A stretch of 63,971 nucleotides of DNA, filler included, from Stramenopiles sp. TOSAG23-6 (lineage: Eukaryota), in NCBI GenBank assembly GCA_900128565.1. It is 3 parts of 3 records of this genome, joined end to end, with 100 filler letters (N's around TTAATTAATTAA, not from the genome) between each part and the next. Parts side by side here need not be neighbours in the genome. Positions count along the whole stretch, not along the records: positions 1 to 22,444 come from LT636014.1; positions 22,545 to 44,974 come from LT636015.1; positions 45,075 to 63,971 come from LT636058.1. One strand, given 5' to 3'. The notes beneath the pieces are model-generated. The model worked only from the letters and a program-made list of their open reading frames with translations, made no database searches and was not told where the DNA came from. Positions 1 to 63,971 of this stretch are shown here, in pieces. Each line of letters begins with the position of its first letter. Positions within the stretch are counted from its first letter, which is position 1. The translations under genes and the position numbers were made by a program.

Positions 1-55
1 TGTCGTTGGTACGAATCCCATTGTACCCATGTATGATAAATAGCATTTTTTGTAG
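1..55. repeat. Inverted copy of 3996-4050 (probable fold-back chimera arm)
   Basis: 1-55 is the exact reverse complement of 3996-4050; the match stops at 56/3995. Confidence 0.85.
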
Positions 56-2369
56 CTGTAGCACTGTTGGTTTGAAGTGCTGCAGGTTCAACGTAATTCG
101 GGAAACGTCGTTCCATTTCTTTTTTGTGTTGGTGATCTGGTACGATTGTATTGACTTGTAATTCCTCTCCAAGTTTGGTAAGATTTTCTATCAACATGTC
201 CAATGACATATCACTCAGTGGGATTTTTACATTGCGAGCATTTTCGAAATAAAAGGCGTCATCTTGGATAGCAAGAACTGGAATAGTCCAATGTTCATTG
301 AGCGATCGCAGTAGATAAGTACATAAGTTTTCTTGTGTTTCCTCGGGAAATATTCTAATGCTGGTGGGCAATCGGATGGGGTGGCCATTGATGGATTTTC
401 GAGTGGGGCAACTTGTGCCTTTTGCTGCTCTTGTTTTGTCCGGCAGATTTAAGAAAGGATCCACACTTACAAATATTCGAAGGCGCATAGCAATTATGGC
501 GATTAATTGATAATCTGTAAACTCTTTATCTGCTGGCGGTGGCGTATTTGTTTGAAAAATTTCGCGAGGTATATCTTTGGTGATTTTATCGTCAAAAGGT
601 AATGTTCTGGTGTTTTGGGCTTCCTTTATAGCTAGTGATTCGCGATGATTTGGGCGCTTTGGTGAGTATGGGGTCATGGGTAGTTGTCCATTCAATGTTT
701 TTCGACGGTTTTGTGGAGAGTCTAGAAATAATACTTTCTTTGTTCCTTTCTTGGTGGCGATGCCATTGCTTTCGTTTTGTAGCTCTTCAAGAAGTGGATC
801 GTCGCTTTCCTCTTCATCTAGTGTTTCTAGATAAAGTTCATCACGGTTGGGTGATTGGCGTTGATCAGTATTAGTTTTGCCTGATCCGGCTGTAAGCAAG
901 AAATATTCAAGTTGTTTGTGAATATGATCGACGAACTCGGCTGACTTTGTGTCTCCATTAGCTACATATAGTCGCTTTAGAGCACATTTATATAAATATC
1001 CTTGGTGCTTGGCTAATGCGAGCTCATACTCTTTGAGAAGTTTTATAAAACGTTGCAAGTGGGCAGCTAGGCATACATTTTTGCCTTGCTTTATATTTTT
1101 AAGATTCTTAATGGAAGTATCATAGGTGGACGTTGATGTTTGACCCGCCCATTCCAGGAAATTTTTGAAGATGATATGAAGTGGCAAATTTGCTGGAAGT
1201 TTGCTGCCCGTGGTTTTTGTTCCAGTATTTTCGTTTAGGTGGTCCCATAGTGGTTTGGTCATATTTTTCTTTAAGACATTGCGCAGGTCGGTGTGCAATT
1301 GGCCCAGTTTCTCAGCTTGTTCATTTGTTTTATCCTGAGTACGTTGGAGAGACTTGATTTGTTTTTCGTTTCTTTCAATTGAGAATTTTAGCTTTTCTTG
1401 GTTTGCAATTTTATCAATGAATGGTTTAAGAGAATTGACTTCAGTTTTGACGACATCTAAGGATGCATTGTCGAACATTTGCTTCATTCTCAACTCGGGA
1501 CCATTGATCATTGCGAGCAAAGGCGTTAGCTCTTTTAATTTGGTAAGTTCAAGTCGCGCTTTTGTTAAGAGATCTGCGTAAGGGATTTTTGATGAATTTA
1601 CCTTTTTGTTAAAAGATAGATACTTGGTATCCTTGAAGTATGCTGAATATGTTGCTTGGAATTTTGACATCCAGGTAGATGGTTTTGCCTTAAATGGTCG
1701 CGCTGGTTGTTTTTCGAGCCATTTTAACTTTTTAATAAGTTTAGCAAATTCAGATGGCGAGTGATTTTTTCTGAATGTTTTGAGGAAAGCTCGTCTTCTG
1801 ATGCAGGTGGTTATTGTGCGAGCGAAATACGATGCCATTATCATGTTTTCCAGGTACTGGATATTGGTCTCGCTCTCCGAGATTTTGGCTGGGTGATTGT
1901 CCAAAAGGTTTAATTTATGGCTGAGTTCGGTCAGCTTGAGCTCCAATTTTTGTTTTGTTGTAAATGCGTTTTGATATTGGGAGATTATGTGTTTGGGTTC
2001 TCCAACTTCTTCGACTGAATCTTCGCGATTTTTTGAGTCTTTTTCAACTTCTTGCTCTAATTCTAAGATTTTGTTTTTGATCTTTTGTAGAGTATCTTGT
2101 ACGGCCCAGGCGTCCCCAGAATGTAGTACATCTTGTGCGTCAATTTGATTCAATGGAAGTTGCGTTTTATCAATTTCCGATATGACAATTTGAGTGAAAT
2201 CATTTTTGAATTCATCCGCCTCGTTTTGGGAGGTCATGCCCAGGGTGGTGAGCTGCGAGGCGTTTTGTTTTCGTTTCTTCTGGCCAGTTTTGGTGGCCGG
2301 AGATGTGGAGCATGCTTGTATCTTATTATTATTGCTCTTTCGTCTGCCACGACGGTATCTTTGTGGCAT
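56..2369 (-). CDS. Long intronless ORF (>770 aa), coiled-coil with weak retrotransposon Gag-like segment; 3' end cut by a fold-back junction at 55/56
   Basis: Manual translation from ATG 2369 (MPQRYRRGRRKSNNNKIQ...) has no stop before the window edge, so it is absent from the ORF track. Segment KNLKNIKQGKNVCLAAHLQRFIKLLKEY resembles the Gag L..l.Qg....y..rF..L pattern. Confidence 0.6.
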
Positions 2370-2785
2370 TGTTAGATATCTTGTCGGTTGGAGCACGACT
2401 GTTAATCTGTCTTACGAGTAATTCTGGTATCGGGGAATTCTACGTATTTCGTGCGTCGTCGTAGGCACAGGTATGGGCAATGACGTACGAAGAAGGTTGT
2501 ATTATATTTAATAAATGATATGTACTAAATATAATTACGTAAAGGCTTGTTTATTCAGGTGGTGAATAATTAACTTAGGATAGGTGTTAATGTATTATAT
2601 ATAATAAGTAATAAGTAGAAGTGTGTATAAAAGCGATAGATGCTTGAACACAAATATTGACTGCTCTAACCGATCATAAAAATCACTTCGTTCATATTTC
2701 AGGTTTGTGCCGTTATAAATCGAGTTCTGCACAACATCGTGCGACTCGTTGTGACACGCGCGCAAAAATAGCGCATTTTAAAAGA

Positions 2786-2796
2786 TACCCGGTAAC
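2786..2796 (+). promoter_or_regulatory. Recurrent intergenic motif TACCCGGTAAC
   Basis: Exact copies at 2786, 38778 and 46668; one-mismatch copy at 39218; all intergenic. Confidence 0.4.
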
Positions 2797-2970
2797 GACA
2801 GTTTCGTCCGTTTTGGCCATTTCCCTTGGTTTGGTATCTTTTTATTAACACAAGACTGAACAACGTGCGAAATTATCCTGTTTCCATTGCGGGGAGTTTT
2901 GTCTCGTTTGAAGACACTCATCGTTTTCGGTTAGACTATAGTTGTTACAAGTAAATATATCAAAGTTTTT

Positions 2971-5829
2971 ATGGTGTGGGGTAGAAAAAAAGGAGGCGCC
3001 AGGCCAATGGAAGATGAGAAGTTACCATCTTCTACGACAGCAATAGTGGAAAGTAGTATTCCAGTAACGACGAAACATATGCCATCATTGATAGAGGAAG
3101 CCAAAACATCTAAAGCATCTCGAAAGAAGCGTTCGAAAAAAAAATCGAAAAAAGGAAGAGACCATCGACGTATTGTATCGTCTTCTACACGGAGTAAACC
3201 ATCAGATGTTGAAACTGGAAAAAATGATGGCAAAGATGGCAAAGTTGGGAAGCCACTAGGCTTAACTCTTGAAATGAATCTTATACCAAATGATTCCGCA
3301 TCGGATTCAGAGGCTCGTGGTGATAGTGGCAGTGATACAACTAATTCAGATTCGAGTGATTCGGAAATTTCAGAAGGGGGTATCGTCAACCGACAGACTG
3401 ATATTAGAGTGTCTCCTACTTGTATGTTTTCATTTGAATTTCAAATTTATTTTTTCATACGAAATTCTGTACCTAACAAATTTAAAAAAAAATTGAAATA
3501 TGTTTTACAATACATCTGCATTGCGACAAATGTCTCAACTAGAACAATTACATGAGCAAGGGGTACTAACAGTGAAGCAGTATACAGAAGCTCGAGATGA
3601 TCTTCTTGCTAAACAAGCGGGGATAAATATTGCAATAAATCACCGAAATCATCGCAAGCCACCCACTGAACCAAAACCATTGACACCAAAACCCACTGTG
3701 AAGGAACTAAATCTTCAAAGACTCTCTCCAAAGCATCGAACTGGATTAGAAGACGAGGATGTAAACGAAGATAGTTTTGACCAAGAACGAGAACAAAAAA
3801 GTATTACTCTAATACCAAGTGTACAGAAAGCAGCGATGCGTTGGAAAACACGGACGTCTATTGCACCGGGCACTAGTAATATTCTAGGCATGTACGTTTC
3901 TTTACCTAAACATATTTTAACATATTTTAACATATTTTTACCTAAATTTCGAAACTGTATTTCATAAAAAAAAATGTACCTAACGAATTGTTTTACTACA
4001 AAAAATGCTATTTATCATACATGGGTACAATGGGATTCGTACCAACGACATTATCACCAATAGCTGGTTCACCATCACATAATGCCGGGGATAATGGAAA
4101 TTTCTTTGGAGTAGCTATGCAAATGCAGATGCAACAGGCTGCATTACAACAGGCAGCCATTAAACACGCCGCGATGCAACAGGCAGCGATGCAACAGGCA
4201 GCAATACAGCAACAGATTATGCAAAATAGTATGGTGATGCAACAAATGCCTCACATGCAACAAATGCCTCACATGCAACAAATGCCTCATATGCACAATT
4301 ATCACCAGCTCCAACAACAGCAGTTTCAACACCAGTTAATGGAAAATAATCCTGGAGGTCTAGAAATGCCACAAAATATGTATCATAGTAGTCAATACAA
4401 CTCTATCCCTAGTGGCAGGAGTTATAGTTCATATCAGCATCCCAACGGAAGTAGTACCAATAGAAGTGCAGGCTATGATAATGGTTTTGATTCATCGGCG
4501 TCTGGGCGGAGTAATAGTAATAGAGGCAGTGTATTTCAACCGTATAACGCACCACCTAGTTTTAGATCAAGTAATGGTAGTTATACCAATTCATATAATA
4601 CAAATATTCGGGATACAGAAAGTGTAGGTGGCACAACTAGAGATAGAAGGCATAGTGGTAGAAGAAGTAACAATAGATCGAGAGCATCTCGTGGTTCATT
4701 TTCATCAACTGGATCTATGCCTAATAGAAGATCTGGAGGTGTAGGTAGCGATCGTCATCAGTCTGGAAGTGCTCGCTTATTACCCAAGCATATTCAAGTT
4801 AGATTCTGTGAATCTTTGCGATCTTTTTACATTAGATATGACCCAGAGGTATTGCAAGAGCCGGGTAGATTACCAAGTATTCTACGTAGTTATAGAGGGC
4901 GAGAAATGTATTTAGTTGCTGATATTGAACGACAGTTTGGATCTAGTCCAGAATCAAGAGCAATAGCGGCTGCTTTACAGACAAATAGAGGACCTCGATC
5001 AGTAAGTAGGGGTGTTGGATGGATAGGTAATAGTTCAAGTAATTCCTCAAGTGCTGCTGCAACAGCAGCGAGTGCGTCCGCAAGGCGTCTAAAATCGCCA
5101 AGAGCCCAAGGATTGTTTGACAACTTAAAAAATGGCCCATCAGGAGCAAAAACAAGTCGACCTAATACTCGTGTATCAAAGCGAGAGGATGATCAAGGTT
5201 CGATGTCAGAAAGATCAAAATCGAAAGATAGATATCCAGTATTACTTAGTCCATTGCCAAAGACCAAAACAAATGCACCTTTAAGTAGAACATTGAGTGA
5301 ATCTTCGATTAGTTCATCGGAATTATCTTCTAGCACAAAGCCAATAAGTTTTGCACTTCAAGAAGCTGCAGCGAATATCAATGATGACTTTCCTGAACTT
5401 GTTAACATAAATTCTAGTGAAGTTACAAGTGATGGATCTCCTACTAATCAACGACCAAGATTAAATCCACTTTCAGCAGGCGAAGCATCAACAATCTCTA
5501 ATCCAGATAGAATACACGACGTTGATGTTGGAAAATTTTATAAGAAGAAAAAAAAGAAAAAGAAAAAATCACCAAAAGGGCATAAAAAAAACAAACTGAA
5601 TACCCCCAAAAAGCAAAGACTTGAACGAGAAGCTGCTCTGAGATTACTAAAAAAAAATACAATAAATGTGAGACCAAAAGTTGCAGCTCCAAGACGAGCC
5701 CCCCCTTCGGGACCCCCACCAAAACCTTCAGGGCCTCCAGTGATAAGGTCGGCAATACATTCATCTAGGTCAAGATCTTCAAGGAGTGACTTAAGTGGGC
5801 GGAGAAATGCAGTAGATAATGAATATTAA
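2971..5829 (+). CDS. Low-complexity Q/S/K-rich protein, 3 exons (2971-3421, 3516-3891, 4023-5829)
   Basis: Three ORFs join in frame (...SPT-SALRQ..., ...NILG-MGTMG...) when introns 3422-3515 and 3892-4022 are removed. Confidence 0.75.
3422..3515 (+). other. Non-canonical intron GT...AT (94 nt)
   Basis: TT|GTATGT...GTACCTAAC...AATACAT|CT; restores frame. Confidence 0.8.
3892..4022 (+). other. Non-canonical intron GT...AT (131 nt, internal CATATTTTAA repeats)
   Basis: AT|GTACGT...GTACCTAAC...CATACAT|G; restores frame. Confidence 0.75.
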
Positions 5830-6219
5830 AAAATATTTAACAAATAAAATTTAATTTTGGTGAAAATTTTATGAATTAATATATTTTTAGGGGTATGGGC
5901 AATGAATACGAAGATATAGATAAAATTTCATTTCTAGATTTATTTTCATTGTGTATTGGATCAAACAAACACCAAAAGAAGAATCACTAGTAAATATTCG
6001 AATTATTTGTGATGTCTACGTATTCCGGTCTACAGCCGTTTTTTTGACCGTTAAAAGTTATCAGATACTAGGTGTAGTATCCTATACACGATACCCAAGC
6101 ATATAATACATAGCTGTGCCTAAATATGAACTAGGAAATATTCTTACTATGATTATCCTTCAAAGAGTATATATGTTTTCATGTAGATATACTAAATAGA
6201 AAAATGCTATAACACCGCA

Positions 6220-8358
6220 ATGCTACGAGATAAAACAGATGTAGCGCACTGGCGCCATCGGCGATTTGCTCTAGGAAGTGAGTGGCGTGATGGAAGTCTA
6301 GTGAGAAAAGTTGATTCTGTGTATATTACCAACAAATTTGGTTTAATGGTATCCCAGAGGAATTCAGTTAAATCACGTGAAAAAACAGGTCGTAAAAGGC
6401 AATATAGTGTACAAAGCCATTTACTCAAAGATTGTTCAAGAAGTCAAACAGAACAAAATCGTTCAACCAAACTACAGACCACACAGGAATCAAACACAAA
6501 GAAAGGTGCAGAATCCCTTCAAAAGAAGAACAAGAAAATCGCATGTATTTTCCCTTTGAATAAAAAGTTCAGTACACCGCCATCAATTCCAGAAACACTT
6601 GGCATTGCACTTCCTGGACAGTGGGGTTCGGTACACGTCAAGCCTTCATCAACCACTTCTATACTAGATAGTCCAGTAGAACTCAAAAAAATAAAGGAAT
6701 TGTCACCGAGGCATTGCAAATCTTCTAGAAAAGAAGTGAATAGCTTTGGAGTTGTTGCGAATTGTGATGAAAATGAGGGTGTGGAATTCCAAAATAGAAT
6801 AAAAGAATTAAAAATAAAAAAATATCAAATACTAGATGAACGGGTACATTTCGAACAAAGTCTAAATAAGGTTAATATTACACTTGCTGATTTTCAAAAG
6901 CGGATAGACGATTGTAAAAACAAAATAGAAAAGGAAAAGCTACAGCTGATAAATATGAAACACAATATAAAGGAAACAGAAAAAGGTATTTGCGCCACCA
7001 AGGAAGAAAATATCACTTATAAAGAAGATATAGAGACTTTATCTAAAGATGAACAAGCTATTGTTATTGACCGAGGTGTGGCATCCGCTACCTTGTACCT
7101 TGAAGATTTAAAGCAATCGGTTGTTGACATGGAAGAAAAGATAAAAATACATCAACGTACGATCAAAGATTTACACAACGCACATCATGAAGAACATAAA
7201 GCAAAGAAAAAGATGGATAAAAAAATTAGACGTTCAAAATCTGCAGAAAATAAAATAATCAAAAAGTTACAGGAATTAAATGATTTAGCAGAAACCCATG
7301 CTATTGCAGTGGCGTCTGCTTTAGAGTCACGTCGACTCAAAGAAAGAAAAAAAGAAAAGGAAGCAAAACAAACTGAAGTGGAGGCTAGAAGAATTGAAGA
7401 GCAGAACAAAGAAAGGAAAAGAAGAGAAAATTTAGGATTGAAGTACACACCATCGAAATCATCTTTAGGTCTAAAAGTAATCCTAAATAAGCAAAATAGT
7501 ACAAAACAAAATACAAAGACATTGCATGGGGTACAGTGTATACCTTGTGGGAAGAAATTTATTCTTCAACGTGATTATGAAGCACATTGCAAAAGTGGTA
7601 AGCACCTTCGCATAATGCATCGACACAATAAAAAACAGATGCAACGGATGCAAGATGATTTTGGCATTGATGTTGGAGCATTACTAAATTATCAAGCCAT
7701 GGAAAATAAAGTAAACCATCCTGTGGAAAAGAAGCGAACTCTCCCACCACTAACTAGAGAGAGACTTTTAGAACAATGGCTTGGACGAGGTTGCCATCGT
7801 AATACAATTAATAGAAAAACACGACAACAGGGTCAAAATATTGGAATAGATAATTCACATCTCCAACAAAACTTGAAAGGGTTTCGCACACTATATGAGA
7901 AGTACGAAAATATAACACAGTGTAAAGCAAGGAAAAAGGAAAAACAGAATCAAATACGCCGAATTAAAAAACACCGACAATCTGGAGGTCGTCGTACATT
8001 AGACAAGAAAAAACCATACCTTCCAAAACTTTGCTTGTATACAGCCAAATTATATAGCAGCGCAGATGCAAGCCATTTCGATGTGAAGCAAAAAAGAGAC
8101 ATTTTGCCTCCTTTTCAGAGAAATATTCGCGATCTACCAATAAATCATAAGCGAAAGTTGGAACTTCTTTTACCAACACGAAATCTTCATATTAAAGAGC
8201 GTGCATTACTTTGTCACTTGGCAGAAACAGAAGCTATACCAGATGTACCAAAGTGGAAAGCAAATGACAATGAAGTTCTGCGAGGTATTACAGATGCATC
8301 AGCTGTAATGCATGATCTCTATAAAACAGCTTGTGTTAGAGCAATTGAAAATAACTAA
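6220..8358 (+). CDS. Coiled-coil protein with U1/matrin-like C2H2 zinc finger
   Basis: 712-aa ORF, long K/E-rich heptads, CIPCGKKF...YEAHCKSGKH motif. Confidence 0.75.
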   Translation: MLRDKTDVAHWRHRRFALGSEWRDGSLVRKVDSVYITNKFGLMVSQRNSVKSREKTGRKRQYSVQSHLLKDCSRSQTEQNRSTKLQTTQESNTKKGAESLQKKNKKIACIFPLNKKFSTPPSIPETLGIALPGQWGSVHVKPSSTTSILDSPVELKKIKELSPRHCKSSRKEVNSFGVVANCDENEGVEFQNRIKELKIKKYQILDERVHFEQSLNKVNITLADFQKRIDDCKNKIEKEKLQLINMKHNIKETEKGICATKEENITYKEDIETLSKDEQAIVIDRGVASATLYLEDLKQSVVDMEEKIKIHQRTIKDLHNAHHEEHKAKKKMDKKIRRSKSAENKIIKKLQELNDLAETHAIAVASALESRRLKERKKEKEAKQTEVEARRIEEQNKERKRRENLGLKYTPSKSSLGLKVILNKQNSTKQNTKTLHGVQCIPCGKKFILQRDYEAHCKSGKHLRIMHRHNKKQMQRMQDDFGIDVGALLNYQAMENKVNHPVEKKRTLPPLTRERLLEQWLGRGCHRNTINRKTRQQGQNIGIDNSHLQQNLKGFRTLYEKYENITQCKARKKEKQNQIRRIKKHRQSGGRRTLDKKKPYLPKLCLYTAKLYSSADASHFDVKQKRDILPPFQRNIRDLPINHKRKLELLLPTRNLHIKERALLCHLAETEAIPDVPKWKANDNEVLRGITDASAVMHDLYKTACVRAIENN

Positions 8359-8612
8359 TAATATGTTAATATTTTCAACTGAAAAACAACACGTGGAATA
8401 TAGAGTTGAAAATGATAAAAAGTATCACTTTTATTTTTTTAAGATTATGGGACTATTTTTTGAGTAAAACATAGCTTCTGTGATATTGTATACAATGTCT
8501 TCAATTATAGAAGAAATTGGTCAAAATATTTTTCAAGAAAGGCTACAGTTTTTTTGGACTTGCTGTGAAATTTAATGAATCTTTACCAAAGGACGACGAT
8601 AAAAATTGTGAG

Positions 8613-9275
8613 TTAGGAACAACACTTTTGCGATATACCCAATCGGTTTTGTGCAAAGTTAATTTTACTGGTAGATGAAGTGTTCCGTGCATTGCCAACA
8701 GAAGTATCTTTTTGGGCTTGATCGTAGGTCTTCATAATGAGTTTCTTGAAGGCTTTATCAATATTTTCTCCAGTCATGGCAGAAGTTCGCATACTCATCA
8801 GACCCTCTTTGCGACAAAAATCTTCGTGCTCTTCACGAGACACACAACTCGACGAATCATTTGCATTCTGTAATAAATCAATCTTATTACCTACAAGCAT
8901 TATGCAATTTTGTACACCACTTTCTTCATCTGCAGAATCGCGAAGCTCTTTCAACCACGTAACTTTTGCATCCTCAAAGGATTTTACACTAGTGACATCA
9001 TACACAACTAAGGCACCAGCGGCACGCCTATAATGCGCACTAGTAATTGCACGGTATCGCTCTTGGCCAGCAGTATCCCAAATTTGTGCTTTAATACTCT
9101 GTCCACTCGGTGTCTCAACCACCTTGGTCCCAAATTCCACACCAATTGTAGGCTTGGACGCACTAGGTTCATATGGACCAGTTGAAGGGCGCGTATAATA
9201 TCCCAACATTTGAGTTTTACCTACACCTGCATTACCTATCAGTACAACTTTGTACACATCAGCATTAGAAGCCAT
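8613..9275 (-). CDS. Rab GTPase, Rab11-like
   Basis: GNAGVGKT, TIGVEF, IWDTAGQERYRAITSAHYRRAAGA, GNKID, C-terminal CCS prenylation site. Confidence 0.93.
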   Translation of the reverse strand: MASNADVYKVVLIGNAGVGKTQMLGYYTRPSTGPYEPSASKPTIGVEFGTKVVETPSGQSIKAQIWDTAGQERYRAITSAHYRRAAGALVVYDVTSVKSFEDAKVTWLKELRDSADEESGVQNCIMLVGNKIDLLQNANDSSSCVSREEHEDFCRKEGLMSMRTSAMTGENIDKAFKKLIMKTYDQAQKDTSVGNARNTSSTSKINFAQNRLGISQKCCS

Positions 9276-9746
9276 TTGCAGATGAAATCTATCCTATTGT
9301 TGTATAAAACCGGAAAGACAATTTGAAATTCAAAAGGAGTTTGTTTTCGAGAGAGGGAGATGCTCTCGAGATAGATGCTCCTAAAAAAAACGAAGATTGC
9401 GGAAACCCTAACCCTAATCGTAACGGATTTTTTATGATATTTCTTCTTTGTGTCAAAGGACGTTTAACTTTTATAAAACAATTCTGTCTATCTGTTGTCG
9501 GTATATCCTTGGCATGCCACAGACTGGTACATTGCGTGGTTGAATCAGTTGTAGAAATAAACAAAAGGCTCATAAATAGAATGATACGCTTATGGGGGAA
9601 ACCGTGGCAGTTTCTCGCTAGAATTCCATTATCTACACAAGGTGTTTGATCTCCTTGTAGCATATTTCAAAGACTACTACGGAGGTGAACACTTTATATA
9701 GTAAGTATTGGAAATACTACAAAGGAACGAGATTTGCTGTAAAAAC

Positions 9747-10617
9747 ATGCTTCTGATGTTGTATACAATACTAGTCGTGGTAGTTTGTATTTTGTTTTTA
9801 CTTTTACCTTCTTGGAGTATTTTACAATTTGTTCTTTTCCTAAGTTTTGTTTTGGGTGTTTTGTATGTTACACCAACGACATCCTTGTTTACGCAGCTGC
9901 GTTCCTCTCAAAACCGTGCCATATGTAAAAAGAATAGTGTAGAGCTCAATTTGAATAATAGCAATATTATCTCTTTTAACGGAAAACAATGGGTCAAAAT
10001 TGGACACACTGATATTTTTGACAAGAAAACTTCCATATTAATATCGAAACAAAATAATTTTCTGTGGTCTTCCCTTCAACTTCCACCAGTAGCTTTATTT
10101 CGGTTTGGTAGGGATTCTCCTATATATGCAATACAAGATGAATGCCCCCACGTTGCAATTGGTTCGTTGGCAGAAGGAGAAGCTGCCTCTCTCGAAGATA
10201 TTGAAGACTTTTCTGATGCGACGTGTAATGCAGCTGTTTCGTGCCCGATACATAGCTTTACTTTTGATCTTTCCACGGGTCAGTGCATTTCTAGAGATTC
10301 GTGTACTTTTTTTTTTTTTATCATTTTCAAATTCATTTTTTTTTAGTAAATAATCTTATCATTATAACATAGCTAACGATTTTCAAATTAGATGTATTTT
10401 CTTACTTATATGTGATGATGCTACTATTTATGAAACAATAATAAGTGAAGAGTTGTTTCCTTCTACTTGTGTGAAAAATAATGAAACGGGTTATATATGG
10501 CTATGCACGAAACCTAAAAAAAGACGTGATGATGAAAAGTTTCTTATTTCGAATGTTGAAGGCGACAAAGTTCAGATGCACTTGGTGAAATTAGCTCTAC
10601 AGAGAAAATATGGTTAG
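9747..10617 (+). CDS. Membrane-anchored Rieske [2Fe-2S] domain protein, 2 exons (9747-10302, 10412-10617)
   Basis: N-terminal hydrophobic segments; Rieske ligands DECPH...VSCPIHSFTFDLSTGQC; second exon CDDATIYETII...RKYG-stop is in frame after intron removal. Confidence 0.75.
10303..10411 (+). other. Divergent non-canonical intron GT...AT (109 nt)
   Basis: GT|GTACTT...TAGCTAAC...CTTATAT|GT; the internal AG at 10390-10391 gives a frameshift and early stop. Confidence 0.6.
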
Positions 10618-10769
10618 GAAGTACAAAGGTTGAAGGAGATCAATTTTGTTAGATACGAAATTATATACGAAAAAAGAATCTTCCATTGGTGAACAAAACG
10701 AATTAAATTACATAGGACAAACAATAATCAATTAATATTTANTATAATATAATANAATATAATAGTAAA

Positions 10770-11978
10770 CTAAGCCCAAAGCTGTTTTTCATCTGGTCGA
10801 ATATTTCTTGTTTTTTCTATTATGGCATATAAGTTATCACAAGCATCAGTGTCGTTAATATTTGATGTATTTGTATTTGTTCCATCAGTGTCGTTCATTT
10901 TTGTATTTGTTTCTTGACTTTTCTGATTAGGGTGATGGTCGCTATTCTTTGATATGCTATTCTTTTGTCTCATACTGCACAAATCATCCACATTTTGTTT
11001 TTGTATTTCATCAGTACGTTTCCCCCCTCTTCTTAATAAGACATTTTCAGTCGCTTTTTTTTCCGCACGCATTTGAGAATTTCTTAATATTTCAAAAAAT
11101 TTAACTTCCTGTTGAGTCAAATCTGGATGCCATATATCAAATATCAAATTGATACGACTCTCTGATGTATCATTCCATGCTTCATGTTCAAATGAATCAT
11201 CAAAAACTATAACTTTACCTTCAATAAAGTTTCTACTTTCTGAACCTACACGAATTCTGCACTTTCCCGCATTTTTAGGAATCACTAACGGAAAGTGAAT
11301 CCGTAGTTTCTTGTTTGTAGGTCCATTATGTTTTACAATATGAGTGTGTGGTGCCATAGCCGAGAAGAAAGCATGTCCATATGATCGACCAAAACTTTTA
11401 AGTAATTCTACAGTTTGTGGGCACCTCGAACGATTTGCCTCAAAATCAACGTTATGAAGGCAGAGATAAAAAACGTTCCACTCGCCAGCATCATGCGCAG
11501 GTGCCCCAACACAAGGATCCTCTTGTATTTTGGAATCTACTTGACTTGACCAAGTGGGGGAACGATATGGTTGAAAACCACTGGTCGTATGAGCACAAGT
11601 TGCTTTTAAAGCTAATAGTTCGCTTTTGATTATTGAAAAATTGGCTTCCAGTTGAGAAATCCAGGGAAGAGCAGCAAACAATGTATCACCTTCCCAAAAA
11701 GCGTGCGATCTTAACTTTGGTATTCGCTGAGGACACCCCATTTGCCATTGACTAAATCCTTGTGTGTGCGCTTTTGCACCAAGACCGGAAACCTGCTGCA
11801 AAACATATCCAAGAGCGCGAACATTATTTTTATCCCCAGCCATTTTGCGGATACGAAATAATGCTGCCTTTTTAGCAAAAGGAGATAGATGAAATTCATC
11901 CAGAAAAACTCCTATTTTATTCATTATTTCATTTTCCCTATCGCACGAAGAGGTGGAATTATCGGATGAAGAATTCAT
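10770..11978 (-). CDS. Aspartyl/asparaginyl beta-hydroxylase-like 2OG-Fe(II) dioxygenase
   Basis: HIVKHNGPTNKKLRIHFPL, FDDSFEHEAWND, RINLIFDIWHPD motifs. Confidence 0.88.
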   Translation of the reverse strand: MNSSSDNSTSSCDRENEIMNKIGVFLDEFHLSPFAKKAALFRIRKMAGDKNNVRALGYVLQQVSGLGAKAHTQGFSQWQMGCPQRIPKLRSHAFWEGDTLFAALPWISQLEANFSIIKSELLALKATCAHTTSGFQPYRSPTWSSQVDSKIQEDPCVGAPAHDAGEWNVFYLCLHNVDFEANRSRCPQTVELLKSFGRSYGHAFFSAMAPHTHIVKHNGPTNKKLRIHFPLVIPKNAGKCRIRVGSESRNFIEGKVIVFDDSFEHEAWNDTSESRINLIFDIWHPDLTQQEVKFFEILRNSQMRAEKKATENVLLRRGGKRTDEIQKQNVDDLCSMRQKNSISKNSDHHPNQKSQETNTKMNDTDGTNTNTSNINDTDACDNLYAIIEKTRNIRPDEKQLWA

Positions 11979-12077
11979 CTTCTTTTTCCTCAAGATGAAA
12001 TTTGGATTTTGATCTTAATTCTATCTCGAATCTCGAATTTAGATACATTTAGATATTTGAATTGAAGGCGTACTAGC

Positions 12078-12131
12078 TAGGGTTGGGGGTTAGGGTTGGG
12101 GGTTAGGGTTGGGGGTTAGGGTTGGGGGTTA
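12078..12131 (+). repeat. 4 x 13-nt telomere-variant repeat (TAGGGTTGGGGGT), G-quadruplex-prone
   Basis: Read directly; lies between divergent genes. Confidence 0.85.
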
Positions 12132-12217
12132 TGTTGTGTACAAAACGACTTCGAGGAACTGGACTGGATCTTCGAGATCTCTTTTGCTGCTAGTCTGTCT
12201 ACCACACGACAGCAACT

Positions 12218-14271
12218 ATGGATTCTGAGCATATATTCAATGGCATTGCTCAACAAGGGGCTCGAAAAGAGGGTGGAAGAGGCCGTGGAAGAGGTCATGG
12301 AAGTGGTCGTGGAAGAGGTCGTGGAAGAGGTCGCCGTGGAAGAGGTCGCGGTCGCCGTCACCATGCACAAAATGAAGTAAAACGTCACAATAGTGGTCAC
12401 AAAAGAATTCGTGAGAGAAGTTACAGTTCATCCAGTCGTCAGGGTAGTCGTGATGCTCCGCGTACTGTAAAAGATCTGGAACAGCAGCTTTTTTCGCAAA
12501 ATGTGCCGCAAGCACGCAAAAAGAATAATAAAAAACGGAGGAAAAAAAAGAAAAATTCGTTGAATATTAATGTAAATTCTGCGAATAGTTCACAAAACAA
12601 TGGCGTTCGGCGTTCACCTAGAGTAATTGCAAAAACTTTTCAGAACGATACTGAGATGCCGGATTTCACACCAACTATAAGTTCCGGAAAGAAAAAAGAT
12701 TTTATGACTTCTTCTACTTTTGCTTCTTTGGACATTGACACGCGTCTAAAAAGAGGTCTGGCTGAAGTAATGAAATATGTCACAATGACACGTGTCCAAG
12801 AACAAACACTTCCAACTGCTCTAAGTGGAGTTGATTTACTTGCACAAGCTAAAACAGGGACGGGGAAGACTTTGGGATTTCTCATCCCTTCGATAGACAA
12901 CGTCTTACGCTGTCGACAGCGTTTGAGTGGTGTTTCCATCATTGCAATTTCACCGACCAGAGAATTAGCTAACCAAATATGTACAGAAGCATCAAAGTTA
13001 TTATATTTTCATCCTAATTTTAAGACGTGTTCAATGGTGGGTGGAACAAATAAAAAAACTGATATCAAACGTATCAAAAGTGGCATCGATCTTCTCGTAG
13101 CAACTCCTGGCAGGTTGATAGATCACTTGCAGTCAACTCCAGGATTTCGTGAGCAGTGTGCTAGTGTAAAAGTTTTGATTCTCGATGAAGCCGATCAAAT
13201 GCTAGAGATGGGTTTCAGACCTGATCTTACACGAATTATTAGTTATTTACCAAAGGATAGGCAAAGTTTATTATTTTCTGCAACAATGCCTAAAAGTTTG
13301 ATGGATGTGTGTAAAATTGCAGTTAAACATGATTATAAATATATCAATACAATACCAAAAGATCAGCAGCAGACTCACAAAAAAGTTCCACAAGCTGTTG
13401 TCGTTGCACCAGTGGATCAAATTACAAATATGGTTATGAAAGAAATCTCTATAGAGATGCAAAGGCATCCAAATAATTTTAAAGTCATGATATTTTTTGT
13501 GACTGCTCGTTTGACCGGATTTATGGCAACTTTATGTCGAAAAGCTCGTATACCTACTATAGAAATGCATTCAAGAAAAAGTCAATCATACCGCACAAAA
13601 GCAGCCAAACAATTCCGTGATGGAACAAAACTGGTATTGTTTACGTCTGATGTATCCGCGAGAGGTGTTGATTACCCTGATGTGACGCTTGTCATGCAAG
13701 TTGGTATGACTGAACGAGAGCCTTACATGTATGTTTTATTTTTTTTCAAATTCGATTTTTTTTTCATACGAAATTTTGTACCTAACGAATTTTTTTTTGA
13801 AATATTTTTCTAAAATACATTCATCGTCTTGGTCGAACTGCTCGTGCAGCAAGTGGAGTAGAAGGTCGAGGAAAGCTAGTATTAGCCCCATTTGAGTCAA
13901 AATTTTGTCTTTCATTACTTACTGAGTTACCTATACAATTTGAGACGTATGTGCCTTGCAAAGATACTCATCCAGAAGTTTTTACTCATGTGACTCGGAT
14001 GCTGAATGATATAAAAAAAGATCCGGAAATGAGAAAAGCAGCTGCACAAGCGTATCAAGCATGGATTGGATTCTATAATGGTTACTTGCGAAAATTACGT
14101 TGGAACAAACCTGAACTCGTTCGCATGGGGACGGAATTTGCAAGGTCTATCAATGCATTGGACGTACAAGGAAACCCTCCAGCTCTTCTTCGACGAACTG
14201 TTGGGAAAATGGGACTGAAAGGAATTCGTGGTCTTACGATTGTGAACTCACCAAATGATTTAGTCTACTAA
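12218..14271 (+). CDS. DEAD-box RNA helicase (Mss116/RH25-26-like), 2 exons (12218-13728, 13821-14271)
   Basis: AQAKTGTGKT, SPTRELA, TPGRL, DEAD, SAT, ARGVD; motif VI YIHRLGRTAR forms only across the intron; N-terminal RG repeats. Confidence 0.92.
13729..13820 (+). other. Non-canonical intron GT...AT (92 nt)
   Basis: AT|GTATGT...GTACCTAAC...AAATACAT|T; contains no AG; restores helicase motif VI. Confidence 0.92.
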
Positions 14272-14497
14272 ATTTCTAAATTATTTAGAAAATGAAAAAT
14301 ATGTCGAATTTGAAAAAAACAAAAGTCAAAAAAAAGATCAAAAAAATGCTTGTGAGATACCTTACTTACTATATAGTTCAATCAAAATTAATGAAAGTTT
14401 TATATATAATATATTATTCTTATAAATACACATATATCATTTTGTTTTTCAAGTCATTCTCGATATACCCATATCATAATCGATCCAGCAATTTTGT

Positions 14498-16153
14498 TCA
14501 TCTCATTGTGTCTACCACACACAAATTCGCTTTATAATCACAACTTTTACAATCGTCCAAATCCATACCAATGCCCTGCTGATCGGGACCAGCCGTCACC
14601 CCCTCTGAAAAATCACAACCACCAAGGACGTAACAATCATCCAGATTACAGCTTTGACATTCCTCTGCGCCATCTGTAGTGCAGCCTGATAGAGTGGCGG
14701 TTTGATTTGCCTGTGTATGTGCGTTGAACCATGTGACTGTTGTATCAGACGTTGACCTTGGTGTACCGTTTGAACATGTGCATACATTTGCGGAGCAAGA
14801 AGACCCGTTCAAGTGATAATAGTTGTCGCATGAGCTGCAGATTTCCAAGCCAGAGTCACCGCAACTATCACCTGTTGCAGCTGTACCATTTGAGCAAGTG
14901 CAATCTCCTCCTGGAGTAGGTGCTGGTGTAGGTGCAGAAGTAGGAATATTTTCTGTCTCGGTCACTGTTCCACGCATTGCCGTACACCCGTACATAGATT
15001 CTGATGTAATAGGGTTGACAGTTGTGCCGTACATCTGACGACAAGTTTTACAAAGGTCCAGATCCGAACCGATGTACTGAGCGTCAGGACCATAACCTCC
15101 GGCTCCATTTGAGTAGTCACAACCACCAAGGACATAACAATTAGTGGTGTCACAGCTTTGACATTCCTCTTCGCCATGCGTAGTGCAGCCTGATAGAGTG
15201 GCAGTGGCTGTTCCGCCCGTTGGGATTATATCATACGTGATTGTCATAGTATAGACTGATCTTGGTGTACCGTTTGAACATGTGCATACATTTGCGGCGC
15301 AAGAGGATCCATCCAAGTGATAATAGTTGTCGCATGAGCTGCAGCTTTCTGCGCCATCACTTGTGCAGCTGCTACCTGATGCTGCTGTACCATTTGAACA
15401 AGTACACGCATATGCATTTGCAGCACAAGACAATGATCCGTTTAAGGTATAGCCGCTGTTACANGAGCTGCANATTTCGGTGCCATCAGTTGTGCAGGCA
15501 CTACCTGANGCAGCTGTACCATTTGAGCAAGTACATGATGCTGTAGTAGTGACAATGTCGCAGTCTAAATAGGTAGCGTCGTTCATCGTAGTAGTGTCGT
15601 CCTCACCATCAAAGCAAGTACCATCAAATGCGGTTTGCGAGACATCTGTCAGTCCACCAGCAAAGACCATATTCTCAAGCCCAGTGTTTTTGAATGCATT
15701 GTTCTTGATCTTCTTAAGATTTGGGCATCCTGAAAGGTCAAGACTTACAAGATTTGAGCAACCTTTGAAAGCCTTTGCTTTAATTTTTTTGAGGGTAGTA
15801 GAGACAATTGTCAAAGTCTTGATATTATCACAATTTTTGACTGCATTCGCCTCAATCGAAGTCACTGAACTTAAGTTAAAGGTAAGATGAGTGTCAGCGG
15901 ATGATGGACATGGATCGAGTACTAAATCCCAATCATTTTTAGTGTCATAATTATCACCATCTCCTGAAGTGAATTCGACGACACTTTGGAGATGACGGCG
16001 AGACGAAGTTTCGACGGACTGCGAATTCAACTGAAAAGTTACTGCGATAAGCCCAAAGATTGCAAGAACGATACTTGCACGGAAAATGCCACTGGATCGA
16101 GACTTCTTCTCGTTCATCATAGACATATCCATGTCAACTTTGATAATCTCCAT
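14498..16153 (-). CDS. Type II membrane/surface protein with BspA-type leucine-rich repeats and Cys-rich (CTCSNGT) repeats
   Basis: N-terminal TM; IEANAVKNC/IKAKAFKGCSNL/IKNNAFKNTGL repeats; five CTCSNGT modules. Confidence 0.8.
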   Translation of the reverse strand: MEIIKVDMDMSMMNEKKSRSSGIFRASIVLAIFGLIAVTFQLNSQSVETSSRRHLQSVVEFTSGDGDNYDTKNDWDLVLDPCPSSADTHLTFNLSSVTSIEANAVKNCDNIKTLTIVSTTLKKIKAKAFKGCSNLVSLDLSGCPNLKKIKNNAFKNTGLENMVFAGGLTDVSQTAFDGTCFDGEDDTTTMNDATYLDCDIVTTTASCTCSNGTAXSGSACTTDGTEXCSXCNSGYTLNGSLSCAANAYACTCSNGTAASGSSCTSDGAESCSSCDNYYHLDGSSCAANVCTCSNGTPRSVYTMTITYDIIPTGGTATATLSGCTTHGEEECQSCDTTNCYVLGGCDYSNGAGGYGPDAQYIGSDLDLCKTCRQMYGTTVNPITSESMYGCTAMRGTVTETENIPTSAPTPAPTPGGDCTCSNGTAATGDSCGDSGLEICSSCDNYYHLNGSSCSANVCTCSNGTPRSTSDTTVTWFNAHTQANQTATLSGCTTDGAEECQSCNLDDCYVLGGCDFSEGVTAGPDQQGIGMDLDDCKSCDYKANLCVVDTMR

Positions 16154-16391
16154 TGTCTTTTTCTCAGCAAGATTTTTAAAGTTATCCGCGGGGATACAAG
16201 GAAGGATACAGTCCCTTGGATACAGAGAGCGAGTTTAAATCGTTTGGAGGGGCTTTTAATAGCATGTTTGTTCCATCAACCGTATAAGTCAAAAGTGTAG
16301 ATCAAAAGGTACCATGAACAATGTATTAAAATGATTTAAATTTTATTTTGGATGAAATCAATACACTTTATTTTCATCCTGAAAATCAAAT

Positions 16392-18179
16392 TTATGTAAC
16401 TAACATTTTTTTAGCAAATGTGCTCATACAACAACCAAATGCCTGTATAGGTGAAAATGGGTATTTAAAATCTAGAGAATATACATTCCTTCTCACTTTC
16501 CCAAAACGAAGCTGTTCTGTATCAATCCCAAATTCACTTTCTAGATGACATGTGTTGTAAAAAAATATTTTAAAAATTTGAAATTCGTTAGGTATGGTAT
16601 TTGGTACGAAAAGAATAAATTTGAAATTCATGATAAAAACGTACATGAACTTTCCACCTCAAGTAGAAAATTTTTTTTTGACGCTTTCTTTACACGACCA
16701 TCAAAATTGAGAGTCCACGCATTCAAATCTTTATTCCATTTATTGTAAAAAAATATAAAAAAAAAATCGTTAGGTACAAAAGTTTCTATGAAAAAAAAAA
16801 AAAAAAAAGTCGATATTATTTTGAAAACGTACACGATGGCTGTTTTGTACGAAATTGTAATAATTGAGACTGTTCTTGAACGCCCAAAGATGCATATTCA
16901 TTTCTAATAACCTCCTTCTCACCTCCGGTAGGTTTCTCCTTTGTAATTCGATTTTTTTGTTCCATATCAAATCGGTCACAAAGACTCATAAAATTAGCTT
17001 TCAATGCATCTTCATCATCATGACGTGGTAGTATCACTTTCATGTATTTTGGAAAAATATTTGAAAAAAAAATTGTTCGGTACAAAATTTCGTATGAAAA
17101 AATAAATTCGAAATAAAAAAAAAATAAAACATACATCGAGTTTGGCACTCGGGCTAAGATATTAGTCTCAAAACGAATATGGATTAAATCGTGAGCAGCA
17201 TATATTTTCAAAAATACTTTACATTTTGATGTTTCTTTGTTAGGTACAAAATTTGGTATGAAAAAGATATTTATTCAATTTTGAAAAAAACGTACATGAC
17301 TACTTTTCACCTTTAATTGAGGATTTCGTGCTCTATAATCAAAAAGAGAAAACTGCTTTCCAGTCATATTACTTATCATACACCCTAAATATACTGGACT
17401 TGACTCAGATGTTGGTATACTATCTATAGTTGTTAGCCTAAAAGTGTTATTAATTGTACTAAATATACAGAGACCCTTGTGCGTACTATTCATACTAGCA
17501 GCCATGTNTTCGTGAAAAAATATTTTTTTTTTGTCAAAAAGCTTGTTAGGTACAAAATTGTGTATGAAAAAAAATATATATTCATGATGAAAACATACAT
17601 CATAAATTCGCCCGATTGTTTGTGAAAATGCCAAGCAGTAACAAACGCACCGACGTATCGACGAATATATCCTAAACACCATATATCAGACACGGAATCA
17701 GTTACAGGAGATAAAAATGTTGCCTTTTGTCCGTGCATTAGTTGGTGCAGACGCTGACCTTCTGGAACCTCAGCAAAGTCCGTTGTTGGTTTCTCTTTAA
17801 ATATTCCTCGGAGCTTATTTGGATTATCTTTTATTGGTTCGCTTATTAAAGCATTACCCGTAGAGAGATCAAAGAGTTCATCTCCACTAGCAGAATACTC
17901 TTCGTAGGACTCTTCGTCGTCAGAAACATTATTTGAGCCTTCTTGAGAACTGTTATCCGAGTCTTTCTTAGAATCCTCAACATCTACAGTCACAAGTTCT
18001 GCCTGTATGTTGCTTTCTTTTACAGTGGGCGTACTTAATTTATTCACGTCTGTGCTGATTGGCTCACTTAGAATACCCTTCTCTACATTTGATTCAGTCT
18101 CTAAGGGAGCTGCGTTTAAATTAGTTTCGGCTACATCACCGAAAATATCCCAAACGTCATCGAACTTTTGATCTCCCAT
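16392..18179 (-). CDS. Tubby-domain protein, 6 exons (18179-17599, 17503-17296, 17199-17135, 17041-16833, 16737-16645, 16549-16392)
   Basis: Spliced product contains FETNILARVPNSMKV, KQPSWNKDLNAWTLNFDGRVKKASKKNF, LRFGKV, YSLDFKYPFSPIQAFGCCMSTF (Tub C-terminal motifs). Confidence 0.88.
16550..16644 (-). other. Non-canonical intron GT...AT (95 nt)
   Basis: AT|GTACGT...ATACCTAAC...AACACAT|GT. Confidence 0.8.
16738..16832 (-). other. Non-canonical intron GT...AT (95 nt)
   Basis: GT|GTACGT...GTACCTAAC...AATAAAT|GG; restores KQPSWN. Confidence 0.85.
17042..17134 (-). other. Non-canonical intron GT...AT (93 nt, in frame, stop-free)
   Basis: AT|GTATGT...GTACCGAAC...AATACAT|G; restores PNSMKV. Confidence 0.8.
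17200..17295 (-). other. Non-canonical intron GT...AT (96 nt)
   Basis: AT|GTACGT...GTACCTAAC...AATATAT|G; contains an in-frame stop. Confidence 0.8.
17504..17598 (-). other. Non-canonical intron GT...AT (95 nt)
   Basis: AT|GTATGT...GTACCTAAC...AANACAT|G. Confidence 0.8.
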
Positions 18180-18607
18180 ATTCAGTGTAGTTCCAATTCT
18201 TTTGTAGGCTTAAATAATGATCGTAATTTCAACTCTAATATTTTGCAAAACTTGAGCTCAGGTTTCAGATTAATCGTAAATCTCCTCAAAATAATCAAGT
18301 TTCTACAAGGAACGAGATACGTAGCCTTCCTTTGAAGTTTGAACTGCCTGAAAGGAGGAGGAGGCTCTCTCGAGGATAATTTAACCAATTTAACCGTCGC
18401 AAAATTCACTAAAAAAAAATTAAAACTTATCAAAATAAACCGTTATTTCGATTTCGCGCTAGACGAAGATAGTACGTTCAACAGTATCGTTCAAGATACT
18501 CTCAAGATACGCTCAAAATATCGTAAGGCGCACACACCTAGCAAGGCCTACGTAATTGTACACTTCATTTTTAAAGCCCTTTCCTCCCTTTATATTCTAA
18601 ACGCATT

Positions 18608-19465
18608 ATGAAATCAGACGTTCCAGTGTCACACGCACAACCAGTATACGTAGCGGCACCGACGCAGCCAGTATACGTCATGGCGTCACCCACGCACCAA
18701 ACACCACTTTTGAAGCAGAATCAAAAAACACAAAAAGTTCACAACAAATTCGCATACATAACAATGGTTGTACTTTTCATTGCATTTGGACTTCAAATTG
18801 GTGCACTGGGTTGGGATACGTACGGTGAAATTAAAGGTGGAATTAAAATAAAAAATTTCACAGTGAAAGGTAAGTTTGATTTGGGTTGGAAAAAATGCAA
18901 AAGAAGTGTTTCCGTGTCGAGTCTGAAAGATACTGTTTCCGCGTCATACAAGAGTATGAAAGAGGATGGCGTCGATTACGTTGACGATATAATCTTTGCA
19001 GGAAAATTCATCTTCGGAGGCTTAATTACCTCTTTACTGCTGAATGTTATCGCCACGGCTCTAATTTTGTTGCACCAAAAGAATCTAGCTGTAATTGTTG
19101 TCAGTCTTGCTATTGTTTCCGGAGTAACTGCTATTTGCGTATGGAAGTTTGAGGGTGAAAAGTCCGTGAAAAATTTCATAAAAGAGTGGCGTACGAGTGA
19201 ACCGGCTTGGCTAAAGAAGGGGGTAAGCACCCTTCATGGGCGTCAAAAGTTTGACTATCCAAGCTTTGACTGGGACAATGAAGGGACCAATGAAGGGACC
19301 AATGAAGGGAGCTTTGACTGGCCTGACTGGACCTTTGACCATCCCGTTCACCATCCCGTGAAAATGGAATCTTCTTTTAATATGTTTGTGAAATCTACAA
19401 TTTTGGGCGCGGTAGCTAATATCTTAATGTTTTGTACTTCAATTACTTATGCATGTGCAGCCTAA
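18608..19465 (+). CDS. Four-TM membrane protein (claudin/amastin-like topology)
   Basis: 285 aa, four hydrophobic segments with a large first loop; family assignment is inference. Confidence 0.7.
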   Translation: MKSDVPVSHAQPVYVAAPTQPVYVMASPTHQTPLLKQNQKTQKVHNKFAYITMVVLFIAFGLQIGALGWDTYGEIKGGIKIKNFTVKGKFDLGWKKCKRSVSVSSLKDTVSASYKSMKEDGVDYVDDIIFAGKFIFGGLITSLLLNVIATALILLHQKNLAVIVVSLAIVSGVTAICVWKFEGEKSVKNFIKEWRTSEPAWLKKGVSTLHGRQKFDYPSFDWDNEGTNEGTNEGSFDWPDWTFDHPVHHPVKMESSFNMFVKSTILGAVANILMFCTSITYACAA

Positions 19466-19564
19466 GGGGAAAATACGAAACACTTAAATGCGCAATGAAT
19501 TTTATTTGTTTAATTTTCAAGTCAGCACAATAAAAAGAAGACAGTGTTACTCAAAATATTATAA

Positions 19565-21052
19565 TCACGCTGTTGTAGGTATTGTTGAACTAGTATTACT
19601 GATAGTGAAAGATTTCACAGAAGAGCCACCAGTTTGCTTCATATTTGCAGTATTTGCAGCTTCATTTTCATTTTCCATTTCTTCATCGATAAACCTTCGC
19701 GATGCGTCAAACCAAGCATTCGGATGATTTCCAACATCATTTGCATCAGCACCTTTATGTGTTACTTCAAAATGCTTTCTACATGCAATTTGAAAATGGC
19801 CATTCTTTGCAGCATCAATAATATTATTGATATCACTACCACTGACTTTGAGCTTAGATAATCGTGCTCGAAGATGAGTGTCATCCCAATGACGAAACGG
19901 GCAACCGTGACTTTGCCCTGCAGCTGGCGCAGGTCCCATTATAATTTTCATGCACCCATGTGGTGTATAGTTAGCGCGTTTACCTTCCTTACCATAACTA
20001 TGGCGTATATTGTAGGCATATTTTTTGTCAAAGTCATCGGAAGACATCTTCTTTGTAAATGTATTTTTCCAAAAGGTCATGGCGTCTTCAAGTGAAAGCC
20101 CAATCCCTTTTAAGAAAAGTCCATACTGTTGTCGACCTTCATATTTCAAATGATGTTGCTGGCGCATAGCTGTGTGTAGATTATTCATACACATAGGCAT
20201 TGAGGAACGAGAGAGAGAATCAATCATTGCAGGAGTAACCTTATCAAGAATCTTCACGTCGGCACTATAATCTTTACCCAAATATTGTCTGCTAATATTT
20301 TTCAAAAGTGGTGTCAAACGGTTGTCAGATAAAACGCGCACCATAGACTTTGCAGCCAATGCTAGAGATTTGGATAAATGTTCACGAAAACGACGCTGTA
20401 GAAGATTGATTAGATGCTCTCGTGGTACAAACGCAAAACCATCATTGACAAAAACTTGACGTCTTTGAACTAGCTCAAGAGCTTGTTCGAATGGAACACG
20501 AAAATAGTTAATTTCTAGTTGTTCAGTTTTATTGCCATATGCATTTGCCGCGTGCACCTGTCGCAATTGTCGGGAGAAAAGTTCTCGGTCACTCGCAGAT
20601 ATTTGCTCATAGTTGAGTTTGTATATCCTCATAAACGCATCGACATCCTTCGGACTCTCCTCTTTAAAACGATGACGAAATAATGCGCACTCATTCGATA
20701 AAAACCAGCGACGCAGTTCCTCTGTTTGACAATACGCCAAACGAAGAATATAATGCGATATGGTATCTTTTCTTTCGTCGCCTTTAAAACGTAAACGAAG
20801 TACTCGGTCGTGTATTTTCTTCACAGCTGCACTAAACTCCTCCCCCTTCAGACCCTGATCCTGAGCTGTTGCAATTGCTTGCAAAACCTGTAAACGATCA
20901 TATGCAAATGACTCAAACTCATCAAGAGAAACATCTTGTGATGGTGGTATTGTATACAGTGATAACCGCGTCTCCAAAGGACGGCGCCCATCACGTCCTT
21001 GTCTGCCTGTTCCAGGGGTAGTAGTTCGTTTAGATGTCGACAAGATTTCCAT
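19565..21052 (-). CDS. PRIM2: DNA primase large subunit
   Basis: SLDEFESFAYDRL, DTISHYILRLAYC, PMCM, HHLKYEGRQQYGLFLKGIGL, YAYNIRHSYG, HGCPF, HPNAWF. Confidence 0.95.
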   Translation of the reverse strand: MEILSTSKRTTTPGTGRQGRDGRRPLETRLSLYTIPPSQDVSLDEFESFAYDRLQVLQAIATAQDQGLKGEEFSAAVKKIHDRVLRLRFKGDERKDTISHYILRLAYCQTEELRRWFLSNECALFRHRFKEESPKDVDAFMRIYKLNYEQISASDRELFSRQLRQVHAANAYGNKTEQLEINYFRVPFEQALELVQRRQVFVNDGFAFVPREHLINLLQRRFREHLSKSLALAAKSMVRVLSDNRLTPLLKNISRQYLGKDYSADVKILDKVTPAMIDSLSRSSMPMCMNNLHTAMRQQHHLKYEGRQQYGLFLKGIGLSLEDAMTFWKNTFTKKMSSDDFDKKYAYNIRHSYGKEGKRANYTPHGCMKIIMGPAPAAGQSHGCPFRHWDDTHLRARLSKLKVSGSDINNIIDAAKNGHFQIACRKHFEVTHKGADANDVGNHPNAWFDASRRFIDEEMENENEAANTANMKQTGGSSVKSFTISNTSSTIPTTA

Positions 21053-21463
21053 ACTGAAACTCTAGTTTGTGCTTAAAGGCTTATCTTAGACACCTAAAGA
21101 TAGACAAAGACTGAATAATCTACTGGTATGGCAGAGATACCAATACACGTATCGCCTTATGTACAATCAAATTGAAATTAGGCGGCTCGTTTAGTCTATA
21201 TTGTCCTGGAAAACCTCTCTCTTTTATCCAAGTGTCCGTCAAATTTAGTGAAACATCCCGAAACATCAACGTTGAAAAAATTTATTTTGCGCGCGCGGTC
21301 AACTTTTTGGAAGTCTTCTACTAAAGCACCACGACTCCAAGTATATATAGAGAATATTAATAGATTCCACGCTCTTTGAGTATTGTAATTATATATCAAA
21401 CTCCACGATCCTAGCTACGTATTCGACAAACGTTATAAGTCATCTTCTAGATAATCCTGCAAA

Positions 21464-22443
21464 ATGCCAAAGCGCTGGAAGCGGCGACTCCGAACTCAAA
21501 TGCGGTTGGCTCACGAAGCCAATGCATTACGTGTTCCGAATTCTTCATTGAATAACTCAAAAGTGGTTGAATCAAAGCAGCCCCAGGAATATTTCCCACT
21601 TGACGAAAAAGGTGCTGCTCGTTTTCTTAATGTAGAAGCGATGTCGAAGTCAGATTCCCCTACTGATCTGACGTATCATAGTGCTGGATTACCCATATTA
21701 TATGGTAGTTTAATTGATCTTCCTATTCCTATTCAGGAAGGAAGTGCTGATCTCAAAATAAAGTTAGTCGCCACTGGGGGAGAAATACAGTATTCTGTAT
21801 CTTGGGAGTCTCTCTGCCCAGTAAAGCATTTAGGTGTATCCCCTTCGAAAGTTCAGAAATACATTGAAAGTGAGACATCGCTTAAAAATTCTAATGAAAA
21901 TTCTACAATACCTCCGAGTATTTTTGAAAAAGAAGAGTCACTAGAATTATTGCCCTTAACTAATCTGAAAGGTTCGGACAACATTTCCCTGTTTATTCCT
22001 AAAGCTGGTGTTGTTACATTACATGTGCAAAATAGTAGTACTACCTGGCCCGTAAAGGATGTACATTTTCAAAATTGAATTTCGAATTTTTTTTTTTCAT
22101 AGAAAATTTTGTACCTAACGATTTCTTTTTTTATCTACACTTTTTTTCACAATACATGATGATGTAGTATTACACTACGTTGTCTCTTTAGAACACATTT
22201 GTCCTTTGGTAACGAAACGAAATATCATGTATTCACTTAAAAAGCAGTGTAACGATTTAAATTCGATATATCGTGATAGTCTTAGAGTTGTTGAAGAAAG
22301 TAGTCAAAATTTAGAAACACTTAGAAAGAAATTATGTATGTTTTATTTTTTTTTTTACAAAAAAATCGAATTTATTTTTTTTGAAAAATTTTGTACCTAA
22401 CAAATTTAAGGTTTTTTTTTTNAAANATTTTTNCNAAANACAT
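21464..22443 (+). CDS. Protein with GOLD-like beta domain and coiled coil; 3'-truncated at the linker (exons 21464-22060, 22158-22335)
   Basis: Frames join as WPVKD-DDVVLHYVVSL; GOLD similarity (KAGVVTLHVQNS...W...LHYVV) is tentative. Confidence 0.6.
22061..22157 (+). other. Non-canonical intron GT...AT (97 nt)
   Basis: AT|GTACAT...GTACCTAAC...AATACAT|G. Confidence 0.8.
22336..22443 (+). other. Non-canonical intron GT...AT (~108 nt) at contig end
   Basis: AT|GTATGT...GTACCTAAC...ANACAT; downstream exon missing, several Ns. Confidence 0.65.
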
Positions 22444-22444
22444 A

Positions 22445-22544
22445 NNNNNNNNNNNNNNNNNNNNNNNNNNNNNNNNNNNNNNNNNNNNTTAATTAATTAA
22501 NNNNNNNNNNNNNNNNNNNNNNNNNNNNNNNNNNNNNNNNNNNN
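22445..22544. other. Artificial assembly linker (44N-TTAATTAATTAA-44N)
   Basis: Six-frame-stop spacer; identical structure at 44975-45074. Confidence 0.95.
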
Positions 22545-24788
22545 GACATTGATGGATGCTCTTTTTGTATTTTTGCTTGTTTATCTTGATAACTTTCTGC
22601 TTTTGATTCATTCATATTTACATCCCATGACATTGATGGATGCTCTTTTTGTATTTTTGCTTGTTTATCTTGATAACTTTCTGGGTTTGATTCATTCATT
22701 TTTACATCCCATGACATTGATGGATGCTCTTTTTGTATCTTTGCTTGTTTATCCTGATAACTTTCTTTATAATTAGCAATGTTAAAGTCTTTTAACTGGT
22801 AATCATTTAATTTGTAAGACATCAATTTTTGTACCTGATCATCACCAGAAACAATATCATAAGCAGGTGTCTGAGCAAAATCGGAGGTGACTGCTTCAGT
22901 TCTAATGATATCCATTAAATTACTCGCTCGACGCTTTTTCCCAGTTGATTTCCTGTCCAAGCCTGGTGGATCTGGTAGCATTTCACCAGAGTGATTTATC
23001 TGTTTTTCATATACTTCCTTTCGTTTATTTTCAACTTTAGACATTTGACTATTTGAATATTGAGGTTTAGTAAATATAAGACTTGTTTTCTTCGGGGCGT
23101 TGACTAGTGTACTATTCATACGAACATGTTTCATATTCGTTATATTATCTATACAGAATTCTGTTTTATCATATTCCAAGTTTTTTTCGACATTCATGAA
23201 GTGATTAATCTTTGCTTTTAGAGATATTTTTTCCTCAGTTGACATTTTGCGTGATTTATTCTCCGCAGTAAAATGATTATCGTTGATATTGTATGGTTGA
23301 TTAAATTTCCGAAGAATATCTAGCAAATTAGCAATGTCATCAGTAGTACCATCCTGATTGACATTTCTATTATTTGCTATAGATGGCGTATCTTTTATAT
23401 TACATCGATTATTTCTATTGCTTGATATACATGGCGCGTCGTTCATATTATGCTCATTAAAAGAAAAAATAGAATTTCTTATATTATGTTCATCATATGA
23501 AGAAATAGATTTTTCCGCATCGCATAATGCATCATTTGCAATAGTCAACGCGGCAGTTTCTGCATTCATTTGTGTAGTAATTAGAAGGTTTCTCTTTTTT
23601 GCTTCAACTAACTCATGTCGGTCTTTTAGTATCGATTGGATTTTTATTTTCTTTACTTTCTGTTTTGCATCAGCTTGAATTCTTACAGATCTGAGAAGCG
23701 CCTCTCTTGCATCAAGTGCAAATTTCTTTGCCTTTTCAGCTTTCTTGTCAATGTCGTCATTTACTATATTTGATACATTTTTGTTCTTTACAAATCTTTT
23801 CAAAGTAATTAACTTTCGAACGTTATTGGCTAATCTATTTTTGGTTTTAATTGTACGTTTTGCTTGTACAATTTTAGTATTTGACATTTTTCCGGCTTTC
23901 TTGTCAATGTCGTCATTTACTATATTTGATACATTTTTGTTCTTTACAAATCTTTTCAAAGTCATCAGCTTTCGAACGTTATTGGCTAATCTATTTTTGG
24001 TTTTAATTGTACTTTTTGCTTGTACAATTTTAGGGACTTTCTCGACTTTTTCAGAAGATTTTCTCCTTTTATTTTTTCTAAATCTATCAATGCTTACAAG
24101 TCTTGCAATCACAGAAGGCGATTTGATTTTTTTACTTGAATTTTGATTCAAAGTTGCATTTACCATTTGTTTTCCAGATATTGTATCATGAGATTCTTTA
24201 TTCTTTTGATGGTGGCGTTTTTTTTTATGTACAACTGGTTGTAGATGAGTCGATTTATAATGTATTGTGAAAAATTATGTCACAAAAAAATTCGTTAGGT
24301 ACAAAATTTAGTAAAAATAAATAAATTTGAATTTAAGTATGAAAACGAACGTGTCTCGCACCTCCACCTGCAGCACCCCAGTCGACAATCCACTTATCCT
24401 TTTCTGGATCCCATAATCTTAATGTACCGAACATATCTTTTTTACTACCTGCTATAGCACGTACAGTACATCCTATTTTCCAGGGTCGATCTGGTTTTCC
24501 AACATCTTTTTTTATGTTACTTATTGTTTTACCTCCAAGTTCCTTCCAACTTATAGCACCATCTTGATTTACATCATATGAATCAAAAACGATAAGTATG
24601 GCTTCAGTAGAAGGCATGGGTCTAATACCTAATTTTTTGATACCTCGTACAAATTCACCATAGGAAAGTCGGAAGTTTTCATTCTTGTCAGAAGCTTCAA
24701 AAAGTTGCTTGTGTGTTACACCTTTTTTTTTAAACTGTGCCTTTATCCATTGTGCCTCTTTCTCACTTGACGCTTTTCCTTCCGCCAT
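22545..24788 (-). CDS. EF-hand protein with internal repeats, 2 exons (24788-24351, 24259-<22545), C-terminus lost in gap
   Basis: DKNENFRLSYGEF and DVNQDGAISWKEL EF-hands; joins ARH-YKSTHL; 156-nt-period duplication ~23739-24032 and 84-nt tandem repeats 22545-~22766. Confidence 0.75.
24260..24350 (-). other. Non-canonical intron GT...AT (91 nt)
   Basis: AC|GTTCGT...GTACCTAAC...AATACAT|T. Confidence 0.78.
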
Positions 24789-25066
24789 GTTCTAAGAAAC
24801 TATTTCAGCTGTTGAATGAGCTGTTGAATAAAGTATGTTTATCTCACTCTTTGCAGTGAAGTCGTCGTGTGGAAAACCTCCCTCTCTCCCAGAAAAATTT
24901 AACGTAAATAAATAATAAAAAAATCACGAAATCCTCAAAAAGTTGAGAAAGAAAATATTTATGACCAATAAAGAAAAACGTTGCAAAATAAAATTAATTG
25001 TACTTTGACTTTATCTCCATGAAATATTTAATATTTCGATAATTTTAACACCACTATATAGTGCTC

Positions 25067-28000
25067 TTAATTCCATGGCCCAATATTATCAATACTACCA
25101 TTATCACGCAGACGATGTTGATGAGCACTACCAAACATAATTTTACCTCTTACACTGAGATGTTTCTTGTCAGCATTTGATTTTTTTATACTCAAAGAAT
25201 TGTGTGGTGAAAGCATACCATGTATTCCTGTTAAAGTTTCAAACTTTTTGCCCTCGGATTCTTGTATATTCTTGTATGAGGGAATTCCATTTACTAGTGA
25301 TACGGAAGGTAATCTATGTTTCAATCTGAGATGACCTCTATAATTAATCCTTCCAGAAGGTGAGTATTCGCGACCACTCGGATCATTTCGACGAGCGGCA
25401 TATTTTATATTACCTTGAATACGAGCTTTTCCATGATATGTTTTGGATGTACCATTAGGGCCAAGTACCAACACAGATGTCTCAACGGAATCATGCTTTT
25501 GATTTTCCCAGTGATGGAGTGGTGTAGCTTTATCATAGACTCGATTTCTTTCATTATGTATTTTGGAAAAATATTTCAAATTTGTTTTGTTAGGTACAAA
25601 ATTTCGTACTAAAAAAAAATCGAATTTGAAAAAAAATAAAACATACATGCCCATATAATCTTCTTTGCCAGTGTTGTGATTGAGGATGTTTCTGTCCTGT
25701 AGGTGTTTTCAAAACACTTCTTGGTGTTTGTTGCCGGGTAATCAGCACAGGGAAGTAATTGGTGTCGGAAATATCAGTAAGACTCCTTGGAATTGATGTA
25801 TCCATGGATACTGAATTTATATCTCTTAGTGTAGATGCTTTCATAGCTGTTATTGAGCCATAAGGGATGTCCGATACCCAAGGTACCGTTGTTGGTATTT
25901 TCCCTTTTCTGATTAGACCTGAAAGACCTTCTTTTGCATTCTCTCGAATATGCATATGTCTTTCCATTACCAAATCATGAAATAATTCACAAAATCGATT
26001 AATATTAATTGTCCCACGAAGATCTATATCTATTATTTGATTGATAAAACGAACTTGAGAGAGTGGAATTTCAATACCCAATAGATGCAAGGCCTTATGA
26101 AATTCTTCTGAGGTCAAACACCTAGAGTTTGATGTTGATGCTGATGCAGTCAGCATTGGTTTCATTCCACGTAATATATTATCATATAACAGAGGCTGAA
26201 AATTTTCACGACATTTACACAGCTTTGCAACTACTGTAGCAATAACTGCAATACATGATATCGAATTTTGATTGTCTTCTATATCTTTAATATCCGAATC
26301 CGTATTTCTGTCACTTTCTTTATTATACAGTTTTGAATCATAGCTTGTATTTACCCCTAAAAAACAACCAATATTTTTAGTATCTTTATTATCTCTTGCC
26401 GGCGTTTTATGGCGAACGTCTCTATTTCCTTTATTTCCTTTATTTTCTTTCCTATTTTTACGTTCCTGCAGAATATGTTTTTGTGATGACTTTTGGTTTG
26501 ATACCTTTTGTAAATGTTTAGTTTCCCCATTATTGTCAAAGTCTTTGAAGTCATATGATAAATCATTTTTATCTTTGGAAATTGTGTTGCCATCGTCCCA
26601 GCCTTGTACTATTTCCTTATTTTCATTTATTGGTGGAGATTTTGGGCGTCTAATTGATGCACTGAGTGACCTTTCATCATCTTGCTGGCATTGTAAACGT
26701 TTAAACTCGACAAAAGAAAATGCACAACTTTCATCTTCGATATCTTCATTATTCACATCGCAAATATCGTGTTTGTATGTATTCGATTTAATTGTAATGT
26801 TTACATTGGAAGAATTCCCGTTTTGTACAAATGTATTATTTTGCCTGCAAAGAACTGGTGCTTGAGCCAAACCAAAATATCGAATATTTTTATTTTTCAT
26901 ATTTTTATGAAGTATCTTGTTTACACTGGAAGCATTGCCAAGTACATGAATAGCTTTGTCTGGCCTAATTGGATTGGAATTATTATTATGTTTTACATAT
27001 TGTTTGCGTCCTAATGAACCAACGTGTTTTTTATGTAGACTGCTGAATCTTTTTCTATACAGCTTATTCCTATGCAAATCTTTACCAAGTGAGATATTAC
27101 TCCTCGAACGCCAATGTACTCTAGGATCTACAGATTCAATTACTGCAGTGTTGCATATAGAAAACATGTATTACGAGAAATATTTTAAATTTGATTTTTT
27201 TGTTAGGTACGGAAAACAAATAAATTTCAAATTTATGAATTTAATACGATTACGAAATCTCATAAATAAACTACATTTCAGCAGCATTAAACGTACATTC
27301 GAAGGGAATTCGCAGCAGCCAGCGCTGCAATTTTTGCAGCTATTGCAGTTTTAGAACAAATATTTGCTCTACAAGAAATACGAAAAAAACGTCTTCCCAA
27401 GTATCCTCTAATTGATGATTGTATAAGTGTAGAAGCCAAGTGATCTTCACTGCAGTATTTGTTTTTTGGCTGATGACATATGTTTCCTGATTCATTTAAT
27501 GCACTGTAATTATCTGACTGATTTTGTTTGTCATCATTATGCTTTGGCATTTCTAGAAGTTTTGTACAAATCACATTTTTTGAACCAGAATCTTTCATTT
27601 CAATTATATCGTTAAATTTTGGTTTAATTTCAGATTTTAGTTTTTCAGATTTTATTTTTTTAGATTTTGATTTTGCTTCAGATTTTCTTTCAGATTTTAT
27701 TCCATTTTCTGCAGCACCCCCTTCAGTCACTTCTTGAACAGTATTAATTATGGCACTCATTTCGTGTAGTGCAACTACTTGGTCAGCTTGATCACTACAA
27801 AATTCTTTTTTCTCAACTATTTGGTCAACTTGATCACTACAAAATTCTTCTTTCTCAACTATTTGGTCAACTTGATCACTACAAAATTCTTCTTTCTCAT
27901 CAAAAATTTCTTCATTTATTTCTTCTTCTTTTACTTTTTTCCGAAATCGATCAATACTAGTCAAATTCCGAGGAGCTTTTCCAAAATTATTGGTAATATT

Positions 28001-28375
28001 CGCGGCTTTATATCCTTTCGGTAAGGATAGCAAATATTCTATAATATTGACATGGTTATTTTCATAGCACATATGATAGCATGTGTCACCAGAGTGATTT
28101 TGATGGCAAATATTTGAGCCTACCTCAACTAAAAATTTACAGATGGATAACTGATTATACCAGCATGCTATAAACAATGCTGTGCAGCCAAAGCTATCTT
28201 CGTCATTAACGTTGCTTCTTGAAATATGTTTTTGTGTTGCAGCTAAGTCACCCTTTGCAATGAAATGCGAAAAAACTCCGGATAAAAATTGTTTCCCTGT
28301 AGCTGCATTTTCAGTGTGATCAATTGTACTTTGAATTCCTTCTTCAAAGTTATGTTTCAACTTGCTATCTAACAT
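25067..28375 (-). CDS. Ankyrin-repeat / IQ-motif / EF-hand-like protein, 3 exons (28375-27297, 27165-25647, 25555-25067)
   Basis: GCTALFIAC and GDTCYHMC ankyrins; IQSSIRGYLGRR IQ motif; DIDLRGTININRF EF-like loop; 42-nt x3 repeat near 27770-27900. Confidence 0.78.
25556..25646 (-). other. Non-canonical intron GT...AT (91 nt)
   Basis: AT|GTATGT...GTACCTAAC...AATACAT|A; near-identical to intron 13729-13820. Confidence 0.8.
27166..27296 (-). other. Non-canonical intron GT...AT (131 nt)
   Basis: AT|GTACGT...GTACCTAAC...AATACAT|G. Confidence 0.72.
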
Positions 28376-28635
28376 ATTGGGTTTTAATATCTATAATATA
28401 AACTATAATGAACTCCTAGTTAGTAATGTGTCTTGGAAAACCCAGGATTTCGTGGGTGTCGAAAAGGATATGTTTTGACTTCCTTATAAGTCTGCTTTGA
28501 CAGACAGACGACAGTTACACACAACCCCAACGGACACCCGGTCAAGTTTCCCAGAACCTTTCTTGCGGGAAAGATACACTACCTTACGTAAGTACACCAA
28601 TATCGTCGGTGTTCTGGTTATATTTTTAGAAAATA

Positions 28636-29855
28636 ATGGCGACAGGAACAATATCTTCAGCAGACGAGCGTTTCTTTACACCTCGATCTACCGGCGCCCG
28701 TGGAAATTATTGTTCTTCTGAAGATGAAAAAGAAGAGAGATATTACGTGGCGACACCGGGTACGCTTCAGTCAAACAAGTCATGGACGTCTGATGCAGAA
28801 TATGCCACCCCTAGAGAGCTTAGTTACGGTTCGGCATCTGATAGTAATGATGGATATCAGCATGATTGGTCGTCTACTGCTCGACGTGGAGTTACTCCTG
28901 TACTACCAATGCCTTTTGTTACAAGTCAGTATGATACATACCAACAGCCGCAATCTGAACAACAACTACAACAGCAACAAGATCACTATATTCCCAGTGC
29001 ACCAGATATGTCACAACAACGACAAGTTGGTATCTATCCAACAGGTGGAAAAATATCTCCTCCAAGACCTCCCCCAGTCAGTCAGATCCCACAACAGTTG
29101 CAACCGGCACAGCAACTTCAAGTAAGACGACAGTTACTAAGGCAGCTTGAGCTGAAGGAACAAAAAATGTTACAACAAAAGAAAATAGCTGAAAATCATC
29201 GCCAAGGACACATTAAACCACTCAGTAGTAATGCTGTTTCCTCGGAAGAAGCTGCTGGTCTAGCAGCAGCAATGGCGCTTCAGTATAATAGTACAAAAAA
29301 ACAAAATTCAACGCCATCTGTTACAAATGCAAACCATTTAAATAACCAACAAAATTCTACTGCAGATATTGAACCTGTGTATCAAGATACAGGAGGAGAC
29401 ATTGATGATGAAGATATAAAAAATATATTTTCATATGCTCGGCACAATCGATGCAAAGACTTAGAACAAATATTGCTCAAAGGTGTTCCAGTGAATGTTC
29501 GCGATCGCTTTGGGAATACTTTACTTATTGTACGTTGTCCACTTTACTTTTACTTTTACTTTTCATAAAAAAATTCGTAGTAAATTTTGTACCTAACAAA
29601 AAAAATCAAAGAAAAAAAAAATATTTTTTCACAATACTTGTGGCTTGTCAAAATGGTTTGAAACGTGTGGCAAAACTCGCTCTTAGACGTGGTGCAGACA
29701 TAAATGCAACGAACTACAAAGGGAACTCTTGTCTTCACTTTTGTTTTGCTTTTGGATATGGCGATTCACTCGGGAGTTATCTGATATCAAAAGGAGCCAA
29801 TACAACTTTATTAAATAATGAACAAAAAACATGTTATGAAGGAGTTGCTAAATGA
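28636..29855 (+). CDS. Ankyrin-repeat protein with disordered N-terminus, 2 exons (28636-29529, 29640-29855)
   Basis: Splicing gives GNTLLIVACQNGLKRVAKLALRRGADIN...GNSCLHFC. Confidence 0.87.
29530..29639 (+). other. Non-canonical intron GT...TT (110 nt)
   Basis: TT|GTACGT...GTACCTAAC...AATACTT|G; restores the ankyrin motif exactly. Confidence 0.82.
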
Positions 29856-30022
29856 AATTAAATGCGTGTGATGAAAACATTTGAAGTATTATAAAGGTAA
29901 TTATTAAATTTACTTTTCATCATAATATGATTTAATATTAAATACTCGCAGAAGGTGAAAATTTCCGAAATATAGTGCGCTATAAAATGTTCCCCTTTTC
30001 AAGATGAACTATGATATCCTCC

Positions 30023-31747
30023 TCAAAATGCATCATACATAGCATCATCAATATCCTCTTTAGCCAGTATGAGTTGATCATATGCGTCTTTAGCAGCTTG
30101 AGTGGCTACCTTTGCCGCTTCATACGATGCTGAAACGTGCGCTTCGTCAAAGGGCCGCACTACATCTGCAGCTCTTACATACTGTGTAATTGCATGCTTA
30201 GCAGCTAATGCGGCTGCAGATGCAGCTTGCCCAGCATACTTTTTGGGGGCATCTATAACATCCTTAATATCCTTTTCAGCCAAACTGTATACTAAAGTTG
30301 CATGCTTTGCAGCAGATGCAGCATGTTCAGCAGCCGTTGCAGCTGTCAATTCAGCGAGTATTTTAGCATCTACTTTTCTCTCTTTTTCTGATATTTCGCG
30401 TGGCGTCAATTGAATAGCAAGAAGTGGACACCAATGCCAATCAATATCAAACAACTGAAGGACGTTCAATCGTTTGTTGGCATACAACACTTTCATTACT
30501 GCATTATACAGAAAAGGGTTTTTCACAGGTCTATCCATGTGCATATACTTTTCCGTACTTTGGCTTCTGTCGTCAGTTAAAACTCTGTCCCAATCATGAT
30601 TGTACTTTGTCTTTTCCTTTTTAGACTTTGCATCTAGCGCGCGCAAGCCTTCTGCTGCTACAGAGAAACCTTGATGTAGTAGGGCTCTCTTTCCATCAGG
30701 AAGCGGCCATGTGAATATGTAGTTGACATGATATATCTTCGCGAGCTCGAGAGCCTTACCAAAGAGTAAATCGGAGATTTTAGGAACGGTATTTGGACAT
30801 GCTTCGCCTCCAAGATAAAGCTGGAATAATGATTTTCCCAAGCCAATAAAAGTCCAAGCCCGTCCAAACCTTTCATTTGGCCATTGAAACAGAAATACGT
30901 GTGCAACATATTGATTATTATCATCAAGGATAATGATTGCTTGGCGCTTGGCTCGCGCCGTATATAGGGTAATGCCCCAGCCATATAGTTCTTGGAGGTT
31001 TAGATACCACACATCTATCATAGATTTCGCAAGCTTAACTACAAACTTTTCCAAAGGCTGATTCAATAGCCCCCAGTATTTCGCCTTGTCTATGCTTAGG
31101 CTTACATGTTTAAAATACCACTGGATGTTAGTGGCGAACTTACCAGATGTATACTTGTCTGACATTTTATGAAAAGGATGTTTGCTACATTTTCTACGAA
31201 AAAATAGATCCCATTCTGCTTTTGTTGCGTTGTTTAGTACTTCCTCTTGAATCAAATCCACAGGGAACAATTTGCTGATGTGTTTCCAATTGACTGAAGT
31301 TATGAGACCATTCACGCCCATCCACATCATCCCTTGAGCAATGTATGATAGAACAAATTTATCTATACTGCCATCGCCGAAGGATACCTCTGCGAGTGGA
31401 CGCTGCTTGAGGAAATTGGCGACAATTTCACGGCGACGATGAGTCGACGTGCTTTCTCTCGTACGCTGTGATATATCTACCGCAATGACATTGATATTTC
31501 TAGTGTTAGGATAGTCACTTGTTCCAACGATTTCATCGAGAGGAACTTTCCTATCCTGTACGCCAGATTTATATATGATGTGGGCGCTATTCGTGGATTT
31601 ATCAAGAGATTTTATCTTTCCAGGATAGAAAGCTTCCCAGGATTTTTTTTTAACCAAGACATGGCTATCTTCTGTTGGAAATTCTGATACGGTGGATCTG
31701 ATGCAGACCAAGGCGACCATTAGCCAAAGAATTGGTGACGAAATCAT
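30023..31747 (-). CDS. Putative secreted protein: signal peptide, Tudor-like domain, GNAT-like segment, Ala-rich tail
   Basis: 574-aa ORF; WEAFYPGKIKSL...IIYKSG...VPLDEI is Tudor-like; LLFGKALELAK...IFTWP...LLHQGF is GNAT-like (tentative). Confidence 0.65.
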   Translation of the reverse strand: MISSPILWLMVALVCIRSTVSEFPTEDSHVLVKKKSWEAFYPGKIKSLDKSTNSAHIIYKSGVQDRKVPLDEIVGTSDYPNTRNINVIAVDISQRTRESTSTHRRREIVANFLKQRPLAEVSFGDGSIDKFVLSYIAQGMMWMGVNGLITSVNWKHISKLFPVDLIQEEVLNNATKAEWDLFFRRKCSKHPFHKMSDKYTSGKFATNIQWYFKHVSLSIDKAKYWGLLNQPLEKFVVKLAKSMIDVWYLNLQELYGWGITLYTARAKRQAIIILDDNNQYVAHVFLFQWPNERFGRAWTFIGLGKSLFQLYLGGEACPNTVPKISDLLFGKALELAKIYHVNYIFTWPLPDGKRALLHQGFSVAAEGLRALDAKSKKEKTKYNHDWDRVLTDDRSQSTEKYMHMDRPVKNPFLYNAVMKVLYANKRLNVLQLFDIDWHWCPLLAIQLTPREISEKERKVDAKILAELTAATAAEHAASAAKHATLVYSLAEKDIKDVIDAPKKYAGQAASAAALAAKHAITQYVRAADVVRPFDEAHVSASYEAAKVATQAAKDAYDQLILAKEDIDDAMYDAF

Positions 31748-31981
31748 AACTATGGCAATCTGCTAGAGAAGATATGAAGCAAAGTAATCCGTGTATCGGG
31801 TAATCGTATAGTACTGATAAAGCACACGAACGACACGTGCCAAATTGTCCTTTTTCTGCTGTTTTTTTTATCAGCTGCGGCCAGAAATTAGCCAAGCTAT
31901 TATGATAATTCGGCTTCAGCCTGAATTCAGCAGTCACGTGCAACACACGCGAGGTCGCTGTAAAATTGTCATACATTTACT

Positions 31982-32590
31982 ATGAATGCATCAATCTTAG
32001 AACTAGAGAAAAAGTGTCGCTTAACCAATGATCAAAATGCTTGCACTGGTCTTGCATGGGCATACTTAGCAGCTTGTGAAAGAGAGAGTTCTCCAGACAG
32101 TCACGCATGTGTCAGCCTCGGAGATTTATACGCTGCTGGAGTTGGTGTACCAAAAATAGATGAAAATCGCTCTGTAGACCTCTATTACCGAGCTTGCAAA
32201 CTTGGAAATACTCGTGGTTGTTTTACTTCGGGTATGTGTTTTAGTAATGGAATTGGTGTTAAAACAGACTTGAAACGAGCTTCTGAAGCATTTGCATTAG
32301 CTTGCCGTAAAGGCCATCCAACTGCTTGTCACCAACTTGCAAAAGCATATACTTCAGGTAAAGGAGTACCAAAAGACCGCAGTAAAGCGTTGTATATATT
32401 TAATCTGGCATGCGAAATGGGTTCAACTGCAAGCTGTGCTAATGCTGGTTCGTTTTATATGAACGGTATCGGAGGACCAAAAAATGAAGTTTTAGCTCTC
32501 AAACGTCTTAAACATGCATGTCAGTTAGGTGACCAATCATCTTGTGGTCTATTGCAAAAGTTATCGTCAAAACAAGATGATGAGCCATAG
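31982..32590 (+). CDS. Sel1-like repeat protein (Hcp/COA7-like)
   Basis: Repeated AC..LG..Y..G.GV.KD...A...f..AC..G units. Confidence 0.88.
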   Translation: MNASILELEKKCRLTNDQNACTGLAWAYLAACERESSPDSHACVSLGDLYAAGVGVPKIDENRSVDLYYRACKLGNTRGCFTSGMCFSNGIGVKTDLKRASEAFALACRKGHPTACHQLAKAYTSGKGVPKDRSKALYIFNLACEMGSTASCANAGSFYMNGIGGPKNEVLALKRLKHACQLGDQSSCGLLQKLSSKQDDEP

Positions 32591-32760
32591 TGTTCTTCGT
32601 TCTTTAGTGTCTCTGTAAATTATGGTGACCTTTTCTGGGTACTTTAGAAGGAAAAAATCAGTAGAAAACCCACTTTGTCAAACTAACTTGAAAAGAAAAC
32701 CTACTTTGTCAAACTTAACTTGTTTAGTTGCCTCATACTCAGATTTTTTTATTATAAAAA

Positions 32761-33423
32761 CTACTCAGATTTCTCATTAGATTCTTTACCATCATTTAAT
32801 TCTTTCTCAATTGCTTCCTTTGCGCGGAATACTTTAGATTGTAGGTACAATGAACCACCGTTGGAAGGGTCATTTGCCTCGAAGTATTTCGTATATTTCT
32901 CATTTATTTCACTCATATTCGAAGAGCCCCTTTCTACATTTAAAATATCATACGCTTCGGCTATATCCATACCATCTTTACGAAGAATGCTCTTTGCAGC
33001 TTCTGTAGCACCACCACCCTTGGCAGCATTCTGCTTTGCTTCCGCAAAAGCTTGCATAAATGCTTGTCCAAAAATTTGACCAACTGTGATGACCAACTGT
33101 GCTATGATTCTCCCAGCTGGGCCACCGATTCCACGTTGATGTTGATACATTAAACTGTTAGGTTGAACTATCTGAGAATGTCGATATAATTGTTGGTGCC
33201 TCTGATATCGTAATCCATCACGTCTTTGACGTAACCGGTCAGTGTCTAGTGGTTGTTGTGAACTAACCCAGAGTGAACGGTGACCAATTGTACGACGCAC
33301 TAACGCGAACGAACTAGGCATATGACGGAATTTCATATTTCGAGGAGATCTGTGTAATAAATGCATATGACTTGTACTATATGCTCTGGATGTCACACGG
33401 TGGGCAGTGCGGAGAAAAGACAT
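32761..33423 (-). CDS. PAM16: Mitochondrial import motor subunit Pam16/Tim16 with N-terminal extension
   Basis: GQAFMQAF, MDIAEAYDILNV, YFEANDPSNGGSLYLQSKVFRAKE. Confidence 0.88.
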   Translation of the reverse strand: MSFLRTAHRVTSRAYSTSHMHLLHRSPRNMKFRHMPSSFALVRRTIGHRSLWVSSQQPLDTDRLRQRRDGLRYQRHQQLYRHSQIVQPNSLMYQHQRGIGGPAGRIIAQLVITVGQIFGQAFMQAFAEAKQNAAKGGGATEAAKSILRKDGMDIAEAYDILNVERGSSNMSEINEKYTKYFEANDPSNGGSLYLQSKVFRAKEAIEKELNDGKESNEKSE

Positions 33424-33684
33424 TATTACAAAAAAATATTATGACGAAAACTATCTCGCATACAGCTATAGCTATAGTGAATAGTTTCAGCAAACAGCAA
33501 ATCACGTGTCTGTCATGACCAGTTTGGGTTTGTACCATTTTTTACTACTTAAATGGGGTTGGTGAAACACGTTAAAAGTACACAAGCAAAAAGCACACAC
33601 ACTCAAAAGAAGCAATTAAGTTCAGTAATTTGTTTTATTGCATTACATTTCCTGGAAAACACACAAAGATATTTGAATAGCACC

Positions 33685-34619
33685 ATGTTTAAATTAATAT
33701 CTGGACGTATTTGCTTTCAGTTAAGTAGAAATTATACGTGCTATAGATCTATCACCAATTCAATATCCAGCCAAACAAACCTTAGTAGTAGTCTCTTTTC
33801 TCAAAGTCCATGTGTTCATTATTTGTCAACAAAAACCACAGACTCTAAATCCACTCCATCATTCGATCGAATTAAACAAGGTCGATATGGAAGAAATGTA
33901 GGGCCACCAAAAAAATATCAATGGATATTTAAAATGTTAGGTTGGGATAGTGAAGAGTCTCAGATGATAAGACAGGCGAATTCACTGATGGATCGCGTTG
34001 CCAGTACAGTAGAAATCAACGACTTTTTTGACGCTGCCAAGCTCCCACGAACTTTTAAAACTACCCAAAGTGTTTGTGTGATTCATGCGTGGTTGATTAA
34101 TAAAATTTTATTAAAATACCGAGAAGAAAACGGGGAAGAGACAGACAGACCTTTACCCATTCAACAAGAATGTGCGTTTTTTTTTGCATTGCACTCAATT
34201 TTTTTGTACCAAATCTATCGAGTACCTAACGATTTTTTTTTGAAATATTTCTCCAAAATACATTTTTTGATGTTCTCTGGAAAGACACAGCACAAAGAGT
34301 TCGTGAAACTCCAGGAATAATTGAACTTACTGTGAATAAAAATTTAAGATCAGTACAAGAAATGAGTTTTGCACAAATGTTGGAGTATGACTACGGTTTT
34401 GCAAAAAAAGATGATAATAATTTAGAATTAGGCGCGGCTTTATGGAGAAATCTCTTTGATGGTGATGAGAATGTCGGGGATGCAGAGGTGGAGTTAGTGG
34501 CAAAATTTATGAGACAAGAACACCAAAAACTCGTAGATATTTCTAATAGAGATATGGAAGCTATTCTTTGGGGTGAATTCGAATTTGATTCTTTGAAAGA
34601 CGTAAAAAAAAAAAATTAA
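33685..34619 (+). CDS. Ubiquinol-cytochrome c chaperone Cbp3/UQCC1-like, 2 exons (33685-34171, 34264-34619)
   Basis: LPRTF...IHAWLI, EFFDVLWKD, EYDYG, LGAALWRNLF; presequence-like N-terminus. Confidence 0.83.
34172..34263 (+). other. Non-canonical intron GT...AT (92 nt)
   Basis: AT|GTGCGT...GTACCTAAC...AATACAT|T; restores QQEFFDVLW. Confidence 0.83.
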
Positions 34620-34669
34620 AAAATTAAAAAATTAAAAAATTAAAAAATTTCATTTTTAAAACATTTTTT

Positions 34670-36999
34670 TTACTTTCCGCCTTCAACTTTAATTGCAGCT
34701 TCCATTAATTTTTGCATTCGAGGCAGCATACGTTTCGAATCATCCATTAAGCCAGCAGTGACAAGGCAGTTGTCAAACAACTGTTCCGCAACATATTTTG
34801 TGAAAAAATATTTTTTTTTTTTGGTTAAAAAAAATCGTTAGGTACAAAATTTCGTATGAAAAAAAAATATATATGATGATAAAAACGTACATATTTTGCC
34901 ATTTCTGGGTTTTGATTTTTAGCAGAAGCAAGTGATACAATAATAGGATGTTCTGGATTGAGTTCCATAATTTGCTTTGGTAAACTGGACATTCTTTCCG
35001 ATCCACTTCGAGTTTGTTGATGTTCAGCCATGACCATCATTCGACGAAGAGCTCCTGATTCATGATCAACAATTATCGCTGGAGAGTCATACAATCGATC
35101 AGTAAAATTAACTTCCGCAATTTTATTCTCAAGAGCCACATCTTTCAACCATGATTGTAACCCTTCTTTTTCGTCAGAATTTAATATGGATGTAGATTTT
35201 GATTCCGAACTTTTTTCATCTTTCTCAGAATCATTTTCGTTTTCAGTATCTTTTGCAGGGGTAAGATCACTCACATCAGCCGATTCTGCACTCATGTATT
35301 TTGAGAAATATTTCAAAAAAAAAAAACCTAAAATGTGTTAGGTACAAAATTTCGTACGAAAAAAAAATTTCATAGTAAAAAAAAAAAATAAAACATACAT
35401 TACTGGTCGACTATTAAATTCGCCAACATTTGTCATCACAAAATCATCAATTGGCATATACATAAATAAGACTTCTGCATCATGTTTTTTAAAGACTTCA
35501 TAGTAAGCAGATTGTTCAGCCAAATGTCTCTCAGGAGCATATAAATAATAAATATTTTTCTGAGAAGGTGGGCAGCGAGTAATGTATTCATCTAATGAAG
35601 TCAATTCACCCGCAGGAAGAGCAGAACTCTCAAAACGGAGTAACTTGGAAATATCATTCTTGTTTTCAAAATCAGTACAGACACCTTCCTTCAAAAATTG
35701 ATTATATTCATCATAAAATTTAAGATACTCATCATCATTTTTCTTACCTTGATCATTCAAATGTTTAATGAATCGCTTGGTTAAAACTTTGCTAATTCGT
35801 CGAATCAACAAAGAATCTTGCATTCCTTCACGCGATATGTTTAATGGAATATCTTCACTGTCAACAACACCATGAACAAAACGTAACCACTCAGGTAAAA
35901 GTTTAGCCTTCGAATCAATCAAAACTTTGCGAGAGTAAAGATTTACTCCAGGATCCATTTTACCCATTCCCATTTTTTCAGTATGCATATTTCCTACGTA
36001 GAATAACGCTTTGACAGATATTGGAGCATCCGCGGAGAAATGAAGTTTATAAAGAGGGCGATCATACGCATTCGCAATATATTTGTAAAACTCATTATGC
36101 TGTTCCTCGGACACTTCAGATTTTTCTTTAACCCAAATGGCTTGAACAGTATTTACTTTCTCGCCATTCAAATATATAGGATGGTTGACAAAGTTAGAGT
36201 ATTTTTTGATGATATTCCGAACAGTAGCTTCTTTAGAAAAGTCTTTACAATCTTCTTTTAGATGCATGACAACTTTCGTACCTCTTTGAACGCCCTCGGC
36301 TTCAACAATATCATAGGAACCAACGCCATTAGAAGACCACAACTGTGCTGGTTCTTCTGTCTTATGACTTTTAGTGAATACATCCACTTTATCAGCTACC
36401 ATAAAGGAAGCGTAAAAACCAACACCGAATTGTCCAATAAGTGAAGACTTGACATCCGAGCTAGCACTTGACTCAGTTGCAGATTTCACAAATTGTTTTG
36501 TGCCAGAACGCGCAATGGTTCCAATATTGTTATGTAATTCCTCTTCTGACATACCGCATCCCGCATCGTGAATTGTAATAGTACCCGCAGTTTCATCTGT
36601 AGTAATGCGAATTGATAATTCATCACCGGAACCCTCAATGGATGCACCCGTTACCTGTAAGTGACGAGCCTTTTCTATGGCGTCAGATGCGTTAGAAATC
36701 AACTCTCTAAGAAAAACTTCCTTATCGGTGTAGAGTGAATTTGTCACAATATCCAATAGCTGAGACGTTTCTGCTTGAAATGAGCTATTACTTGACTTAG
36801 CGCCATCCTTTGCCACTGCTTCAGGTTCTTCAACCTTTGGTTCTTTCGGAGCGTCAACGTCGTTAATTTCCACAGCACGCTCACTTGAAAATGATCGGCA
36901 AAAATTTGACGTTGTAGAAACACCACGATAAACTCTGCAAGACTTAAGAACAGGAACAGTCCTTGAAACAACCTTTTGAAAAAAACGAGATGCAATCAT
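34670..36999 (-). CDS. TRAP1: Mitochondrial Hsp90 (TRAP1/Hsp75), 3 exons (36999-35399, 35293-34891, 34792-34670)
   Basis: FQAET, FLRELISNASDA, IGQFGVGFY, GVVDSEDIPLNISRE, ELNPEHPI, EQLFDNCLVTAGLMDD; no MEEVD. Confidence 0.92.
34793..34890 (-). other. Non-canonical intron GT...AT (98 nt)
   Basis: CAAAATAT|GTACGT...GTACCTAAC...CAAAATAT|GT; restores AKY-VAEQLFDN. Confidence 0.85.
35294..35398 (-). other. Non-canonical intron GT...AT (105 nt)
   Basis: AT|GTATGT...GTACCTAAC...AATACAT|G; in-frame stop inside; internal TAG would frameshift. Confidence 0.87.
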
Positions 37000-37386
37000 T
37001 GTTTGCAGCACAATATTTTATTAGTGTCGTGGACTAAAAAACTGTTTGTGTTTATGTATTGACTTTTGTCCTATGTATACTTGCGCAAAGGTCTCTCCGA
37101 ATTCCTCGATAGAATTGTGTGTTGACACCAAAAATCTGACATGATGCATGAGCGGAGATTCAGTTCATTATTTTCTTCATTTTTTTGCTACGGAAATTTG
37201 TACTTAAAGGACCGGTCGGTACCCAGTGATGTTACGACAGAAACACCAGCACCTACTTGTAGTAGTACACTTGATCTAGTTCATTATTTGGAACTAATAC
37301 ACATTGTAAGTGATTATATAACGGCTTTTTGTTTTATTTGTGAGACAAAACTGTTCATTAGACAAAGAGATACATAAGCTGATAGT

Positions 37387-38462
37387 ATGGTGAAATTTGG
37401 TCATCATATATTGAAACACAGTGCGAAGAACAGTGGGGTAATTCAAGAGGACCTTTACATCAACTACAAGCAACTGAAGAAATCTATTGGTCGGAAGGAT
37501 GAAAAAGAATTCTTTGCACTATTTGAGAGTGAAGTGGAAAAGGTTCGAAAGAGTATCTTATGGATTACAGATGATTATGAACGAGTGATGAGTTGCGCTC
37601 TCGGCTCGGACTTTGTTGTTCAACTCAACTGTCTCCGCCAACGTACGTTTGAAGATCACGAGCTGGACGCTATTAAGAGTTTCGCGGAGATAAATCGCAC
37701 TGCGTGCCGTAAAATTCTGAAGAAGTTTGACAAGAAGATGGGAACAAATGTCCAAGATTCGAGATTACGGATGGTCGATGTAATGCTTGCGGAACCTATC
37801 GCAGATTTGGAAGTTTTAGTACGTTTTCAAAATTGATTTATTTTTACAATTTCAATTTTTTTTCTCTGAAAATTTTGTACCTAACGAATATTTTTACTAC
37901 AGAAACATATTTTCCCACAATACATGTACGTTCCGCTTCTGGTGAAAAGAAACGAAACGCGGAAGGTTGCTGGTGTATCACTGCCCCATTAAACAAATGC
38001 CTCGAAAAAATAGCACCAAATTCATCCATTGCTCGGATAGCAATAAAGACAATTTTGTTTTTACTTTTGCTTGGTCTGATTGTCACTATATGGTATTTAA
38101 CTCAATTTTTAAACAAAAACAATGTGACAATCGATATATTTTTTCAGCTTGGTTTAGCTTTTGCTTTTCTTTTGGCTTGGGCAAATGGAGCCAATGACAT
38201 TGCAAATTCTGTCGGTACATCCGTTGGTGCTGGTGCATTAACAGTAGGACAAGCAATTCTTCTTGGTTCAATTGCGGAAGCTCTGGGGGCTATGACTATG
38301 GGTAGTTTTGTGTCAAAAGAAATTTCCAAAGGCATTATCTCTCCGATTGACTACGAATCTGAACCAGATGAATTTGCATTAACTATGCTTTGTGTATTAA
38401 TTGGTTCAGGATTTGTTACTTTACTTGCAACTATTTATGGTTTTCCAATATCTGCGACGCAT
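37387..38462 (+). CDS. SPX domain fused to PHO4/PiT (SLC20) phosphate transporter, apparently truncated (exons 37387-37818, 37926-38462)
   Basis: MVKFG..YINYKQLKK..INRTACRKILKKFDK (SPX); GANDIANSVGTSVGAG, GFPISATH (PHO4 signature); no C-terminal half follows. Confidence 0.8.
37819..37925 (+). other. Non-canonical intron GT...AT (107 nt)
   Basis: TA|GTACGT...GTACCTAAC...AATACAT|GTACGT; internal CAG at 37900-37902 would frameshift. Confidence 0.75.
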
Positions 38463-38566
38463 GTATGTTTTATTTTTTTTTACAAAAAATCGAATTTATT
38501 TTTCGTACGAAATTTTGTACCTAACAAATTTTTTTAGATTTTTTGAAATATTTTTCAAAAATACAT
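38463..38566 (+). other. Non-canonical intron GT...AT (104 nt); downstream exon does not continue the transporter
   Basis: AT|GTATGT...GTACCTAAC...AATACAT|G; first half closely matches intron 22336-22443. Confidence 0.75.
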
Positions 38567-39417
38567 GAGTCATATAAAGAAACCAACACTTGAATCAAAG
38601 AAAGATAGTAGAGGTTTTTTGTTTGGCTTTAAGGAACTTGTGCAATAAATTTACTACTTGTCTATTGTGTAATGTATAATGTGTTTATTGGTGATGATTT
38701 AAAATAGAAATTTGTTCTTCCATTGTTTTTTTTTTCTATTCCAAGGGAATGGATCTATTCAAAGAATTATAGTATATTACCCGGTAACATTCCTTCGGCC
38801 AATAATTTTTGATAGTCAAGTTTCCGTTAAATGGTTGTAGTAAAAATCTAGTACGCAATGTATCAATCCTAGTCGTGTACATTACATTGAGATATACAAT
38901 GGTTTTTGAATAGTAGATCGTATAAAGCATCCACATTCTTACTCCATTTGACTCATTGGGCTCTAGGTCTTTTAGCATTTGATATGGAAGTGATGTCTTG
39001 CTTTCTGAGTTTATGTTAAACATTTTAATTCATGTATATTCTATAACTGACAGATTAGTAAATTTAATTTTCTTATTTCCCTGAAATTTTTCTGTGTTAA
39101 ATTAATCTAAAAGGTTTAATATCTTGATGATCAATTCAATTTTTATTTTTTTTTAAAATACTAATCTGTCGGTATATAGTTTATTTCATTTAATTAATCT
39201 GAAAGGTTTTGGGTTGTTACCCGGTACCTGGATGAAATGATTTATCAATAAAACAACAACATTATTATTATTACATCAAACAAACAATCAAATCGAAATA
39301 TGGCCGAAAAATATGATATGCACACGGTACACGCTCTTTGAAAAACACTTGTCATTCTTCTTCCCTGTGCTACAGAGATTGTGTCGGGTACTTACTTCAA
39401 GTATACCTCAATATCTT

Positions 39418-40956
39418 ATGTCTCAGATGGAGAAAAACCCTGCAAATATTTCTTTGATGACACGTAGTGAGTTACGAGCCGCAGCGGCAAATGGTGCATT
39501 AAATGATTTTCCTGTTTGTGGTGTTGTTGTGAACGGTAATTCTAAAAGTGATCTCATTCGGAAAGCATTAAGAAAGAAACTTAATAAAGGTAAAGGTAAA
39601 AAGATGCCGAAAAGGAGAAAGAAAAGGAAAAAGAAGAAAACCATCAGTAAATCCAAGAAAAAGAAGCAAAGAAAGCCAATGCTGAAAATCGAGAGAACAA
39701 AGAAGCATTTACGCAACAGAATGAAGAATCTGATGAAAAAGGAGAGGCGACTGGTTGCTCAGGGAAGGAACGCCATTCACCAGCCTACGTTTGTTGATGA
39801 AGGTAAATATATATGCTGTGGTAAAACTTTCAACATGGAAGCTTTCCTTGATCATATGGAAATAGGACAATATCTTAGCAATAGTAATGACCATAAAAAT
39901 AAATGGTTTGCTTGCTGTGGAACTGTATACAACATAGTTAAAACTTTTACAAATCATTTAAAAAAGAAACATAGTACAACAGTTTCCCAAGAGATAGGAA
40001 TGGAGCTACAAAGGCGAATTGAAAGAGATAGTACCCTACTACCAGCATTACCAGTAAAATACTTACAATCTAAATTAGATGTATCATTATTTAATTGCCT
40101 ACGTATAGTTCAGCAAGTTCGTATCACTCTTACTAAAAGAGAAAAATGTCAAGGAAAAAAAGAACAAAATGCAATCAAGAACCTTGTGACTAGATATGAC
40201 GTTTCACACATTAAAGAAAATGATGATACACATCCACAGATCCAAAGAATACACCAACCAAAAGAGTATAAAACATGTTCCCGCTGGTTAGATAAAACTA
40301 GTCAGGTTTGTGCATTGAAAACTAATGTAAAAGTTGCTATATTAGGTCAGAGTATTTATCATGTGCGAATATCTTTTAGAGGTGTCATTCACTTCGGCAT
40401 TAAAGAAAATGATGATACACATCCACAGATCCAAAGAATACACCAACCAAAAGAGTATAAAACATGTTCCCGCTGGTTAGATAAAACTAGTCAGGTTTGT
40501 GCATTGAAAACTAACGTAAAAGTTGCTATTTTAGGTAAGAGTATTTATCATGTGCGAATATCTTTTACAGGTGTCATTCACTTCGGTATTTTATGTGATG
40601 AAATTTTACAACCTTGTAAAAATTTAGATACTTTTAAAGAACATAGATTAAAAGAATCGGAGCGTATACCACATAGTATATGTCACATTAGCAATTTAAA
40701 TTCTGTACAAAATTTAAATACAAAAAAACGACCATTGACTCCACAAAATATTAGATATAAAAATTTAAATACGAAAAAACGACGATTGACTCCACAAAAT
40801 ATTAGATATAAGAAACACCATAACTTTGCATTTCCACCTCCAGTCAATAACTTTGTATTTCCACCTCCAATCAATAACTCTGCATTTCCACCTCCAGTCA
40901 ATAGTGCTAGAGGTAGAGGTAGATGTGCCACAATTCCAGCTTGGATGAATAAATGA
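39418..40956 (+). CDS. Basic nuclear-type protein with two atypical Zn-finger-like motifs and a 63-aa internal duplication
   Basis: YICCGKTF...LDHM and FACCGTVY...NHLKKKH; 189-nt-period repeat ~40209-40590; start codon uncertain (39313 or 39418). Confidence 0.7.
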   Translation: MSQMEKNPANISLMTRSELRAAAANGALNDFPVCGVVVNGNSKSDLIRKALRKKLNKGKGKKMPKRRKKRKKKKTISKSKKKKQRKPMLKIERTKKHLRNRMKNLMKKERRLVAQGRNAIHQPTFVDEGKYICCGKTFNMEAFLDHMEIGQYLSNSNDHKNKWFACCGTVYNIVKTFTNHLKKKHSTTVSQEIGMELQRRIERDSTLLPALPVKYLQSKLDVSLFNCLRIVQQVRITLTKREKCQGKKEQNAIKNLVTRYDVSHIKENDDTHPQIQRIHQPKEYKTCSRWLDKTSQVCALKTNVKVAILGQSIYHVRISFRGVIHFGIKENDDTHPQIQRIHQPKEYKTCSRWLDKTSQVCALKTNVKVAILGKSIYHVRISFTGVIHFGILCDEILQPCKNLDTFKEHRLKESERIPHSICHISNLNSVQNLNTKKRPLTPQNIRYKNLNTKKRRLTPQNIRYKKHHNFAFPPPVNNFVFPPPINNSAFPPPVNSARGRGRCATIPAWMNK

Positions 40957-41018
40957 TCAGAATCAAAACCCTAACCCTAACAATTCCAGCTTGGATGAAT
41001 AAATGATCAGAATCAAAA
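40930..41018. repeat. 39-nt direct duplication separated by telomeric CCCTAACCCTA
   Basis: 40930-40968 = 40980-41018. Confidence 0.9.
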
Positions 41019-41370
41019 ATATGGCTTATATTTTCTACTATTCTATATATAAGAATTCCGAAAGTAGATATATTATATTTTCTTTTTTTATAAATTCTTC
41101 AGGTTTTACACAAAATTTTATTTCTAGAAAAAATTGAAATTTGGAAAACACAAAAAAACAATCATTGAATCCACAAAATAGCCACAAAATATTGGATATT
41201 AGCGATATAAGAAATCCTTGGGAAATATTATAAATAATGAATACAATGAATGAATGAATACCCGTTAGCTAGGGTTAGGGTTTGGTTCCCGATATCCTCA
41301 AAAAATTGAAAGTCGTCATTCTCCTCTTCAGTTGTAAATAAAAAAAGGATCTTTTGAAATAATTCCAAGA

Positions 41371-42021
41371 ATGATGACATTGTATACAAGCATTGCTGTA
41401 CTTTTACTGACAATATCGATTGCTTCAGCTCATGTAGCTGTCACTGGTAATCCCCACATGACATCAAATGATAAAAAATGTGACTCTTCCTTACATCATA
41501 CACAACAACAGTCATCATGTACTGCCCAAGTCATTGAGTTATATAGTGTTGTTCAAACGACTCTTCCAGTTCAGTCCGATACATTCAACGGTATACGCCG
41601 AGTGAAATACATGGGTACAACAGTTCCTATATACCTTTTTAAGCAACCATCACGCATATCTCCAAATGAGTTACCTTTCAAAATATTACCGATCCTTAAT
41701 CTAACCAGTTTTGAAGGCATCAGAGAGTATAAAGTTGACTACAAAATGGCAAATGATTCATGGTTCCCTGGATACATTTGGTCAATAATCATTTGTGAAT
41801 CTGGATGCAATGATCAGCTACACCTTGGATGGAAATTTACCCCAAAAACGATGAATAATGGTGCTGTTCCTTTTTATGCTCTGATAGTTGACTACACAGA
41901 AGATGAGAAAAAACAAAATGGAACAGGTCAAATTTTTAATATTGATCATTTAAGTATTGGCACTACTGTAAAAAGTACTTTGCTTGCTCTCATTAGTTTA
42001 TCAACACAAAAAAAACAATAA
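41371..42021 (+). CDS. Secreted protein with cereblon/CULT-like C-terminal motif
   Basis: Signal peptide; DSWFPGYIWSIIICESGC...HLGWKF...FYAL matches CULT SWFPGYAW..CxxC..HIGWKF..FWGL. Confidence 0.72.
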   Translation: MMTLYTSIAVLLLTISIASAHVAVTGNPHMTSNDKKCDSSLHHTQQQSSCTAQVIELYSVVQTTLPVQSDTFNGIRRVKYMGTTVPIYLFKQPSRISPNELPFKILPILNLTSFEGIREYKVDYKMANDSWFPGYIWSIIICESGCNDQLHLGWKFTPKTMNNGAVPFYALIVDYTEDEKKQNGTGQIFNIDHLSIGTTVKSTLLALISLSTQKKQ

Positions 42022-42129
42022 TTTATGGATACAATTATTTCATTTTTTATATTTAGATGAAGAAAAAAATAAAAAGGGAAATTAGACTATTATGAAGAAA
42101 AGTACTCAAAACTTTTTTTTTTTTCCAAA

Positions 42130-42213
42130 TGAAACTTTATGAAAGTTTCATTGAAGTTTCATTGAAGTTTCAATTGAAGTTTCGTTTCATTGAAACTTCA
42201 TTGAAACTTTCAT
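42130..42213. repeat. Mosaic inverted-repeat tract of GAAGTTTC/GAAACTTC units
   Basis: TGAAAGTTTCATTGAAGTTTCA pairs with TGAAACTTCATTGAAACTTTCA with one mismatch. Confidence 0.7.
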
Positions 42214-42415
42214 GAATGAAACTAAATTTACGTTTATGACAAAAAAAAATCGTTAAGTTTCCAATCACTAACCTTGAGGTCTTGAGGTCATCGTCATCAT
42301 CCCGATCAATTTGTCAAACTAGCTACAGTGATTTATTATATACAATGCCCTATATGTAGTCATACTAAGTTTACTCTTTTACTATTTGAAAACCATTTTA
42401 TGAATAAATAATACA

Positions 42416-43399
42416 ATGTCAAAGGTATCCTTGATATCAGATCCGGATAAGCCAGTAGAATTTCTAAAGGAGAATGGATATCTTTATTTAAAAGAAGCTC
42501 TTCCAATGAGTGAATGTCTTCACTTGGGAAAGCTTATTGAGGAATCAATTCTAGAACTTCAAGCAGGCGGAGAATTCCATCAAGAACAACCAGCTACAAG
42601 ACTACCTTCCGATACGTGTTCTACAATGTTGAAGTTTCAAGATCATGTGGTTGATAAAATTATAAGACCAAAGTTAGGATTAGATCAGAAAAATTGTTTT
42701 GTGCCAACCAATTGGCTTCATGAAGAAACTCTTTACGGAAGAGTGAAAAAACTACACGAGTTTACACGCGGTCACTGTGATGCACTAAATACAGTTGTAC
42801 AACGAAAACTACTTGGTGATGTAAATGTTGATGATGAATTGCTAGCGGAAAACTTTCCAATATACACTTGGTGGGTTTTGTTAAAACCAATGAAATCCTC
42901 GAAGCAATCTCACCTACGTATTCATGTAAAGAGTCACTTATTTCCAAACATCAAATTATTCCGACACAAAAAGAGTGGGAAACCACTGAAAATATGTCCA
43001 ACAAAGTATGTGTATAAAGCGTCTAATTTTTCTTCCCCAGTAGAAATGTCAAAAATGTCAAAAAATAAAAACATCCCTACCCCTAACCCTAGTATACCCT
43101 ATACTGTGGGTGATATCGTAATTTTCCATTGTCTCACTCAACATGATGGTAGTACTCATTCCTATACAGTACGAAATGTAGACAATAACTCAATGAAAGA
43201 TCATTTGAGAGTTTCAATTGATGGGCGTTTTATAGCAAAAGTATTCAAATCTGAAAAAGAAAATGAAACAAAGAATTCATCCAAATATTTACAATCAAAA
43301 TTACTCTCTGAATCATCTGATAACCCTAACCCTAGTAATTCATCCAAATATTTACAATCAAAATTACTCTCTGAATCATCTGATAGTGACTTTGATTAG
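42416..43399 (+). CDS. Phytanoyl-CoA dioxygenase (PhyH)-like 2OG-Fe(II) oxygenase
   Basis: FLKENGYLYLK, HCD, YTWWV, GDIVIFHCLTQHDGS, RVSIDGRF. Confidence 0.8.
   Translation: MSKVSLISDPDKPVEFLKENGYLYLKEALPMSECLHLGKLIEESILELQAGGEFHQEQPATRLPSDTCSTMLKFQDHVVDKIIRPKLGLDQKNCFVPTNWLHEETLYGRVKKLHEFTRGHCDALNTVVQRKLLGDVNVDDELLAENFPIYTWWVLLKPMKSSKQSHLRIHVKSHLFPNIKLFRHKKSGKPLKICPTKYVYKASNFSSPVEMSKMSKNKNIPTPNPSIPYTVGDIVIFHCLTQHDGSTHSYTVRNVDNNSMKDHLRVSIDGRFIAKVFKSEKENETKNSSKYLQSKLLSESSDNPNPSNSSKYLQSKLLSESSDSDFD
43274..43385. repeat. 49-nt direct duplication separated by telomeric ACCCTAACCCTAGT (in frame, 63-nt period)
   Basis: 43274-43322 = 43337-43385. Confidence 0.9.
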
Positions 43400-43633
43400 G
43401 TAAGAAATTTTCCCTAGAAAAAAAATATGATCAGGGTTAGGATTAGGATGAATGAAAATGAACTGGGGGTCCTTCATTCATTCAATGGTAGAATATTTTG
43501 GGGATGCTTTCCCGAAGTTGTACAATATATTTATATATAAAACATCATTTGTTAATTTCAGAATTTTCATAATAAAAAGAAGAAATTTAGTATAATGTTT
43601 ATTTTGAAAAACTTTTTAATAAAAAAAAACAAA

Positions 43634-44974
43634 TTATCGTTTTTTAGGTCGTATTGCTTTCTTAAATTTTCGAGATGTTCGTCTTTTTGTTCCTAATGAA
43701 AATCCTCCCCCACCAGATGGAGCAGAACTTCCAAAAGTCCCGGTACCAAATGGTGCAGTAGGGGCAGCAGCAGCAGCAGTACCAAATTGAAATGTTGTTG
43801 AAGTATTAACAGCAGCTGGAGTGCTTCCAAATGCCATTGGTGGTGCTTGTGTTGTGCCGAATGCTGGAGTAGCTGATGTTCCAAACGCTGCTGGAGGAAC
43901 ATTGGTATCCATTCCAGTTGACATTGAACTTGATGAAGCAGTAGAAGTACCAAATCCACTACCAAACCCACTAGAAGCAACTGGTGCAGTATTTGTAGAA
44001 GTACCAAATCCACTACCAAACCCACTAGAAACAACTGGTGCAGTATTTGTAGAAGTACCAAATCCACTACCGAATCCTGACTGTTGTGTTGTTGCTGGAG
44101 TCCCAAATGCTGGAGTGGTGCTACCAAATGCTGGTGCAGCTGAAGTAGAAGAAGAAGATGGGTTAGGATTTCCAAATGCTGGAGCAGCAGACGTAGAAGA
44201 AGTGCCAAAACCACTACCAAAACCTGAAGAACCTGATGTAGTTTGTGATGCTGGTGCTCCAAATGCAGGCACTATTGTTGAAGAACCACCAAATATAGGT
44301 GCCGCACTTCCAAATGCAGGTACAGAAGCTGAAGTAGACGATGCTGAACCAAAAGCGCTAGTGCTAGACGTTCCACTTGGAACTCCAAAAGTTGATGATG
44401 TAGAAGTAGAGCTATTTCCTGGGTTTGTCCCAAATCCGAAAGCTTGATTTGTTTTTGGTGTGGCAGTAGTTGCTGGAGTAGCCCCAAATTGAAATCCTGN
44501 AGCAGGAGCTGGAGCAGTCGCTGGTGCAGCTGTAGTACTATTAGCACCAAATGTAAACGCGTTTGATGAAGTAGCAGCTGCTGTTGCAGCCGGTGTGGCA
44601 GTAGTTGCTGGAGTAGCCCCAAATTGAAATCCTGTAGCAGGAGCTGGAGCAGTCGCTGGTGCAGCTGTAGTACTATTAGCACCAAATGTAAACGCGTTTG
44701 ATGAAGTAGCAGCTGCTGTTGCAGCCGGTGTGGCAGTAGTTGCTGGAGTAGCCCCAAATTGAAATCCTGTAGCAGGAGCTGGAGCAGTCGCTGGTGCAGC
44801 TGTAGTACTATTAGCACCAAATGTAAACGCGTTTGATGAAGTAGCAGCTGCTGTTGCAGCCGGTGTGGCAGTAGTTGCTGGAGTAGCCCCAAATTGAAAT
44901 CCTGTAGCAGGAGCTGGAGCAGTCGCTGGTGCAGCTGTAGTACTATTAGCACCAAATGTAAACGCGTTTGATGA
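43634..44974 (-). CDS. C-terminal part of an FG-repeat nucleoporin (Nup153/Nup1-like)
   Basis: FTFG/FQFG/PAFG/SGFG repeats; basic tail KRRTSRKFKKAIRPKKR; 135-nt perfect tandem repeats ~44457-44974; 5' end in gap. Confidence 0.8.
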   Translation of the reverse strand, partial: SSNAFTFGANSTTAAPATAPAPATGFQFGATPATTATPAATAAATSSNAFTFGANSTTAAPATAPAPATGFQFGATPATTATPAATAAATSSNAFTFGANSTTAAPATAPAPATGFQFGATPATTATPAATAAATSSNAFTFGANSTTAAPATAPAPAXGFQFGATPATTATPKTNQAFGFGTNPGNSSTSTSSTFGVPSGTSSTSAFGSASSTSASVPAFGSAAPIFGGSSTIVPAFGAPASQTTSGSSGFGSGFGTSSTSAAPAFGNPNPSSSSTSAAPAFGSTTPAFGTPATTQQSGFGSGFGTSTNTAPVVSSGFGSGFGTSTNTAPVASSGFGSGFGTSTASSSSMSTGMDTNVPPAAFGTSATPAFGTTQAPPMAFGSTPAAVNTSTTFQFGTAAAAAPTAPFGTGTFGSSAPSGGGGFSLGTKRRTSRKFKKAIRPKKR

Positions 44975-45074
44975 NNNNNNNNNNNNNNNNNNNNNNNNNN
45001 NNNNNNNNNNNNNNNNNNTTAATTAATTAANNNNNNNNNNNNNNNNNNNNNNNNNNNNNNNNNNNNNNNNNNNN
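44975..45074. other. Artificial assembly linker
   Basis: 44N-TTAATTAATTAA-44N. Confidence 0.95.
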
Positions 45075-45246
45075 TAAATGTAATAAAGATAATTTCATAT
45101 AAATGTAATAAAGATAATTTCATATAAATGTAATAAAGATAATTTCATATAAGTACAATTTAACAAGATATAATGTAGCGAAAACGAAACACTTCAAACC
45201 CTAAACCTAAGAAATGAAAGTACAATTTAACAAGATATAATGTAGC
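45075..45246. repeat. 25-nt x3 tandem repeat plus a 29-nt duplication flanking a spacer with AAACCCTAAACCTAA
   Basis: TAAATGTAATAAAGATAATTTCATA x3; 45151-45179 = 45218-45246. Confidence 0.8.
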
Positions 45247-45394
45247 ATATATTTATACTTATATATATAGATATACTTATGAGTAATTGAAAATAATAAA
45301 GTAAAAGTAGAAAATATTTTAAAAATATACGAATTTGAATTTCCAATATTTTTTTTATACTTTTTAATAAAATGTTGCTTTTTCAATATACTCT

Positions 45395-46540
45395 TTAATA
45401 AAATGTTGCTTTTCCAACCCGCGTCGGAGTTGCTTCTTGCATGTCAGAACGATTATCAGATAATTTAAAAGCATTCTTTGATAATGCACATGTATTGTAA
45501 AAAAATATTACAAGATTTTTGTCATTAGGTACAAAATTTCGTACGAAAAAAAAATAGGCAAAAAAAAAATAAAAACGTACATCTAGTTGCAAGACAAAAG
45601 CATAACTTTGAAAGTATTTCAAACATATGATATACCCCATTATGATTGATTCCTTCAACACCATCAAACGGCAAAATACAACCATGTGCAGTGAAAAAAT
45701 ATTTTCGAAAAATAATCGTTTGGTACAAAATTTTCTATGAAAAAAACATCTAGGTAAAAAAAATTAAAATAAAAAACGTACATTTGTTTCTGCTAAAAGA
45801 GAACCACATGTCGGAGCTAATAAACCTTGAATAAGACAACCAACAAAAGATAATAATGCACCTAAACAAATCAACTTTCTTGCTGTTGGTGTTCCCCATG
45901 ATACAACTGGGCGACAACAGTTACAAAAGAAAGATAGAAATATCGTAATAAATAACGAAAAATTTAAAAAGACTCCTAGGTAACCTACAACATAAAAGAG
46001 ATCATACTGTAAAAAATTAGGCAAAATTTTCTCCGACAATACACTATACCCAACAAAAAACAATGAAAGAACTTGTCCCATGATAAACATAAAAGAATAT
46101 AGTCGACGACTCATACAAGCAGACATTAGAAATACAATAATACACAATTGACCAACAGATATTCCTTGAAAACACATTGCAACTTTCCATACAATGTCAT
46201 ACTTTTCACGAGCACCTTCAGGACAACGGATACCATTAACTATTTTTCCTCGTATAACTATCTTTCCAGGACACTCTCGATGATAATATATATGATGACA
46301 AAGACCTGCAGCTAGAAAACTAAGGGCAAAAGTACAAAGAAAAGAAGTAAGCAGGTTATACAAAGTACTTTGCGTTGGTTGAAGAGAAAAAAAACGACGG
46401 AAGCTATTGATTCCCTTTGAAGGAGGCTTACAAAAGTTTAGTAAAAGTGCTGCAAGACAAATAGCAGAGACAATATAGTTGGTGAGCCATGTTGATGTTG
46501 CTTTATCCGTGCCAAATGTATACAACAAACGACCAGGCAT
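45395..46540 (-). CDS. Multi-pass membrane protein, 3 exons (46540-45782, 45683-45581, 45489-45395)
   Basis: About 7 hydrophobic helices; GLCHH and INHNGVYH His motifs; frames join ETN-GCILP and ATR-CALS. Confidence 0.75.
45490..45580 (-). other. Non-canonical intron GT...AT (91 nt; mirror copy 63466-63556 +)
   Basis: AT|GTACGT...GTACCTAAT...AATACAT|GT. Confidence 0.75.
45684..45781 (-). other. Non-canonical intron GT...AT (98 nt; mirror copy 63265-63362 +)
   Basis: AT|GTACGT...GTACCAAAC...TGCACAT|G. Confidence 0.75.
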
Positions 46541-46917
46541 ATTATTATTTTAGTAAAATAAGAATAGCGATGATTGTTTGTTTGTTTTGTTTTTATGAAA
46601 AAATTTAAATTCTTTTTTTGGGAGCGAGCGAAACTTTCTTGAAAAAGCGAAAGAAAATAAAATTGAGTACCCGGTAACAGTTTAAACTCGCTCTCAAGTT
46701 TTTTAAAAAGTCCTCTTCCTTCCTTCGTTCTTCGTCGTCGTCTTTGTCGTCACGTATCTTCTTGCGGTTTGTTGGTAATTATATTACGGATTATACTAAT
46801 ACGTACCGGGTGGAAGGCATACTTCCTATTGTATTGGATACTACAAAGGCAGTACAGGTACTACTACACCTCTTGATTTACTTATAATTATATCACTTTG
46901 TTGCTCACTAAAAACAA

Positions 46918-47982
46918 ATGGTAAACATGAAAAAGCTTATCAACACTTTAGTGGTTTTTGTTGCTGCAATTGAAGAAGGTGTTGCTGCCAAGTGTCAGTG
47001 TAATGATTTGGGTTATTTGGTTCAATTGTATATTAATCGACTTAGTGACAGAGACAGACGAGAGAGACGATTGGGTGAGGTCAAAATGTCGGATTTGGAG
47101 AACTTGATTTTGGAAACCTGTACTGCTGAGTGTCACTATTCTGAATATTTTAAAGATTTATTATTAGAAACATTTTCTCATAGTGATTTCCGAATAAAAG
47201 AATGGCGCTACCGTCATCAACATTATTTAAATTGTAGTATTTTTGAGCTAATAAAAATATGCGAAAATGGATACGAGCTCCAACTACAAGCCAATTGTAC
47301 TCATAAGCAGGACGGCGACTACTGTATAATAGAAGGAGAAACCTGTTTCAAAGTACATTGTGACAAAAAACCCCAATATTGCAAGGATACATCTATTGAC
47401 AGCAAATATCACGTTGAAACACCTAAGTGTCCCGATGGAAAAATAGATGAGACTTGTGAGTATGATTGTGTTGAGTATTATACAAAGAATGACCCGGACT
47501 GGAACATTAAATGCTTTGCAAAGGATCATTTAGATGGGGATTGGAAATGGGTCAAAGACGGTAACAAAACAAAACTAACGGATGCCAACTATGATTTGTT
47601 GTGTAAATATAATTGTGAAAATGAAAAGGGCTTTAACAAAAACGACCTAAAGATTGAAAAGAATAAACTAATACCAAAACTTGCAACAACAGAAGTTACA
47701 GATTGTGCAGCTAAAATTAATAAAAACGCTAATGATGCATTTACAGGTTTTAATGATTCATTGGATGAAATCCAGAAAAAAACACAAAACCTTTCAACTG
47801 ATGAGATAAACGTAGTTCAAAACATCAAAAATGATATTACTACGATAATGACTGTGACGGATATTCCACTTAAATATTGTCCTGCCTCATCAAATAATGC
47901 AAATATATTTGGCTTGGTTGTTACTGTCATGGTTCTTGTAATTTACCCGTTATATTTTACTTGTTATGACATTTTTAGATAA
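46918..47982 (+). CDS. Cys-rich secreted/surface protein with C-terminal hydrophobic anchor
   Basis: Signal-like N-terminus, many Cys, C-terminal TM. Confidence 0.7.
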   Translation: MVNMKKLINTLVVFVAAIEEGVAAKCQCNDLGYLVQLYINRLSDRDRRERRLGEVKMSDLENLILETCTAECHYSEYFKDLLLETFSHSDFRIKEWRYRHQHYLNCSIFELIKICENGYELQLQANCTHKQDGDYCIIEGETCFKVHCDKKPQYCKDTSIDSKYHVETPKCPDGKIDETCEYDCVEYYTKNDPDWNIKCFAKDHLDGDWKWVKDGNKTKLTDANYDLLCKYNCENEKGFNKNDLKIEKNKLIPKLATTEVTDCAAKINKNANDAFTGFNDSLDEIQKKTQNLSTDEINVVQNIKNDITTIMTVTDIPLKYCPASSNNANIFGLVVTVMVLVIYPLYFTCYDIFR

Positions 47983-48045
47983 CTTGCGTTGGTGTTAACA
48001 TCTTGAAATTGAGAAATAATAAACAATACATTGAGATGTATACTC

Positions 48046-48171
48046 TCACAAACTAAATATATCTTGTCACAAACTAAATATATTTTGTCACAAACTAAAT
48101 ATATCTTGTCCCAAACTAAATATATCTTGTCACAAACTAAATATATCTTGTCACAAACTGAATATATTTTG
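48046..48171. repeat. 21-nt tandem repeat x6 (TCACAAACTAAATATATCTTG)
   Basis: Read directly; mirror copy near 60875-61000. Confidence 0.9.
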
Positions 48172-48603
48172 TAGAGTTTGACATTCAGTCACTTGACTCG
48201 CGATAAGATTCAAATACTTCCAGTTGTTTGATGTGTTGACAAATACCTAAAATTCAAATATTGTTCAATATAGTTATTGTATTGAAAGAGTCAACATCTG
48301 TATATTTCAAATGGAGTCCAACATAATTTTGCATTCAGGGAATCTACTCAATATCCTCCTTACTTTACTTTTCCTTCTTATTTTAATTTCATCATAAGAC
48401 TTGTTCAAGAAAAGCCAACTTTTTTTATTTGATAATTATTTACTAATTTTTTACAGCACTAAAAATACAATAATTTTATTTTTAATAAAAAAAAAGACTT
48501 GAACTTTTATATACAATAGTATCAATATATGTGACTTGTATTTCATACACAATAGTATCATTATAAAATGTACTATAGAAAGACTTGAAAAAATATTAAA
48601 AAT

Positions 48604-49723
48604 CTATGTAGCAATATAACTTGGTACGGTAATGTCAACATCACTTATATCTTTAGGTACTTGAAAGTCTTTGTCAACTGGAGATATTTCCGCAACTCGA
48701 CGGAATATTTCTCCCATGCCAGAGTCATACCCATTGTTTGCTCTAACGGTGCACATTGTAGAATATTCATATTCATCCTGGTAGTATACCCCTTGAATAT
48801 TCGATACGCGACCTGGATTTGGTTTCCCAGCAGTACTGGCAACTGCAGAAATATTAGCAGTAGCATTGTGTTCATTGGAAGGTACATCAAAGAACATACT
48901 CAAAATAATATGTATTTTGGAAAAATATTTCAAAAAAAAATCGTTAGGTACAACATTTCGTACGAAAAAAATCGAAATTGAAAAAAAATAAAACATATAT
49001 AACCATTGTCAGATAATGTTGCTCCAATTAAATGTCCGTTTGAATCACATCGTAATTCCGCGGCGTCTCTTCTTAGCGTAGTAGTTCTGCCTCCTCCAAA
49101 TGGCTGAAAGAAAGGCTCGTCCAACTTCTTTTCATTGTCACATGGATGAATTTTGGGGAAATATTTCAAAAAAAAATTGTTAGGTACAAAATTTCCTACT
49201 AAAATTAATTTTGAAATTCATGATAACGTACATTTCCCATAACTACAAAGTGATACACACGAGGTCCATCTTTTGTCGTCACACATTTTGTATCAACATG
49301 GAGAAAATCCTGTGTATCACAAACACATGGCCAACAGCAATAATGCATAAAACCAAGACGATTACTACCTTTCGAACCAACTAAAGGAAGACGTAATAAA
49401 TATCTATTGTAGTCATTGGGAAATACAGGTGAACCTGAGACGGCACAAAACCCAGAAAACATTTGTAATAGTTTTTTATGAGACATCTGAGATGATCTGT
49501 TTAACAAAAATGATGCCCAAAGATGTGATGCAGCATTTCGATTGCCATACTTGAAGATTTTATTATATTCTCTGTGTAAGTACCTCACAGTCGACTTTTC
49601 ATTAGAACCAGTCCAGAATGACATTTTTCCATCTTTTCTTGTACACTTAGATGCTGCATTTGTATACTTCAACAACATGTATAGAAAAATATAAATAATC
49701 AAACATGCTTGTGTAGAAATCAT
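48604..49723 (-). CDS. Secreted Cys-containing hypothetical protein, 3 exons (49723-49232, 49145-48999, 48909-48604)
   Basis: Signal peptide; FCAVSGSP and CCWPCVCD; joins MGN-PCDN and DNGY-IILS. Confidence 0.75.
48910..48998 (-). other. Non-canonical intron AT...AT (89 nt; mirror copy 60048-60136 +)
   Basis: AT|ATATGTTTT...GTACCTAAC...AATACAT|A; same family with G1 to A. Confidence 0.7.
49146..49231 (-). other. Non-canonical intron GT...AT (86 nt; mirror copy 59815-59900 +)
   Basis: AT|GTACGT...GTACCTAAC...AATTCAT|C. Confidence 0.78.
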
Positions 49724-49973
49724 CTTTGAAAGTAATGGAATGTAAAGAATGATTCGAGATTCCCTTCTTCTTAATAGTCAAGTTGCGTAAAGTACGAAGG
49801 TCGAGGTGGAACACAAGCTAATTTGCTACCCAAAAAATTGAAAACGTTCCTGTGTCTTTTTGCATTCAAACAAAAAAGAGTAAAAAAAAGTAGGAACACA
49901 CACACAATCAATTTCTTTATATATATATTACTTTCAATAGAGTATACATTTAGACGGCTATAATTACGTTTCA

Positions 49974-51479
49974 ATGCCAGTGAAACAGCTACACCTTATC
50001 ACCGAGAAAGGTTTTTTTCGACGCTTCATTGTCTCTTTAGTTCTTCTCCTTTCATCTTGTTTGCTAGTGTACCTTCATTTACGTGAGGCTGCTGAAGACC
50101 TCTTTGAGGCAACAAAGTTAAAATTACTCAAATCTGCACACCGATATGCTTGGTGGTCTGCTATTAGCATTTTGTCATCCAGTTGTTGTATCATTCAACT
50201 CGGTTTAAATGCGCTAAACTTTGGTTGTGTTGGGTTTAATACTTATTTAGGTCCAGCTCGGCCTACTCTATTGGCAGCGTCACTCTTATTACAAGTATCC
50301 TGCTGGACAGTCGCATATTCAAGACCTTGGCTTTGGGTTCCGACAGCATGTTCTTCAACGTTATCAATGTTGCTTACATTTATGCCAGAAATGCTCGATA
50401 GATTTTCAAAGCAGGGTTCGCATACTCGTCATCTAGGTACCAACACAACCGGAAAAATAGCAAATGGAACAGCTGAAAAAATAGCAAATGGAACAGCTGA
50501 AAAAATAGCAACAGCCACGTACAAAATAGAGTCGCTGGGTTGTGCAAGTTGTGAGGCTACCATTAGACGTATATTGGATAATGATAATCGAATTGGGATG
50601 CATACTGTGAGTGCACGTACACAAAGTGCAGTGGTTTCTATTCTTGATATTGAAAAGATGAACTCAATTGCAAAAGAACTTTCTGTCACATTTGGATCCG
50701 CTGGATTTCCAGCTTCATTAGCCTCACTTTCTAGTAGTGCTACTAGCACCAACACGGATATCAATGTTGAAAACAAAATTAATGATCCAGTTGATGTATA
50801 TACCACAGAGGAAGAAAATAGTTTCAAGAAAAAAAATACAAGTTGGAGTGATGAATTTTTAGGTGCAATTGTCGGTGGTTTACTTGGCTCATCGTGTTGT
50901 ATACTTCAACTTGGGCTGAATATTCTCACATCATTTCATATTCTTCATGGAATTGGTTGTGCTGGATTTAATAAATATTTAGGTCCACTTCGACCATATC
51001 TTAGAACTTGTACGGTTATTTGGATGAGCTATTTATGGTTTCAACAACTGAAACCTGTATCTATTTCAGATACAAAAAATAATACAAAAAATAATACAAA
51101 AAATAATATAAAAAATAATACAAAAAATAGTGTTCGTCATCATCGCCGACTAACAGCTGCCACTCTTCTCTGTATTGTATTGACATTTCTACCAGAAATG
51201 CTTCTTTATCTTGGAGGGCCATCTCTGGCACCATCCGCTGTAGGTTCCGAAACTATTGAGCTCAATATTGATGGAATGGGTTGTGAAGCATGTCAGAATT
51301 ATGTAAAAGGAGTGATTGAAAACAATAGTGGTGTTCTTTCAGCAGACGTCAGTTTTATCACTGGATCTGCGTCCGTATGGATACAAAGATCCTGGAATTT
51401 TGATTTATTTGCAGTGAAAAAAAAGTTAGAAAATGATGGCTACAAAGTATCTACAAAAGAAAGTTCACTTGAAAAATAA
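49974..51479 (+). CDS. Heavy-metal protein with two tandem (MerT-like TM + HMA) units
   Basis: SSCC..QLGLN...GC.GFN.YLGP.RP occurs twice; HMA motifs SLGCASC and GMGCEAC. Confidence 0.78.
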   Translation: MPVKQLHLITEKGFFRRFIVSLVLLLSSCLLVYLHLREAAEDLFEATKLKLLKSAHRYAWWSAISILSSSCCIIQLGLNALNFGCVGFNTYLGPARPTLLAASLLLQVSCWTVAYSRPWLWVPTACSSTLSMLLTFMPEMLDRFSKQGSHTRHLGTNTTGKIANGTAEKIANGTAEKIATATYKIESLGCASCEATIRRILDNDNRIGMHTVSARTQSAVVSILDIEKMNSIAKELSVTFGSAGFPASLASLSSSATSTNTDINVENKINDPVDVYTTEEENSFKKKNTSWSDEFLGAIVGGLLGSSCCILQLGLNILTSFHILHGIGCAGFNKYLGPLRPYLRTCTVIWMSYLWFQQLKPVSISDTKNNTKNNTKNNIKNNTKNSVRHHRRLTAATLLCIVLTFLPEMLLYLGGPSLAPSAVGSETIELNIDGMGCEACQNYVKGVIENNSGVLSADVSFITGSASVWIQRSWNFDLFAVKKKLENDGYKVSTKESSLEK

Positions 51480-51506
51480 ATTTAAAAACATCAATCTTTA
51501 TTTATA

Positions 51507-54500
51507 TTATTGTATTTCGCGAATTTCCTCTGCTGTTTGTTTGATTTCATCCCAATCTTCCATGAGATTTTGAAGCGTATTAGAGCTTTTCTCTAAACTC
51601 ACTCTCAAATTAATGTCTAACGAATTTCGTATTTCTTTTAGTTCAGTTGACACCAACTCTACACATTGAGACATTCGTTGCACATTTGCCATCAGTTCAG
51701 CATCACCCTCCTCAGTATCAAGCGCCATCGACCCATTTACTGGAAACCAATCGATACGATTCTCGGTAATGCATTCACTAACAAACTGTTCGACGCCATT
51801 ATATTCACTATTATCTTTAGTTTTGATGTGTATCATATATTTTAGATAATCCCACATATTATGTTGCTCTTTGATATGTTGAGTAAAGTTAATTCCTTCG
51901 CGCTCAAACTTGTTTCGATCAATATTACATATAAAACAAACATTACTCATATCTTCATACTTTTCATTCTTTGCTTCACGTAAACTACCAAAAGTGTCGA
52001 TAATAATACCAAACACTACATTAAGTAATACAATATTAATTGCAACAAAAAATGACATATCAAAGAAAAATTGACGAGAAATCCAACGAGAATCGGTCAC
52101 CTCATATGATTCAATTATATCACCAACTCCGCCACCTGCACGAACACCCAAATTGGACATTGCAATATAGCAAGTCCATAAATATTCGCATTCATTGTTT
52201 TTCCATGATTCTGGCCATGCTTGGAAATTAATCATTGTAAAAATAAACAAGACAAACATCATTAATCGAAGTGTCATCAACAATTGTAATCTAGGATGAA
52301 CTACGGCCATGAGAACTGCTCTTGTTGTTGAATCTCGAACTACCACATCCAATAAATGCAATGTAAAGAAAAAGTAATTTCCAGCAACGCCTAATGCAGC
52401 CATTACAGCATACCATAGGTAGTATAAAACGGGTGTCTTTAGTAAAACTAAAATGATGTTATCTAATTTTTCAAATTCTGGTGGAACTTTTACTGCAACA
52501 AACAAGAGAAATATGAAAAAGGATGCACACATTTGAATAATACCCAACATTTGTATCAACGTTTCGACTCGAGAATCTGTTAATCCCCACAAATCTCCTA
52601 AAGTATTTTGTACAGATAATTTTGGTACCAAAGCAGTTCCCTCACTTGACGAATCATTTGGATTCTTGCAATCGTCTCCGCTGACACAAACACCATACTG
52701 ATAACTTAAGAGCAGGATTAAATTGATACATAATGCCAAGTAGTACGAAATCTCTTTTGCCAGATTAAGATTGCCACCCGAAAAAATATGATGCATTCCC
52801 CATTTTGACATGTTTGACAAATGATGCATTTCAGTGTATAAACCAACGGACATGTCGAGGAATCCTCTTAATTTCGTCTCTGCATTCGTTCTTTCTACAT
52901 TTTCAACAACCCAATCTTGTGAAACTTTGACTACATGATCATATAATTCAGGTGATGCAAAGAAAACTCTGTGTAATTTACCAATCCAAAAGATTTCTAC
53001 CGAACTCATTTTTGTATTTAGCCAACTCCAAACACGAGACCCTTCCACGTGTACTTGAAACCATTCTGTATTAAAATCTTTTAGCATCAAAAGTAGCGAA
53101 CCAACGTCACTTGCGCATTCCAAAACATTGTCTTTTCTTTCATCTGTTTCATCAGTAGAAATTTTACTATTTTCAATGAATAACGTTTCCTCGCGCATAA
53201 GTTTTAAATGAGCGAATATATTATTCATATTCAATGCACCAAGAATAGCATTGTGGATTATTTTATCTGTTCGACCTTCTAATAACCCGAGAAGTAATAA
53301 TATGATAGATCCATACGTTTCTTGGGACTTTTCCCAATGGTCGTCGTCATTATTATTATCATCACAGTCATCATCCATATCGAGTAAAATTTCAGTACTT
53401 GCTATTTGCACAGCTTTTGGAGTCTCCAATTCATCGTCCATCTTCTTTTCATCAATACTAAATTTTTCATCCAGATTTATCGTTACTTCATTTTCCAAGG
53501 GACTTATTCGTTTCACGTTTCTATTGTTAGTTTTATCATCAGACAATTTGGATGTTTTGGGCATTTTACCATTATTAATTATGTTTAATTTATACACTTC
53601 ATTCACCTTTTCAGTCATTTTTCGTTCATACATTGAGAGTATATAGTGAATTAATCTATTACATAAATCTAGTAGATTTGTATTACAAGCTAAATACTTT
53701 TGGTTTTCATAACAAGGCCCTTGAACAGACTCCACAAGAAAATCCATTATCTGAGCCAAGACTTCCATATTACTTTCATTAATATTACTACCAAGTCGGG
53801 CGGAATATTCCATGACAATACTAAATATATTAACCACAGTTTTGTTATTAGGCTGCTCGCGGAGAATATCCTGATTCTTAGTATAATGCCCTTCCATCAG
53901 TAGTCGTAACATTTCCAATAACTCAATGTTTTGCTCATTCGTAAATGTGAAAGTTTTCTCACCAGGTACCATTTGTGGCTTTAGTTGTTCCATAATTCCA
54001 TAAAAGAATGATTCACTATTACCTGAGTTTAGATACTCCCAAACACGAGATTGTGCTTCAACGTTTCCGCCACCATCACCATGCTCAACAAGAATAGCAG
54101 TAGCTACTTTACCTGCCAAGTACCTTACATCTGGGGGTAAGCCCATCGAAATAAGATCAATACAAATATCGAGAGCACCGACATTTACTGCTTGATCTTG
54201 TAGTATATCCCTATCCTTTGAAAGTTCTGTTCCACAAGAATCTATGTACGTTAACAATAATTGTAGCCCTCCTTTGGTTTCTGACTCGGCTATTGCTATT
54301 TCTTCTTCATCAACTCCAAGCACCTTGTGATATTGTTTATTACCAGAAACTAAACGGCGTCTTATTAACCATACTACTCGATGCAATATGTTGGCTACAT
54401 TCACAGTTTCATTTTCATTGTTCTTTTTCTTTATACGTTCGACAAGTTGACCAAGTTCCTTTTCAATATTCTCTTTGATAATACCAGAATTTGGCAATAA

Positions 54501-57112
54501 AGAAGTGGATATTAAATCAAAACAACGACGTTCAATATTACGACCCGAGCCTAGAGAAAGTTTTGTATCAATTGCATTCGTTGTAGAGATATCTCGAATA
54601 GAACCAACATTTTTTTTAATTTCGTGTGAAATAAAACGCAATTTTACTAATTCCTCTAAACCAGCAGTGCTACTTTCAAATATTTGTTTTCCAGTTTCTG
54701 ATTTCACATTTGCACTGATATTTCTTATTGATGACATATAATCTGTGATTTGAGACATAATGGCCTCAAACTGATCTTCGGGTAAATCGCTTCCATAGCG
54801 TTCACATAATTTTTGTACAATAGGGAATACAAAGTAGTGAAGAAAGAGTACTAAATTGTCCTTATTTGAAGTAATTTGCTTAACAGTTTTCGCACCCTTT
54901 TTACAGAGCCAAAAGTTTCTCGTTTTTGGTATTTTCATTGTTGTTAGATGTGCAAGTATTAGGTTTGGTTTCATCTCTGCGTAGTTTTTCATGTACATAT
55001 TAAAAAATTTGAGCAATTGAACTAATTCTGAAGATGATGCCAAAGGTTTCGTCTTTGTCTCTGCCTCTATGGTCATGTGATAAAACAAATACAAGAGAGG
55101 CAACTTTACATTCCACGCAACATATTTATCAAGAATAGCATAAAGTAATGATGACCAGTTATACAAACTTTGTACTTTCGCCTCTGCAACATTGAAATCT
55201 CCATCACAACAGTTTGCTAAAAGTCGTATTAAATTTACATGATACAACAATAATGGTTCCTCCATACAATTTGGTTGTTGCATAAGTTTAATACGAACTT
55301 GATACTCGGGAGACTTTTGGTCTGCGTACAGTAATAATGTCTTTTTCATATATCGAGAATGTGTAATGATATTTAACACACGCATCTGATTTTGCCTACT
55401 CGCAAGGTTGATGGTGTGTAATAGTTCGAGATATTCGTATTTTGGTTCATCTAAGTCAGCCAACTTTATAACAACAGCTTCAAGTAAATTATTTGATACT
55501 CTACAGGATAGTTCTTCGTTTCCTTCAAATATTGCACATAAGAGATCATTTGACTTTGGTACAAGTCCTATTCTACCTACAATTTCATCAACAAAACCAA
55601 ACAACTCTTCTTGAACTTCCTTATGCTCCTTTGTTAAACTTATAAGAAAGTTATTAAATGCAGTTAACATTTCAATTACATCTTCCTCTATCCCAGATAA
55701 TGCAAGACTATCAACATTTTTATCTATTAATTCATTACCATCTATATCTGTGATAATATCATCGTCATCATCGTCATCGTCTTCATCACCTGGAACATCA
55801 ACCTTTAGCATCTCATCAATTAAATCATTAATACCCAAATTTAATATGGCAGTCTGCATCTCTGGCATTGGTCTAATCTCATCGTTTGCTGCTGCTTCAT
55901 TTGCTTCAGTCTTGCACAAATCTTCGATCTGTCTGAGCCATTTCGTTAATTTTCTTAATTCATCAGACACATAATCTTTATCTTCAGACTCACCCCAAGC
56001 TTCATACGCTTCTACCGAACATTGAATTTTCTGGGCTAAAGAGCGCGCAGTTTCATATTTTGTTGCTAAATCATCATTCACAATTAGCTGTGTCTTTTCT
56101 ATGGCAGATACTAAATATGAACGTTGACTGTAGTACGATAAAAGTAAACACATGACTTCACCCACAAGCTCGGTATGATTGTACATGAGTAAATCAAGAC
56201 ATATATCAGTGATATCACCATCGTTAGATTCCTTTGATATGTTTGCAGTTTCCGTTGAAAGCATTAGAACATCTAATTCGCAATATTTTTTCTGATCAAA
56301 TAGGCTTCCAAAAATATCATTTATAACTGCTAAACCATTTTGTTTTGTAGCGGGATTTCGTAATACTTCTCTCCCTTCAACTAGGAATTTTCTATACGCT
56401 GCATTAGTCTTATTCAGCACAGCGTCATTATTGTTCAAAGAACCACCACCAACTTTTGATTGAAATAGCTTCATAAAAATTCCTAATCGAAATTCAGTGC
56501 TAACATCAGTTACTAAACGTAGCATACGAACAAGCTCAAGTTTTGCCTCCATGTGAGGTGATGTAATACGTGTCAATTCATAACGGTTATCTTGGGGATC
56601 TTCGTAATCTATGAGAGTCATGCTATTTTTTGCCATTAAAAATAAGGCTCGAGCAAGTTTTGCAGCGCGAATTAAACGTAAAAGCCGAAGCATTCGCAAT
56701 AACCTCAGCGTTCGAACTATGTATTTTGGAAAAATATTTCAAAAAAAACCCCGTTAGGTACAAAATGTAGTACGAAAAAAAATCGAAATTGAAAAAACAT
56801 AAAAAACATACATAGTGTTTGCACTACTTTTACCTCCACCGCTACTGGAAGATGATGAAGAATTACTTCCCCCAGATGCTAGTAAGGCTGCCCAATCTAC
56901 TGCAACAATAATGAAATCAATTACACAGAGCCAATCTAAAAAATATCTATCACTTCCCATTGCCCAACATCTAAATACAAAATCAGCAGTAAAAAGGGCA
57001 ATAAAGAAATTTTCTAAAAATTCCATGAATCCAGACTCCTCATTTGCATCCATCGAAAGTGATATTCCACCTTGTATAACTGATAAAATAGTCATTACAA
57101 TAATAAATATCA
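51507..57112 (-). CDS. IP3-receptor/ryanodine-receptor-family Ca2+ channel with an extra voltage-sensor-like domain; 5'-truncated (exons >57112-56812, 56718-51507)
   Basis: RIH-associated LRLLMEGH..NQDILREQ..VQGPCYENQ; pore GVRAGGGVGD; FGIIIDTFGSLR; CFIC..HIKEQHNMWDY; S1-S4 with RTLRLLRMLRLLRLIR. Confidence 0.9.
56719..56811 (-). other. Non-canonical intron GT...AT (93 nt)
   Basis: AT|GTATGT...GTACCTAAC...AATACAT|AG; in-frame stop inside; the AG 2 nt further would frameshift. Confidence 0.85.
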
Positions 57113-57539
57113 TATATGTAATATTGATCGAAACAAGTTTGAGCGCGAAGGAATTAACTTTACTCAACATATCAAAGAGCAACATAATATGTGGGATTAT
57201 CTAAAATATATGATACACATCAAAACTAAAGATAATAGTGAATATAATGGCGTCGAACAGTTTGTTAGTGAATGCATTACCGAGAATCGTATCGATTGGT
57301 TTCCAGTAAATGGGTCGATGGCGCTTGATACTGAGGAGGGTGATGCTGAACTGATGGCAAATGTGCAACGAATGTCTCAATGTGTAGAGTTGGTGTCAAC
57401 TGAACTAAAAGAAATACGAAATTCGTTAGACATTAATTTGAGAGTGAGTTTAGAGAAAAGCTCTAATACGCTTCAAAATCTCATGGAAGATTGGGATGAA
57501 ATCAAACAAACAGCAGAGGAAATTCGCGAAATACAATAA
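57113..57539 (+). other. Duplicated 3' fragment of the channel gene (inverted arm)
   Basis: Reverse complement of 51507-51933. Confidence 0.9.
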
Positions 57540-57566
57540 TATAAATAAAGATTGATGTTTTTAAAT

Positions 57567-59072
57567 TTATTTTTCAAGTGAACTTTCTTTTGTAGATACT
57601 TTGTAGCCATCATTTTCTAACTTTTTTTTCACTGCAAATAAATCAAAATTCCAGGATCTTTGTATCCATACGGACGCAGATCCAGTGATAAAACTGACGT
57701 CTGCTGAAAGAACACCACTATTGTTTTCAATCACTCCTTTTACATAATTCTGACATGCTTCACAACCCATTCCATCAATATTGAGCTCAATAGTTTCGGA
57801 ACCTACAGCGGATGGTGCCAGAGATGGCCCTCCAAGATAAAGAAGCATTTCTGGTAGAAATGTCAATACAATACAGAGAAGAGTGGCAGCTGTTAGTCGG
57901 CGATGATGACGAACACTATTTTTTGTATTATTTTTTATATTATTTTTTGTATTATTTTTTGTATTATTTTTTGTATCTGAAATAGATACAGGTTTCAGTT
58001 GTTGAAACCATAAATAGCTCATCCAAATAACCGTACAAGTTCTAAGATATGGTCGAAGTGGACCTAAATATTTATTAAATCCAGCACAACCAATTCCATG
58101 AAGAATATGAAATGATGTGAGAATATTCAGCCCAAGTTGAAGTATACAACACGATGAGCCAAGTAAACCACCGACAATTGCACCTAAAAATTCATCACTC
58201 CAACTTGTATTTTTTTTCTTGAAACTATTTTCTTCCTCTGTGGTATATACATCAACTGGATCATTAATTTTGTTTTCAACATTGATATCCGTGTTGGTGC
58301 TAGTAGCACTACTAGAAAGTGAGGCTAATGAAGCTGGAAATCCAGCGGATCCAAATGTGACAGAAAGTTCTTTTGCAATTGAGTTCATCTTTTCAATATC
58401 AAGAATAGAAACCACTGCACTTTGTGTACGTGCACTCACAGTATGCATCCCAATTCGATTATCATTATCCAATATACGTCTAATGGTAGCCTCACAACTT
58501 GCACAACCCAGCGACTCTATTTTGTACGTGGCTGTTGCTATTTTTTCAGCTGTTCCATTTGCTATTTTTTCAGCTGTTCCATTTGCTATTTTTCCGGTTG
58601 TGTTGGTACCTAGATGACGAGTATGCGAACCCTGCTTTGAAAATCTATCGAGCATTTCTGGCATAAATGTAAGCAACATTGATAACGTTGAAGAACATGC
58701 TGTCGGAACCCAAAGCCAAGGTCTTGAATATGCGACTGTCCAGCAGGATACTTGTAATAAGAGTGACGCTGCCAATAGAGTAGGCCGAGCTGGACCTAAA
58801 TAAGTATTAAACCCAACACAACCAAAGTTTAGCGCATTTAAACCGAGTTGAATGATACAACAACTGGATGACAAAATGCTAATAGCAGACCACCAAGCAT
58901 ATCGGTGTGCAGATTTGAGTAATTTTAACTTTGTTGCCTCAAAGAGGTCTTCAGCAGCCTCACGTAAATGAAGGTACACTAGCAAACAAGATGAAAGGAG
59001 AAGAACTAAAGAGACAATGAAGCGTCGAAAAAAACCTTTCTCGGTGATAAGGTGTAGCTGTTTCACTGGCAT
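57567..59072 (-). CDS. Inverted-arm copy of the MerT-like/HMA protein
   Basis: Translation identical to 49974-51479. Confidence 0.75.
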   Translation of the reverse strand: MPVKQLHLITEKGFFRRFIVSLVLLLSSCLLVYLHLREAAEDLFEATKLKLLKSAHRYAWWSAISILSSSCCIIQLGLNALNFGCVGFNTYLGPARPTLLAASLLLQVSCWTVAYSRPWLWVPTACSSTLSMLLTFMPEMLDRFSKQGSHTRHLGTNTTGKIANGTAEKIANGTAEKIATATYKIESLGCASCEATIRRILDNDNRIGMHTVSARTQSAVVSILDIEKMNSIAKELSVTFGSAGFPASLASLSSSATSTNTDINVENKINDPVDVYTTEEENSFKKKNTSWSDEFLGAIVGGLLGSSCCILQLGLNILTSFHILHGIGCAGFNKYLGPLRPYLRTCTVIWMSYLWFQQLKPVSISDTKNNTKNNTKNNIKNNTKNSVRHHRRLTAATLLCIVLTFLPEMLLYLGGPSLAPSAVGSETIELNIDGMGCEACQNYVKGVIENNSGVLSADVSFITGSASVWIQRSWNFDLFAVKKKLENDGYKVSTKESSLEK

Positions 59073-59322
59073 TGAAACGTAATTATAGCCGTCTAAATGT
59101 ATACTCTATTGAAAGTAATATATATATAAAGAAATTGATTGTGTGTGTGTTCCTACTTTTTTTTACTCTTTTTTGTTTGAATGCAAAAAGACACAGGAAC
59201 GTTTTCAATTTTTTGGGTAGCAAATTAGCTTGTGTTCCACCTCGACCTTCGTACTTTACGCAACTTGACTATTAAGAAGAAGGGAATCTCGAATCATTCT
59301 TTACATTCCATTACTTTCAAAG

Positions 59323-60442
59323 ATGATTTCTACACAAGCATGTTTGATTATTTATATTTTTCTATACATGTTGTTGAAGTATACAAATGCAGCATCTAAG
59401 TGTACAAGAAAAGATGGAAAAATGTCATTCTGGACTGGTTCTAATGAAAAGTCGACTGTGAGGTACTTACACAGAGAATATAATAAAATCTTCAAGTATG
59501 GCAATCGAAATGCTGCATCACATCTTTGGGCATCATTTTTGTTAAACAGATCATCTCAGATGTCTCATAAAAAACTATTACAAATGTTTTCTGGGTTTTG
59601 TGCCGTCTCAGGTTCACCTGTATTTCCCAATGACTACAATAGATATTTATTACGTCTTCCTTTAGTTGGTTCGAAAGGTAGTAATCGTCTTGGTTTTATG
59701 CATTATTGCTGTTGGCCATGTGTTTGTGATACACAGGATTTTCTCCATGTTGATACAAAATGTGTGACGACAAAAGATGGACCTCGTGTGTATCACTTTG
59801 TAGTTATGGGAAATGTACGTTATCATGAATTTCAAAATTAATTTTAGTAGGAAATTTTGTACCTAACAATTTTTTTTTGAAATATTTCCCCAAAATTCAT
59901 CCATGTGACAATGAAAAGAAGTTGGACGAGCCTTTCTTTCAGCCATTTGGAGGAGGCAGAACTACTACGCTAAGAAGAGACGCCGCGGAATTACGATGTG
60001 ATTCAAACGGACATTTAATTGGAGCAACATTATCTGACAATGGTTATATATGTTTTATTTTTTTTCAATTTCGATTTTTTTCGTACGAAATGTTGTACCT
60101 AACGATTTTTTTTTGAAATATTTTTCCAAAATACATATTATTTTGAGTATGTTCTTTGATGTACCTTCCAATGAACACAATGCTACTGCTAATATTTCTG
60201 CAGTTGCCAGTACTGCTGGGAAACCAAATCCAGGTCGCGTATCGAATATTCAAGGGGTATACTACCAGGATGAATATGAATATTCTACAATGTGCACCGT
60301 TAGAGCAAACAATGGGTATGACTCTGGCATGGGAGAAATATTCCGTCGAGTTGCGGAAATATCTCCAGTTGACAAAGACTTTCAAGTACCTAAAGATATA
60401 AGTGATGTTGACATTACCGTACCAAGTTATATTGCTACATAG
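59323..60442 (+). CDS. Inverted-arm copy of the secreted hypothetical protein (3 exons)
   Basis: Mirror of 48604-49723. Confidence 0.72.
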
Positions 60443-61063
60443 ATTTTTAATATTTTTTCAAGTCTTTCTATAGTACATTTTATAATGATACTATTGTGTA
60501 TGAAATACAAGTCACATATATTGATACTATTGTATATAAAAGTTCAAGTCTTTTTTTTTATTAAAAATAAAATTATTGTATTTTTAGTGCTGTAAAAAAT
60601 TAGTAAATAATTATCAAATAAAAAAAGTTGGCTTTTCTTGAACAAGTCTTATGATGAAATTAAAATAAGAAGGAAAAGTAAAGTAAGGAGGATATTGAGT
60701 AGATTCCCTGAATGCAAAATTATGTTGGACTCCATTTGAAATATACAGATGTTGACTCTTTCAATACAATAACTATATTGAACAATATTTGAATTTTAGG
60801 TATTTGTCAACACATCAAACAACTGGAAGTATTTGAATCTTATCGCGAGTCAAGTGACTGAATGTCAAACTCTACAAAATATATTCAGTTTGTGACAAGA
60901 TATATTTAGTTTGTGACAAGATATATTTAGTTTGGGACAAGATATATTTAGTTTGTGACAAAATATATTTAGTTTGTGACAAGATATATTTAGTTTGTGA
61001 GAGTATACATCTCAATGTATTGTTTATTATTTCTCAATTTCAAGATGTTAACACCAACGCAAG

Positions 61064-62128
61064 TTATCTAAAAATGTCATAACAAGTAAAATATAACGGG
61101 TAAATTACAAGAACCATGACAGTAACAACCAAGCCAAATATATTTGCATTATTTGATGAGGCAGGACAATATTTAAGTGGAATATCCGTCACAGTCATTA
61201 TCGTAGTAATATCATTTTTGATGTTTTGAACTACGTTTATCTCATCAGTTGAAAGGTTTTGTGTTTTTTTCTGGATTTCATCCAATGAATCATTAAAACC
61301 TGTAAATGCATCATTAGCGTTTTTATTAATTTTAGCTGCACAATCTGTAACTTCTGTTGTTGCAAGTTTTGGTATTAGTTTATTCTTTTCAATCTTTAGG
61401 TCGTTTTTGTTAAAGCCCTTTTCATTTTCACAATTATATTTACACAACAAATCATAGTTGGCATCCGTTAGTTTTGTTTTGTTACCGTCTTTGACCCATT
61501 TCCAATCCCCATCTAAATGATCCTTTGCAAAGCATTTAATGTTCCAGTCCGGGTCATTCTTTGTATAATACTCAACACAATCATACTCACAAGTCTCATC
61601 TATTTTTCCATCGGGACACTTAGGTGTTTCAACGTGATATTTGCTGTCAATAGATGTATCCTTGCAATATTGGGGTTTTTTGTCACAATGTACTTTGAAA
61701 CAGGTTTCTCCTTCTATTATACAGTAGTCGCCGTCCTGCTTATGAGTACAATTGGCTTGTAGTTGGAGCTCGTATCCATTTTCGCATATTTTTATTAGCT
61801 CAAAAATACTACAATTTAAATAATGTTGATGACGGTAGCGCCATTCTTTTATTCGGAAATCACTATGAGAAAATGTTTCTAATAATAAATCTTTAAAATA
61901 TTCAGAATAGTGACACTCAGCAGTACAGGTTTCCAAAATCAAGTTCTCCAAATCCGACATTTTGACCTCACCCAATCGTCTCTCTCGTCTGTCTCTGTCA
62001 CTAAGTCGATTAATATACAATTGAACCAAATAACCCAAATCATTACACTGACACTTGGCAGCAACACCTTCTTCAATTGCAGCAACAAAAACCACTAAAG
62101 TGTTGATAAGCTTTTTCATGTTTACCAT
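61064..62128 (-). CDS. Inverted-arm copy of the Cys-rich surface protein
   Basis: Mirror of 46918-47982. Confidence 0.68.
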   Translation of the reverse strand: MVNMKKLINTLVVFVAAIEEGVAAKCQCNDLGYLVQLYINRLSDRDRRERRLGEVKMSDLENLILETCTAECHYSEYFKDLLLETFSHSDFRIKEWRYRHQHYLNCSIFELIKICENGYELQLQANCTHKQDGDYCIIEGETCFKVHCDKKPQYCKDTSIDSKYHVETPKCPDGKIDETCEYDCVEYYTKNDPDWNIKCFAKDHLDGDWKWVKDGNKTKLTDANYDLLCKYNCENEKGFNKNDLKIEKNKLIPKLATTEVTDCAAKINKNANDAFTGFNDSLDEIQKKTQNLSTDEINVVQNIKNDITTIMTVTDIPLKYCPASSNNANIFGLVVTVMVLVIYPLYFTCYDIFR

Positions 62129-62505
62129 TTGTTTTTAGTGAGCAACAAAGTGATATAATTATAAGTAAATCAAGAGGTGTAGTAGTACCTGTACTGCCTT
62201 TGTAGTATCCAATACAATAGGAAGTATGCCTTCCACCCGGTACGTATTAGTATAATCCGTAATATAATTACCAACAAACCGCAAGAAGATACGTGACGAC
62301 AAAGACGACGACGAAGAACGAAGGAAGGAAGAGGACTTTTTAAAAAACTTGAGAGCGAGTTTAAACTGTTACCGGGTACTCAATTTTATTTTCTTTCGCT
62401 TTTTCAAGAAAGTTTCGCTCGCTCCCAAAAAAAGAATTTAAATTTTTTCATAAAAACAAAACAAACAAACAATCATCGCTATTCTTATTTTACTAAAATA
62501 ATAAT

Positions 62506-63651
62506 ATGCCTGGTCGTTTGTTGTATACATTTGGCACGGATAAAGCAACATCAACATGGCTCACCAACTATATTGTCTCTGCTATTTGTCTTGCAGCACT
62601 TTTACTAAACTTTTGTAAGCCTCCTTCAAAGGGAATCAATAGCTTCCGTCGTTTTTTTTCTCTTCAACCAACGCAAAGTACTTTGTATAACCTGCTTACT
62701 TCTTTTCTTTGTACTTTTGCCCTTAGTTTTCTAGCTGCAGGTCTTTGTCATCATATATATTATCATCGAGAGTGTCCTGGAAAGATAGTTATACGAGGAA
62801 AAATAGTTAATGGTATCCGTTGTCCTGAAGGTGCTCGTGAAAAGTATGACATTGTATGGAAAGTTGCAATGTGTTTTCAAGGAATATCTGTTGGTCAATT
62901 GTGTATTATTGTATTTCTAATGTCTGCTTGTATGAGTCGTCGACTATATTCTTTTATGTTTATCATGGGACAAGTTCTTTCATTGTTTTTTGTTGGGTAT
63001 AGTGTATTGTCGGAGAAAATTTTGCCTAATTTTTTACAGTATGATCTCTTTTATGTTGTAGGTTACCTAGGAGTCTTTTTAAATTTTTCGTTATTTATTA
63101 CGATATTTCTATCTTTCTTTTGTAACTGTTGTCGCCCAGTTGTATCATGGGGAACACCAACAGCAAGAAAGTTGATTTGTTTAGGTGCATTATTATCTTT
63201 TGTTGGTTGTCTTATTCAAGGTTTATTAGCTCCGACATGTGGTTCTCTTTTAGCAGAAACAAATGTACGTTTTTTATTTTAATTTTTTTTACCTAGATGT
63301 TTTTTTCATAGAAAATTTTGTACCAAACGATTATTTTTCGAAAATATTTTTTCACTGCACATGGTTGTATTTTGCCGTTTGATGGTGTTGAAGGAATCAA
63401 TCATAATGGGGTATATCATATGTTTGAAATACTTTCAAAGTTATGCTTTTGTCTTGCAACTAGATGTACGTTTTTATTTTTTTTTTGCCTATTTTTTTTT
63501 CGTACGAAATTTTGTACCTAATGACAAAAATCTTGTAATATTTTTTTACAATACATGTGCATTATCAAAGAATGCTTTTAAATTATCTGATAATCGTTCT
63601 GACATGCAAGAAGCAACTCCGACGCGGGTTGGAAAAGCAACATTTTATTAA
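62506..63651 (+). CDS. Inverted-arm copy of the multi-pass membrane protein (3 exons)
   Basis: Mirror of 45395-46540. Confidence 0.72.
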
Positions 63652-63971
63652 AGAGTATATTGAAAAAGCAACATTTTATTAAAAAGTATAAAAAAAATAT
63701 TGGAAATTCAAATTCGTATATTTTTAAAATATTTTCTACTTTTACTTTATTATTTTCAATTACTCATAAGTATATCTATATATATAAGTATAAATATATG
63801 CTACATTATATCTTGTTAAATTGTACTTTCATTTCTTAGGTTTAGGGTTTGAAGTGTTTCGTTTTCGCTACATTATATCTTGTTAAATTGTACTTATATG
63901 AAATTATCTTTATTACATTTATATGAAATTATCTTTATTACATTTATATGAAATTATCTTTATTACATTTA

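What the first reader, a model, noticed from the sequence alone, without database searches (positions are those of the whole stretch)
3422..63556. All 25 reconstructable introns lack the AG acceptor: a GT...AT (YAT) splicing system
Seen: 25 distinct 86-131-nt inserts interrupt ORFs on both strands and in all three contigs. They share a 5' end GTAYGT (9 GTATGT, 11 GTACGT, 5 variants), a branch-like TTTTGTACCTAAC, a downstream AAATATTT and a 3' end mostly AATACAT. 24/25 start GT, 24/25 end AT, none ends AG, and I found no GT-AG intron anywhere in the window. Removal rebuilds conserved motifs to the base: helicase motif VI YIHRLGRTAR (13729-13820), Tubby KQPSWN and PNSMKV, ankyrin GNTLLIVACQNG, TRAP1 AKYVAEQLFDN, CBP3 QEFFDVLW and the channel S4. 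Established: U2-type introns use GTATGT-like donors, CTAAC branch points and an essentially invariant YAG acceptor; U12 introns use RTATCCTT and TCCTTAAC. Inference: this lineage runs a major-type spliceosome whose 3' splice-site specificity has shifted from YAG to YAU, or a dedicated route for this family. I know of no described genome where GT-AT is the dominant intron type, but I cannot search the literature here.
Basis: partly seen in the sequence, partly recalled or inferred. Interest (0 to 1): 0.96.

Follow-up and report, generated by a model that had tools for sequence, protein, structure and literature searches.

The report
Mobile introns ending AT, not AG
A marine protist's genes are interrupted by one family of about 100-base, transposon-like introns that begin and branch like ordinary introns but end in AT instead of the near-universal AG, so its splicing machinery seems to pick the intron's end by a different rule.

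Summary
The window is a compact, AT-rich stramenopile genome; the source label of the best protein match points to MAST-3. It carries 25 distinct copies, plus 4 mirror duplicates, of one 86-131-nt element inside ORFs, all in sense orientation. Termini are GT-AT in 23, GT-TT in 1 and AT-AT in 1; none ends AG. Removing exactly these bases joins the long open frames in 22 of 25 copies; the other 3 are untestable or ambiguous. It also gives gap-free alignments to homologues at 8 of 8 junctions tested (TRAP1 2, Tubby 5, DEAD-box helicase 1). In 8 of 25 copies an AG between branch and 3' end must be skipped. The first AG beyond the end would be in frame in only 6 of 17. The upstream exon ends AT in 19 of 25, so AT sits at both borders like a target-site duplication, and an AT-AC register gives the same mRNA there. 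The copies form an introner-like repeat family. GT-AT is already known as a rare, mainly U12-type, terminus. RNA proof is only indirect: two RNA contigs stop at the predicted bases. Best reading: transposon-derived U2-like introns with a non-AG 3' site. This is a new variant of a known kind.

The parts
3422..3515 (+). family intron, GTATGT...CAT, phase 1; upstream exon ends TT
   Evidence: frames join
3892..4022 (+). diverged family intron (131 nt), GTACGT...CAT, phase 2
   Evidence: (partial profile hit)
10303..10411 (+). diverged family intron in Rieske-domain gene, GTACTT...TAT; contains an internal AG
13729..13820 (+). family intron in DEAD-box helicase; removal rebuilds motif VI
16550..16644 (-). 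family intron 5 of Tubby gene, GTACGT...CAT
16738..16832 (-). family intron 4 of Tubby gene, GTACGT...AAT; upstream exon ends GT
17042..17134 (-). family intron 3 of Tubby gene, GTATGT...CAT
17200..17295 (-). family intron 2 of Tubby gene, GTACGT...TAT; two internal AGs
17504..17598 (-). family intron 1 of Tubby gene, GTATGT...CAT
22061..22157 (+). family intron, GTACAT...CAT, phase 0
22336..22443 (+). family intron at contig end (Ns follow); frame not testable
24260..24350 (-). family intron in EF-hand gene, GTTCGT...CAT; upstream exon ends AC
25556..25646 (-). family intron, GTATGT...CAT, phase 0
27166..27296 (-). family intron (131 nt) in ankyrin/EF-hand gene, GTACGT...CAT
29530..29639 (+). 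family intron in ankyrin gene, GTACGT...CTT (the one copy ending TT; upstream exon also ends TT)
   Evidence: RNA contig X6 record 10 stops at 29638 with 46 unplaced letters
34172..34263 (+). family intron in CBP3 (Ubiq_cyt_C_chap) gene, GTGCGT...CAT
34793..34890 (-). family intron 2 of TRAP1, GTACGT...TAT; 8-nt repeat between exon end and intron end
   Evidence: RNA contig X6 record 11 stops at 34889
35294..35398 (-). family intron 1 of TRAP1, GTATGT...CAT
37819..37925 (+). family intron in SPX-domain gene, GTACGT...CAT; upstream exon ends TA; first 7 nt repeated at start of next exon; internal CAG skipped
38463..38566 (+). family intron, GTATGT...CAT; followed by an 8-codon last exon (frame not testable); internal TAG skipped
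45490..45580 (-). family intron, GTACGT...CAT
45684..45781 (-). family intron, GTACGT...CAT; frame consistent but ambiguous
48910..48998 (-). family intron starting ATATGT (the one AT-AT copy)
49146..49231 (-). family intron (86 nt), GTACGT...CAT
56719..56811 (-). family intron in RyR/IP3R-like channel gene, GTATGT...CAT
59815..63556 (+). span holding the 4 mirror duplicates (59815-59900, 60048-60136, 63265-63362, 63466-63556) of introns 49231, 48998, 45781, 45580
   Evidence: arms 45075-51933 and 57113-63971 are 100% identical, inverted
10590..10720 (-). degenerate family-like stretch downstream of the stop codon of the Asp/Arg-hydroxylase gene; ends ...CTGTAG; not in coding sequence, function untested
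   Evidence: (hit 10642-10681, E 0.0007)

Best explanation
These are introner-like introns: one mobile, MITE-sized repeat family that has colonised the coding regions of a MAST-3-type stramenopile. Each copy brings its own strong U2-type signals. These are 5' GUAYGU, a branch site UACCUAAC, a U-rich tract and a conserved 3' block ending ...AAUAC-AU. Copies sit at (C)AT|G sites, so AT stands at both borders. The pre-mRNA is cut before GU and after the second AU, 32-45 nt beyond the branch A. This restores the original coding sequence exactly. The 3' site is therefore not chosen as 'first AG after the branch'. AG is ignored even when present. The retained A at -2 and U at -1 can still contact the branch A and G(+1), or A(+1) in one copy. 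Shown here: the family, its termini, sense orientation, frame restoration, homologue-level junctions and skipped AGs. Inferred: RNA-level removal by a spliceosome, the branch nucleotide, the transposon origin, and the exact cleavage register in the 19 copies with AT on both sides.
For: There are 25 distinct copies, all in the sense orientation of 14 genes. Under random orientation the chance of that is about 3e-8 (my arithmetic, 2 to the power -25). Termini are GT-AT 23, GT-TT 1, AT-AT 1. Frames join in 22 of 25, and the other 3 are untestable or ambiguous. In TRAP1, the GT..AT model is gap-free against the 25 homologues shown of 60 aligned. The AG+12 alternative deletes four conserved residues and the AG+3 alternative gives a one-residue gap. 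Tubby junctions agree at 5 of 5 against P0122 and others. In the helicase, exon 1 ends and exon 2 starts within one residue on DDX18 and Has1 chains, with motif VI rebuilt. An AG lies between branch and 3' end in 8 of 25 copies and would be in frame in only 1 of those 8. The first AG beyond the end is in frame in 6 of 17. The branch-to-end distance is 32-45 nt, median 37. Family traits: median pairwise identity 0.71, maximum 0.93, and GC 0.20 against 0.36 for the window. Exon flanks are C 40%, A 80%, T 92% before the intron and G 64% after it. In 4 of the 6 copies whose upstream exon does not end AT, the deviating base is a synonymous third codon position (read). This fits an exonic copy of a duplicated AT that has drifted. 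RNA hints: polyA-RNA contigs X6 record 10 and record 11 end at 29638 and 34889. Those are exactly the bases predicted for contigs spliced at these junctions, and 46 and 4 letters continue unplaced. DNA contig X2 record 3 runs on into the intron. Two more family copies lie outside the window, read into a carnitine-acyltransferase model (P0271).
Against: No splice joint was actually displayed: the 15 joints listed are cross-matches between family copies, and 203 more were hidden. Two RNA-run contigs (X7 record 21, X8 record 29) run from exon into intron, so unspliced RNA or DNA is present. Family depth relative to exons is about as high in the RNA runs as in the DNA run, which does not show efficient removal. 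No snRNA or splicing factor could be inspected. The inverted termini are only about 5-6 nt and show no covariation. The TSD reading rests on a nearly invariant AT, and within-copy correlation does not exceed chance. No empty site was seen. Only 57 kb of the genome was examined.
Confidence: 0.6

Rival explanations
1. The same introns are handled by a minor-type (U12-like) spliceosome, or by a single diverged spliceosome with U12-like tolerance. That system is known to accept GT-AT and AT-AN termini and to set the 3' site by distance from the branch.
For: GT-AT is a documented, experimentally competent U12-type terminus: 7 cases in human and mouse (PMC1557818, passages read). [quoted passage not shown] The branch block CCTAAC resembles CCTTAAC. 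The distance of 32-45 nt is within the <=45 nt quoted there. AGs are ignored.
Against: All 25 copies have 2-4 mismatches to RTATCCTT and carry G at +5, the U2-type hallmark. The branch-to-end distance is longer than the 9-12 nt window described for Physarum. No U11, U12, U4atac or U6atac could be looked for.
Confidence: 0.13
2. The true cleavage register lies 2 nt upstream, making these AT-AC introns (ATGTAYGT...ATAC). A(+1) and C(-1) form the known compatible pair, and 'GT-AT' is an artefact of an ambiguous alignment.
For: The upstream exon ends AT in 19 of 25, so both registers give the same mRNA there. In 4 of the other 6 copies the two registers give the same protein, and in 29530 the same mRNA (my reading).
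Against: The GT-AT register gives uniform termini: GT in 24 of 25 and AT in 24 of 25. The shifted register gives AT in only 19-20 of 25 and AC in about 19 of 25, with TT, GT, AC and TA starts. GTAYGT in register +1 to +6 fits the universal U2-type donor. The upstream dinucleotide varies at synonymous sites as exon sequence would.
Confidence: 0.08
3. The elements are removed from RNA without a spliceosome, guided by pairing of their ends, as proposed for euglenid nonconventional introns or Amoebophrya introners.
For: AT+GTA at the 5' border and TAC+AT at the 3' border are complementary, with 82% of cells paired over 6 positions. Repeats at both borders are typical of those systems (PMC11282704, PMC7789003, passages read).
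Against: RNAalifold finds no consensus pairs. The terminal pairing equals shuffled controls, with no covariation. The elements carry conserved GTAYGT and CTAAC at spliceosomal spacing. Such signals would be unexplained in a spliceosome-independent route.
Confidence: 0.07
4. The inserts are excised at the DNA level or are insertions in dead gene copies, and the expressed genes lack them.
For: They are transposon-like repeats with a duplicated AT. The source assembly shows amplification-type artefacts such as the inverted chimera.
Against: All 25 of 25 are in sense orientation. ORFs are intact on both sides in all testable cases. An independent DNA metagenome contig (X2 record 3) also runs from exon into the intron. 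Conserved single-copy genes (TRAP1, DEAD-box helicase, Tubby) carry them.
Confidence: 0.03

Closest known systems
Introners / introner elements (Micromonas, Aureococcus, dinoflagellates and others; PMC9860276, PMC12130899, PMC11282704, passages read)
   Same: A multi-copy, near-identical short family that interrupts unrelated genes in sense orientation. It is AT-rich relative to exons. One border sequence repeats at the other border, so splicing restores the original mRNA. The elements carry their own splice signals.
   Different: Described introners use GY-AG (or AT-AC) borders. The curation step quoted in PMC12130899 treats other termini as suspect. Here the 3' end is AT in 24 of 25 and AG is never used. 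The inverted termini are very short.
MITE-derived non-canonical introns of Fritillaria borealis (AG-AC, AG-AT) and Amoebophrya introners (review PMC11282704; PMC7789003; passages read)
   Same: Transposon-like introns with direct repeats at the borders and non-GT-AG termini. They dominate or co-dominate a genome and are mishandled by standard gene prediction.
   Different: Those introns lack a canonical donor, and their termini are highly variable. Here the donor (GTAYGT) and branch (CTAAC) are canonical and only the acceptor departs. The lineage also differs (stramenopile).
U12-type introns with GT-AT termini; transposon-driven U12 expansion in Physarum (PMC1557818; 10.1101/2020.10.12.336362; passages read)
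   Same: GT-AT termini are accepted. AG is not required. There is a CCT(T)AAC-like branch block. In Physarum the origin is a TE with a 2-nt duplication and short inverted ends.
   Different: The 5' site here is not RTATCCTT, with 2-4 mismatches in 25 of 25 copies. The branch lies 32-45 nt from the end. GT-AT is the rule here rather than a few per cent.
Yeast-type U2 introns of intron-poor genomes (GTATGT ... TACTAAC ... YAG; consensus recalled, not from a call)
   Same: A near-invariant GTAYGT donor, an extended TAC(C)TAAC branch site, and a branch-to-acceptor distance of tens of nt.
   Different: The acceptor is (C)AT, not YAG. AGs after the branch are bypassed.
Euglenid nonconventional introns (PMC11282704 passages; PMC12501133 abstract only)
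   Same: Non-canonical borders, TSD-like repeats and a suspected MITE origin.
   Different: Euglenid introns depend on stable end pairing and lack spliceosomal motifs. Here no stable pairing is predicted and spliceosomal motifs are conserved.

Membership tests
U2-type (major) spliceosomal intron | 5' splice site GTRNGT-like, with G at +1 and +5 | tested here: met
   GTACGT 11, GTATGT 9, GTGCGT 1, GTTCGT 1, ATATGT 1, GTACAT 1, GTACTT 1. That gives G+1 in 24 of 25 and G+5 in 23 of 25.
U2-type (major) spliceosomal intron | Branch site CTRAY upstream of the acceptor | tested here: met
   CTAAC or a one-base variant is present in 25 of 25 copies, 32-45 nt from the 3' end. The branch nucleotide itself was not mapped.
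U2-type (major) spliceosomal intron | YAG acceptor, first usable AG after the branch | tested here: not met
   0 of 25 end AG. An AG between branch and end is skipped in 8 of 25.
U2-type (major) spliceosomal intron | Removal from RNA as a lariat by U1/U2/U4/U5/U6 snRNPs | not testable with these tools
   No genome is held. No snRNA is in the window. RNA contigs give only indirect hints.
U12-type (minor) intron | 5' splice site RTATCCTT | tested here: not met
   2 mismatches in 10 copies, 3 in 11 and 4 in 4.
U12-type (minor) intron | Branch TTCCTTRAC close to the 3' end | tested here: inconclusive
   GTACCTAAC shares 6 of 9 positions (my comparison with the consensus quoted). The distance of 32-45 nt is at the far edge of the <=45 nt quoted.
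U12-type (minor) intron | Presence of U11/U12/U4atac/U6atac | not testable with these tools
   No genome is held.
Introner (transposon-derived intron family) | Many similar copies serving as introns in unrelated genes | tested here: met
   25 distinct copies in 14 genes, with median identity 0.71 and maximum 0.93. Two more copies lie outside the window. Bins holding the family reach depths in the thousands in seawater DNA and RNA contigs.
Introner (transposon-derived intron family) | Target-site duplication at the borders | tested here: inconclusive
   AT stands at both borders in 19 of 25. The one TT-ending copy follows a TT exon end, and one copy has an 8-nt repeat. Within-copy correlation is not above chance. 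No empty site was seen.
Introner (transposon-derived intron family) | Terminal inverted repeats | tested here: inconclusive
   Only about 5-6 nt (AT)GTA / TAC(AT), 82% paired, equal to shuffles.
Introner (transposon-derived intron family) | Presence/absence polymorphism or recent insertion | not tested
   Read laying was capped at one call and no relatives' loci were obtained.
Structure-guided nonconventional intron (euglenid type) | Stable pairing that juxtaposes the intron ends | tested here: not met
   RNAalifold predicts 0 pairs. No covariation.

The most novel reading that the evidence does not exclude
This stramenopile lineage has one working spliceosome whose second-step site is no longer AG. 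It reads a (C)AU, about 32-45 nt after a yeast-like branch site, as the acceptor and ignores AG altogether. An introner burst whose 3' end is supplied by an AT target duplication either drove this change or exploited it. As a result, essentially all of the organism's introns are GT-AT.
Probability: 0.4. Interest if true: 0.9.

Novelty: new variant of a known kind. Interest (0 to 1): 0.8.

Why it matters
If RNA data confirm it, this would be the first lineage in which otherwise canonical U2-like introns use a non-AG acceptor as the rule. That offers a natural experiment on how the spliceosome selects the 3' splice site, through the G(+1)/N(-1) and branch-A/A(-2) contacts. It would also be a new case of transposon-driven intron gain, in heterotrophic stramenopiles. 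There is a practical consequence already. Gene models made with forced GT-AG sites on this or a near-identical assembly are damaged. P0002 lacks conserved TRAP1 blocks and four conserved residues at one junction. P0271 contains intron-encoded peptide. Such models sit in reference protein sets used for phylogenomics and for annotating marine metatranscriptomes.

Tried and rejected
(1) Read laying. Bins without RNA cover say nothing.

(2) A scan of metagenome contigs with a 16-nt core gave 118 loci. The family profile matches none of them beyond two weak partial hits (E about 1e-3), so these are chance 16-mers. This says nothing about the family's distribution.

(3) A protein search for RNA-derived fragments bridging the TRAP1 junctions found none among 33 candidates.

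(4) A protein search with an intron-encoded peptide returned only P0271, at E 0.09, among 4 candidates.

(5) P0121 looked like a spliced fragment but is a genomic ORF read through intron 16644.

(6) Pfam scans on single exons gave coordinates too sparse for junction tests. They were replaced by homologue alignments.

(7) Rfam and tRNA scans of the window found nothing.

(8) The earlier-findings look-ups returned nothing relevant.

(9) Translational bypassing was considered and rejected. The repeats are not codon-aligned (phases 0, 1, 2 occur in 12, 6 and 7 copies, tallied), and spliceosomal motifs are conserved.

(10) Ciliate-type DNA elimination was considered and rejected. There are no TA borders, the genetic code is standard, and the gene content is stramenopile.

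The same table was made from coordinates instead.

Supplements of the papers could not be opened. Splice-site tables there might bear on the novelty claim.


Full report
**What the window is**

The window holds three contigs separated by N runs at 22445-22544 and 44975-45074. GC is about 0.36. It reads in the standard genetic code as about 30 closely packed eukaryotic genes. These include a DEAD-box helicase, TRAP1/HSP90, DNA primase large subunit, Tubby, a Rab-like GTPase, Pam16, CBP3, an SPX protein, ankyrin and EF-hand proteins, and a RyR/IP3R-like channel.

The TRAP1 ORF is closest to P0002, whose source labels it 'GSMAST32 ... assembled CDS', and to P0001 (jgi). Both are listed at 80% identity. 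Oomycete and other stramenopile proteins follow at about 59%. P0002's aligned blocks are essentially identical to the window, so it is a gene model made on this or a near-identical assembly. No whole genome is held.

The third contig is partly an artefact-like palindrome. Positions 45075-51933 and 57113-63971 are 100% identical inverted copies. The right arm cuts into the channel gene.

**The observation**

- The branch-like 13-mer occurs 32 times at up to 2 mismatches, against 3.3 expected.
- A profile of the family finds 23 distinct full-length copies and 4 mirror copies.
- Two more diverged copies sit at otherwise unexplained ORF breaks.
- The 25 distinct copies are 86-131 nt long (median 95). 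Their GC is 0.20.
- Pairwise identity has a median of 0.71 and a maximum of 0.93.
- All lie inside ORFs in the sense orientation of 14 genes.
Termini are GT-AT 23, GT-TT 1, AT-AT 1, and none ends AG.

The alignment shows three conserved blocks:
- (AT)GTAYGTTTT
- TTTTTTTCRTACGAAATTTTGTACCTAAC
- GAAATATTTTTYCAMAATACAT

**Are the borders right?**

Removing exactly GT...AT joins the longest open frames on both sides in 22 of 25 copies. Chance would give about one third. Of the other three:
- one runs into Ns (22336);
- one precedes an 8-codon last exon (38463);
- one is consistent but ambiguous (45781).

In the Tubby gene, five introns and their exon lengths chain in phase to a 447-residue protein with a single terminal stop.

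Homologue alignments confirm 8 of 8 junctions tested:
- **TRAP1, both junctions.** The model is gap-free against the 25 homologues shown of 60 aligned (one of them, P0021, is truncated at the second junction). The nearest in-frame AG alternatives do worse. The one at +12, used by the existing model P0002, deletes four conserved residues. The one at +3 leaves a one-residue gap.
- **Tubby, all five junctions.** They align without gaps to the close relative P0122 and others. Twelve homologues are shown of 25 aligned.
- **Helicase.** Exon 1 ends and exon 2 begins within one residue of each other on DDX18 and Has1 chains, and motif VI is rebuilt across the junction.

The CBP3, ankyrin and channel junctions were checked by frame only.

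I saw no ORF break that a family copy does not explain. Several conserved domains are covered end to end without interruption: DEAD 1-166/167, Ras 1-159/162, primase 2-266/266, Asp_Arg_Hydrox 1-157/157. So no GT-AG intron is required anywhere in the window. Short in-frame introns cannot be excluded.

**AG is not merely absent, it is bypassed**

In 8 of 25 copies an AG lies between the branch block and the 3' end. Examples include good-looking sites such as ...ACAG in 37819 and ...TTTTAG in 38463. Using these AGs would be in frame in only 1 of 8. In the other 17 copies the first AG lies 2-41 nt beyond the end and is in frame in 6.

The distance from the branch A to the used end is narrow, at 32-45 nt with a median of 37. 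The used end is the first CAT after the branch in 16 of 25 copies. So no simple scanning rule explains the choice. The conserved 3' block probably does.

1. *The AT-AC register.* The upstream exon ends AT in 19 of 25 copies (T at -1 in 23, A at -2 in 20), and the downstream exon starts with G in 16. So (C)AT|G appears at both junctions. In those 19 copies the same mRNA results from a register shifted 2 nt upstream, which would read AT-AC. I prefer GT-AT for three reasons.
   - It gives uniform termini (24 of 25 at each end, against about 19-20 of 25).
   - It puts GTAYGT in the universal donor register.
   - The six deviating upstream dinucleotides (TT, GT, GT, AC, TT, TA) behave like exon sequence. 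In four of them the changed base is a synonymous third codon position.

   mRNA alone cannot settle the register.

2. *A target-site-duplication look.* The AT on both sides, the one TT-ending intron behind a TT-ending exon (29530), an 8-nt repeat at 34890 and the short inverted ends (AT)GTA/TAC(AT) resemble a 2-nt target-site duplication around a MITE. However:
   - within-copy correlation does not exceed chance;
   - the end complementarity shows no covariation;
   - RNAalifold predicts no structure.

   The transposon origin is therefore an inference, not a demonstration.

3. *One repeat family.* The copies form a single family, which is the definition of introners.

**RNA evidence**

One read-laying run was allowed. 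It used three RNA runs from two studies, plus one DNA metagenome.

- Bins containing family introns reach depths in the thousands in both DNA and RNA contigs, while exon bins are near 1-10. The family is therefore very abundant in seawater data. The listed joints are dominated by cross-matches between copies, and true splice joints were not among the 15 shown.
- Two polyA-RNA contigs give indirect support. X6 record 10 aligns from 29896 down to 29638 and then has 46 unplaced letters. X6 record 11 aligns down to 34889 and has 4 more letters. These end points are exactly what contigs spliced at 29529|29640 and 34891|34792 would give, once the 2-nt repeats at those borders are allowed for. They are not what an unspliced contig or the AG+12 junction would give.
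- The DNA contig X2 record 3 runs on into intron 29530.
- Against efficient splicing, two RNA-run contigs (X7 record 21, X8 record 29) run from exon into intron.

I treat RNA-level removal at these junctions as likely, but not shown.

**Comparison with what is known**

- GT-AT termini exist as a small class of U12-type introns that the minor spliceosome can splice, and in two conserved U2-type cases (PMC1557818, passages).
- In Physarum, U12-type introns were multiplied by a transposon with a TA duplication, and GT-AT makes up 17% of the non-canonical ones (preprint 10.1101/2020.10.12.336362, passages).
- Transposon-derived non-canonical introns dominate in Fritillaria (AG-AC, AG-AT) and in Amoebophrya, and are codominant in Euglena (PMC11282704 and PMC7789003, passages; PMC12501133, abstract).
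- Introners with GY-AG borders are widespread (PMC9860276, PMC12130899, passages).
- The present family differs from all of these. It keeps a canonical U2-type donor and branch site, with 2-4 mismatches to the U12 donor in 25 of 25 copies, and departs only at the acceptor. It does so as the rule.
- The two papers on MAST single-cell genomes and the Incisomonas paper do not discuss introns beyond methods (term searches of the main text only, supplements closed).
- Searches for 'GT-AT introns', for 'non-canonical introns' with 'GT-AT', and for 'GU-AU' with intron terms found no description of such a lineage.

**Verdict**

The most likely account (about 0.6) is an introner-like family spliced by a U2-like spliceosome at a non-AG, (C)AU acceptor defined by the element's own 3' block and by distance from the branch. 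Rivals are:
- U12-like handling (0.13);
- an AT-AC register (0.08);
- structure-guided non-spliceosomal excision (0.07);
- DNA-level explanations (0.03).

This is a new variant of a known kind and of high interest. It has an immediate practical corollary: gene models built with forced GT-AG sites for this organism are damaged.

Noticed in passing
window 45075-51933 and 57113-63971: Two 6859-bp arms are 100% identical and inverted around a 5.2-kb unique core. The right arm starts inside the channel gene's first exon. This looks like an amplification or assembly chimera rather than biology, and it duplicates four introns.
   Followed up: partly
window 12079-12131: Four tandem copies of a 13-nt telomere-like unit (GGGTTGGGGGTTA) lie in the short spacer between two divergently oriented genes (Asp/Arg hydroxylase and DEAD-box helicase). 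Possibly a shared promoter element or an interstitial telomeric tract.
   Followed up: no
P0002 versus window 34673-36999 (-): The existing TRAP1 gene model for this or a near-identical assembly lacks several conserved blocks that are present in the uninterrupted window ORF and in homologues. It uses AG sites 12 and 3 nt beyond the real intron ends. Forced GT-AG prediction has invented introns and misplaced real ones.
   Followed up: yes
P0271 (outside the window): A carnitine-acyltransferase model with the same source label begins with, and later contains, peptide encoded by family introns. This shows two further copies elsewhere in the genome and intron sequence annotated as coding.
   Followed up: partly
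window 37819-37932: The first 7 nt of intron 37819 (GTACGTT) are repeated at the start of the downstream exon, and the upstream exon ends TA instead of AT. The border is ambiguous over 8 positions. Origin unexplained.
   Followed up: no
window 10590-10720 (-): A degenerate family-like stretch lies downstream of the stop codon of the Asp/Arg-hydroxylase gene. It has GTAATT at its start, two CTAAC motifs and an end ...CTGTAG. It is the only family-like sequence outside coding sequence and the only one ending AG. Whether it is a UTR intron is untested.
   Followed up: no
window 24001-44000: Bins containing family introns have summed contig depths of about 1000-9000 in a seawater DNA run and about 200-2800 in two RNA runs, against about 1-10 for exon bins. 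The family is extremely abundant in environmental data, including RNA libraries.
   Followed up: partly
window 48046-48172 (mirror 60874-61000): A tandem duplication of a unit of about 63 nt (93-95% identity between units) shows up in the self-comparison.
   Followed up: no
window 10742, 15464, 17508, 22422-22439, 44500: Isolated N calls, several of them inside A/T homopolymer runs of family introns, point to low consensus quality in these runs.
   Followed up: no

What the first reader, a model, noticed from the sequence alone, without database searches (positions are those of the whole stretch)
3420..37925. AT|GT...AT|G boundary duplication, and five introns that decide GT-AT versus AT-AC
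Seen: the upstream exon ends in AT in 19/25 cases (T in 23/25) and the downstream exon starts with G in 16/25. This is the canonical AG|GT...AG|G context with G replaced by T on both sides. Most junctions can therefore also be read 2 nt left as AT...AC. In four exceptions (3422 ACT-T, 10303 TCG-T, 16832 TCG-T, 24350 CAC) the upstream copy departs from AT only at a synonymous third codon position; 37819 (TTA) is the fifth informative case. Inference: the upstream dinucleotide is exonic, favouring GT-AT, and AT may be a 2-nt target-site duplication that supplies the acceptor. The ATGTAYGT donor and the ~30-45-nt branch-to-end distance do not fit U12 rules.
Basis: partly seen in the sequence, partly recalled or inferred. 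Interest (0 to 1): 0.75.

Follow-up and report, generated by a model that had tools for sequence, protein, structure and literature searches.

The report
Intron family spliced GT...AT, not GT...AG
The genes of this marine protist carry many copies of one small, mobile-looking intron that appears to be cut out at GT...AT instead of the near-universal GT...AG; cDNA would be needed to confirm this unusual end signal.

Summary
The window comes from a compact, MAST-3-like stramenopile genome. It holds 25 distinct copies (29 with a perfect inverted duplication) of one 86-131-nt AT-rich intron family. All copies lie in sense orientation inside ORFs.

- **Shared signals:** each copy has GTAYGTTTT at its 5' end, a TACCTAAC branch-like motif 32-45 nt from its 3' end, and ends in (A)CAT.
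- **Removal:** taking out exactly GT...AT restores one open frame in 25 of 25 copies. It is collinear with homologues at both TRAP1 junctions. One copy is missing from a polyA metatranscriptome contig.
- **Register:** GT-AT fits better than AT-AC. Both termini are intact in 23 of 25 copies against 16 of 25. The five informative introns are uniformly GT-AT, but TT-AC, GT-AT, GT-AA, AC-AC and TA-AC when shifted left. No RNA was seen across an informative junction.
- **Not U12-type:** 0 of 25 copies have the U12 donor.
- **AG is not used:** in 5 copies an AG 13-23 nt past the branch motif would break the frame if used.
- **Origin:** the AT target-duplication idea is plausible but unproven. One copy has TT on both sides, the target looks palindromic, (C)AT(G), and the inverted termini are very short.

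I found no canonical GT-AG intron in the window. I class this as a new variant of the introner kind.

The parts
3422..3515 (+). family intron, 94 nt, phase 1; upstream TT (informative), GTATGT...ACAT
3892..4022 (+). family intron, 131 nt, phase 2; AT|GTACGT...ACAT|G
10303..10411 (+). divergent family intron, 109 nt, phase 1; upstream GT (informative), donor GTACTT, ends ATAT; weakest member
   Evidence: (E = 0.29)
13729..13820 (+). family intron, 92 nt, phase 2, in a DEAD-box helicase gene just before ...IHRLGRTARA
16550..16644 (-). family intron, 95 nt, phase 1
16738..16832 (-). family intron, 95 nt, phase 1; upstream GT (informative), ends AAAT
17042..17134 (-). family intron, 93 nt, phase 2; branch motif TACCGAAC; the only copy whose retention would stay in frame without a stop
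17200..17295 (-). family intron, 96 nt, phase 0; ends ATAT
17504..17598 (-). family intron, 95 nt, phase 2 (holds one N)
22061..22157 (+). family intron, 97 nt, phase 0; donor GTACAT
22336..22443 (+). family intron, 108 nt, phase 1; its 3' part holds Ns and the downstream exon is masked
24260..24350 (-). family intron, 91 nt, phase 0; upstream AC (informative), donor GTTCGT
25556..25646 (-). family intron, 91 nt, phase 0
27166..27296 (-). family intron, 131 nt, phase 2, in an ankyrin-repeat gene
29530..29639 (+). family intron, 110 nt, phase 0; TT|GT...ACTT|GT; a 110-nt skip is seen in one polyA metatranscriptome contig
34172..34263 (+). family intron, 92 nt, phase 1; donor GTGCGT
34793..34890 (-). 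family intron, 98 nt, phase 0, in TRAP1/HSP90; ends ATAT; junction ...PEMAKY|VAEQLFDN collinear with homologues
35294..35398 (-). family intron, 105 nt, phase 2, in TRAP1/HSP90; junction ...NSRPV-M-SAESADV collinear with homologues
37819..37925 (+). family intron, 107 nt, phase 0, in an SPX-PHO4 gene; upstream TA (informative, Leu against Tyr); GTACGTT repeated at the intron start and the downstream exon start
38463..38566 (+). family intron, 104 nt, after ...ISATH of the PHO4 domain; the downstream frame stops after 8 codons
45490..45580 (-). family intron, 91 nt, phase 0; branch motif TACCTAAT; mirror copy at 63466-63556 (+)
45684..45781 (-). family intron, 98 nt, phase 0; branch motif TACCAAAC; mirror copy at 63265-63362 (+)
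48910..48998 (-). family intron, 89 nt, phase 0; the only copy with A at +1 (AT|ATATGT...ACAT); mirror copy at 60048-60136 (+)
49146..49231 (-). family intron, 86 nt, phase 0; ends TTCAT; mirror copy at 59815-59900 (+)
56719..56811 (-). family intron, 93 nt, phase 2, in an IP3R/RyR-like channel gene

Best explanation
The window holds an introner-like family. It is one short (86-131 nt) AT-rich element present in many unrelated genes of a MAST-3-like marine stramenopile, always in sense orientation inside coding sequence.

Shown or directly supported:
- Each copy carries its own major-spliceosome-type donor (GTAYGT followed by Ts) and a CTAAC-type branch motif (TACCTAAC) 32-45 nt from its 3' end.
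- Each copy ends in (A)CAT instead of YAG.
- Exactly GT...AT has to be removed to restore the reading frame.

Inferred:
- The first base is G and the last is U, so the last intron base differs from the canonical G. The rest of the context (AT|GT...CAT|G) mirrors the canonical AG|GT...CAG|G.
- AG dinucleotides lying between the branch motif and the 3' end would not be used.
- The element is a small non-autonomous DNA transposon with termini GTAT...ATAC. It inserts at (C)AT(G) and duplicates the AT. The upstream copy stays in the exon, where it drifts only at synonymous positions. The downstream copy becomes the last two bases of the intron. The element would thus bring its own donor and branch site and take its acceptor from the duplication.
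For: **One family.**
- 26 profile hits have E <= 5e-10.
- Each copy's nearest neighbour, in a different gene, is 66-91% identical. The mean over all pairs is 0.70, against 0.60 for shuffles.

**Must be removed, and by exactly this length.**
- In 25 of 25 copies only one phase leaves both flanks open.
- In 24 of 25 copies retention would bring a stop or a frameshift.
- Both TRAP1 junctions are gap-free against three homologues. VAEQLFDN is kept only if the intron ends at AT. The public gene model uses the in-frame AG 12 nt further on and loses VAEQ.

**RNA.**
- One polyA seawater metatranscriptome contig (X3, depth 10.1, 43 letters on the short side) skips 110 nt at 29527->29638. The position is ambiguous over 4 letters.
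- Weak hint: a second X3 contig stops at 34889, two letters into intron 34890, with 4 letters unaligned. That is what the spliced form ...TAT|GTTGCG predicts.

**Register.**
- GT and AT are both intact in 23 of 25 copies. AT and AC are both intact in 16 of 25 (Fisher P = 0.037).
- The five informative introns are all GT-AT in one register. In the other they are TT-AC, GT-AT, GT-AA, AC-AC and TA-AC.
- GTAYGT fits the canonical donor only in the GT register (established knowledge of U1 and U6 pairing, not tested here).
- All 4 single-base departures of the upstream AT are third-position synonymous changes (chance 0.06).

**Duplication idea.**
- The one intron that ends in TT (29530) also has TT upstream. 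Getting there from AT by mutation would need Asn->Ile plus a parallel change in the intron.
- C at -3 occurs in 10 of 25 copies (P = 0.008) and G at +1 in 16 of 25, which makes a palindromic CATG-like target.
- The termini are symmetric (GTAT/ATAC) only if AT is flanking sequence.
Against: - No transcript was seen across an informative junction. 24350 and 37819 are not among the 15 joints shown, and 30 more were hidden.
- The one spliced-looking contig differs from the window at 5 of 259 letters. It could come from a strain that lacks the intron in its DNA.
- A G(+1)/U(-1) pair at the second step is not an established major-spliceosome combination (my recollection of the genetics and structures; not tested).
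- AT occurs about 4 times per copy in the last 43 nt (103 in 25 copies), so AT alone cannot define the site. The extra determinant is unknown.
- The perfect inverted terminus is only 0-4 nt (0-6 nt with the flanking dinucleotide, which is not AT in every copy), and self-complementarity is weak (mean z = 1.07; 6 of 25 copies with z > 2).
- No empty site, no intergenic copy and no autonomous element was found. All 25 copies lie in ORFs although 16% of the unique sequence lies outside long ORFs.
- The upstream TA of 37819 does not fit a simple AT duplication.
- Conservation arguments are weakened because the copies are related by descent.
Confidence: 0.7

Rival explanations
1. The introns are AT-AC introns read 2 nt to the left (AT GTAYGT...AC), perhaps removed by a divergent minor (U12-type) spliceosome. 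The related stramenopile Blastocystis has such introns.
For: - 19 of 25 copies can be read this way without changing the mRNA.
- A(+1)/C(-1) is a known compatible terminal pair (recalled).
- The one copy with A at +1 (48998) becomes a perfect AT-AC intron in this register.
- Copy 29530 keeps AC at its end in this register.
- Blastocystis has 346 U12-type, mostly AT-AC, introns and a full minor spliceosome (PMC5608401, passages; preprint 10.1101/2022.09.24.509304, passages).
- GT-AT termini are otherwise reported mainly among non-canonical U12-type introns (Physarum preprint, passages).
Against: - In this register 9 of 25 copies lack AT or AC.
- The five informative copies would start with TT, GT, GT, AC and TA.
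- 0 of 25 copies have the [AG]TATC[CT] donor.
- TCCTTAAC is absent from both strands of the window.
- The branch-like motif lies 32-45 nt from the 3' end, not about 10-15 nt.
- The strongly conserved GTAYGT would be out of register with the cleavage site.
Confidence: 0.12
2. The register is GT-AT but there is no target duplication. The intron spreads as RNA, by reverse splicing into transcripts followed by reverse transcription and recombination, or inserts bluntly between AT and G. In that case AT|G is only a preferred 'protosplice' context.
For: - All 25 copies are in sense orientation and inside ORFs, with none intergenic.
- The inverted termini are very short.
- No transposase-bearing relative was seen.
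- The mRNA is the same under both models wherever the flank is AT.
- Upstream TA at 37819 is not a duplicate of the 3' AT.
Against: - Copy 29530 has TT on both sides.
- An upstream exon ending in T does not improve pairing to the canonical U1 5' end (established knowledge, not tested here).
- The flanks look palindromic (C at -3, G at +1), as expected for transposase targets.
- Sense-only and genic-only distribution is also typical of DNA-based introners (PMC9860276, passages).
Confidence: 0.25
3. The elements are removed without the normal splice-site logic. Pairing of their inverted ends would bring the borders together, as proposed for euglenid non-conventional introns.
For: The ends ATGTAT/ATACAT can pair, giving a 6-bp stem in the minimum-energy folds of three GTAT-type copies. 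The 3' border is non-canonical and internal AGs are skipped.
Against: - No consensus structure was found: 0 predicted pairs on 23 copies.
- Single-copy folds are no better than shuffles (z from -0.11 to -0.65, 6 copies).
- GTAC-type copies lose part of the stem.
- The canonical-type donor and branch motif are the best conserved parts.
- Copy 29530 has a direct (TT/TT) repeat, not an inverted one, at the borders.
Confidence: 0.04

Closest known systems
Introner elements of Micromonas pusilla (e.g. family IE1), MITE-like transposon-derived introns
   Same: Many near-identical short introns sit in unrelated genes in sense orientation. The element brings the 5' splice site, and the 3' splice site is taken from a short target-site duplication. 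Removal leaves the mRNA length unchanged (review PMC11282704, passages).
   Different: There the duplication is 3 nt (TCA), the acceptor is a normal AG and the inverted termini are clearer. Here the putative duplication is 2 nt (AT), the intron ends in AT, and the duplication itself is not proven.
Chrysochromulina sp. introners (carry the 5' splice site, co-opt the 3' splice site from a 4-bp duplication, no inverted termini)
   Same: The division of labour between element and target is the same, and inverted termini are absent or weak (PMC9860276, passages).
   Different: Those have canonical splice dinucleotides and a 4-bp duplication, in a haptophyte. That survey started from annotated introns, so a GT-AT family would not have been picked up (my inference).
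Non-canonical MITE-derived introns of the tunicate Fritillaria borealis (AG-AC and AG-AT most common)
   Same: A transposon-like origin gives non-AG 3' ends, including AT. The 3' border is formed with the help of duplicated exonic sequence. The host's major spliceosome is thought to have adapted (review PMC11282704, passages; preprint 10.1101/2025.08.15.670264, abstract only in the listing).
   Different: There the 5' end is also non-canonical (AG) and the borders are highly diverse. Here the donor is a textbook GTAYGT, a strong CTAAC-type branch motif is present, and only the last base departs from the canonical rule.
U12-type introns with AT-AC or rare GT-AT termini (Physarum; Blastocystis among stramenopiles)
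   Same: GT-AT is a documented, rare terminal pair of minor introns. [quoted passage not shown] A lineage related to MAST-3 keeps AT-AC minor introns.
   Different: The donor and branch motifs and the branch-to-3'-end distance that define U12-type introns are not met here.
Euglenid non-conventional introns
   Same: Non-canonical borders, inverted ends, duplication-like repeats at the junctions and a suspected MITE origin (review PMC11282704, passages).
   Different: Those lack conserved donor and branch signals and rely on a stable end-pairing structure. Here the signals are conserved and no significant structure is found.

Membership tests
Introners (transposon-derived intron families) | Many intron copies of similar sequence in unrelated genes of one genome | tested here: met
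   25 distinct copies lie in about 17 genes. Profile E values go down to 1.6e-21 and nearest-neighbour identity is 66-91%.
Introners (transposon-derived intron families) | Copies are removed from the transcript as introns | tested here: met
   The frame is restored in 25 of 25 copies. Two TRAP1 junctions are collinear with homologues. One 110-nt skip is seen in one polyA RNA contig. RNA support rests on that single contig.
Introners (transposon-derived intron families) | Target-site duplication flanking the element | tested here: inconclusive
   AT/AT in 19 of 25 copies, TT/TT in 1, and mismatched in 5. AT is the same in nearly all copies, so duplication and target preference cannot be told apart. 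No empty site is available.
Introners (transposon-derived intron families) | Terminal inverted repeats | tested here: inconclusive
   The perfect inverted terminus is 0-4 nt for GT..AC and 0-6 nt including the flanking dinucleotide. Self-complementarity has mean z = 1.07.
Introners (transposon-derived intron families) | Autonomous partner element or copies outside genes | not testable with these tools
   No whole genome is held. No strong copy lies outside an ORF in the window. Pattern scans of viral and metagenome contigs gave only chance matches.
U2-type (major) GT-AG introns | GT with an extended donor consensus at the 5' end | tested here: met
   G at +1 in 24 of 25, T at +2 in 25 of 25, A at +3 in 23 of 25, C or T at +4 in 25 of 25, G at +5 in 23 of 25 and T at +6 in 25 of 25.
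U2-type (major) GT-AG introns | CTRAY-type branch motif upstream of the 3' end | tested here: met
   A branch-like motif is present in all 25 copies: CCTAAC in 21, with variants CCGAAC, CCAAAC, CCTAAT and GCTAAC in the other four. It lies 32-45 nt from the end. The branch itself was not mapped.
U2-type (major) GT-AG introns | AG as the last two intron bases, normally the first usable AG after the branch | tested here: not met
   0 of 25 copies end in AG: 24 end in AT and 1 in TT. 8 of 25 copies hold an AG between the branch motif and the end. In 5 of these the AG lies 13-23 nt from the branch A, and using it would break the frame.
U12-type (minor) introns | Donor [AG]TATCC[TC]T | tested here: not met
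   0 of 25 copies.
U12-type (minor) introns | Branch motif TCCTTAAC about 10-15 nt from the 3' end | tested here: not met
   TCCTTAAC has 0 matches on either strand. The motif present is TACCTAAC at 32-45 nt.
U12-type (minor) introns | Minor snRNAs (U11, U12, U4atac, U6atac) in the genome | not testable with these tools
   There is no Rfam match in the window and no whole genome is held.
Euglenid-type non-conventional introns | Stable secondary structure that joins the intron ends | tested here: not met
   RNAalifold predicts 0 pairs on 23 copies. Six single folds have z from -0.11 to -0.65.

The most novel reading that the evidence does not exclude
In this lineage the major spliceosome itself would have changed its 3' splice-site rule. 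It would accept, or even prefer, CAU| over YAG| (a G(+1)/U(-1) terminal pair) and would pass over AG dinucleotides 13-23 nt downstream of the branch. A single introner family using this rule would have become essentially the whole intron complement of the genome. All 25 introns found in about 57 kb of unique sequence belong to it, and no GT-AG intron was found.
Probability: 0.3. Interest if true: 0.85.

Novelty: new variant of a known kind. Interest (0 to 1): 0.66.

Why it matters
The AG at the 3' end of an intron is among the most invariant signals in eukaryotic gene expression. A whole family of introns with textbook donor and branch signals but a U as the last base would be a natural experiment on how the second catalytic step selects its site. 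It would also test whether the first and last intron bases must form the known G/G or A/C pairs.

It would add a stramenopile case in which a mobile element supplies the donor and branch site and its insertion supplies the acceptor. This bears on the long-standing question of why exon flanks resemble splice sites.

There is a practical consequence too. The public gene model of at least one locus here is wrong at both family introns and also deletes genuine coding segments. Proteomes of these abundant uncultured marine grazers that were predicted under GT-AG rules are probably damaged systematically.

Tried and rejected
- **Whole genome:** none is held, so no genome-wide census or snRNA search was possible.
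- **RNA runs:** the only four holders are seawater metatranscriptomes kept as contigs. Laying them on 22545-42544 showed no joint at the informative junctions 24350 or 37819 among the 15 joints printed, with 30 more hidden. This says nothing either way. Most printed joints link different family copies and are repeat artefacts.
- **More copies or empty sites:** I scanned for the family core by pattern. 47 viral-contig matches and 11 metagenome-contig matches were all chance hits. None matched the family profile beyond the typed motif. The single metagenome scan is now spent, so orthologous loci of relatives could not be fetched.
- **Spliced protein fragment across 37819:** the exon 1 query found only the read-through genomic ORF P0122. 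The exon 2 query found nothing closer than 63% identity.
- **RNA structure:** no consensus pairs and no energy signal.
- **Rfam and tRNA scans of the window:** nothing found.
- **Other introns:** an ORF-joining scan allowing AT, AG or AC ends gave only alternative registers next to family introns or hits opposite long ORFs. Six suspicious ORF pairs turned out to be ordinary gene starts. The GT...TAG candidate at 11014 (+) lies inside the opposite-strand hydroxylase ORF, and the one near 10640 (-) lies after that gene's stop.
- **Longer duplications:** a 3- or 4-nt duplication (ATG, CATG) is rejected because -3 matches in only 10 of 25 copies.
- **Earlier findings of this scan:** none.
- **Literature:** searches for 'GT-AT' with 'introner' returned 0 papers. 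MAST-3 or Incisomonas with intron terms and GT-AT with stramenopile terms gave no description of such introns. A paper on MAST single-cell genomes mentions introns only in its methods (passages). Supplements of these papers were not opened and could hold relevant tables.

Full report
**Observation.** A profile built from 15 obvious copies found 26 strong matches in the window, with E from 1.6e-21 to 4.7e-10. Adding three divergent members (3892, 10303, 27296) and removing four mirror copies that lie in a 100% inverted repeat leaves 25 distinct introns.

| Position | Count |
|---|---|
| Upstream exon ends in AT | 19 of 25 |
| Upstream exon ends in T | 23 of 25 |
| Downstream exon starts with G | 16 of 25 |

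These are far from chance: P = 5e-15 for AT, and P = 4e-7 for G (0.003 with a generous G frequency of 0.35).

**What the elements are.** The copies are 86-131 nt long and AT-rich. They share the plan AT|GTAYGTTTT ... TTTTTC(G/A)TACGAAATTTTGTACCTAAC(A/G)A ... (G)AAATATTTTT(C)C(A)AAATACAT|G. Each copy's nearest neighbour, in a different gene, is 66-91% identical. For example, the DEAD-box helicase copy is 91% identical to copies in two other genes.

All 25 copies sit in sense orientation inside ORFs. About 84% of the unique sequence lies in long ORFs. I found no other kind of intron. An ORF-joining scan that allowed AT, AG or AC ends returned only alternative registers next to family members or hits opposite long ORFs. 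Six suspicious ORF pairs were ordinary gene starts.

**Are they removed, and exactly where?**
- Removing GT...AT leaves exactly one phase with both flanks open in 25 of 25 copies.
- Retention would introduce a stop or a frameshift in 24 of 25. The exception is 17134, which is 93 nt with no stop.
- In the TRAP1/HSP90 gene the three exon translations abut without gap or overlap against three homologues...NSRPV-M-SAESADV... and ...PEMAKY|VAEQLFDN....
- A public gene model of this locus (P0002) is 100% identical in blocks. It joins the same donors to the next in-frame AG, 3 nt and 12 nt downstream. It thereby loses one residue at the first junction and the conserved VAEQ at the second. Homology therefore places the 3' border at AT, not at the nearby AG.

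On the RNA side, four seawater metatranscriptome runs hold parts of the region. When laid on 22545-42544, one polyA-library contig skips 110 nt at 29527->29638. The ends read TT..AC and are movable by 4 letters, which covers the GT...TT register. That contig differs from the window at 5 of 259 letters, so an intron-less allele in a related strain cannot be excluded. A second contig ends two letters into intron 34890 with four letters unaligned, as the spliced form would. This is only a hint. The informative junctions 24350 and 37819 did not appear among the joints printed.

**Which register?** Four lines of evidence favour GT-AT.

| Measure | GT-AT register | AT-AC register (2 nt left) |
|---|---|---|
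| First dinucleotide intact | 24 of 25 | 19 of 25 |
| Last dinucleotide intact | 24 of 25 | 20 of 25 |
| Both intact | 23 of 25 | 16 of 25 |

- The difference in 'both intact' has Fisher P = 0.037.
- The five informative copies are uniformly GT-AT. In the other register they are TT-AC, GT-AT, GT-AA, AC-AC and TA-AC.
- GTAYGT matches the canonical donor only if cleavage is before the G. This rests on established knowledge of U1 and U6 pairing and was not tested here.
- The four single-base departures of the upstream AT are all synonymous third-position changes, as expected if that dinucleotide is translated (4 of 4; chance 0.06).

These arguments are indirect, and the copies are related by descent. 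I put GT-AT at about 0.85.

**Not minor-type, and AG is not the rule.**
- 0 of 25 copies have the U12 donor.
- TCCTTAAC is absent from the window.
- The branch-like motif lies 32-45 nt from the end.
- 8 of 25 copies carry an AG between that motif and the 3' end. In 5 of them the AG lies 13-23 nt from the branch A, where a standard spliceosome would be expected to use it, and using it would break the frame.
- In 29530 the RNA contig shows that such an AG, 15 nt from the branch A, is passed over.
- AT itself occurs about four times per copy in the last 43 nt. Something beyond the dinucleotide must fix the site, perhaps the conserved A(T)ACAT context or the distance.
- I found no supporting RNA structure.

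**Origin.** The termini GTAT...ATAC are symmetric only if the AT on each side is flanking sequence. The flanks then read (C)AT(G), with C at -3 in 10 of 25 copies (P = 0.008) and G at +1 in 16 of 25. That is a palindromic target of the kind transposases prefer.

The only intron that does not end in AT (29530, TT) is also preceded by TT. Deriving this from AT by mutation would need an Asn-to-Ile change plus a parallel change at an otherwise invariant intron position.

The case is thin, however:
- It rests on one non-AT example.
- The perfect inverted repeat is only 0-4 nt.
- There is no empty site, no intergenic copy and no autonomous partner.
- The upstream TA of 37819 does not fit.

An RNA-mediated spread with an AT|G context preference remains possible.

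**Organism and prior knowledge.** The TRAP1 ORF's best database matches are a protein that a source labels as from a MAST3 assembly (identical in blocks) and a metagenome protein at 80% identity. Oomycete and ochrophyte proteins follow at about 55-60%. The organism is therefore a MAST-3-like heterotrophic stramenopile.

Transposon-derived introns that bring one splice site and take the other from the duplication are known in Micromonas and Chrysochromulina. Non-AG ends of MITE-derived introns are known in Fritillaria (PMC11282704 and PMC9860276, passages). GT-AT termini are reported as a rare class of U12-type introns (Physarum preprint, passages). Blastocystis, a related lineage, keeps AT-AC minor introns (PMC5608401, passages).

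My searches found no description of a GT-AT intron family or of introners in MAST-3. A paper on MAST single-cell genomes mentions introns only in its methods (passages). Supplements were not opened.

**Verdict.** I class it as a new variant of the introner kind: canonical donor and branch signals, a non-canonical U as the last intron base, and probably a 2-nt duplication serving as acceptor. The register and the duplication need cDNA and empty sites. Neither could be obtained with the data within reach.

Noticed in passing
window 45075-51933 and 57113-63971: A 6,859-nt inverted repeat, 100% complementary, with 5,179 nt between the arms. It starts right after an N run and runs to the end of the window. 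It looks like an assembly or amplification chimera rather than biology, and it duplicates four family introns.
   Followed up: partly
window 9406, 12078-12127, 40969, 41270, 43075-43091, 43324, 45199, 63837: The telomere-repeat-like motif CCCTAACCCTA (up to 1 mismatch) occurs 12 times against 0.31 expected. The matches lie in short intergenic stretches, some beside gene starts. Four are tandem CCCCAACCCTAA units at about 12.1 kb. It may be a promoter or boundary motif.
   Followed up: no
window 34676-37017 (-), TRAP1/HSP90 gene: The public gene model P0002 is identical in blocks but lacks several internal coding segments of the long exon. It also mis-joins both family introns to downstream AGs. 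Gene models made under GT-AG rules are unreliable for this organism.
   Followed up: partly
window 25556-25646, 34172-35398, 37819-38566 (family cores): In three of four seawater metatranscriptome runs the family cores have summed contig depth of about 220-2,650, against roughly 0-12 for most flanking exon bins (a few bins are higher). More than 1,000 contigs were laid per run. In the fourth run (polyA) the cores are only at about 7-16. This could reflect very many copies, unspliced RNA or DNA, or stable excised introns. It is unexplained.
   Followed up: no
window 48910-48998 (-), mirror copy at 60048-60136 (+): This is the only copy with A instead of G at +1 (AT|ATATGT...ACAT|). Read 2 nt to the left it is a perfect AT...AC intron giving the same mRNA. 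The duplicated AT could therefore let a G1-to-A mutant survive by a register shift.
   Followed up: no
window 37819-37932: The first 7 nt of the intron (GTACGTT) are repeated as the first 7 nt of the downstream exon, so the same mRNA results from eight registers. The upstream dinucleotide here is TA, not AT. The origin of this copy may differ from the rest.
   Followed up: no
window 38463-38640: After the family intron that follows ...ISATH of the PHO4 (PiT) domain, the frame stops after 8 codons, so the transporter domain is cut short. This may be a chimeric join at a repeated intron copy, or a truncated gene.
   Followed up: no
window 16395-18209 (-): One gene carries five family introns within about 1.1 kb (16644, 16832, 17134, 17295, 17598). 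The middle one (17134) is 93 nt with no in-frame stop, so its retention would add 31 residues instead of breaking the protein.
   Followed up: no
window 10742, 10755, 15464-15509, 17508, 22422-22544, 44500, 44975-45074: Single Ns are scattered in homopolymer-rich stretches, and there are pairs of 44-N runs. Several fall inside family introns and blocked laying of reads over 10-22 kb.
   Followed up: no

Follow-up and report, generated by a model that had tools for sequence, protein, structure and literature searches.

The introns described here probably form an introner-like family that carries its own complete splice signals and ends in AT instead of AG. The window, by which we mean the whole stretch of 63,971 nucleotides that was analysed, is made up of three contigs, all gene-dense, from an uncultured marine stramenopile, and it contains 25 unique short introns of 86 to 131 nt (median 95), and 22 of them are clear members of one sequence family. 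Introners and non-canonical introns were both known before; on the best reading, the variant seen here is an introner-like family with an AT 3' end.

Intron census of the window

The census covered 57 kb with a search that was built around the repeat family and could miss unrelated introns, and it gave a density of about one intron per 2.3 kb. A profile scan of the window showed all 25 introns in sense orientation, each between open reading frames, and no antisense or intergenic full copies, yet about 21% of the window lies outside open reading frames of at least 120 codons. The original prediction had stated that all copies are sense and none intergenic, and this holds with one weak partial match at 10642..10700 (-) (E 8.8e-4). 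The match lies 3' of the stop codon of an Asp/Asn hydroxylase gene, in the 3' UTR or the intergenic spacer, and is possibly a decayed or UTR copy. The six stretches cited in that prediction read as claimed, and further copies were found beyond its range at 3422, 3892 and 10301. The four copies found at 59815-63556 are mirror duplicates that arose as artefacts. No transposase genes were found in the window.

Splice boundaries and reading frames

The boundaries were GT...AT in 23 of the 25 introns; 24 start with GT, 24 end in AT and one ends in TT. With 0/25 ending in AG, the assignment to canonical GT-AG or GC-AG introners failed. Removal of the introns yielded 13 multi-exon genes with no internal stops, one of them with five introns. 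The longest upstream and downstream frames fitted the boundaries in 21 of 24 cases, the exceptions being the contig end and two short downstream exons. A GT...AG reading was rejected as unfitting, and homology favours the AT junctions.

A 92-nt intron of subfamily A1 at 13729..13820 (+) lies inside motif VI of a DEAD-box gene (..EREPY|I|HRLGRTARA). DEAD-box helicase homologues read ..TERE(P/Q)YIHR(L/I)GRTARA.. uninterrupted over this junction. The TRAP1 gene has intron 1 at 35294..35398 (-), of 105 nt and subfamily A2 with an unused internal AG, and intron 2 at 34793..34890 (-), of 98 nt (GTACGT...ATAT). A relative that is about 70-80% identical, P0001, has an unbroken 674-residue reading frame over both TRAP1 sites on a 9.5-kb contig, which may be a transcript. 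It is colinear and gap-free over both introns, at the second with EMAKY|VAEQLFDNC. The positions of the Pfam HSP90 and Tub profiles also run on from exon to exon. In the Tubby-domain gene on the minus strand, Tub positions 185-211 lie in exon 5 and 222-255 in exon 6, on either side of intron 5 (16550..16644, 95 nt). Its other introns are intron 1 (17504..17598, 95 nt, one N inside), intron 2 (17200..17295, 96 nt, ending ATATAT), intron 3 (17042..17134, 93 nt, subfamily A1, branch GTACCGAAC) and intron 4 (16738..16832, 95 nt, ending AAAT, exon flank GT).

Further introns on the plus strand were found at 3422..3515 (94 nt, GTATGT...ACAT, phase 1, exon flank TT, E 6.5e-11), 22061..22157 (97 nt, GTACAT...ACAT), 29530..29639 (110 nt, GTACGT...ACTT, the sole TT end) and 34172..34263 (92 nt, GTGCGT...ACAT, in a CBP3 (Ubiq_cyt_C_chap) gene). 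On the minus strand, the introns are located at 24260..24350 (91 nt, GTTCGT...ACAT, exon flank AC, in an EF-hand gene), 45490..45580 (91 nt; mirror copy 63466-63556 (+)), 45684..45781 (98 nt, branch GTACCAAAC; mirror copy 63265-63362 (+)) and 49146..49231 (86 nt, ending TTCAT; mirror copy 59815-59900 (+)). An AG occurs between the branch motif and the 3' end in eight of the 25 introns, including TRAP1 intron 1, and was never the junction. In 24 of the 25, the A of the branch motif is 32-45 nt away from the 3' end.

Public gene models of the organism are broken because the introns end in AT and not in AG. The EukProt CDS models use other junctions, although nearly all of the exon stretches that align match the window exactly; the second DEAD-box exon is 98.5% identical between model and window. 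In the TRAP1 model VAEQ is missing, and a nearby AG acceptor is readable in the sequence. The DEAD-box models read on into the intron as coding sequence (YVLFFFKFDFFFIRNFL) and leave out helicase motif VI, and two other public predicted proteins contain three and two intron-derived stretches, respectively. Taken together, the 25 elements are genuine introns with a non-AG 3' end.

Likeness of the introns and their subfamilies

The mean identity over the 300 pairs of the 25 introns was 0.669, compared with 0.554 after shuffling, where the top pair reached 0.663. For 22 introns the nearest neighbour was 0.73-0.91 identical, while the flanking exons belong to unrelated genes. The remaining three had identities within the shuffled range. 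These are the intron of 131 nt at 3892..4022 (+) (GTACGT...ACAT, phase 2, diverged, with an internal TATTTTAACA repeat and a partial match, E 4e-7), the intron of 131 nt at 27166..27296 (-), which is family-like in its 3' half only (partial profile match) and has low metagenome depth, and the diverged 97-nt intron of a Rieske-domain gene at 10301..10397 (+) (GTGTAC...GTAT, phase 2, branch motif ATAGCTAAC), whose boundaries come from the frame only.

Full-length likeness between introns of unrelated genes had been proposed for three pairs. The A1 copies at 13729-13820 and 25556..25646 (-) (91 nt) were 0.89 identical, and the A2 copies at 22336..22443 (+) and 38463..38566 (+) were 0.81 identical; the former contains Ns and lies at the end of contig 1, where the downstream exon is missing. 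The A1 copies at 48910..48998 (-) and 56719..56811 (-) were 0.88 identical. The former has 89 nt, is the sole copy starting with AT (ATATGT) and has a mirror copy at 60048-60136 (+); the latter has 93 nt and lies between an Ion_trans exon and an RIH_assoc/Ion_trans reading frame.

The motif GTACCTAAC with at most one mismatch occurred 38 times in the window, whereas 7.0 +/- 2.4 were expected and none of 100 shuffles reached 38. In the 25 introns GTACCTAAC was counted 20 times, TTTCGTACGAAA and TTTCATACGAAA four times each and TTTCATAGAAA three times; AAATATTT was present in 15 introns and starts 20-22 nt from the 3' end. The alignment had a relative entropy of 81 bits over 94 columns; about half of these columns are conserved, with little or no variation in 37. 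Because so many positions are conserved, selection on the signals alone accounts for part of the likeness.

The spacers were also compared by themselves, without the 5' 9-mer and the 20 nt that precede the branch motif. Their similarity was 0.325 against 0.291 +/- 0.006 for dinucleotide shuffles, none of 200 reaching 0.325, so likeness beyond the core motifs exceeds expectation, as had been anticipated. The spacers form discrete subfamilies with arbitrary common strings such as CAAAATTGAATTTCGAA or ACAAAAAATCGAATT. The base at position +4 (T or C) is associated with the base at position -8 (A or other), the two lying about 85 nt apart (9/2 vs 3/11, Fisher p 0.005), and this linkage is a subfamily signature. 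The original prediction offered either a recent introner burst with a non-AG acceptor or an extended set of cis signals. The introner-like family and the non-AG end were borne out, and "recent burst" proved too strong for best pairs of 81-91%; judged from the sequences, a best identity of 0.91 in the window would not indicate recent activity. The extended set of cis signals is also present in a family that looks copied, and the two alternatives do not exclude each other.

Termini and pairing

The exonic AT before the intron equals the final AT of the intron in 19 of the 25. It is missing at the introns starting at 3422, 10301, 16832, 24350, 29530 and 37819, and the TT-ending intron at 29530 follows an exonic TT. 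The repeat was present in 8/8 introns of subfamily A and in 11/17 others (p 0.13). This 2-nt direct repeat is indistinguishable from a splice-site or target preference, and because AT is its own reverse complement, a duplication is inseparable from the termini.

Complementary ends had been predicted as well. The inverted termini are 6 nt long (ATGTAT/ATACAT) in subfamily A (GTATGT), where this claim stands; elsewhere the terminal inverted repeats that had been proposed amount to 3-5 nt, and the other subfamilies have only ATGTA/TACAT in common. A role of hairpins and end pairing as cis signals was not supported. Terminal pairing and the TTTC/GAAA stem showed no covariation, with 78.6% of cells pairing compared with 79.3% after shuffling. 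In 14 of 22 sequences the C-G pair of the supposed palindrome is disrupted, as is the pair 6/131 in 11 of 20, and the folding energies were ordinary (z -2.4 to +0.6). MITEs have terminal inverted repeats of at least about 10 nt and occur in both orientations and also between genes. With termini of at most 6 nt, 25/25 sense copies and 0 full intergenic copies in the window, this class was rejected.

Copies in seawater DNA and RNA

In the seawater DNA run X2, taken as a proxy for genomic copy number, seven of 30 bins were those with family introns and had summed depths of 232-11,559, whereas the other 23 bins did not exceed 11.6. Contig placements numbered 8,057; thousands had a likeness of at least 90%, and 1,885 of these reached at least 99%. 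They are contig pieces and not loci, and related species may add to them. Dozens of X2 contigs diverge into unrelated flanks at an intron edge, for instance 54 at 25648/25649 with a flank agreement of 0.37-0.39. X2 contigs stop at subfamily-A introns, and contig 1 of the window ends inside one. Contig 2 also seems to be misjoined inside a subfamily-A intron: the copy at 38463..38566 follows a PHO4 exon that is cut at profile position 90/350, and a misjoin inside the repeat is probable here. One population contig spanned an intron, the 107-nt intron at 37819..37925 (+) (exon flank TA), which was present and intact (1/1); no presence/absence polymorphism was seen at this one spanned intron.

No RNA junction was found among the 15 listed of 218 joints, and all 15 were cross-matches between intron copies. 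Two RNA contigs end within 2 nt of predicted junctions and have unaligned tails (records 9 and 10), and one RNA-library contig reaches 59 nt deep into an intron (record 20). In polyA RNA contigs, intron sequence was over-represented to about the same degree as in DNA. This excess is at odds with the prediction of efficient splicing; it could be due to DNA carry-over, intron retention or stable excised introns.

Proposed mechanism

In the mechanism that we propose, each copy would bring a yeast-like 5' end GTAYGTTTT, a block of about 25 nt ending in the branch motif TTTTTCRTACGAAATTTTGTACCTAAC, a T-run and a 3' block (G)AAATATTTTTYCAMAATACAT. The piece removed from the transcript would begin with GT and close with the final AT (CAT|), which lies 32-45 nt beyond the branch A; AG would be unused, and AGs between the branch A and the 3' end would be ignored. 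The introns are presumably removed by a U2-type spliceosome in which the rule for the 3' site has moved from AG to AU, with the A of CTAAC as the putative branch point. The unit would have been copied many times into transcribed genes, almost always just past an exonic AT, and young copies (the GTATGT subfamilies) would be alike over their full length while older copies would have drifted in the spacers and kept the signals. The presumed mobility might come from a DNA transposon that duplicates AT, in which case the intron would consist of the element and one of the two AT copies, or from reverse splicing into AT|G sites.

More tentatively, the 3' splice-site rule may have changed genome-wide from AG to AU, with G+U instead of G+G as terminal intron bases, the ancestral introns being lost and the genome re-populated by a single introner. 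The introner would then supply the 5' site, the branch site and the 3' box, and the AT of the insertion site would become the last two intron bases. If true, essentially every intron of the organism would belong to one family of about 95 nt. In one mirusvirus family, AT-AC introns whose branch consensus is WCTAAC are reported to be enriched (PMC12768974); the signature of the present family, which gene finders would take for AT-AC, may mark the viruses of this organism.

Alternative explanations

The introns could also be vertically inherited and immobile, their likeness arising by convergence under an exceptionally long demand for cis signals, as in intron-poor genomes with a strong consensus. 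The many conserved columns would agree with this, and so would the retention of the same blocks even in the diverged introns, the modest top identity and the failure to find a transposase, long inverted termini or polymorphism. Nevertheless, we consider it unlikely: the spacers outside the blocks exceed the shuffles, discrete subfamilies share arbitrary strings and link distant positions, contig placements run into thousands at high likeness and the reading frame of the relative is without both TRAP1 introns. Independent convergence on a length of about 95 nt and on the same spacer text is also improbable.

Two further readings concern the removal. In the first, both cuts lie 2 nt further upstream, so that the introns run from AT to AC (AT...AC) and would be processed like known AT-AC introns, with an A...C pair at their ends, perhaps by U12-like (minor-type) machinery and under no new 3' rule. 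The 19 introns with a preceding exonic AT give an identical mRNA in both registers, and the ATATGT copy starting at 48998, which is irregular as GT...AT, becomes regular. U12-type introns are also tolerant of differing 3' ends, and their 5' and branch motifs are long and conserved. We nonetheless regard this as a poor candidate, for six of the 25 would start with TT, TT, TA, AC, GT or TC and six would not end in AC, whereas the GT...AT register has one exception per end. U12-type introns have the 5' end [AG]TATCCTT and the branch TCCTTAAC within about 10-20 nt of the 3' end; the 5' GTAYGTTTT, the branch GTACCTAAC and the distant branch A found here led us to reject this class, and no Rfam matches were found in the window. 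The second reading, removal at the DNA level, is very improbable. Like ciliate internal eliminated sequences, the elements are short and A+T-rich, with a 2-nt direct repeat and short inverted termini, their removal restores reading frames, and the frame of the relative is without two of them. Ciliate-type elements are TA-bounded, independent of orientation and excised from somatic DNA, whereas these are bounded by AT, are all in sense and have the asymmetric GTAYGT / CTAAC / T-run layout typical of spliceosomal introns. Metagenome DNA contigs keep the elements, among the joints and the omitted letters listed there was no intron-sized deletion at intron sites, and nuclear dimorphism is not known in stramenopiles.

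Comparison with known systems

Strong, extended splice signals are reportedly found in intron-poor genomes such as those of budding yeast and Ostreococcus. As in budding yeast (GTATGT/TACTAAC), the signals found here are near-invariant, and GTAYGT and (T)ACCTAAC are close to the yeast consensus. The introns of budding yeast and Ostreococcus differ in that they end in AG and have unlike lengths and spacers, whereas here the homology extends over the whole length and introns are frequent. AT-AC introns are said to occur as both U12-type and U2-type. The present introns resemble them in the non-AG 3' end, the long conserved 5' and branch motifs and an AT...AC reading that is formally possible in 19/25, but the 5' motif is without ATCC, the branch lies 32-45 nt from the 3' end and the AT-AC register fails in 6/25.

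In the tunicate Fritillaria borealis, non-canonical introns reportedly derive from MITE insertions (Henriet 2019). The parallel is a lineage in which transposon-derived introns with ends other than GT-AG are the rule and the spliceosome (U2AF) must have adjusted to them. The tunicate boundaries vary, and many introns there no longer have the 5' GT; the introns described here retain GT, differ in the last base only (CAG to CAT) and make up one homogeneous family. A related preprint is bioRxiv 10.1101/2025.08.15.670264. Amoebophrya introners and non-canonical introns (Farhat et al. 2021; PMC7789003) likewise form a repeated family with non-canonical boundaries, short direct repeats over the exon/intron borders, complementary ends and no internal transposase; they have no consistent terminal dinucleotides, inverted repeats of 8-20 nt predicted as hairpins, and variable cut sites. 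Unlike these, the present introns have uniform GT...AT boundaries in 23/25, strong yeast-like 5' and branch signals and pairing without covariation.

Introner elements have reportedly been described in Micromonas pusilla and Aureococcus anophagefferens (Worden 2009; Huff 2016), the latter also a stramenopile. With these the present family shares many near-identical short introns in unrelated genes, the sense orientation, a marine picoeukaryote as host, the lack of coding capacity and, putatively, an intron that consists of the element and a single copy of a short direct repeat. According to Farhat et al. (2021; PMC7789003), their introners are canonical GT-AG, with terminal inverted repeats and constant-length duplications. 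In contrast, the family in our window has an AT 3' end, inverted termini of 3-6 nt and a putative duplication of just AT, and apparently all introns found belong to it.

Predicted introns that end in AT

The ORFs in the window are eukaryotic and densely packed, with a G+C content of the window of 33-41%. The proteins and domains identified included a DEAD-box helicase, DNA primase large subunit, TRAP1/HSP90, a RIH_assoc/Ion_trans channel, Tubby, CBP3, Pam16, Ras, a Rieske protein and an SPX-PHO4 protein. Twenty-four intron copies were catalogued by motif and reading frame, and a diverged 25th copy in the Rieske gene was added. When the introns were removed, 13 multi-exon genes were stop-free ORFs, including the Tubby gene with five introns. 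With the consensus GT and the final AT as boundaries, the longest flanking frames agreed in 21 of 24 copies, and the three disagreements were one contig end and two short downstream exons.

The junctions were then compared with homologous proteins. The DEAD-box homologues of relatives and of Phytophthora read ..TERE(P/Q)YIHR(L/I)GRTARA.. continuously across the intron at 13729-13820, which corresponds to helicase motif VI. The alignment to P0001, the TRAP1 protein of a relative (JGI), is ungapped across one TRAP1 intron (EFNSRPV|M|SAESADV versus EFNKRKVVSAESADV) and across the other (EMAKY|VAEQLFDNC versus EMAQVVAEQLYDNC). The HSP90 and Tub profile positions continue from exon to exon. A search for longer proteins with the Tubby exons found none. 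The 5' dinucleotide is GT in 24 of the 25 introns and AT in one, and 20 introns terminate in CAT. As originally predicted, the acceptor is non-AG: 24 introns end in AT, one in TT and none in AG. Eight of them have an AG downstream of the branch motif and ahead of the 3' end that is not used as a junction. Taking frames and homologues together, the copies are predicted to be introns that do not use a terminal AG.

An exonic AT precedes 19 of the 25 introns, and there an AT...AC reading shifted by 2 nt would give the same mRNA. The six introns that lack it are those at 3422, 10301, 16832, 24350, 29530 and 37819. Over all 25 introns, six were irregular at the 5' end and six at the 3' end in the shifted register, versus one at each end in the GT...AT register. 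Because of one against six irregularities at each end, the register was taken to be GT...AT.

Family likeness and intron anatomy

The introns are 86-131 nt long (median 95) with an A+T content of 80%. The six stretches cited in the original prediction have the sequence given there, and the three pairs described as alike showed identities of 0.89, 0.81 and 0.88. The mean identity over all intron pairs was 0.669, versus 0.554 in shuffled introns, and 22 of 25 had a neighbour exceeding the best shuffled pair (0.663), the exceptions being the copies at 3892, 27296 and 10301. After removal of the 5' 9-mer and of the 20 nt preceding the branch motif, the upstream spacers had a likeness of 0.325 versus 0.291 +/- 0.006, which was reached by none of 200 dinucleotide shuffles. 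Since the whole introns and the masked spacers both beat their shuffle controls, the proposed family likeness is real and exceeds what A/T runs and core motifs would give. The placement was also as proposed, with 25 of 25 copies in sense orientation and no full copy in the approximately 21% of the window outside long ORFs.

A profile built from 24 copies was used to scan the window and returned those copies, the mirror duplicates of four of them and a single match that was weak and partial. This match at 10642-10700 (minus strand, E 8.8e-4, TTTTTTCGTATATAATTTCGTATCTAAC) looks decayed. It lies past the stop codon of an Asp/Asn beta-hydroxylase gene, between two convergent genes (3' UTR or intergenic), and could represent either an intron in a UTR or a dead copy.

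The aligned consensus is atGTAYGTTTT - spacer (often ..AATTTCRAA..) - TTTTTCRTACGAAATTTTGTACCTAAC GA - T-run - (G)AAATATTTTTYCAMAATACAT, with 12 columns invariant, 25 nearly invariant and a relative entropy of about 81 bits over 94 columns. UACCUAAC is the putative branch motif, which a U2 branch-binding sequence would be expected to match. Measured from the 5' end, the CTAAC A is at 52-67 nt in 22 of 25 introns; measured from the 3' end, it is at 32-45 nt in 24 of 25. The GTATGT copies contain ..TTTTATTTTTTTTC AAATTCGA.. or ..ACAAAAAATCGAATT.. and terminate with CCAAAATACAT, and the GTACGT copies contain CAAAATTGAATTTCGAA or ATCATGAATTTCAAATTTA and terminate with TCACAATACAT. Position +4 is linked to position -8, about 85 nt apart (9/2 versus 3/11, p 0.005).

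The ends and an internal palindrome with a TTTC/GAAA stem had been proposed to pair. Twelve introns were folded, with energies of -4.6 to -14.2 kcal/mol and z from -2.4 to +0.6, and a 6-bp end helix was seen in five of six folded GTATGT copies and in none of the six others. In the alignment, the end helix and the TTTC/GAAA stem were paired in 78.6% of the cells, versus 79.3% in column shuffles, and covariation in them amounted to one double change. C50-G55 was broken in 14 of 22 sequences and the pair 6/131 in 11 of 20, and the palindrome was exact in 4 of 25 introns. With covariation below the shuffles and ordinary folding z, both were rejected as conserved structures. The end complementarity and the palindrome are sequence motifs.

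Contigs and assembly artefacts

The three contigs are joined by linkers N44-TTAATTAATTAA-N44, with stops in all six frames, at the gaps 22445-22544 and 44975-45074. The first contig terminates within a family intron copy. In the third contig, 45075-51933 is a perfect reverse complement of 57113-63971, with no mismatch in 6,859 positions. A unique centre of 5.2 kb lies between the arms, and the junctions are inside ORFs, which looks like an amplification or assembly chimera. Because the contig is mirrored, four intron copies are duplicates and were left out of the counts; in the raw window the genes and introns of the arms are counted twice. Single scattered Ns were found inside the introns 17504-17598 and 22336-22443. 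Rfam and tRNA scans of the window gave no matches.

At intron 38463-38566 the PHO4 phosphate-transporter domain ends exactly at the intron, having reached position 90 of the 350 in its profile. Past this copy the reading frame closes after 8 codons. The assembly was probably misjoined inside the repeat. Within 56719-57200 an Ion_trans exon (profile 5-87) is joined via the intron 56719-56811 to a long ORF that has its own Ion_trans part near the C-terminus, and this also looks like a misjoin within the repeated intron. The family repeat breaks and probably misjoins assemblies.

A contig of the seawater DNA metagenome run (X2 record 4) matched both flanks of 30030-31858 and carried about 47 letters in place of the 1.8 kb. 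This segment contains a 579-aa ORF without a family match (30026-31762, minus strand). The difference is either an indel polymorphism or another misassembly, and a search for inverted or terminal repeats around it found nothing convincing.

Mis-spliced public gene models

The top protein matches of the TRAP1 ORF were P0001 and EukProt CDS labelled GSMAST32, which we read, going by the label alone, as a MAST-3 assembly. Named oomycete proteins had 57-59% identity and named ochrophyte proteins 53-57%. On this basis the DNA is taken to come from an uncultured marine stramenopile. The EukProt models GSMAST32.278.1,.2577.1 and.1373.1 have exons nearly letter-identical to the window at 12656-14268 and 34673-36999, with 98.5% identity over the second DEAD-box exon. 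The TRAP1 model has VIAES where VMSAES is expected and drops VAEQ, four conserved residues. As read from the sequence, its first intron begins with a GT donor and takes an AG lying 3 nt beyond the CAT as acceptor. In the two DEAD-box models the translation enters the intron (YVLFFFKFDFFFIRNFL) and helicase motif VI is skipped. At these exons the EukProt models are mis-spliced, and as a consequence the proteomes, completeness scores and gene counts of this group are probably understated. A published survey method for introners takes annotated introns as its starting point and uses RNA data to verify unusual sites (PMC12130899), so the introns of this family would be missed by it.

Copies in other DNA, RNA and protein collections

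One seawater DNA run and three RNA runs were aligned to 23500-43499 with a likeness of at least 90%. In the DNA run, seven bins with family introns had a summed depth of 232-11,559, while none of the remaining 23 exceeded 11.6; the depth was 11.6 in the bin with the atypical 131-nt intron. Contigs were placed 8,057 times, and 1,885 of these placements had a likeness of at least 99%. One intron had 54 contigs that continued past its 5' edge into mutually disagreeing flanks. The DNA contigs end at subfamily-A introns, yet span the intron 37819-37925, the one intron covered in this way, and no presence/absence polymorphism was seen. Scanning metagenomes with P0001 gave three relatives with 34-42% identity (L038-L040) and not the contig of P0001 itself.

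In the polyA RNA contigs the summed depth of the intron bins was 14.8-3,054 (run X7) and 21.6-2,049 (run X8), and that of the non-intron bins at most 7.9 and 4.3, respectively. This enrichment is about that in DNA and could be caused by DNA carry-over, intron retention or stable excised introns. The RNA cover of the exons was thin, and uncovered stretches carry no meaning. Two RNA contigs with unaligned tails stop at most 2 nt away from predicted junctions, and another enters an intron. The 15 joints listed out of 218 were all cross-matches between intron copies, with no junction at a family intron among them.

An intron-derived peptide was searched against 1.84 billion protein representatives and gave three matches, which serve as examples and not as a census. 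One is a EukProt model. The public predicted proteins P0241 and P0242 are read-throughs of other genes, with three and two intron-like stretches, respectively, between unrelated exon text. Each copy begins with M-Y-V-L-F-F, which is AT|GTATGTTTTATTTT. A scan with the 17-mer GAAATTTTGTACCTAAC returned 37 loci, 6 of them viral and 31 in prokaryote genomes, none of which had the intron layout, and two gapped full-intron patterns had one match each in viral contigs, neither of which fitted the family profile. In these viral and prokaryote collections the motif has chance matches only.

Discussion

A single introner-like family most likely accounts for the data: the introns are homologous over their whole length, fall into subfamilies, show coupling between distant sites, have very many near-identical copies elsewhere, and in the window lie only within genes and in the sense orientation. 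The original prediction stood for the introner-like repeat family with a non-AG end and failed for the paired ends and hairpins. In the relative represented by P0001, compared as a protein, the TRAP1 ORF appears to be unbroken and to lack both introns. Selection on a very long set of splicing signals could also make introns alike. It accounts for part of the likeness and is kept for this reason, but we consider it an unlikely explanation of the whole.

For the spread of the introner-like family we rank neither of two routes. In one of them, the copies would have spread as a DNA element GTAY...ATAC that duplicates AT, such that the intron consists of the element and one copy of the duplication. 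Consistent with this, an exonic AT precedes 8 of 8 subfamily-A copies versus 11 of 17 others (p 0.13), and the sole intron ending in TT is preceded by an exonic TT. Three of the six deviant flanks (3422, 16832 and 24350) are, in a by-eye reading of the printed flanks, one synonymous base from AT. No Pfam match to a transposase was found in 62 ORF or exon scans of the window. In the other, the introns would have entered AT|G sites by reverse splicing, for which the expected orientation and placement are identical but no duplication is needed.

Few signals in eukaryotic gene expression are as conserved as the terminal AG of introns. If the reading is true, a free-living lineage with uniform CAT ends and textbook GTAYGT and CTAAC signals would be a natural experiment, which could reveal how the 3' site is chosen by the second catalytic step and by U2AF-type recognition. 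It would also extend introners to heterotrophic marine stramenopiles and mean that an introner need not obey the canonical splice rule of its host.

Neither GT-AT introns nor introns forming a repeat family were described for MAST-3 in the literature that we searched, to which PDF supplements may add. In the accessible text and supplementary files of one MAST genome paper, introns appear in the methods only and no such introns are described (PMC5778133), and the accessible text of another does not mention introns (PMC8163842). The nearest published case with non-canonical ends is that of the Amoebophrya introners (PMC7789003). In algal introners the intron is the element plus one copy of the duplication, the same logic as in the spread by a DNA element considered here. 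The family differs from known introners in its non-AG end and in being the sole intron type seen in the window.
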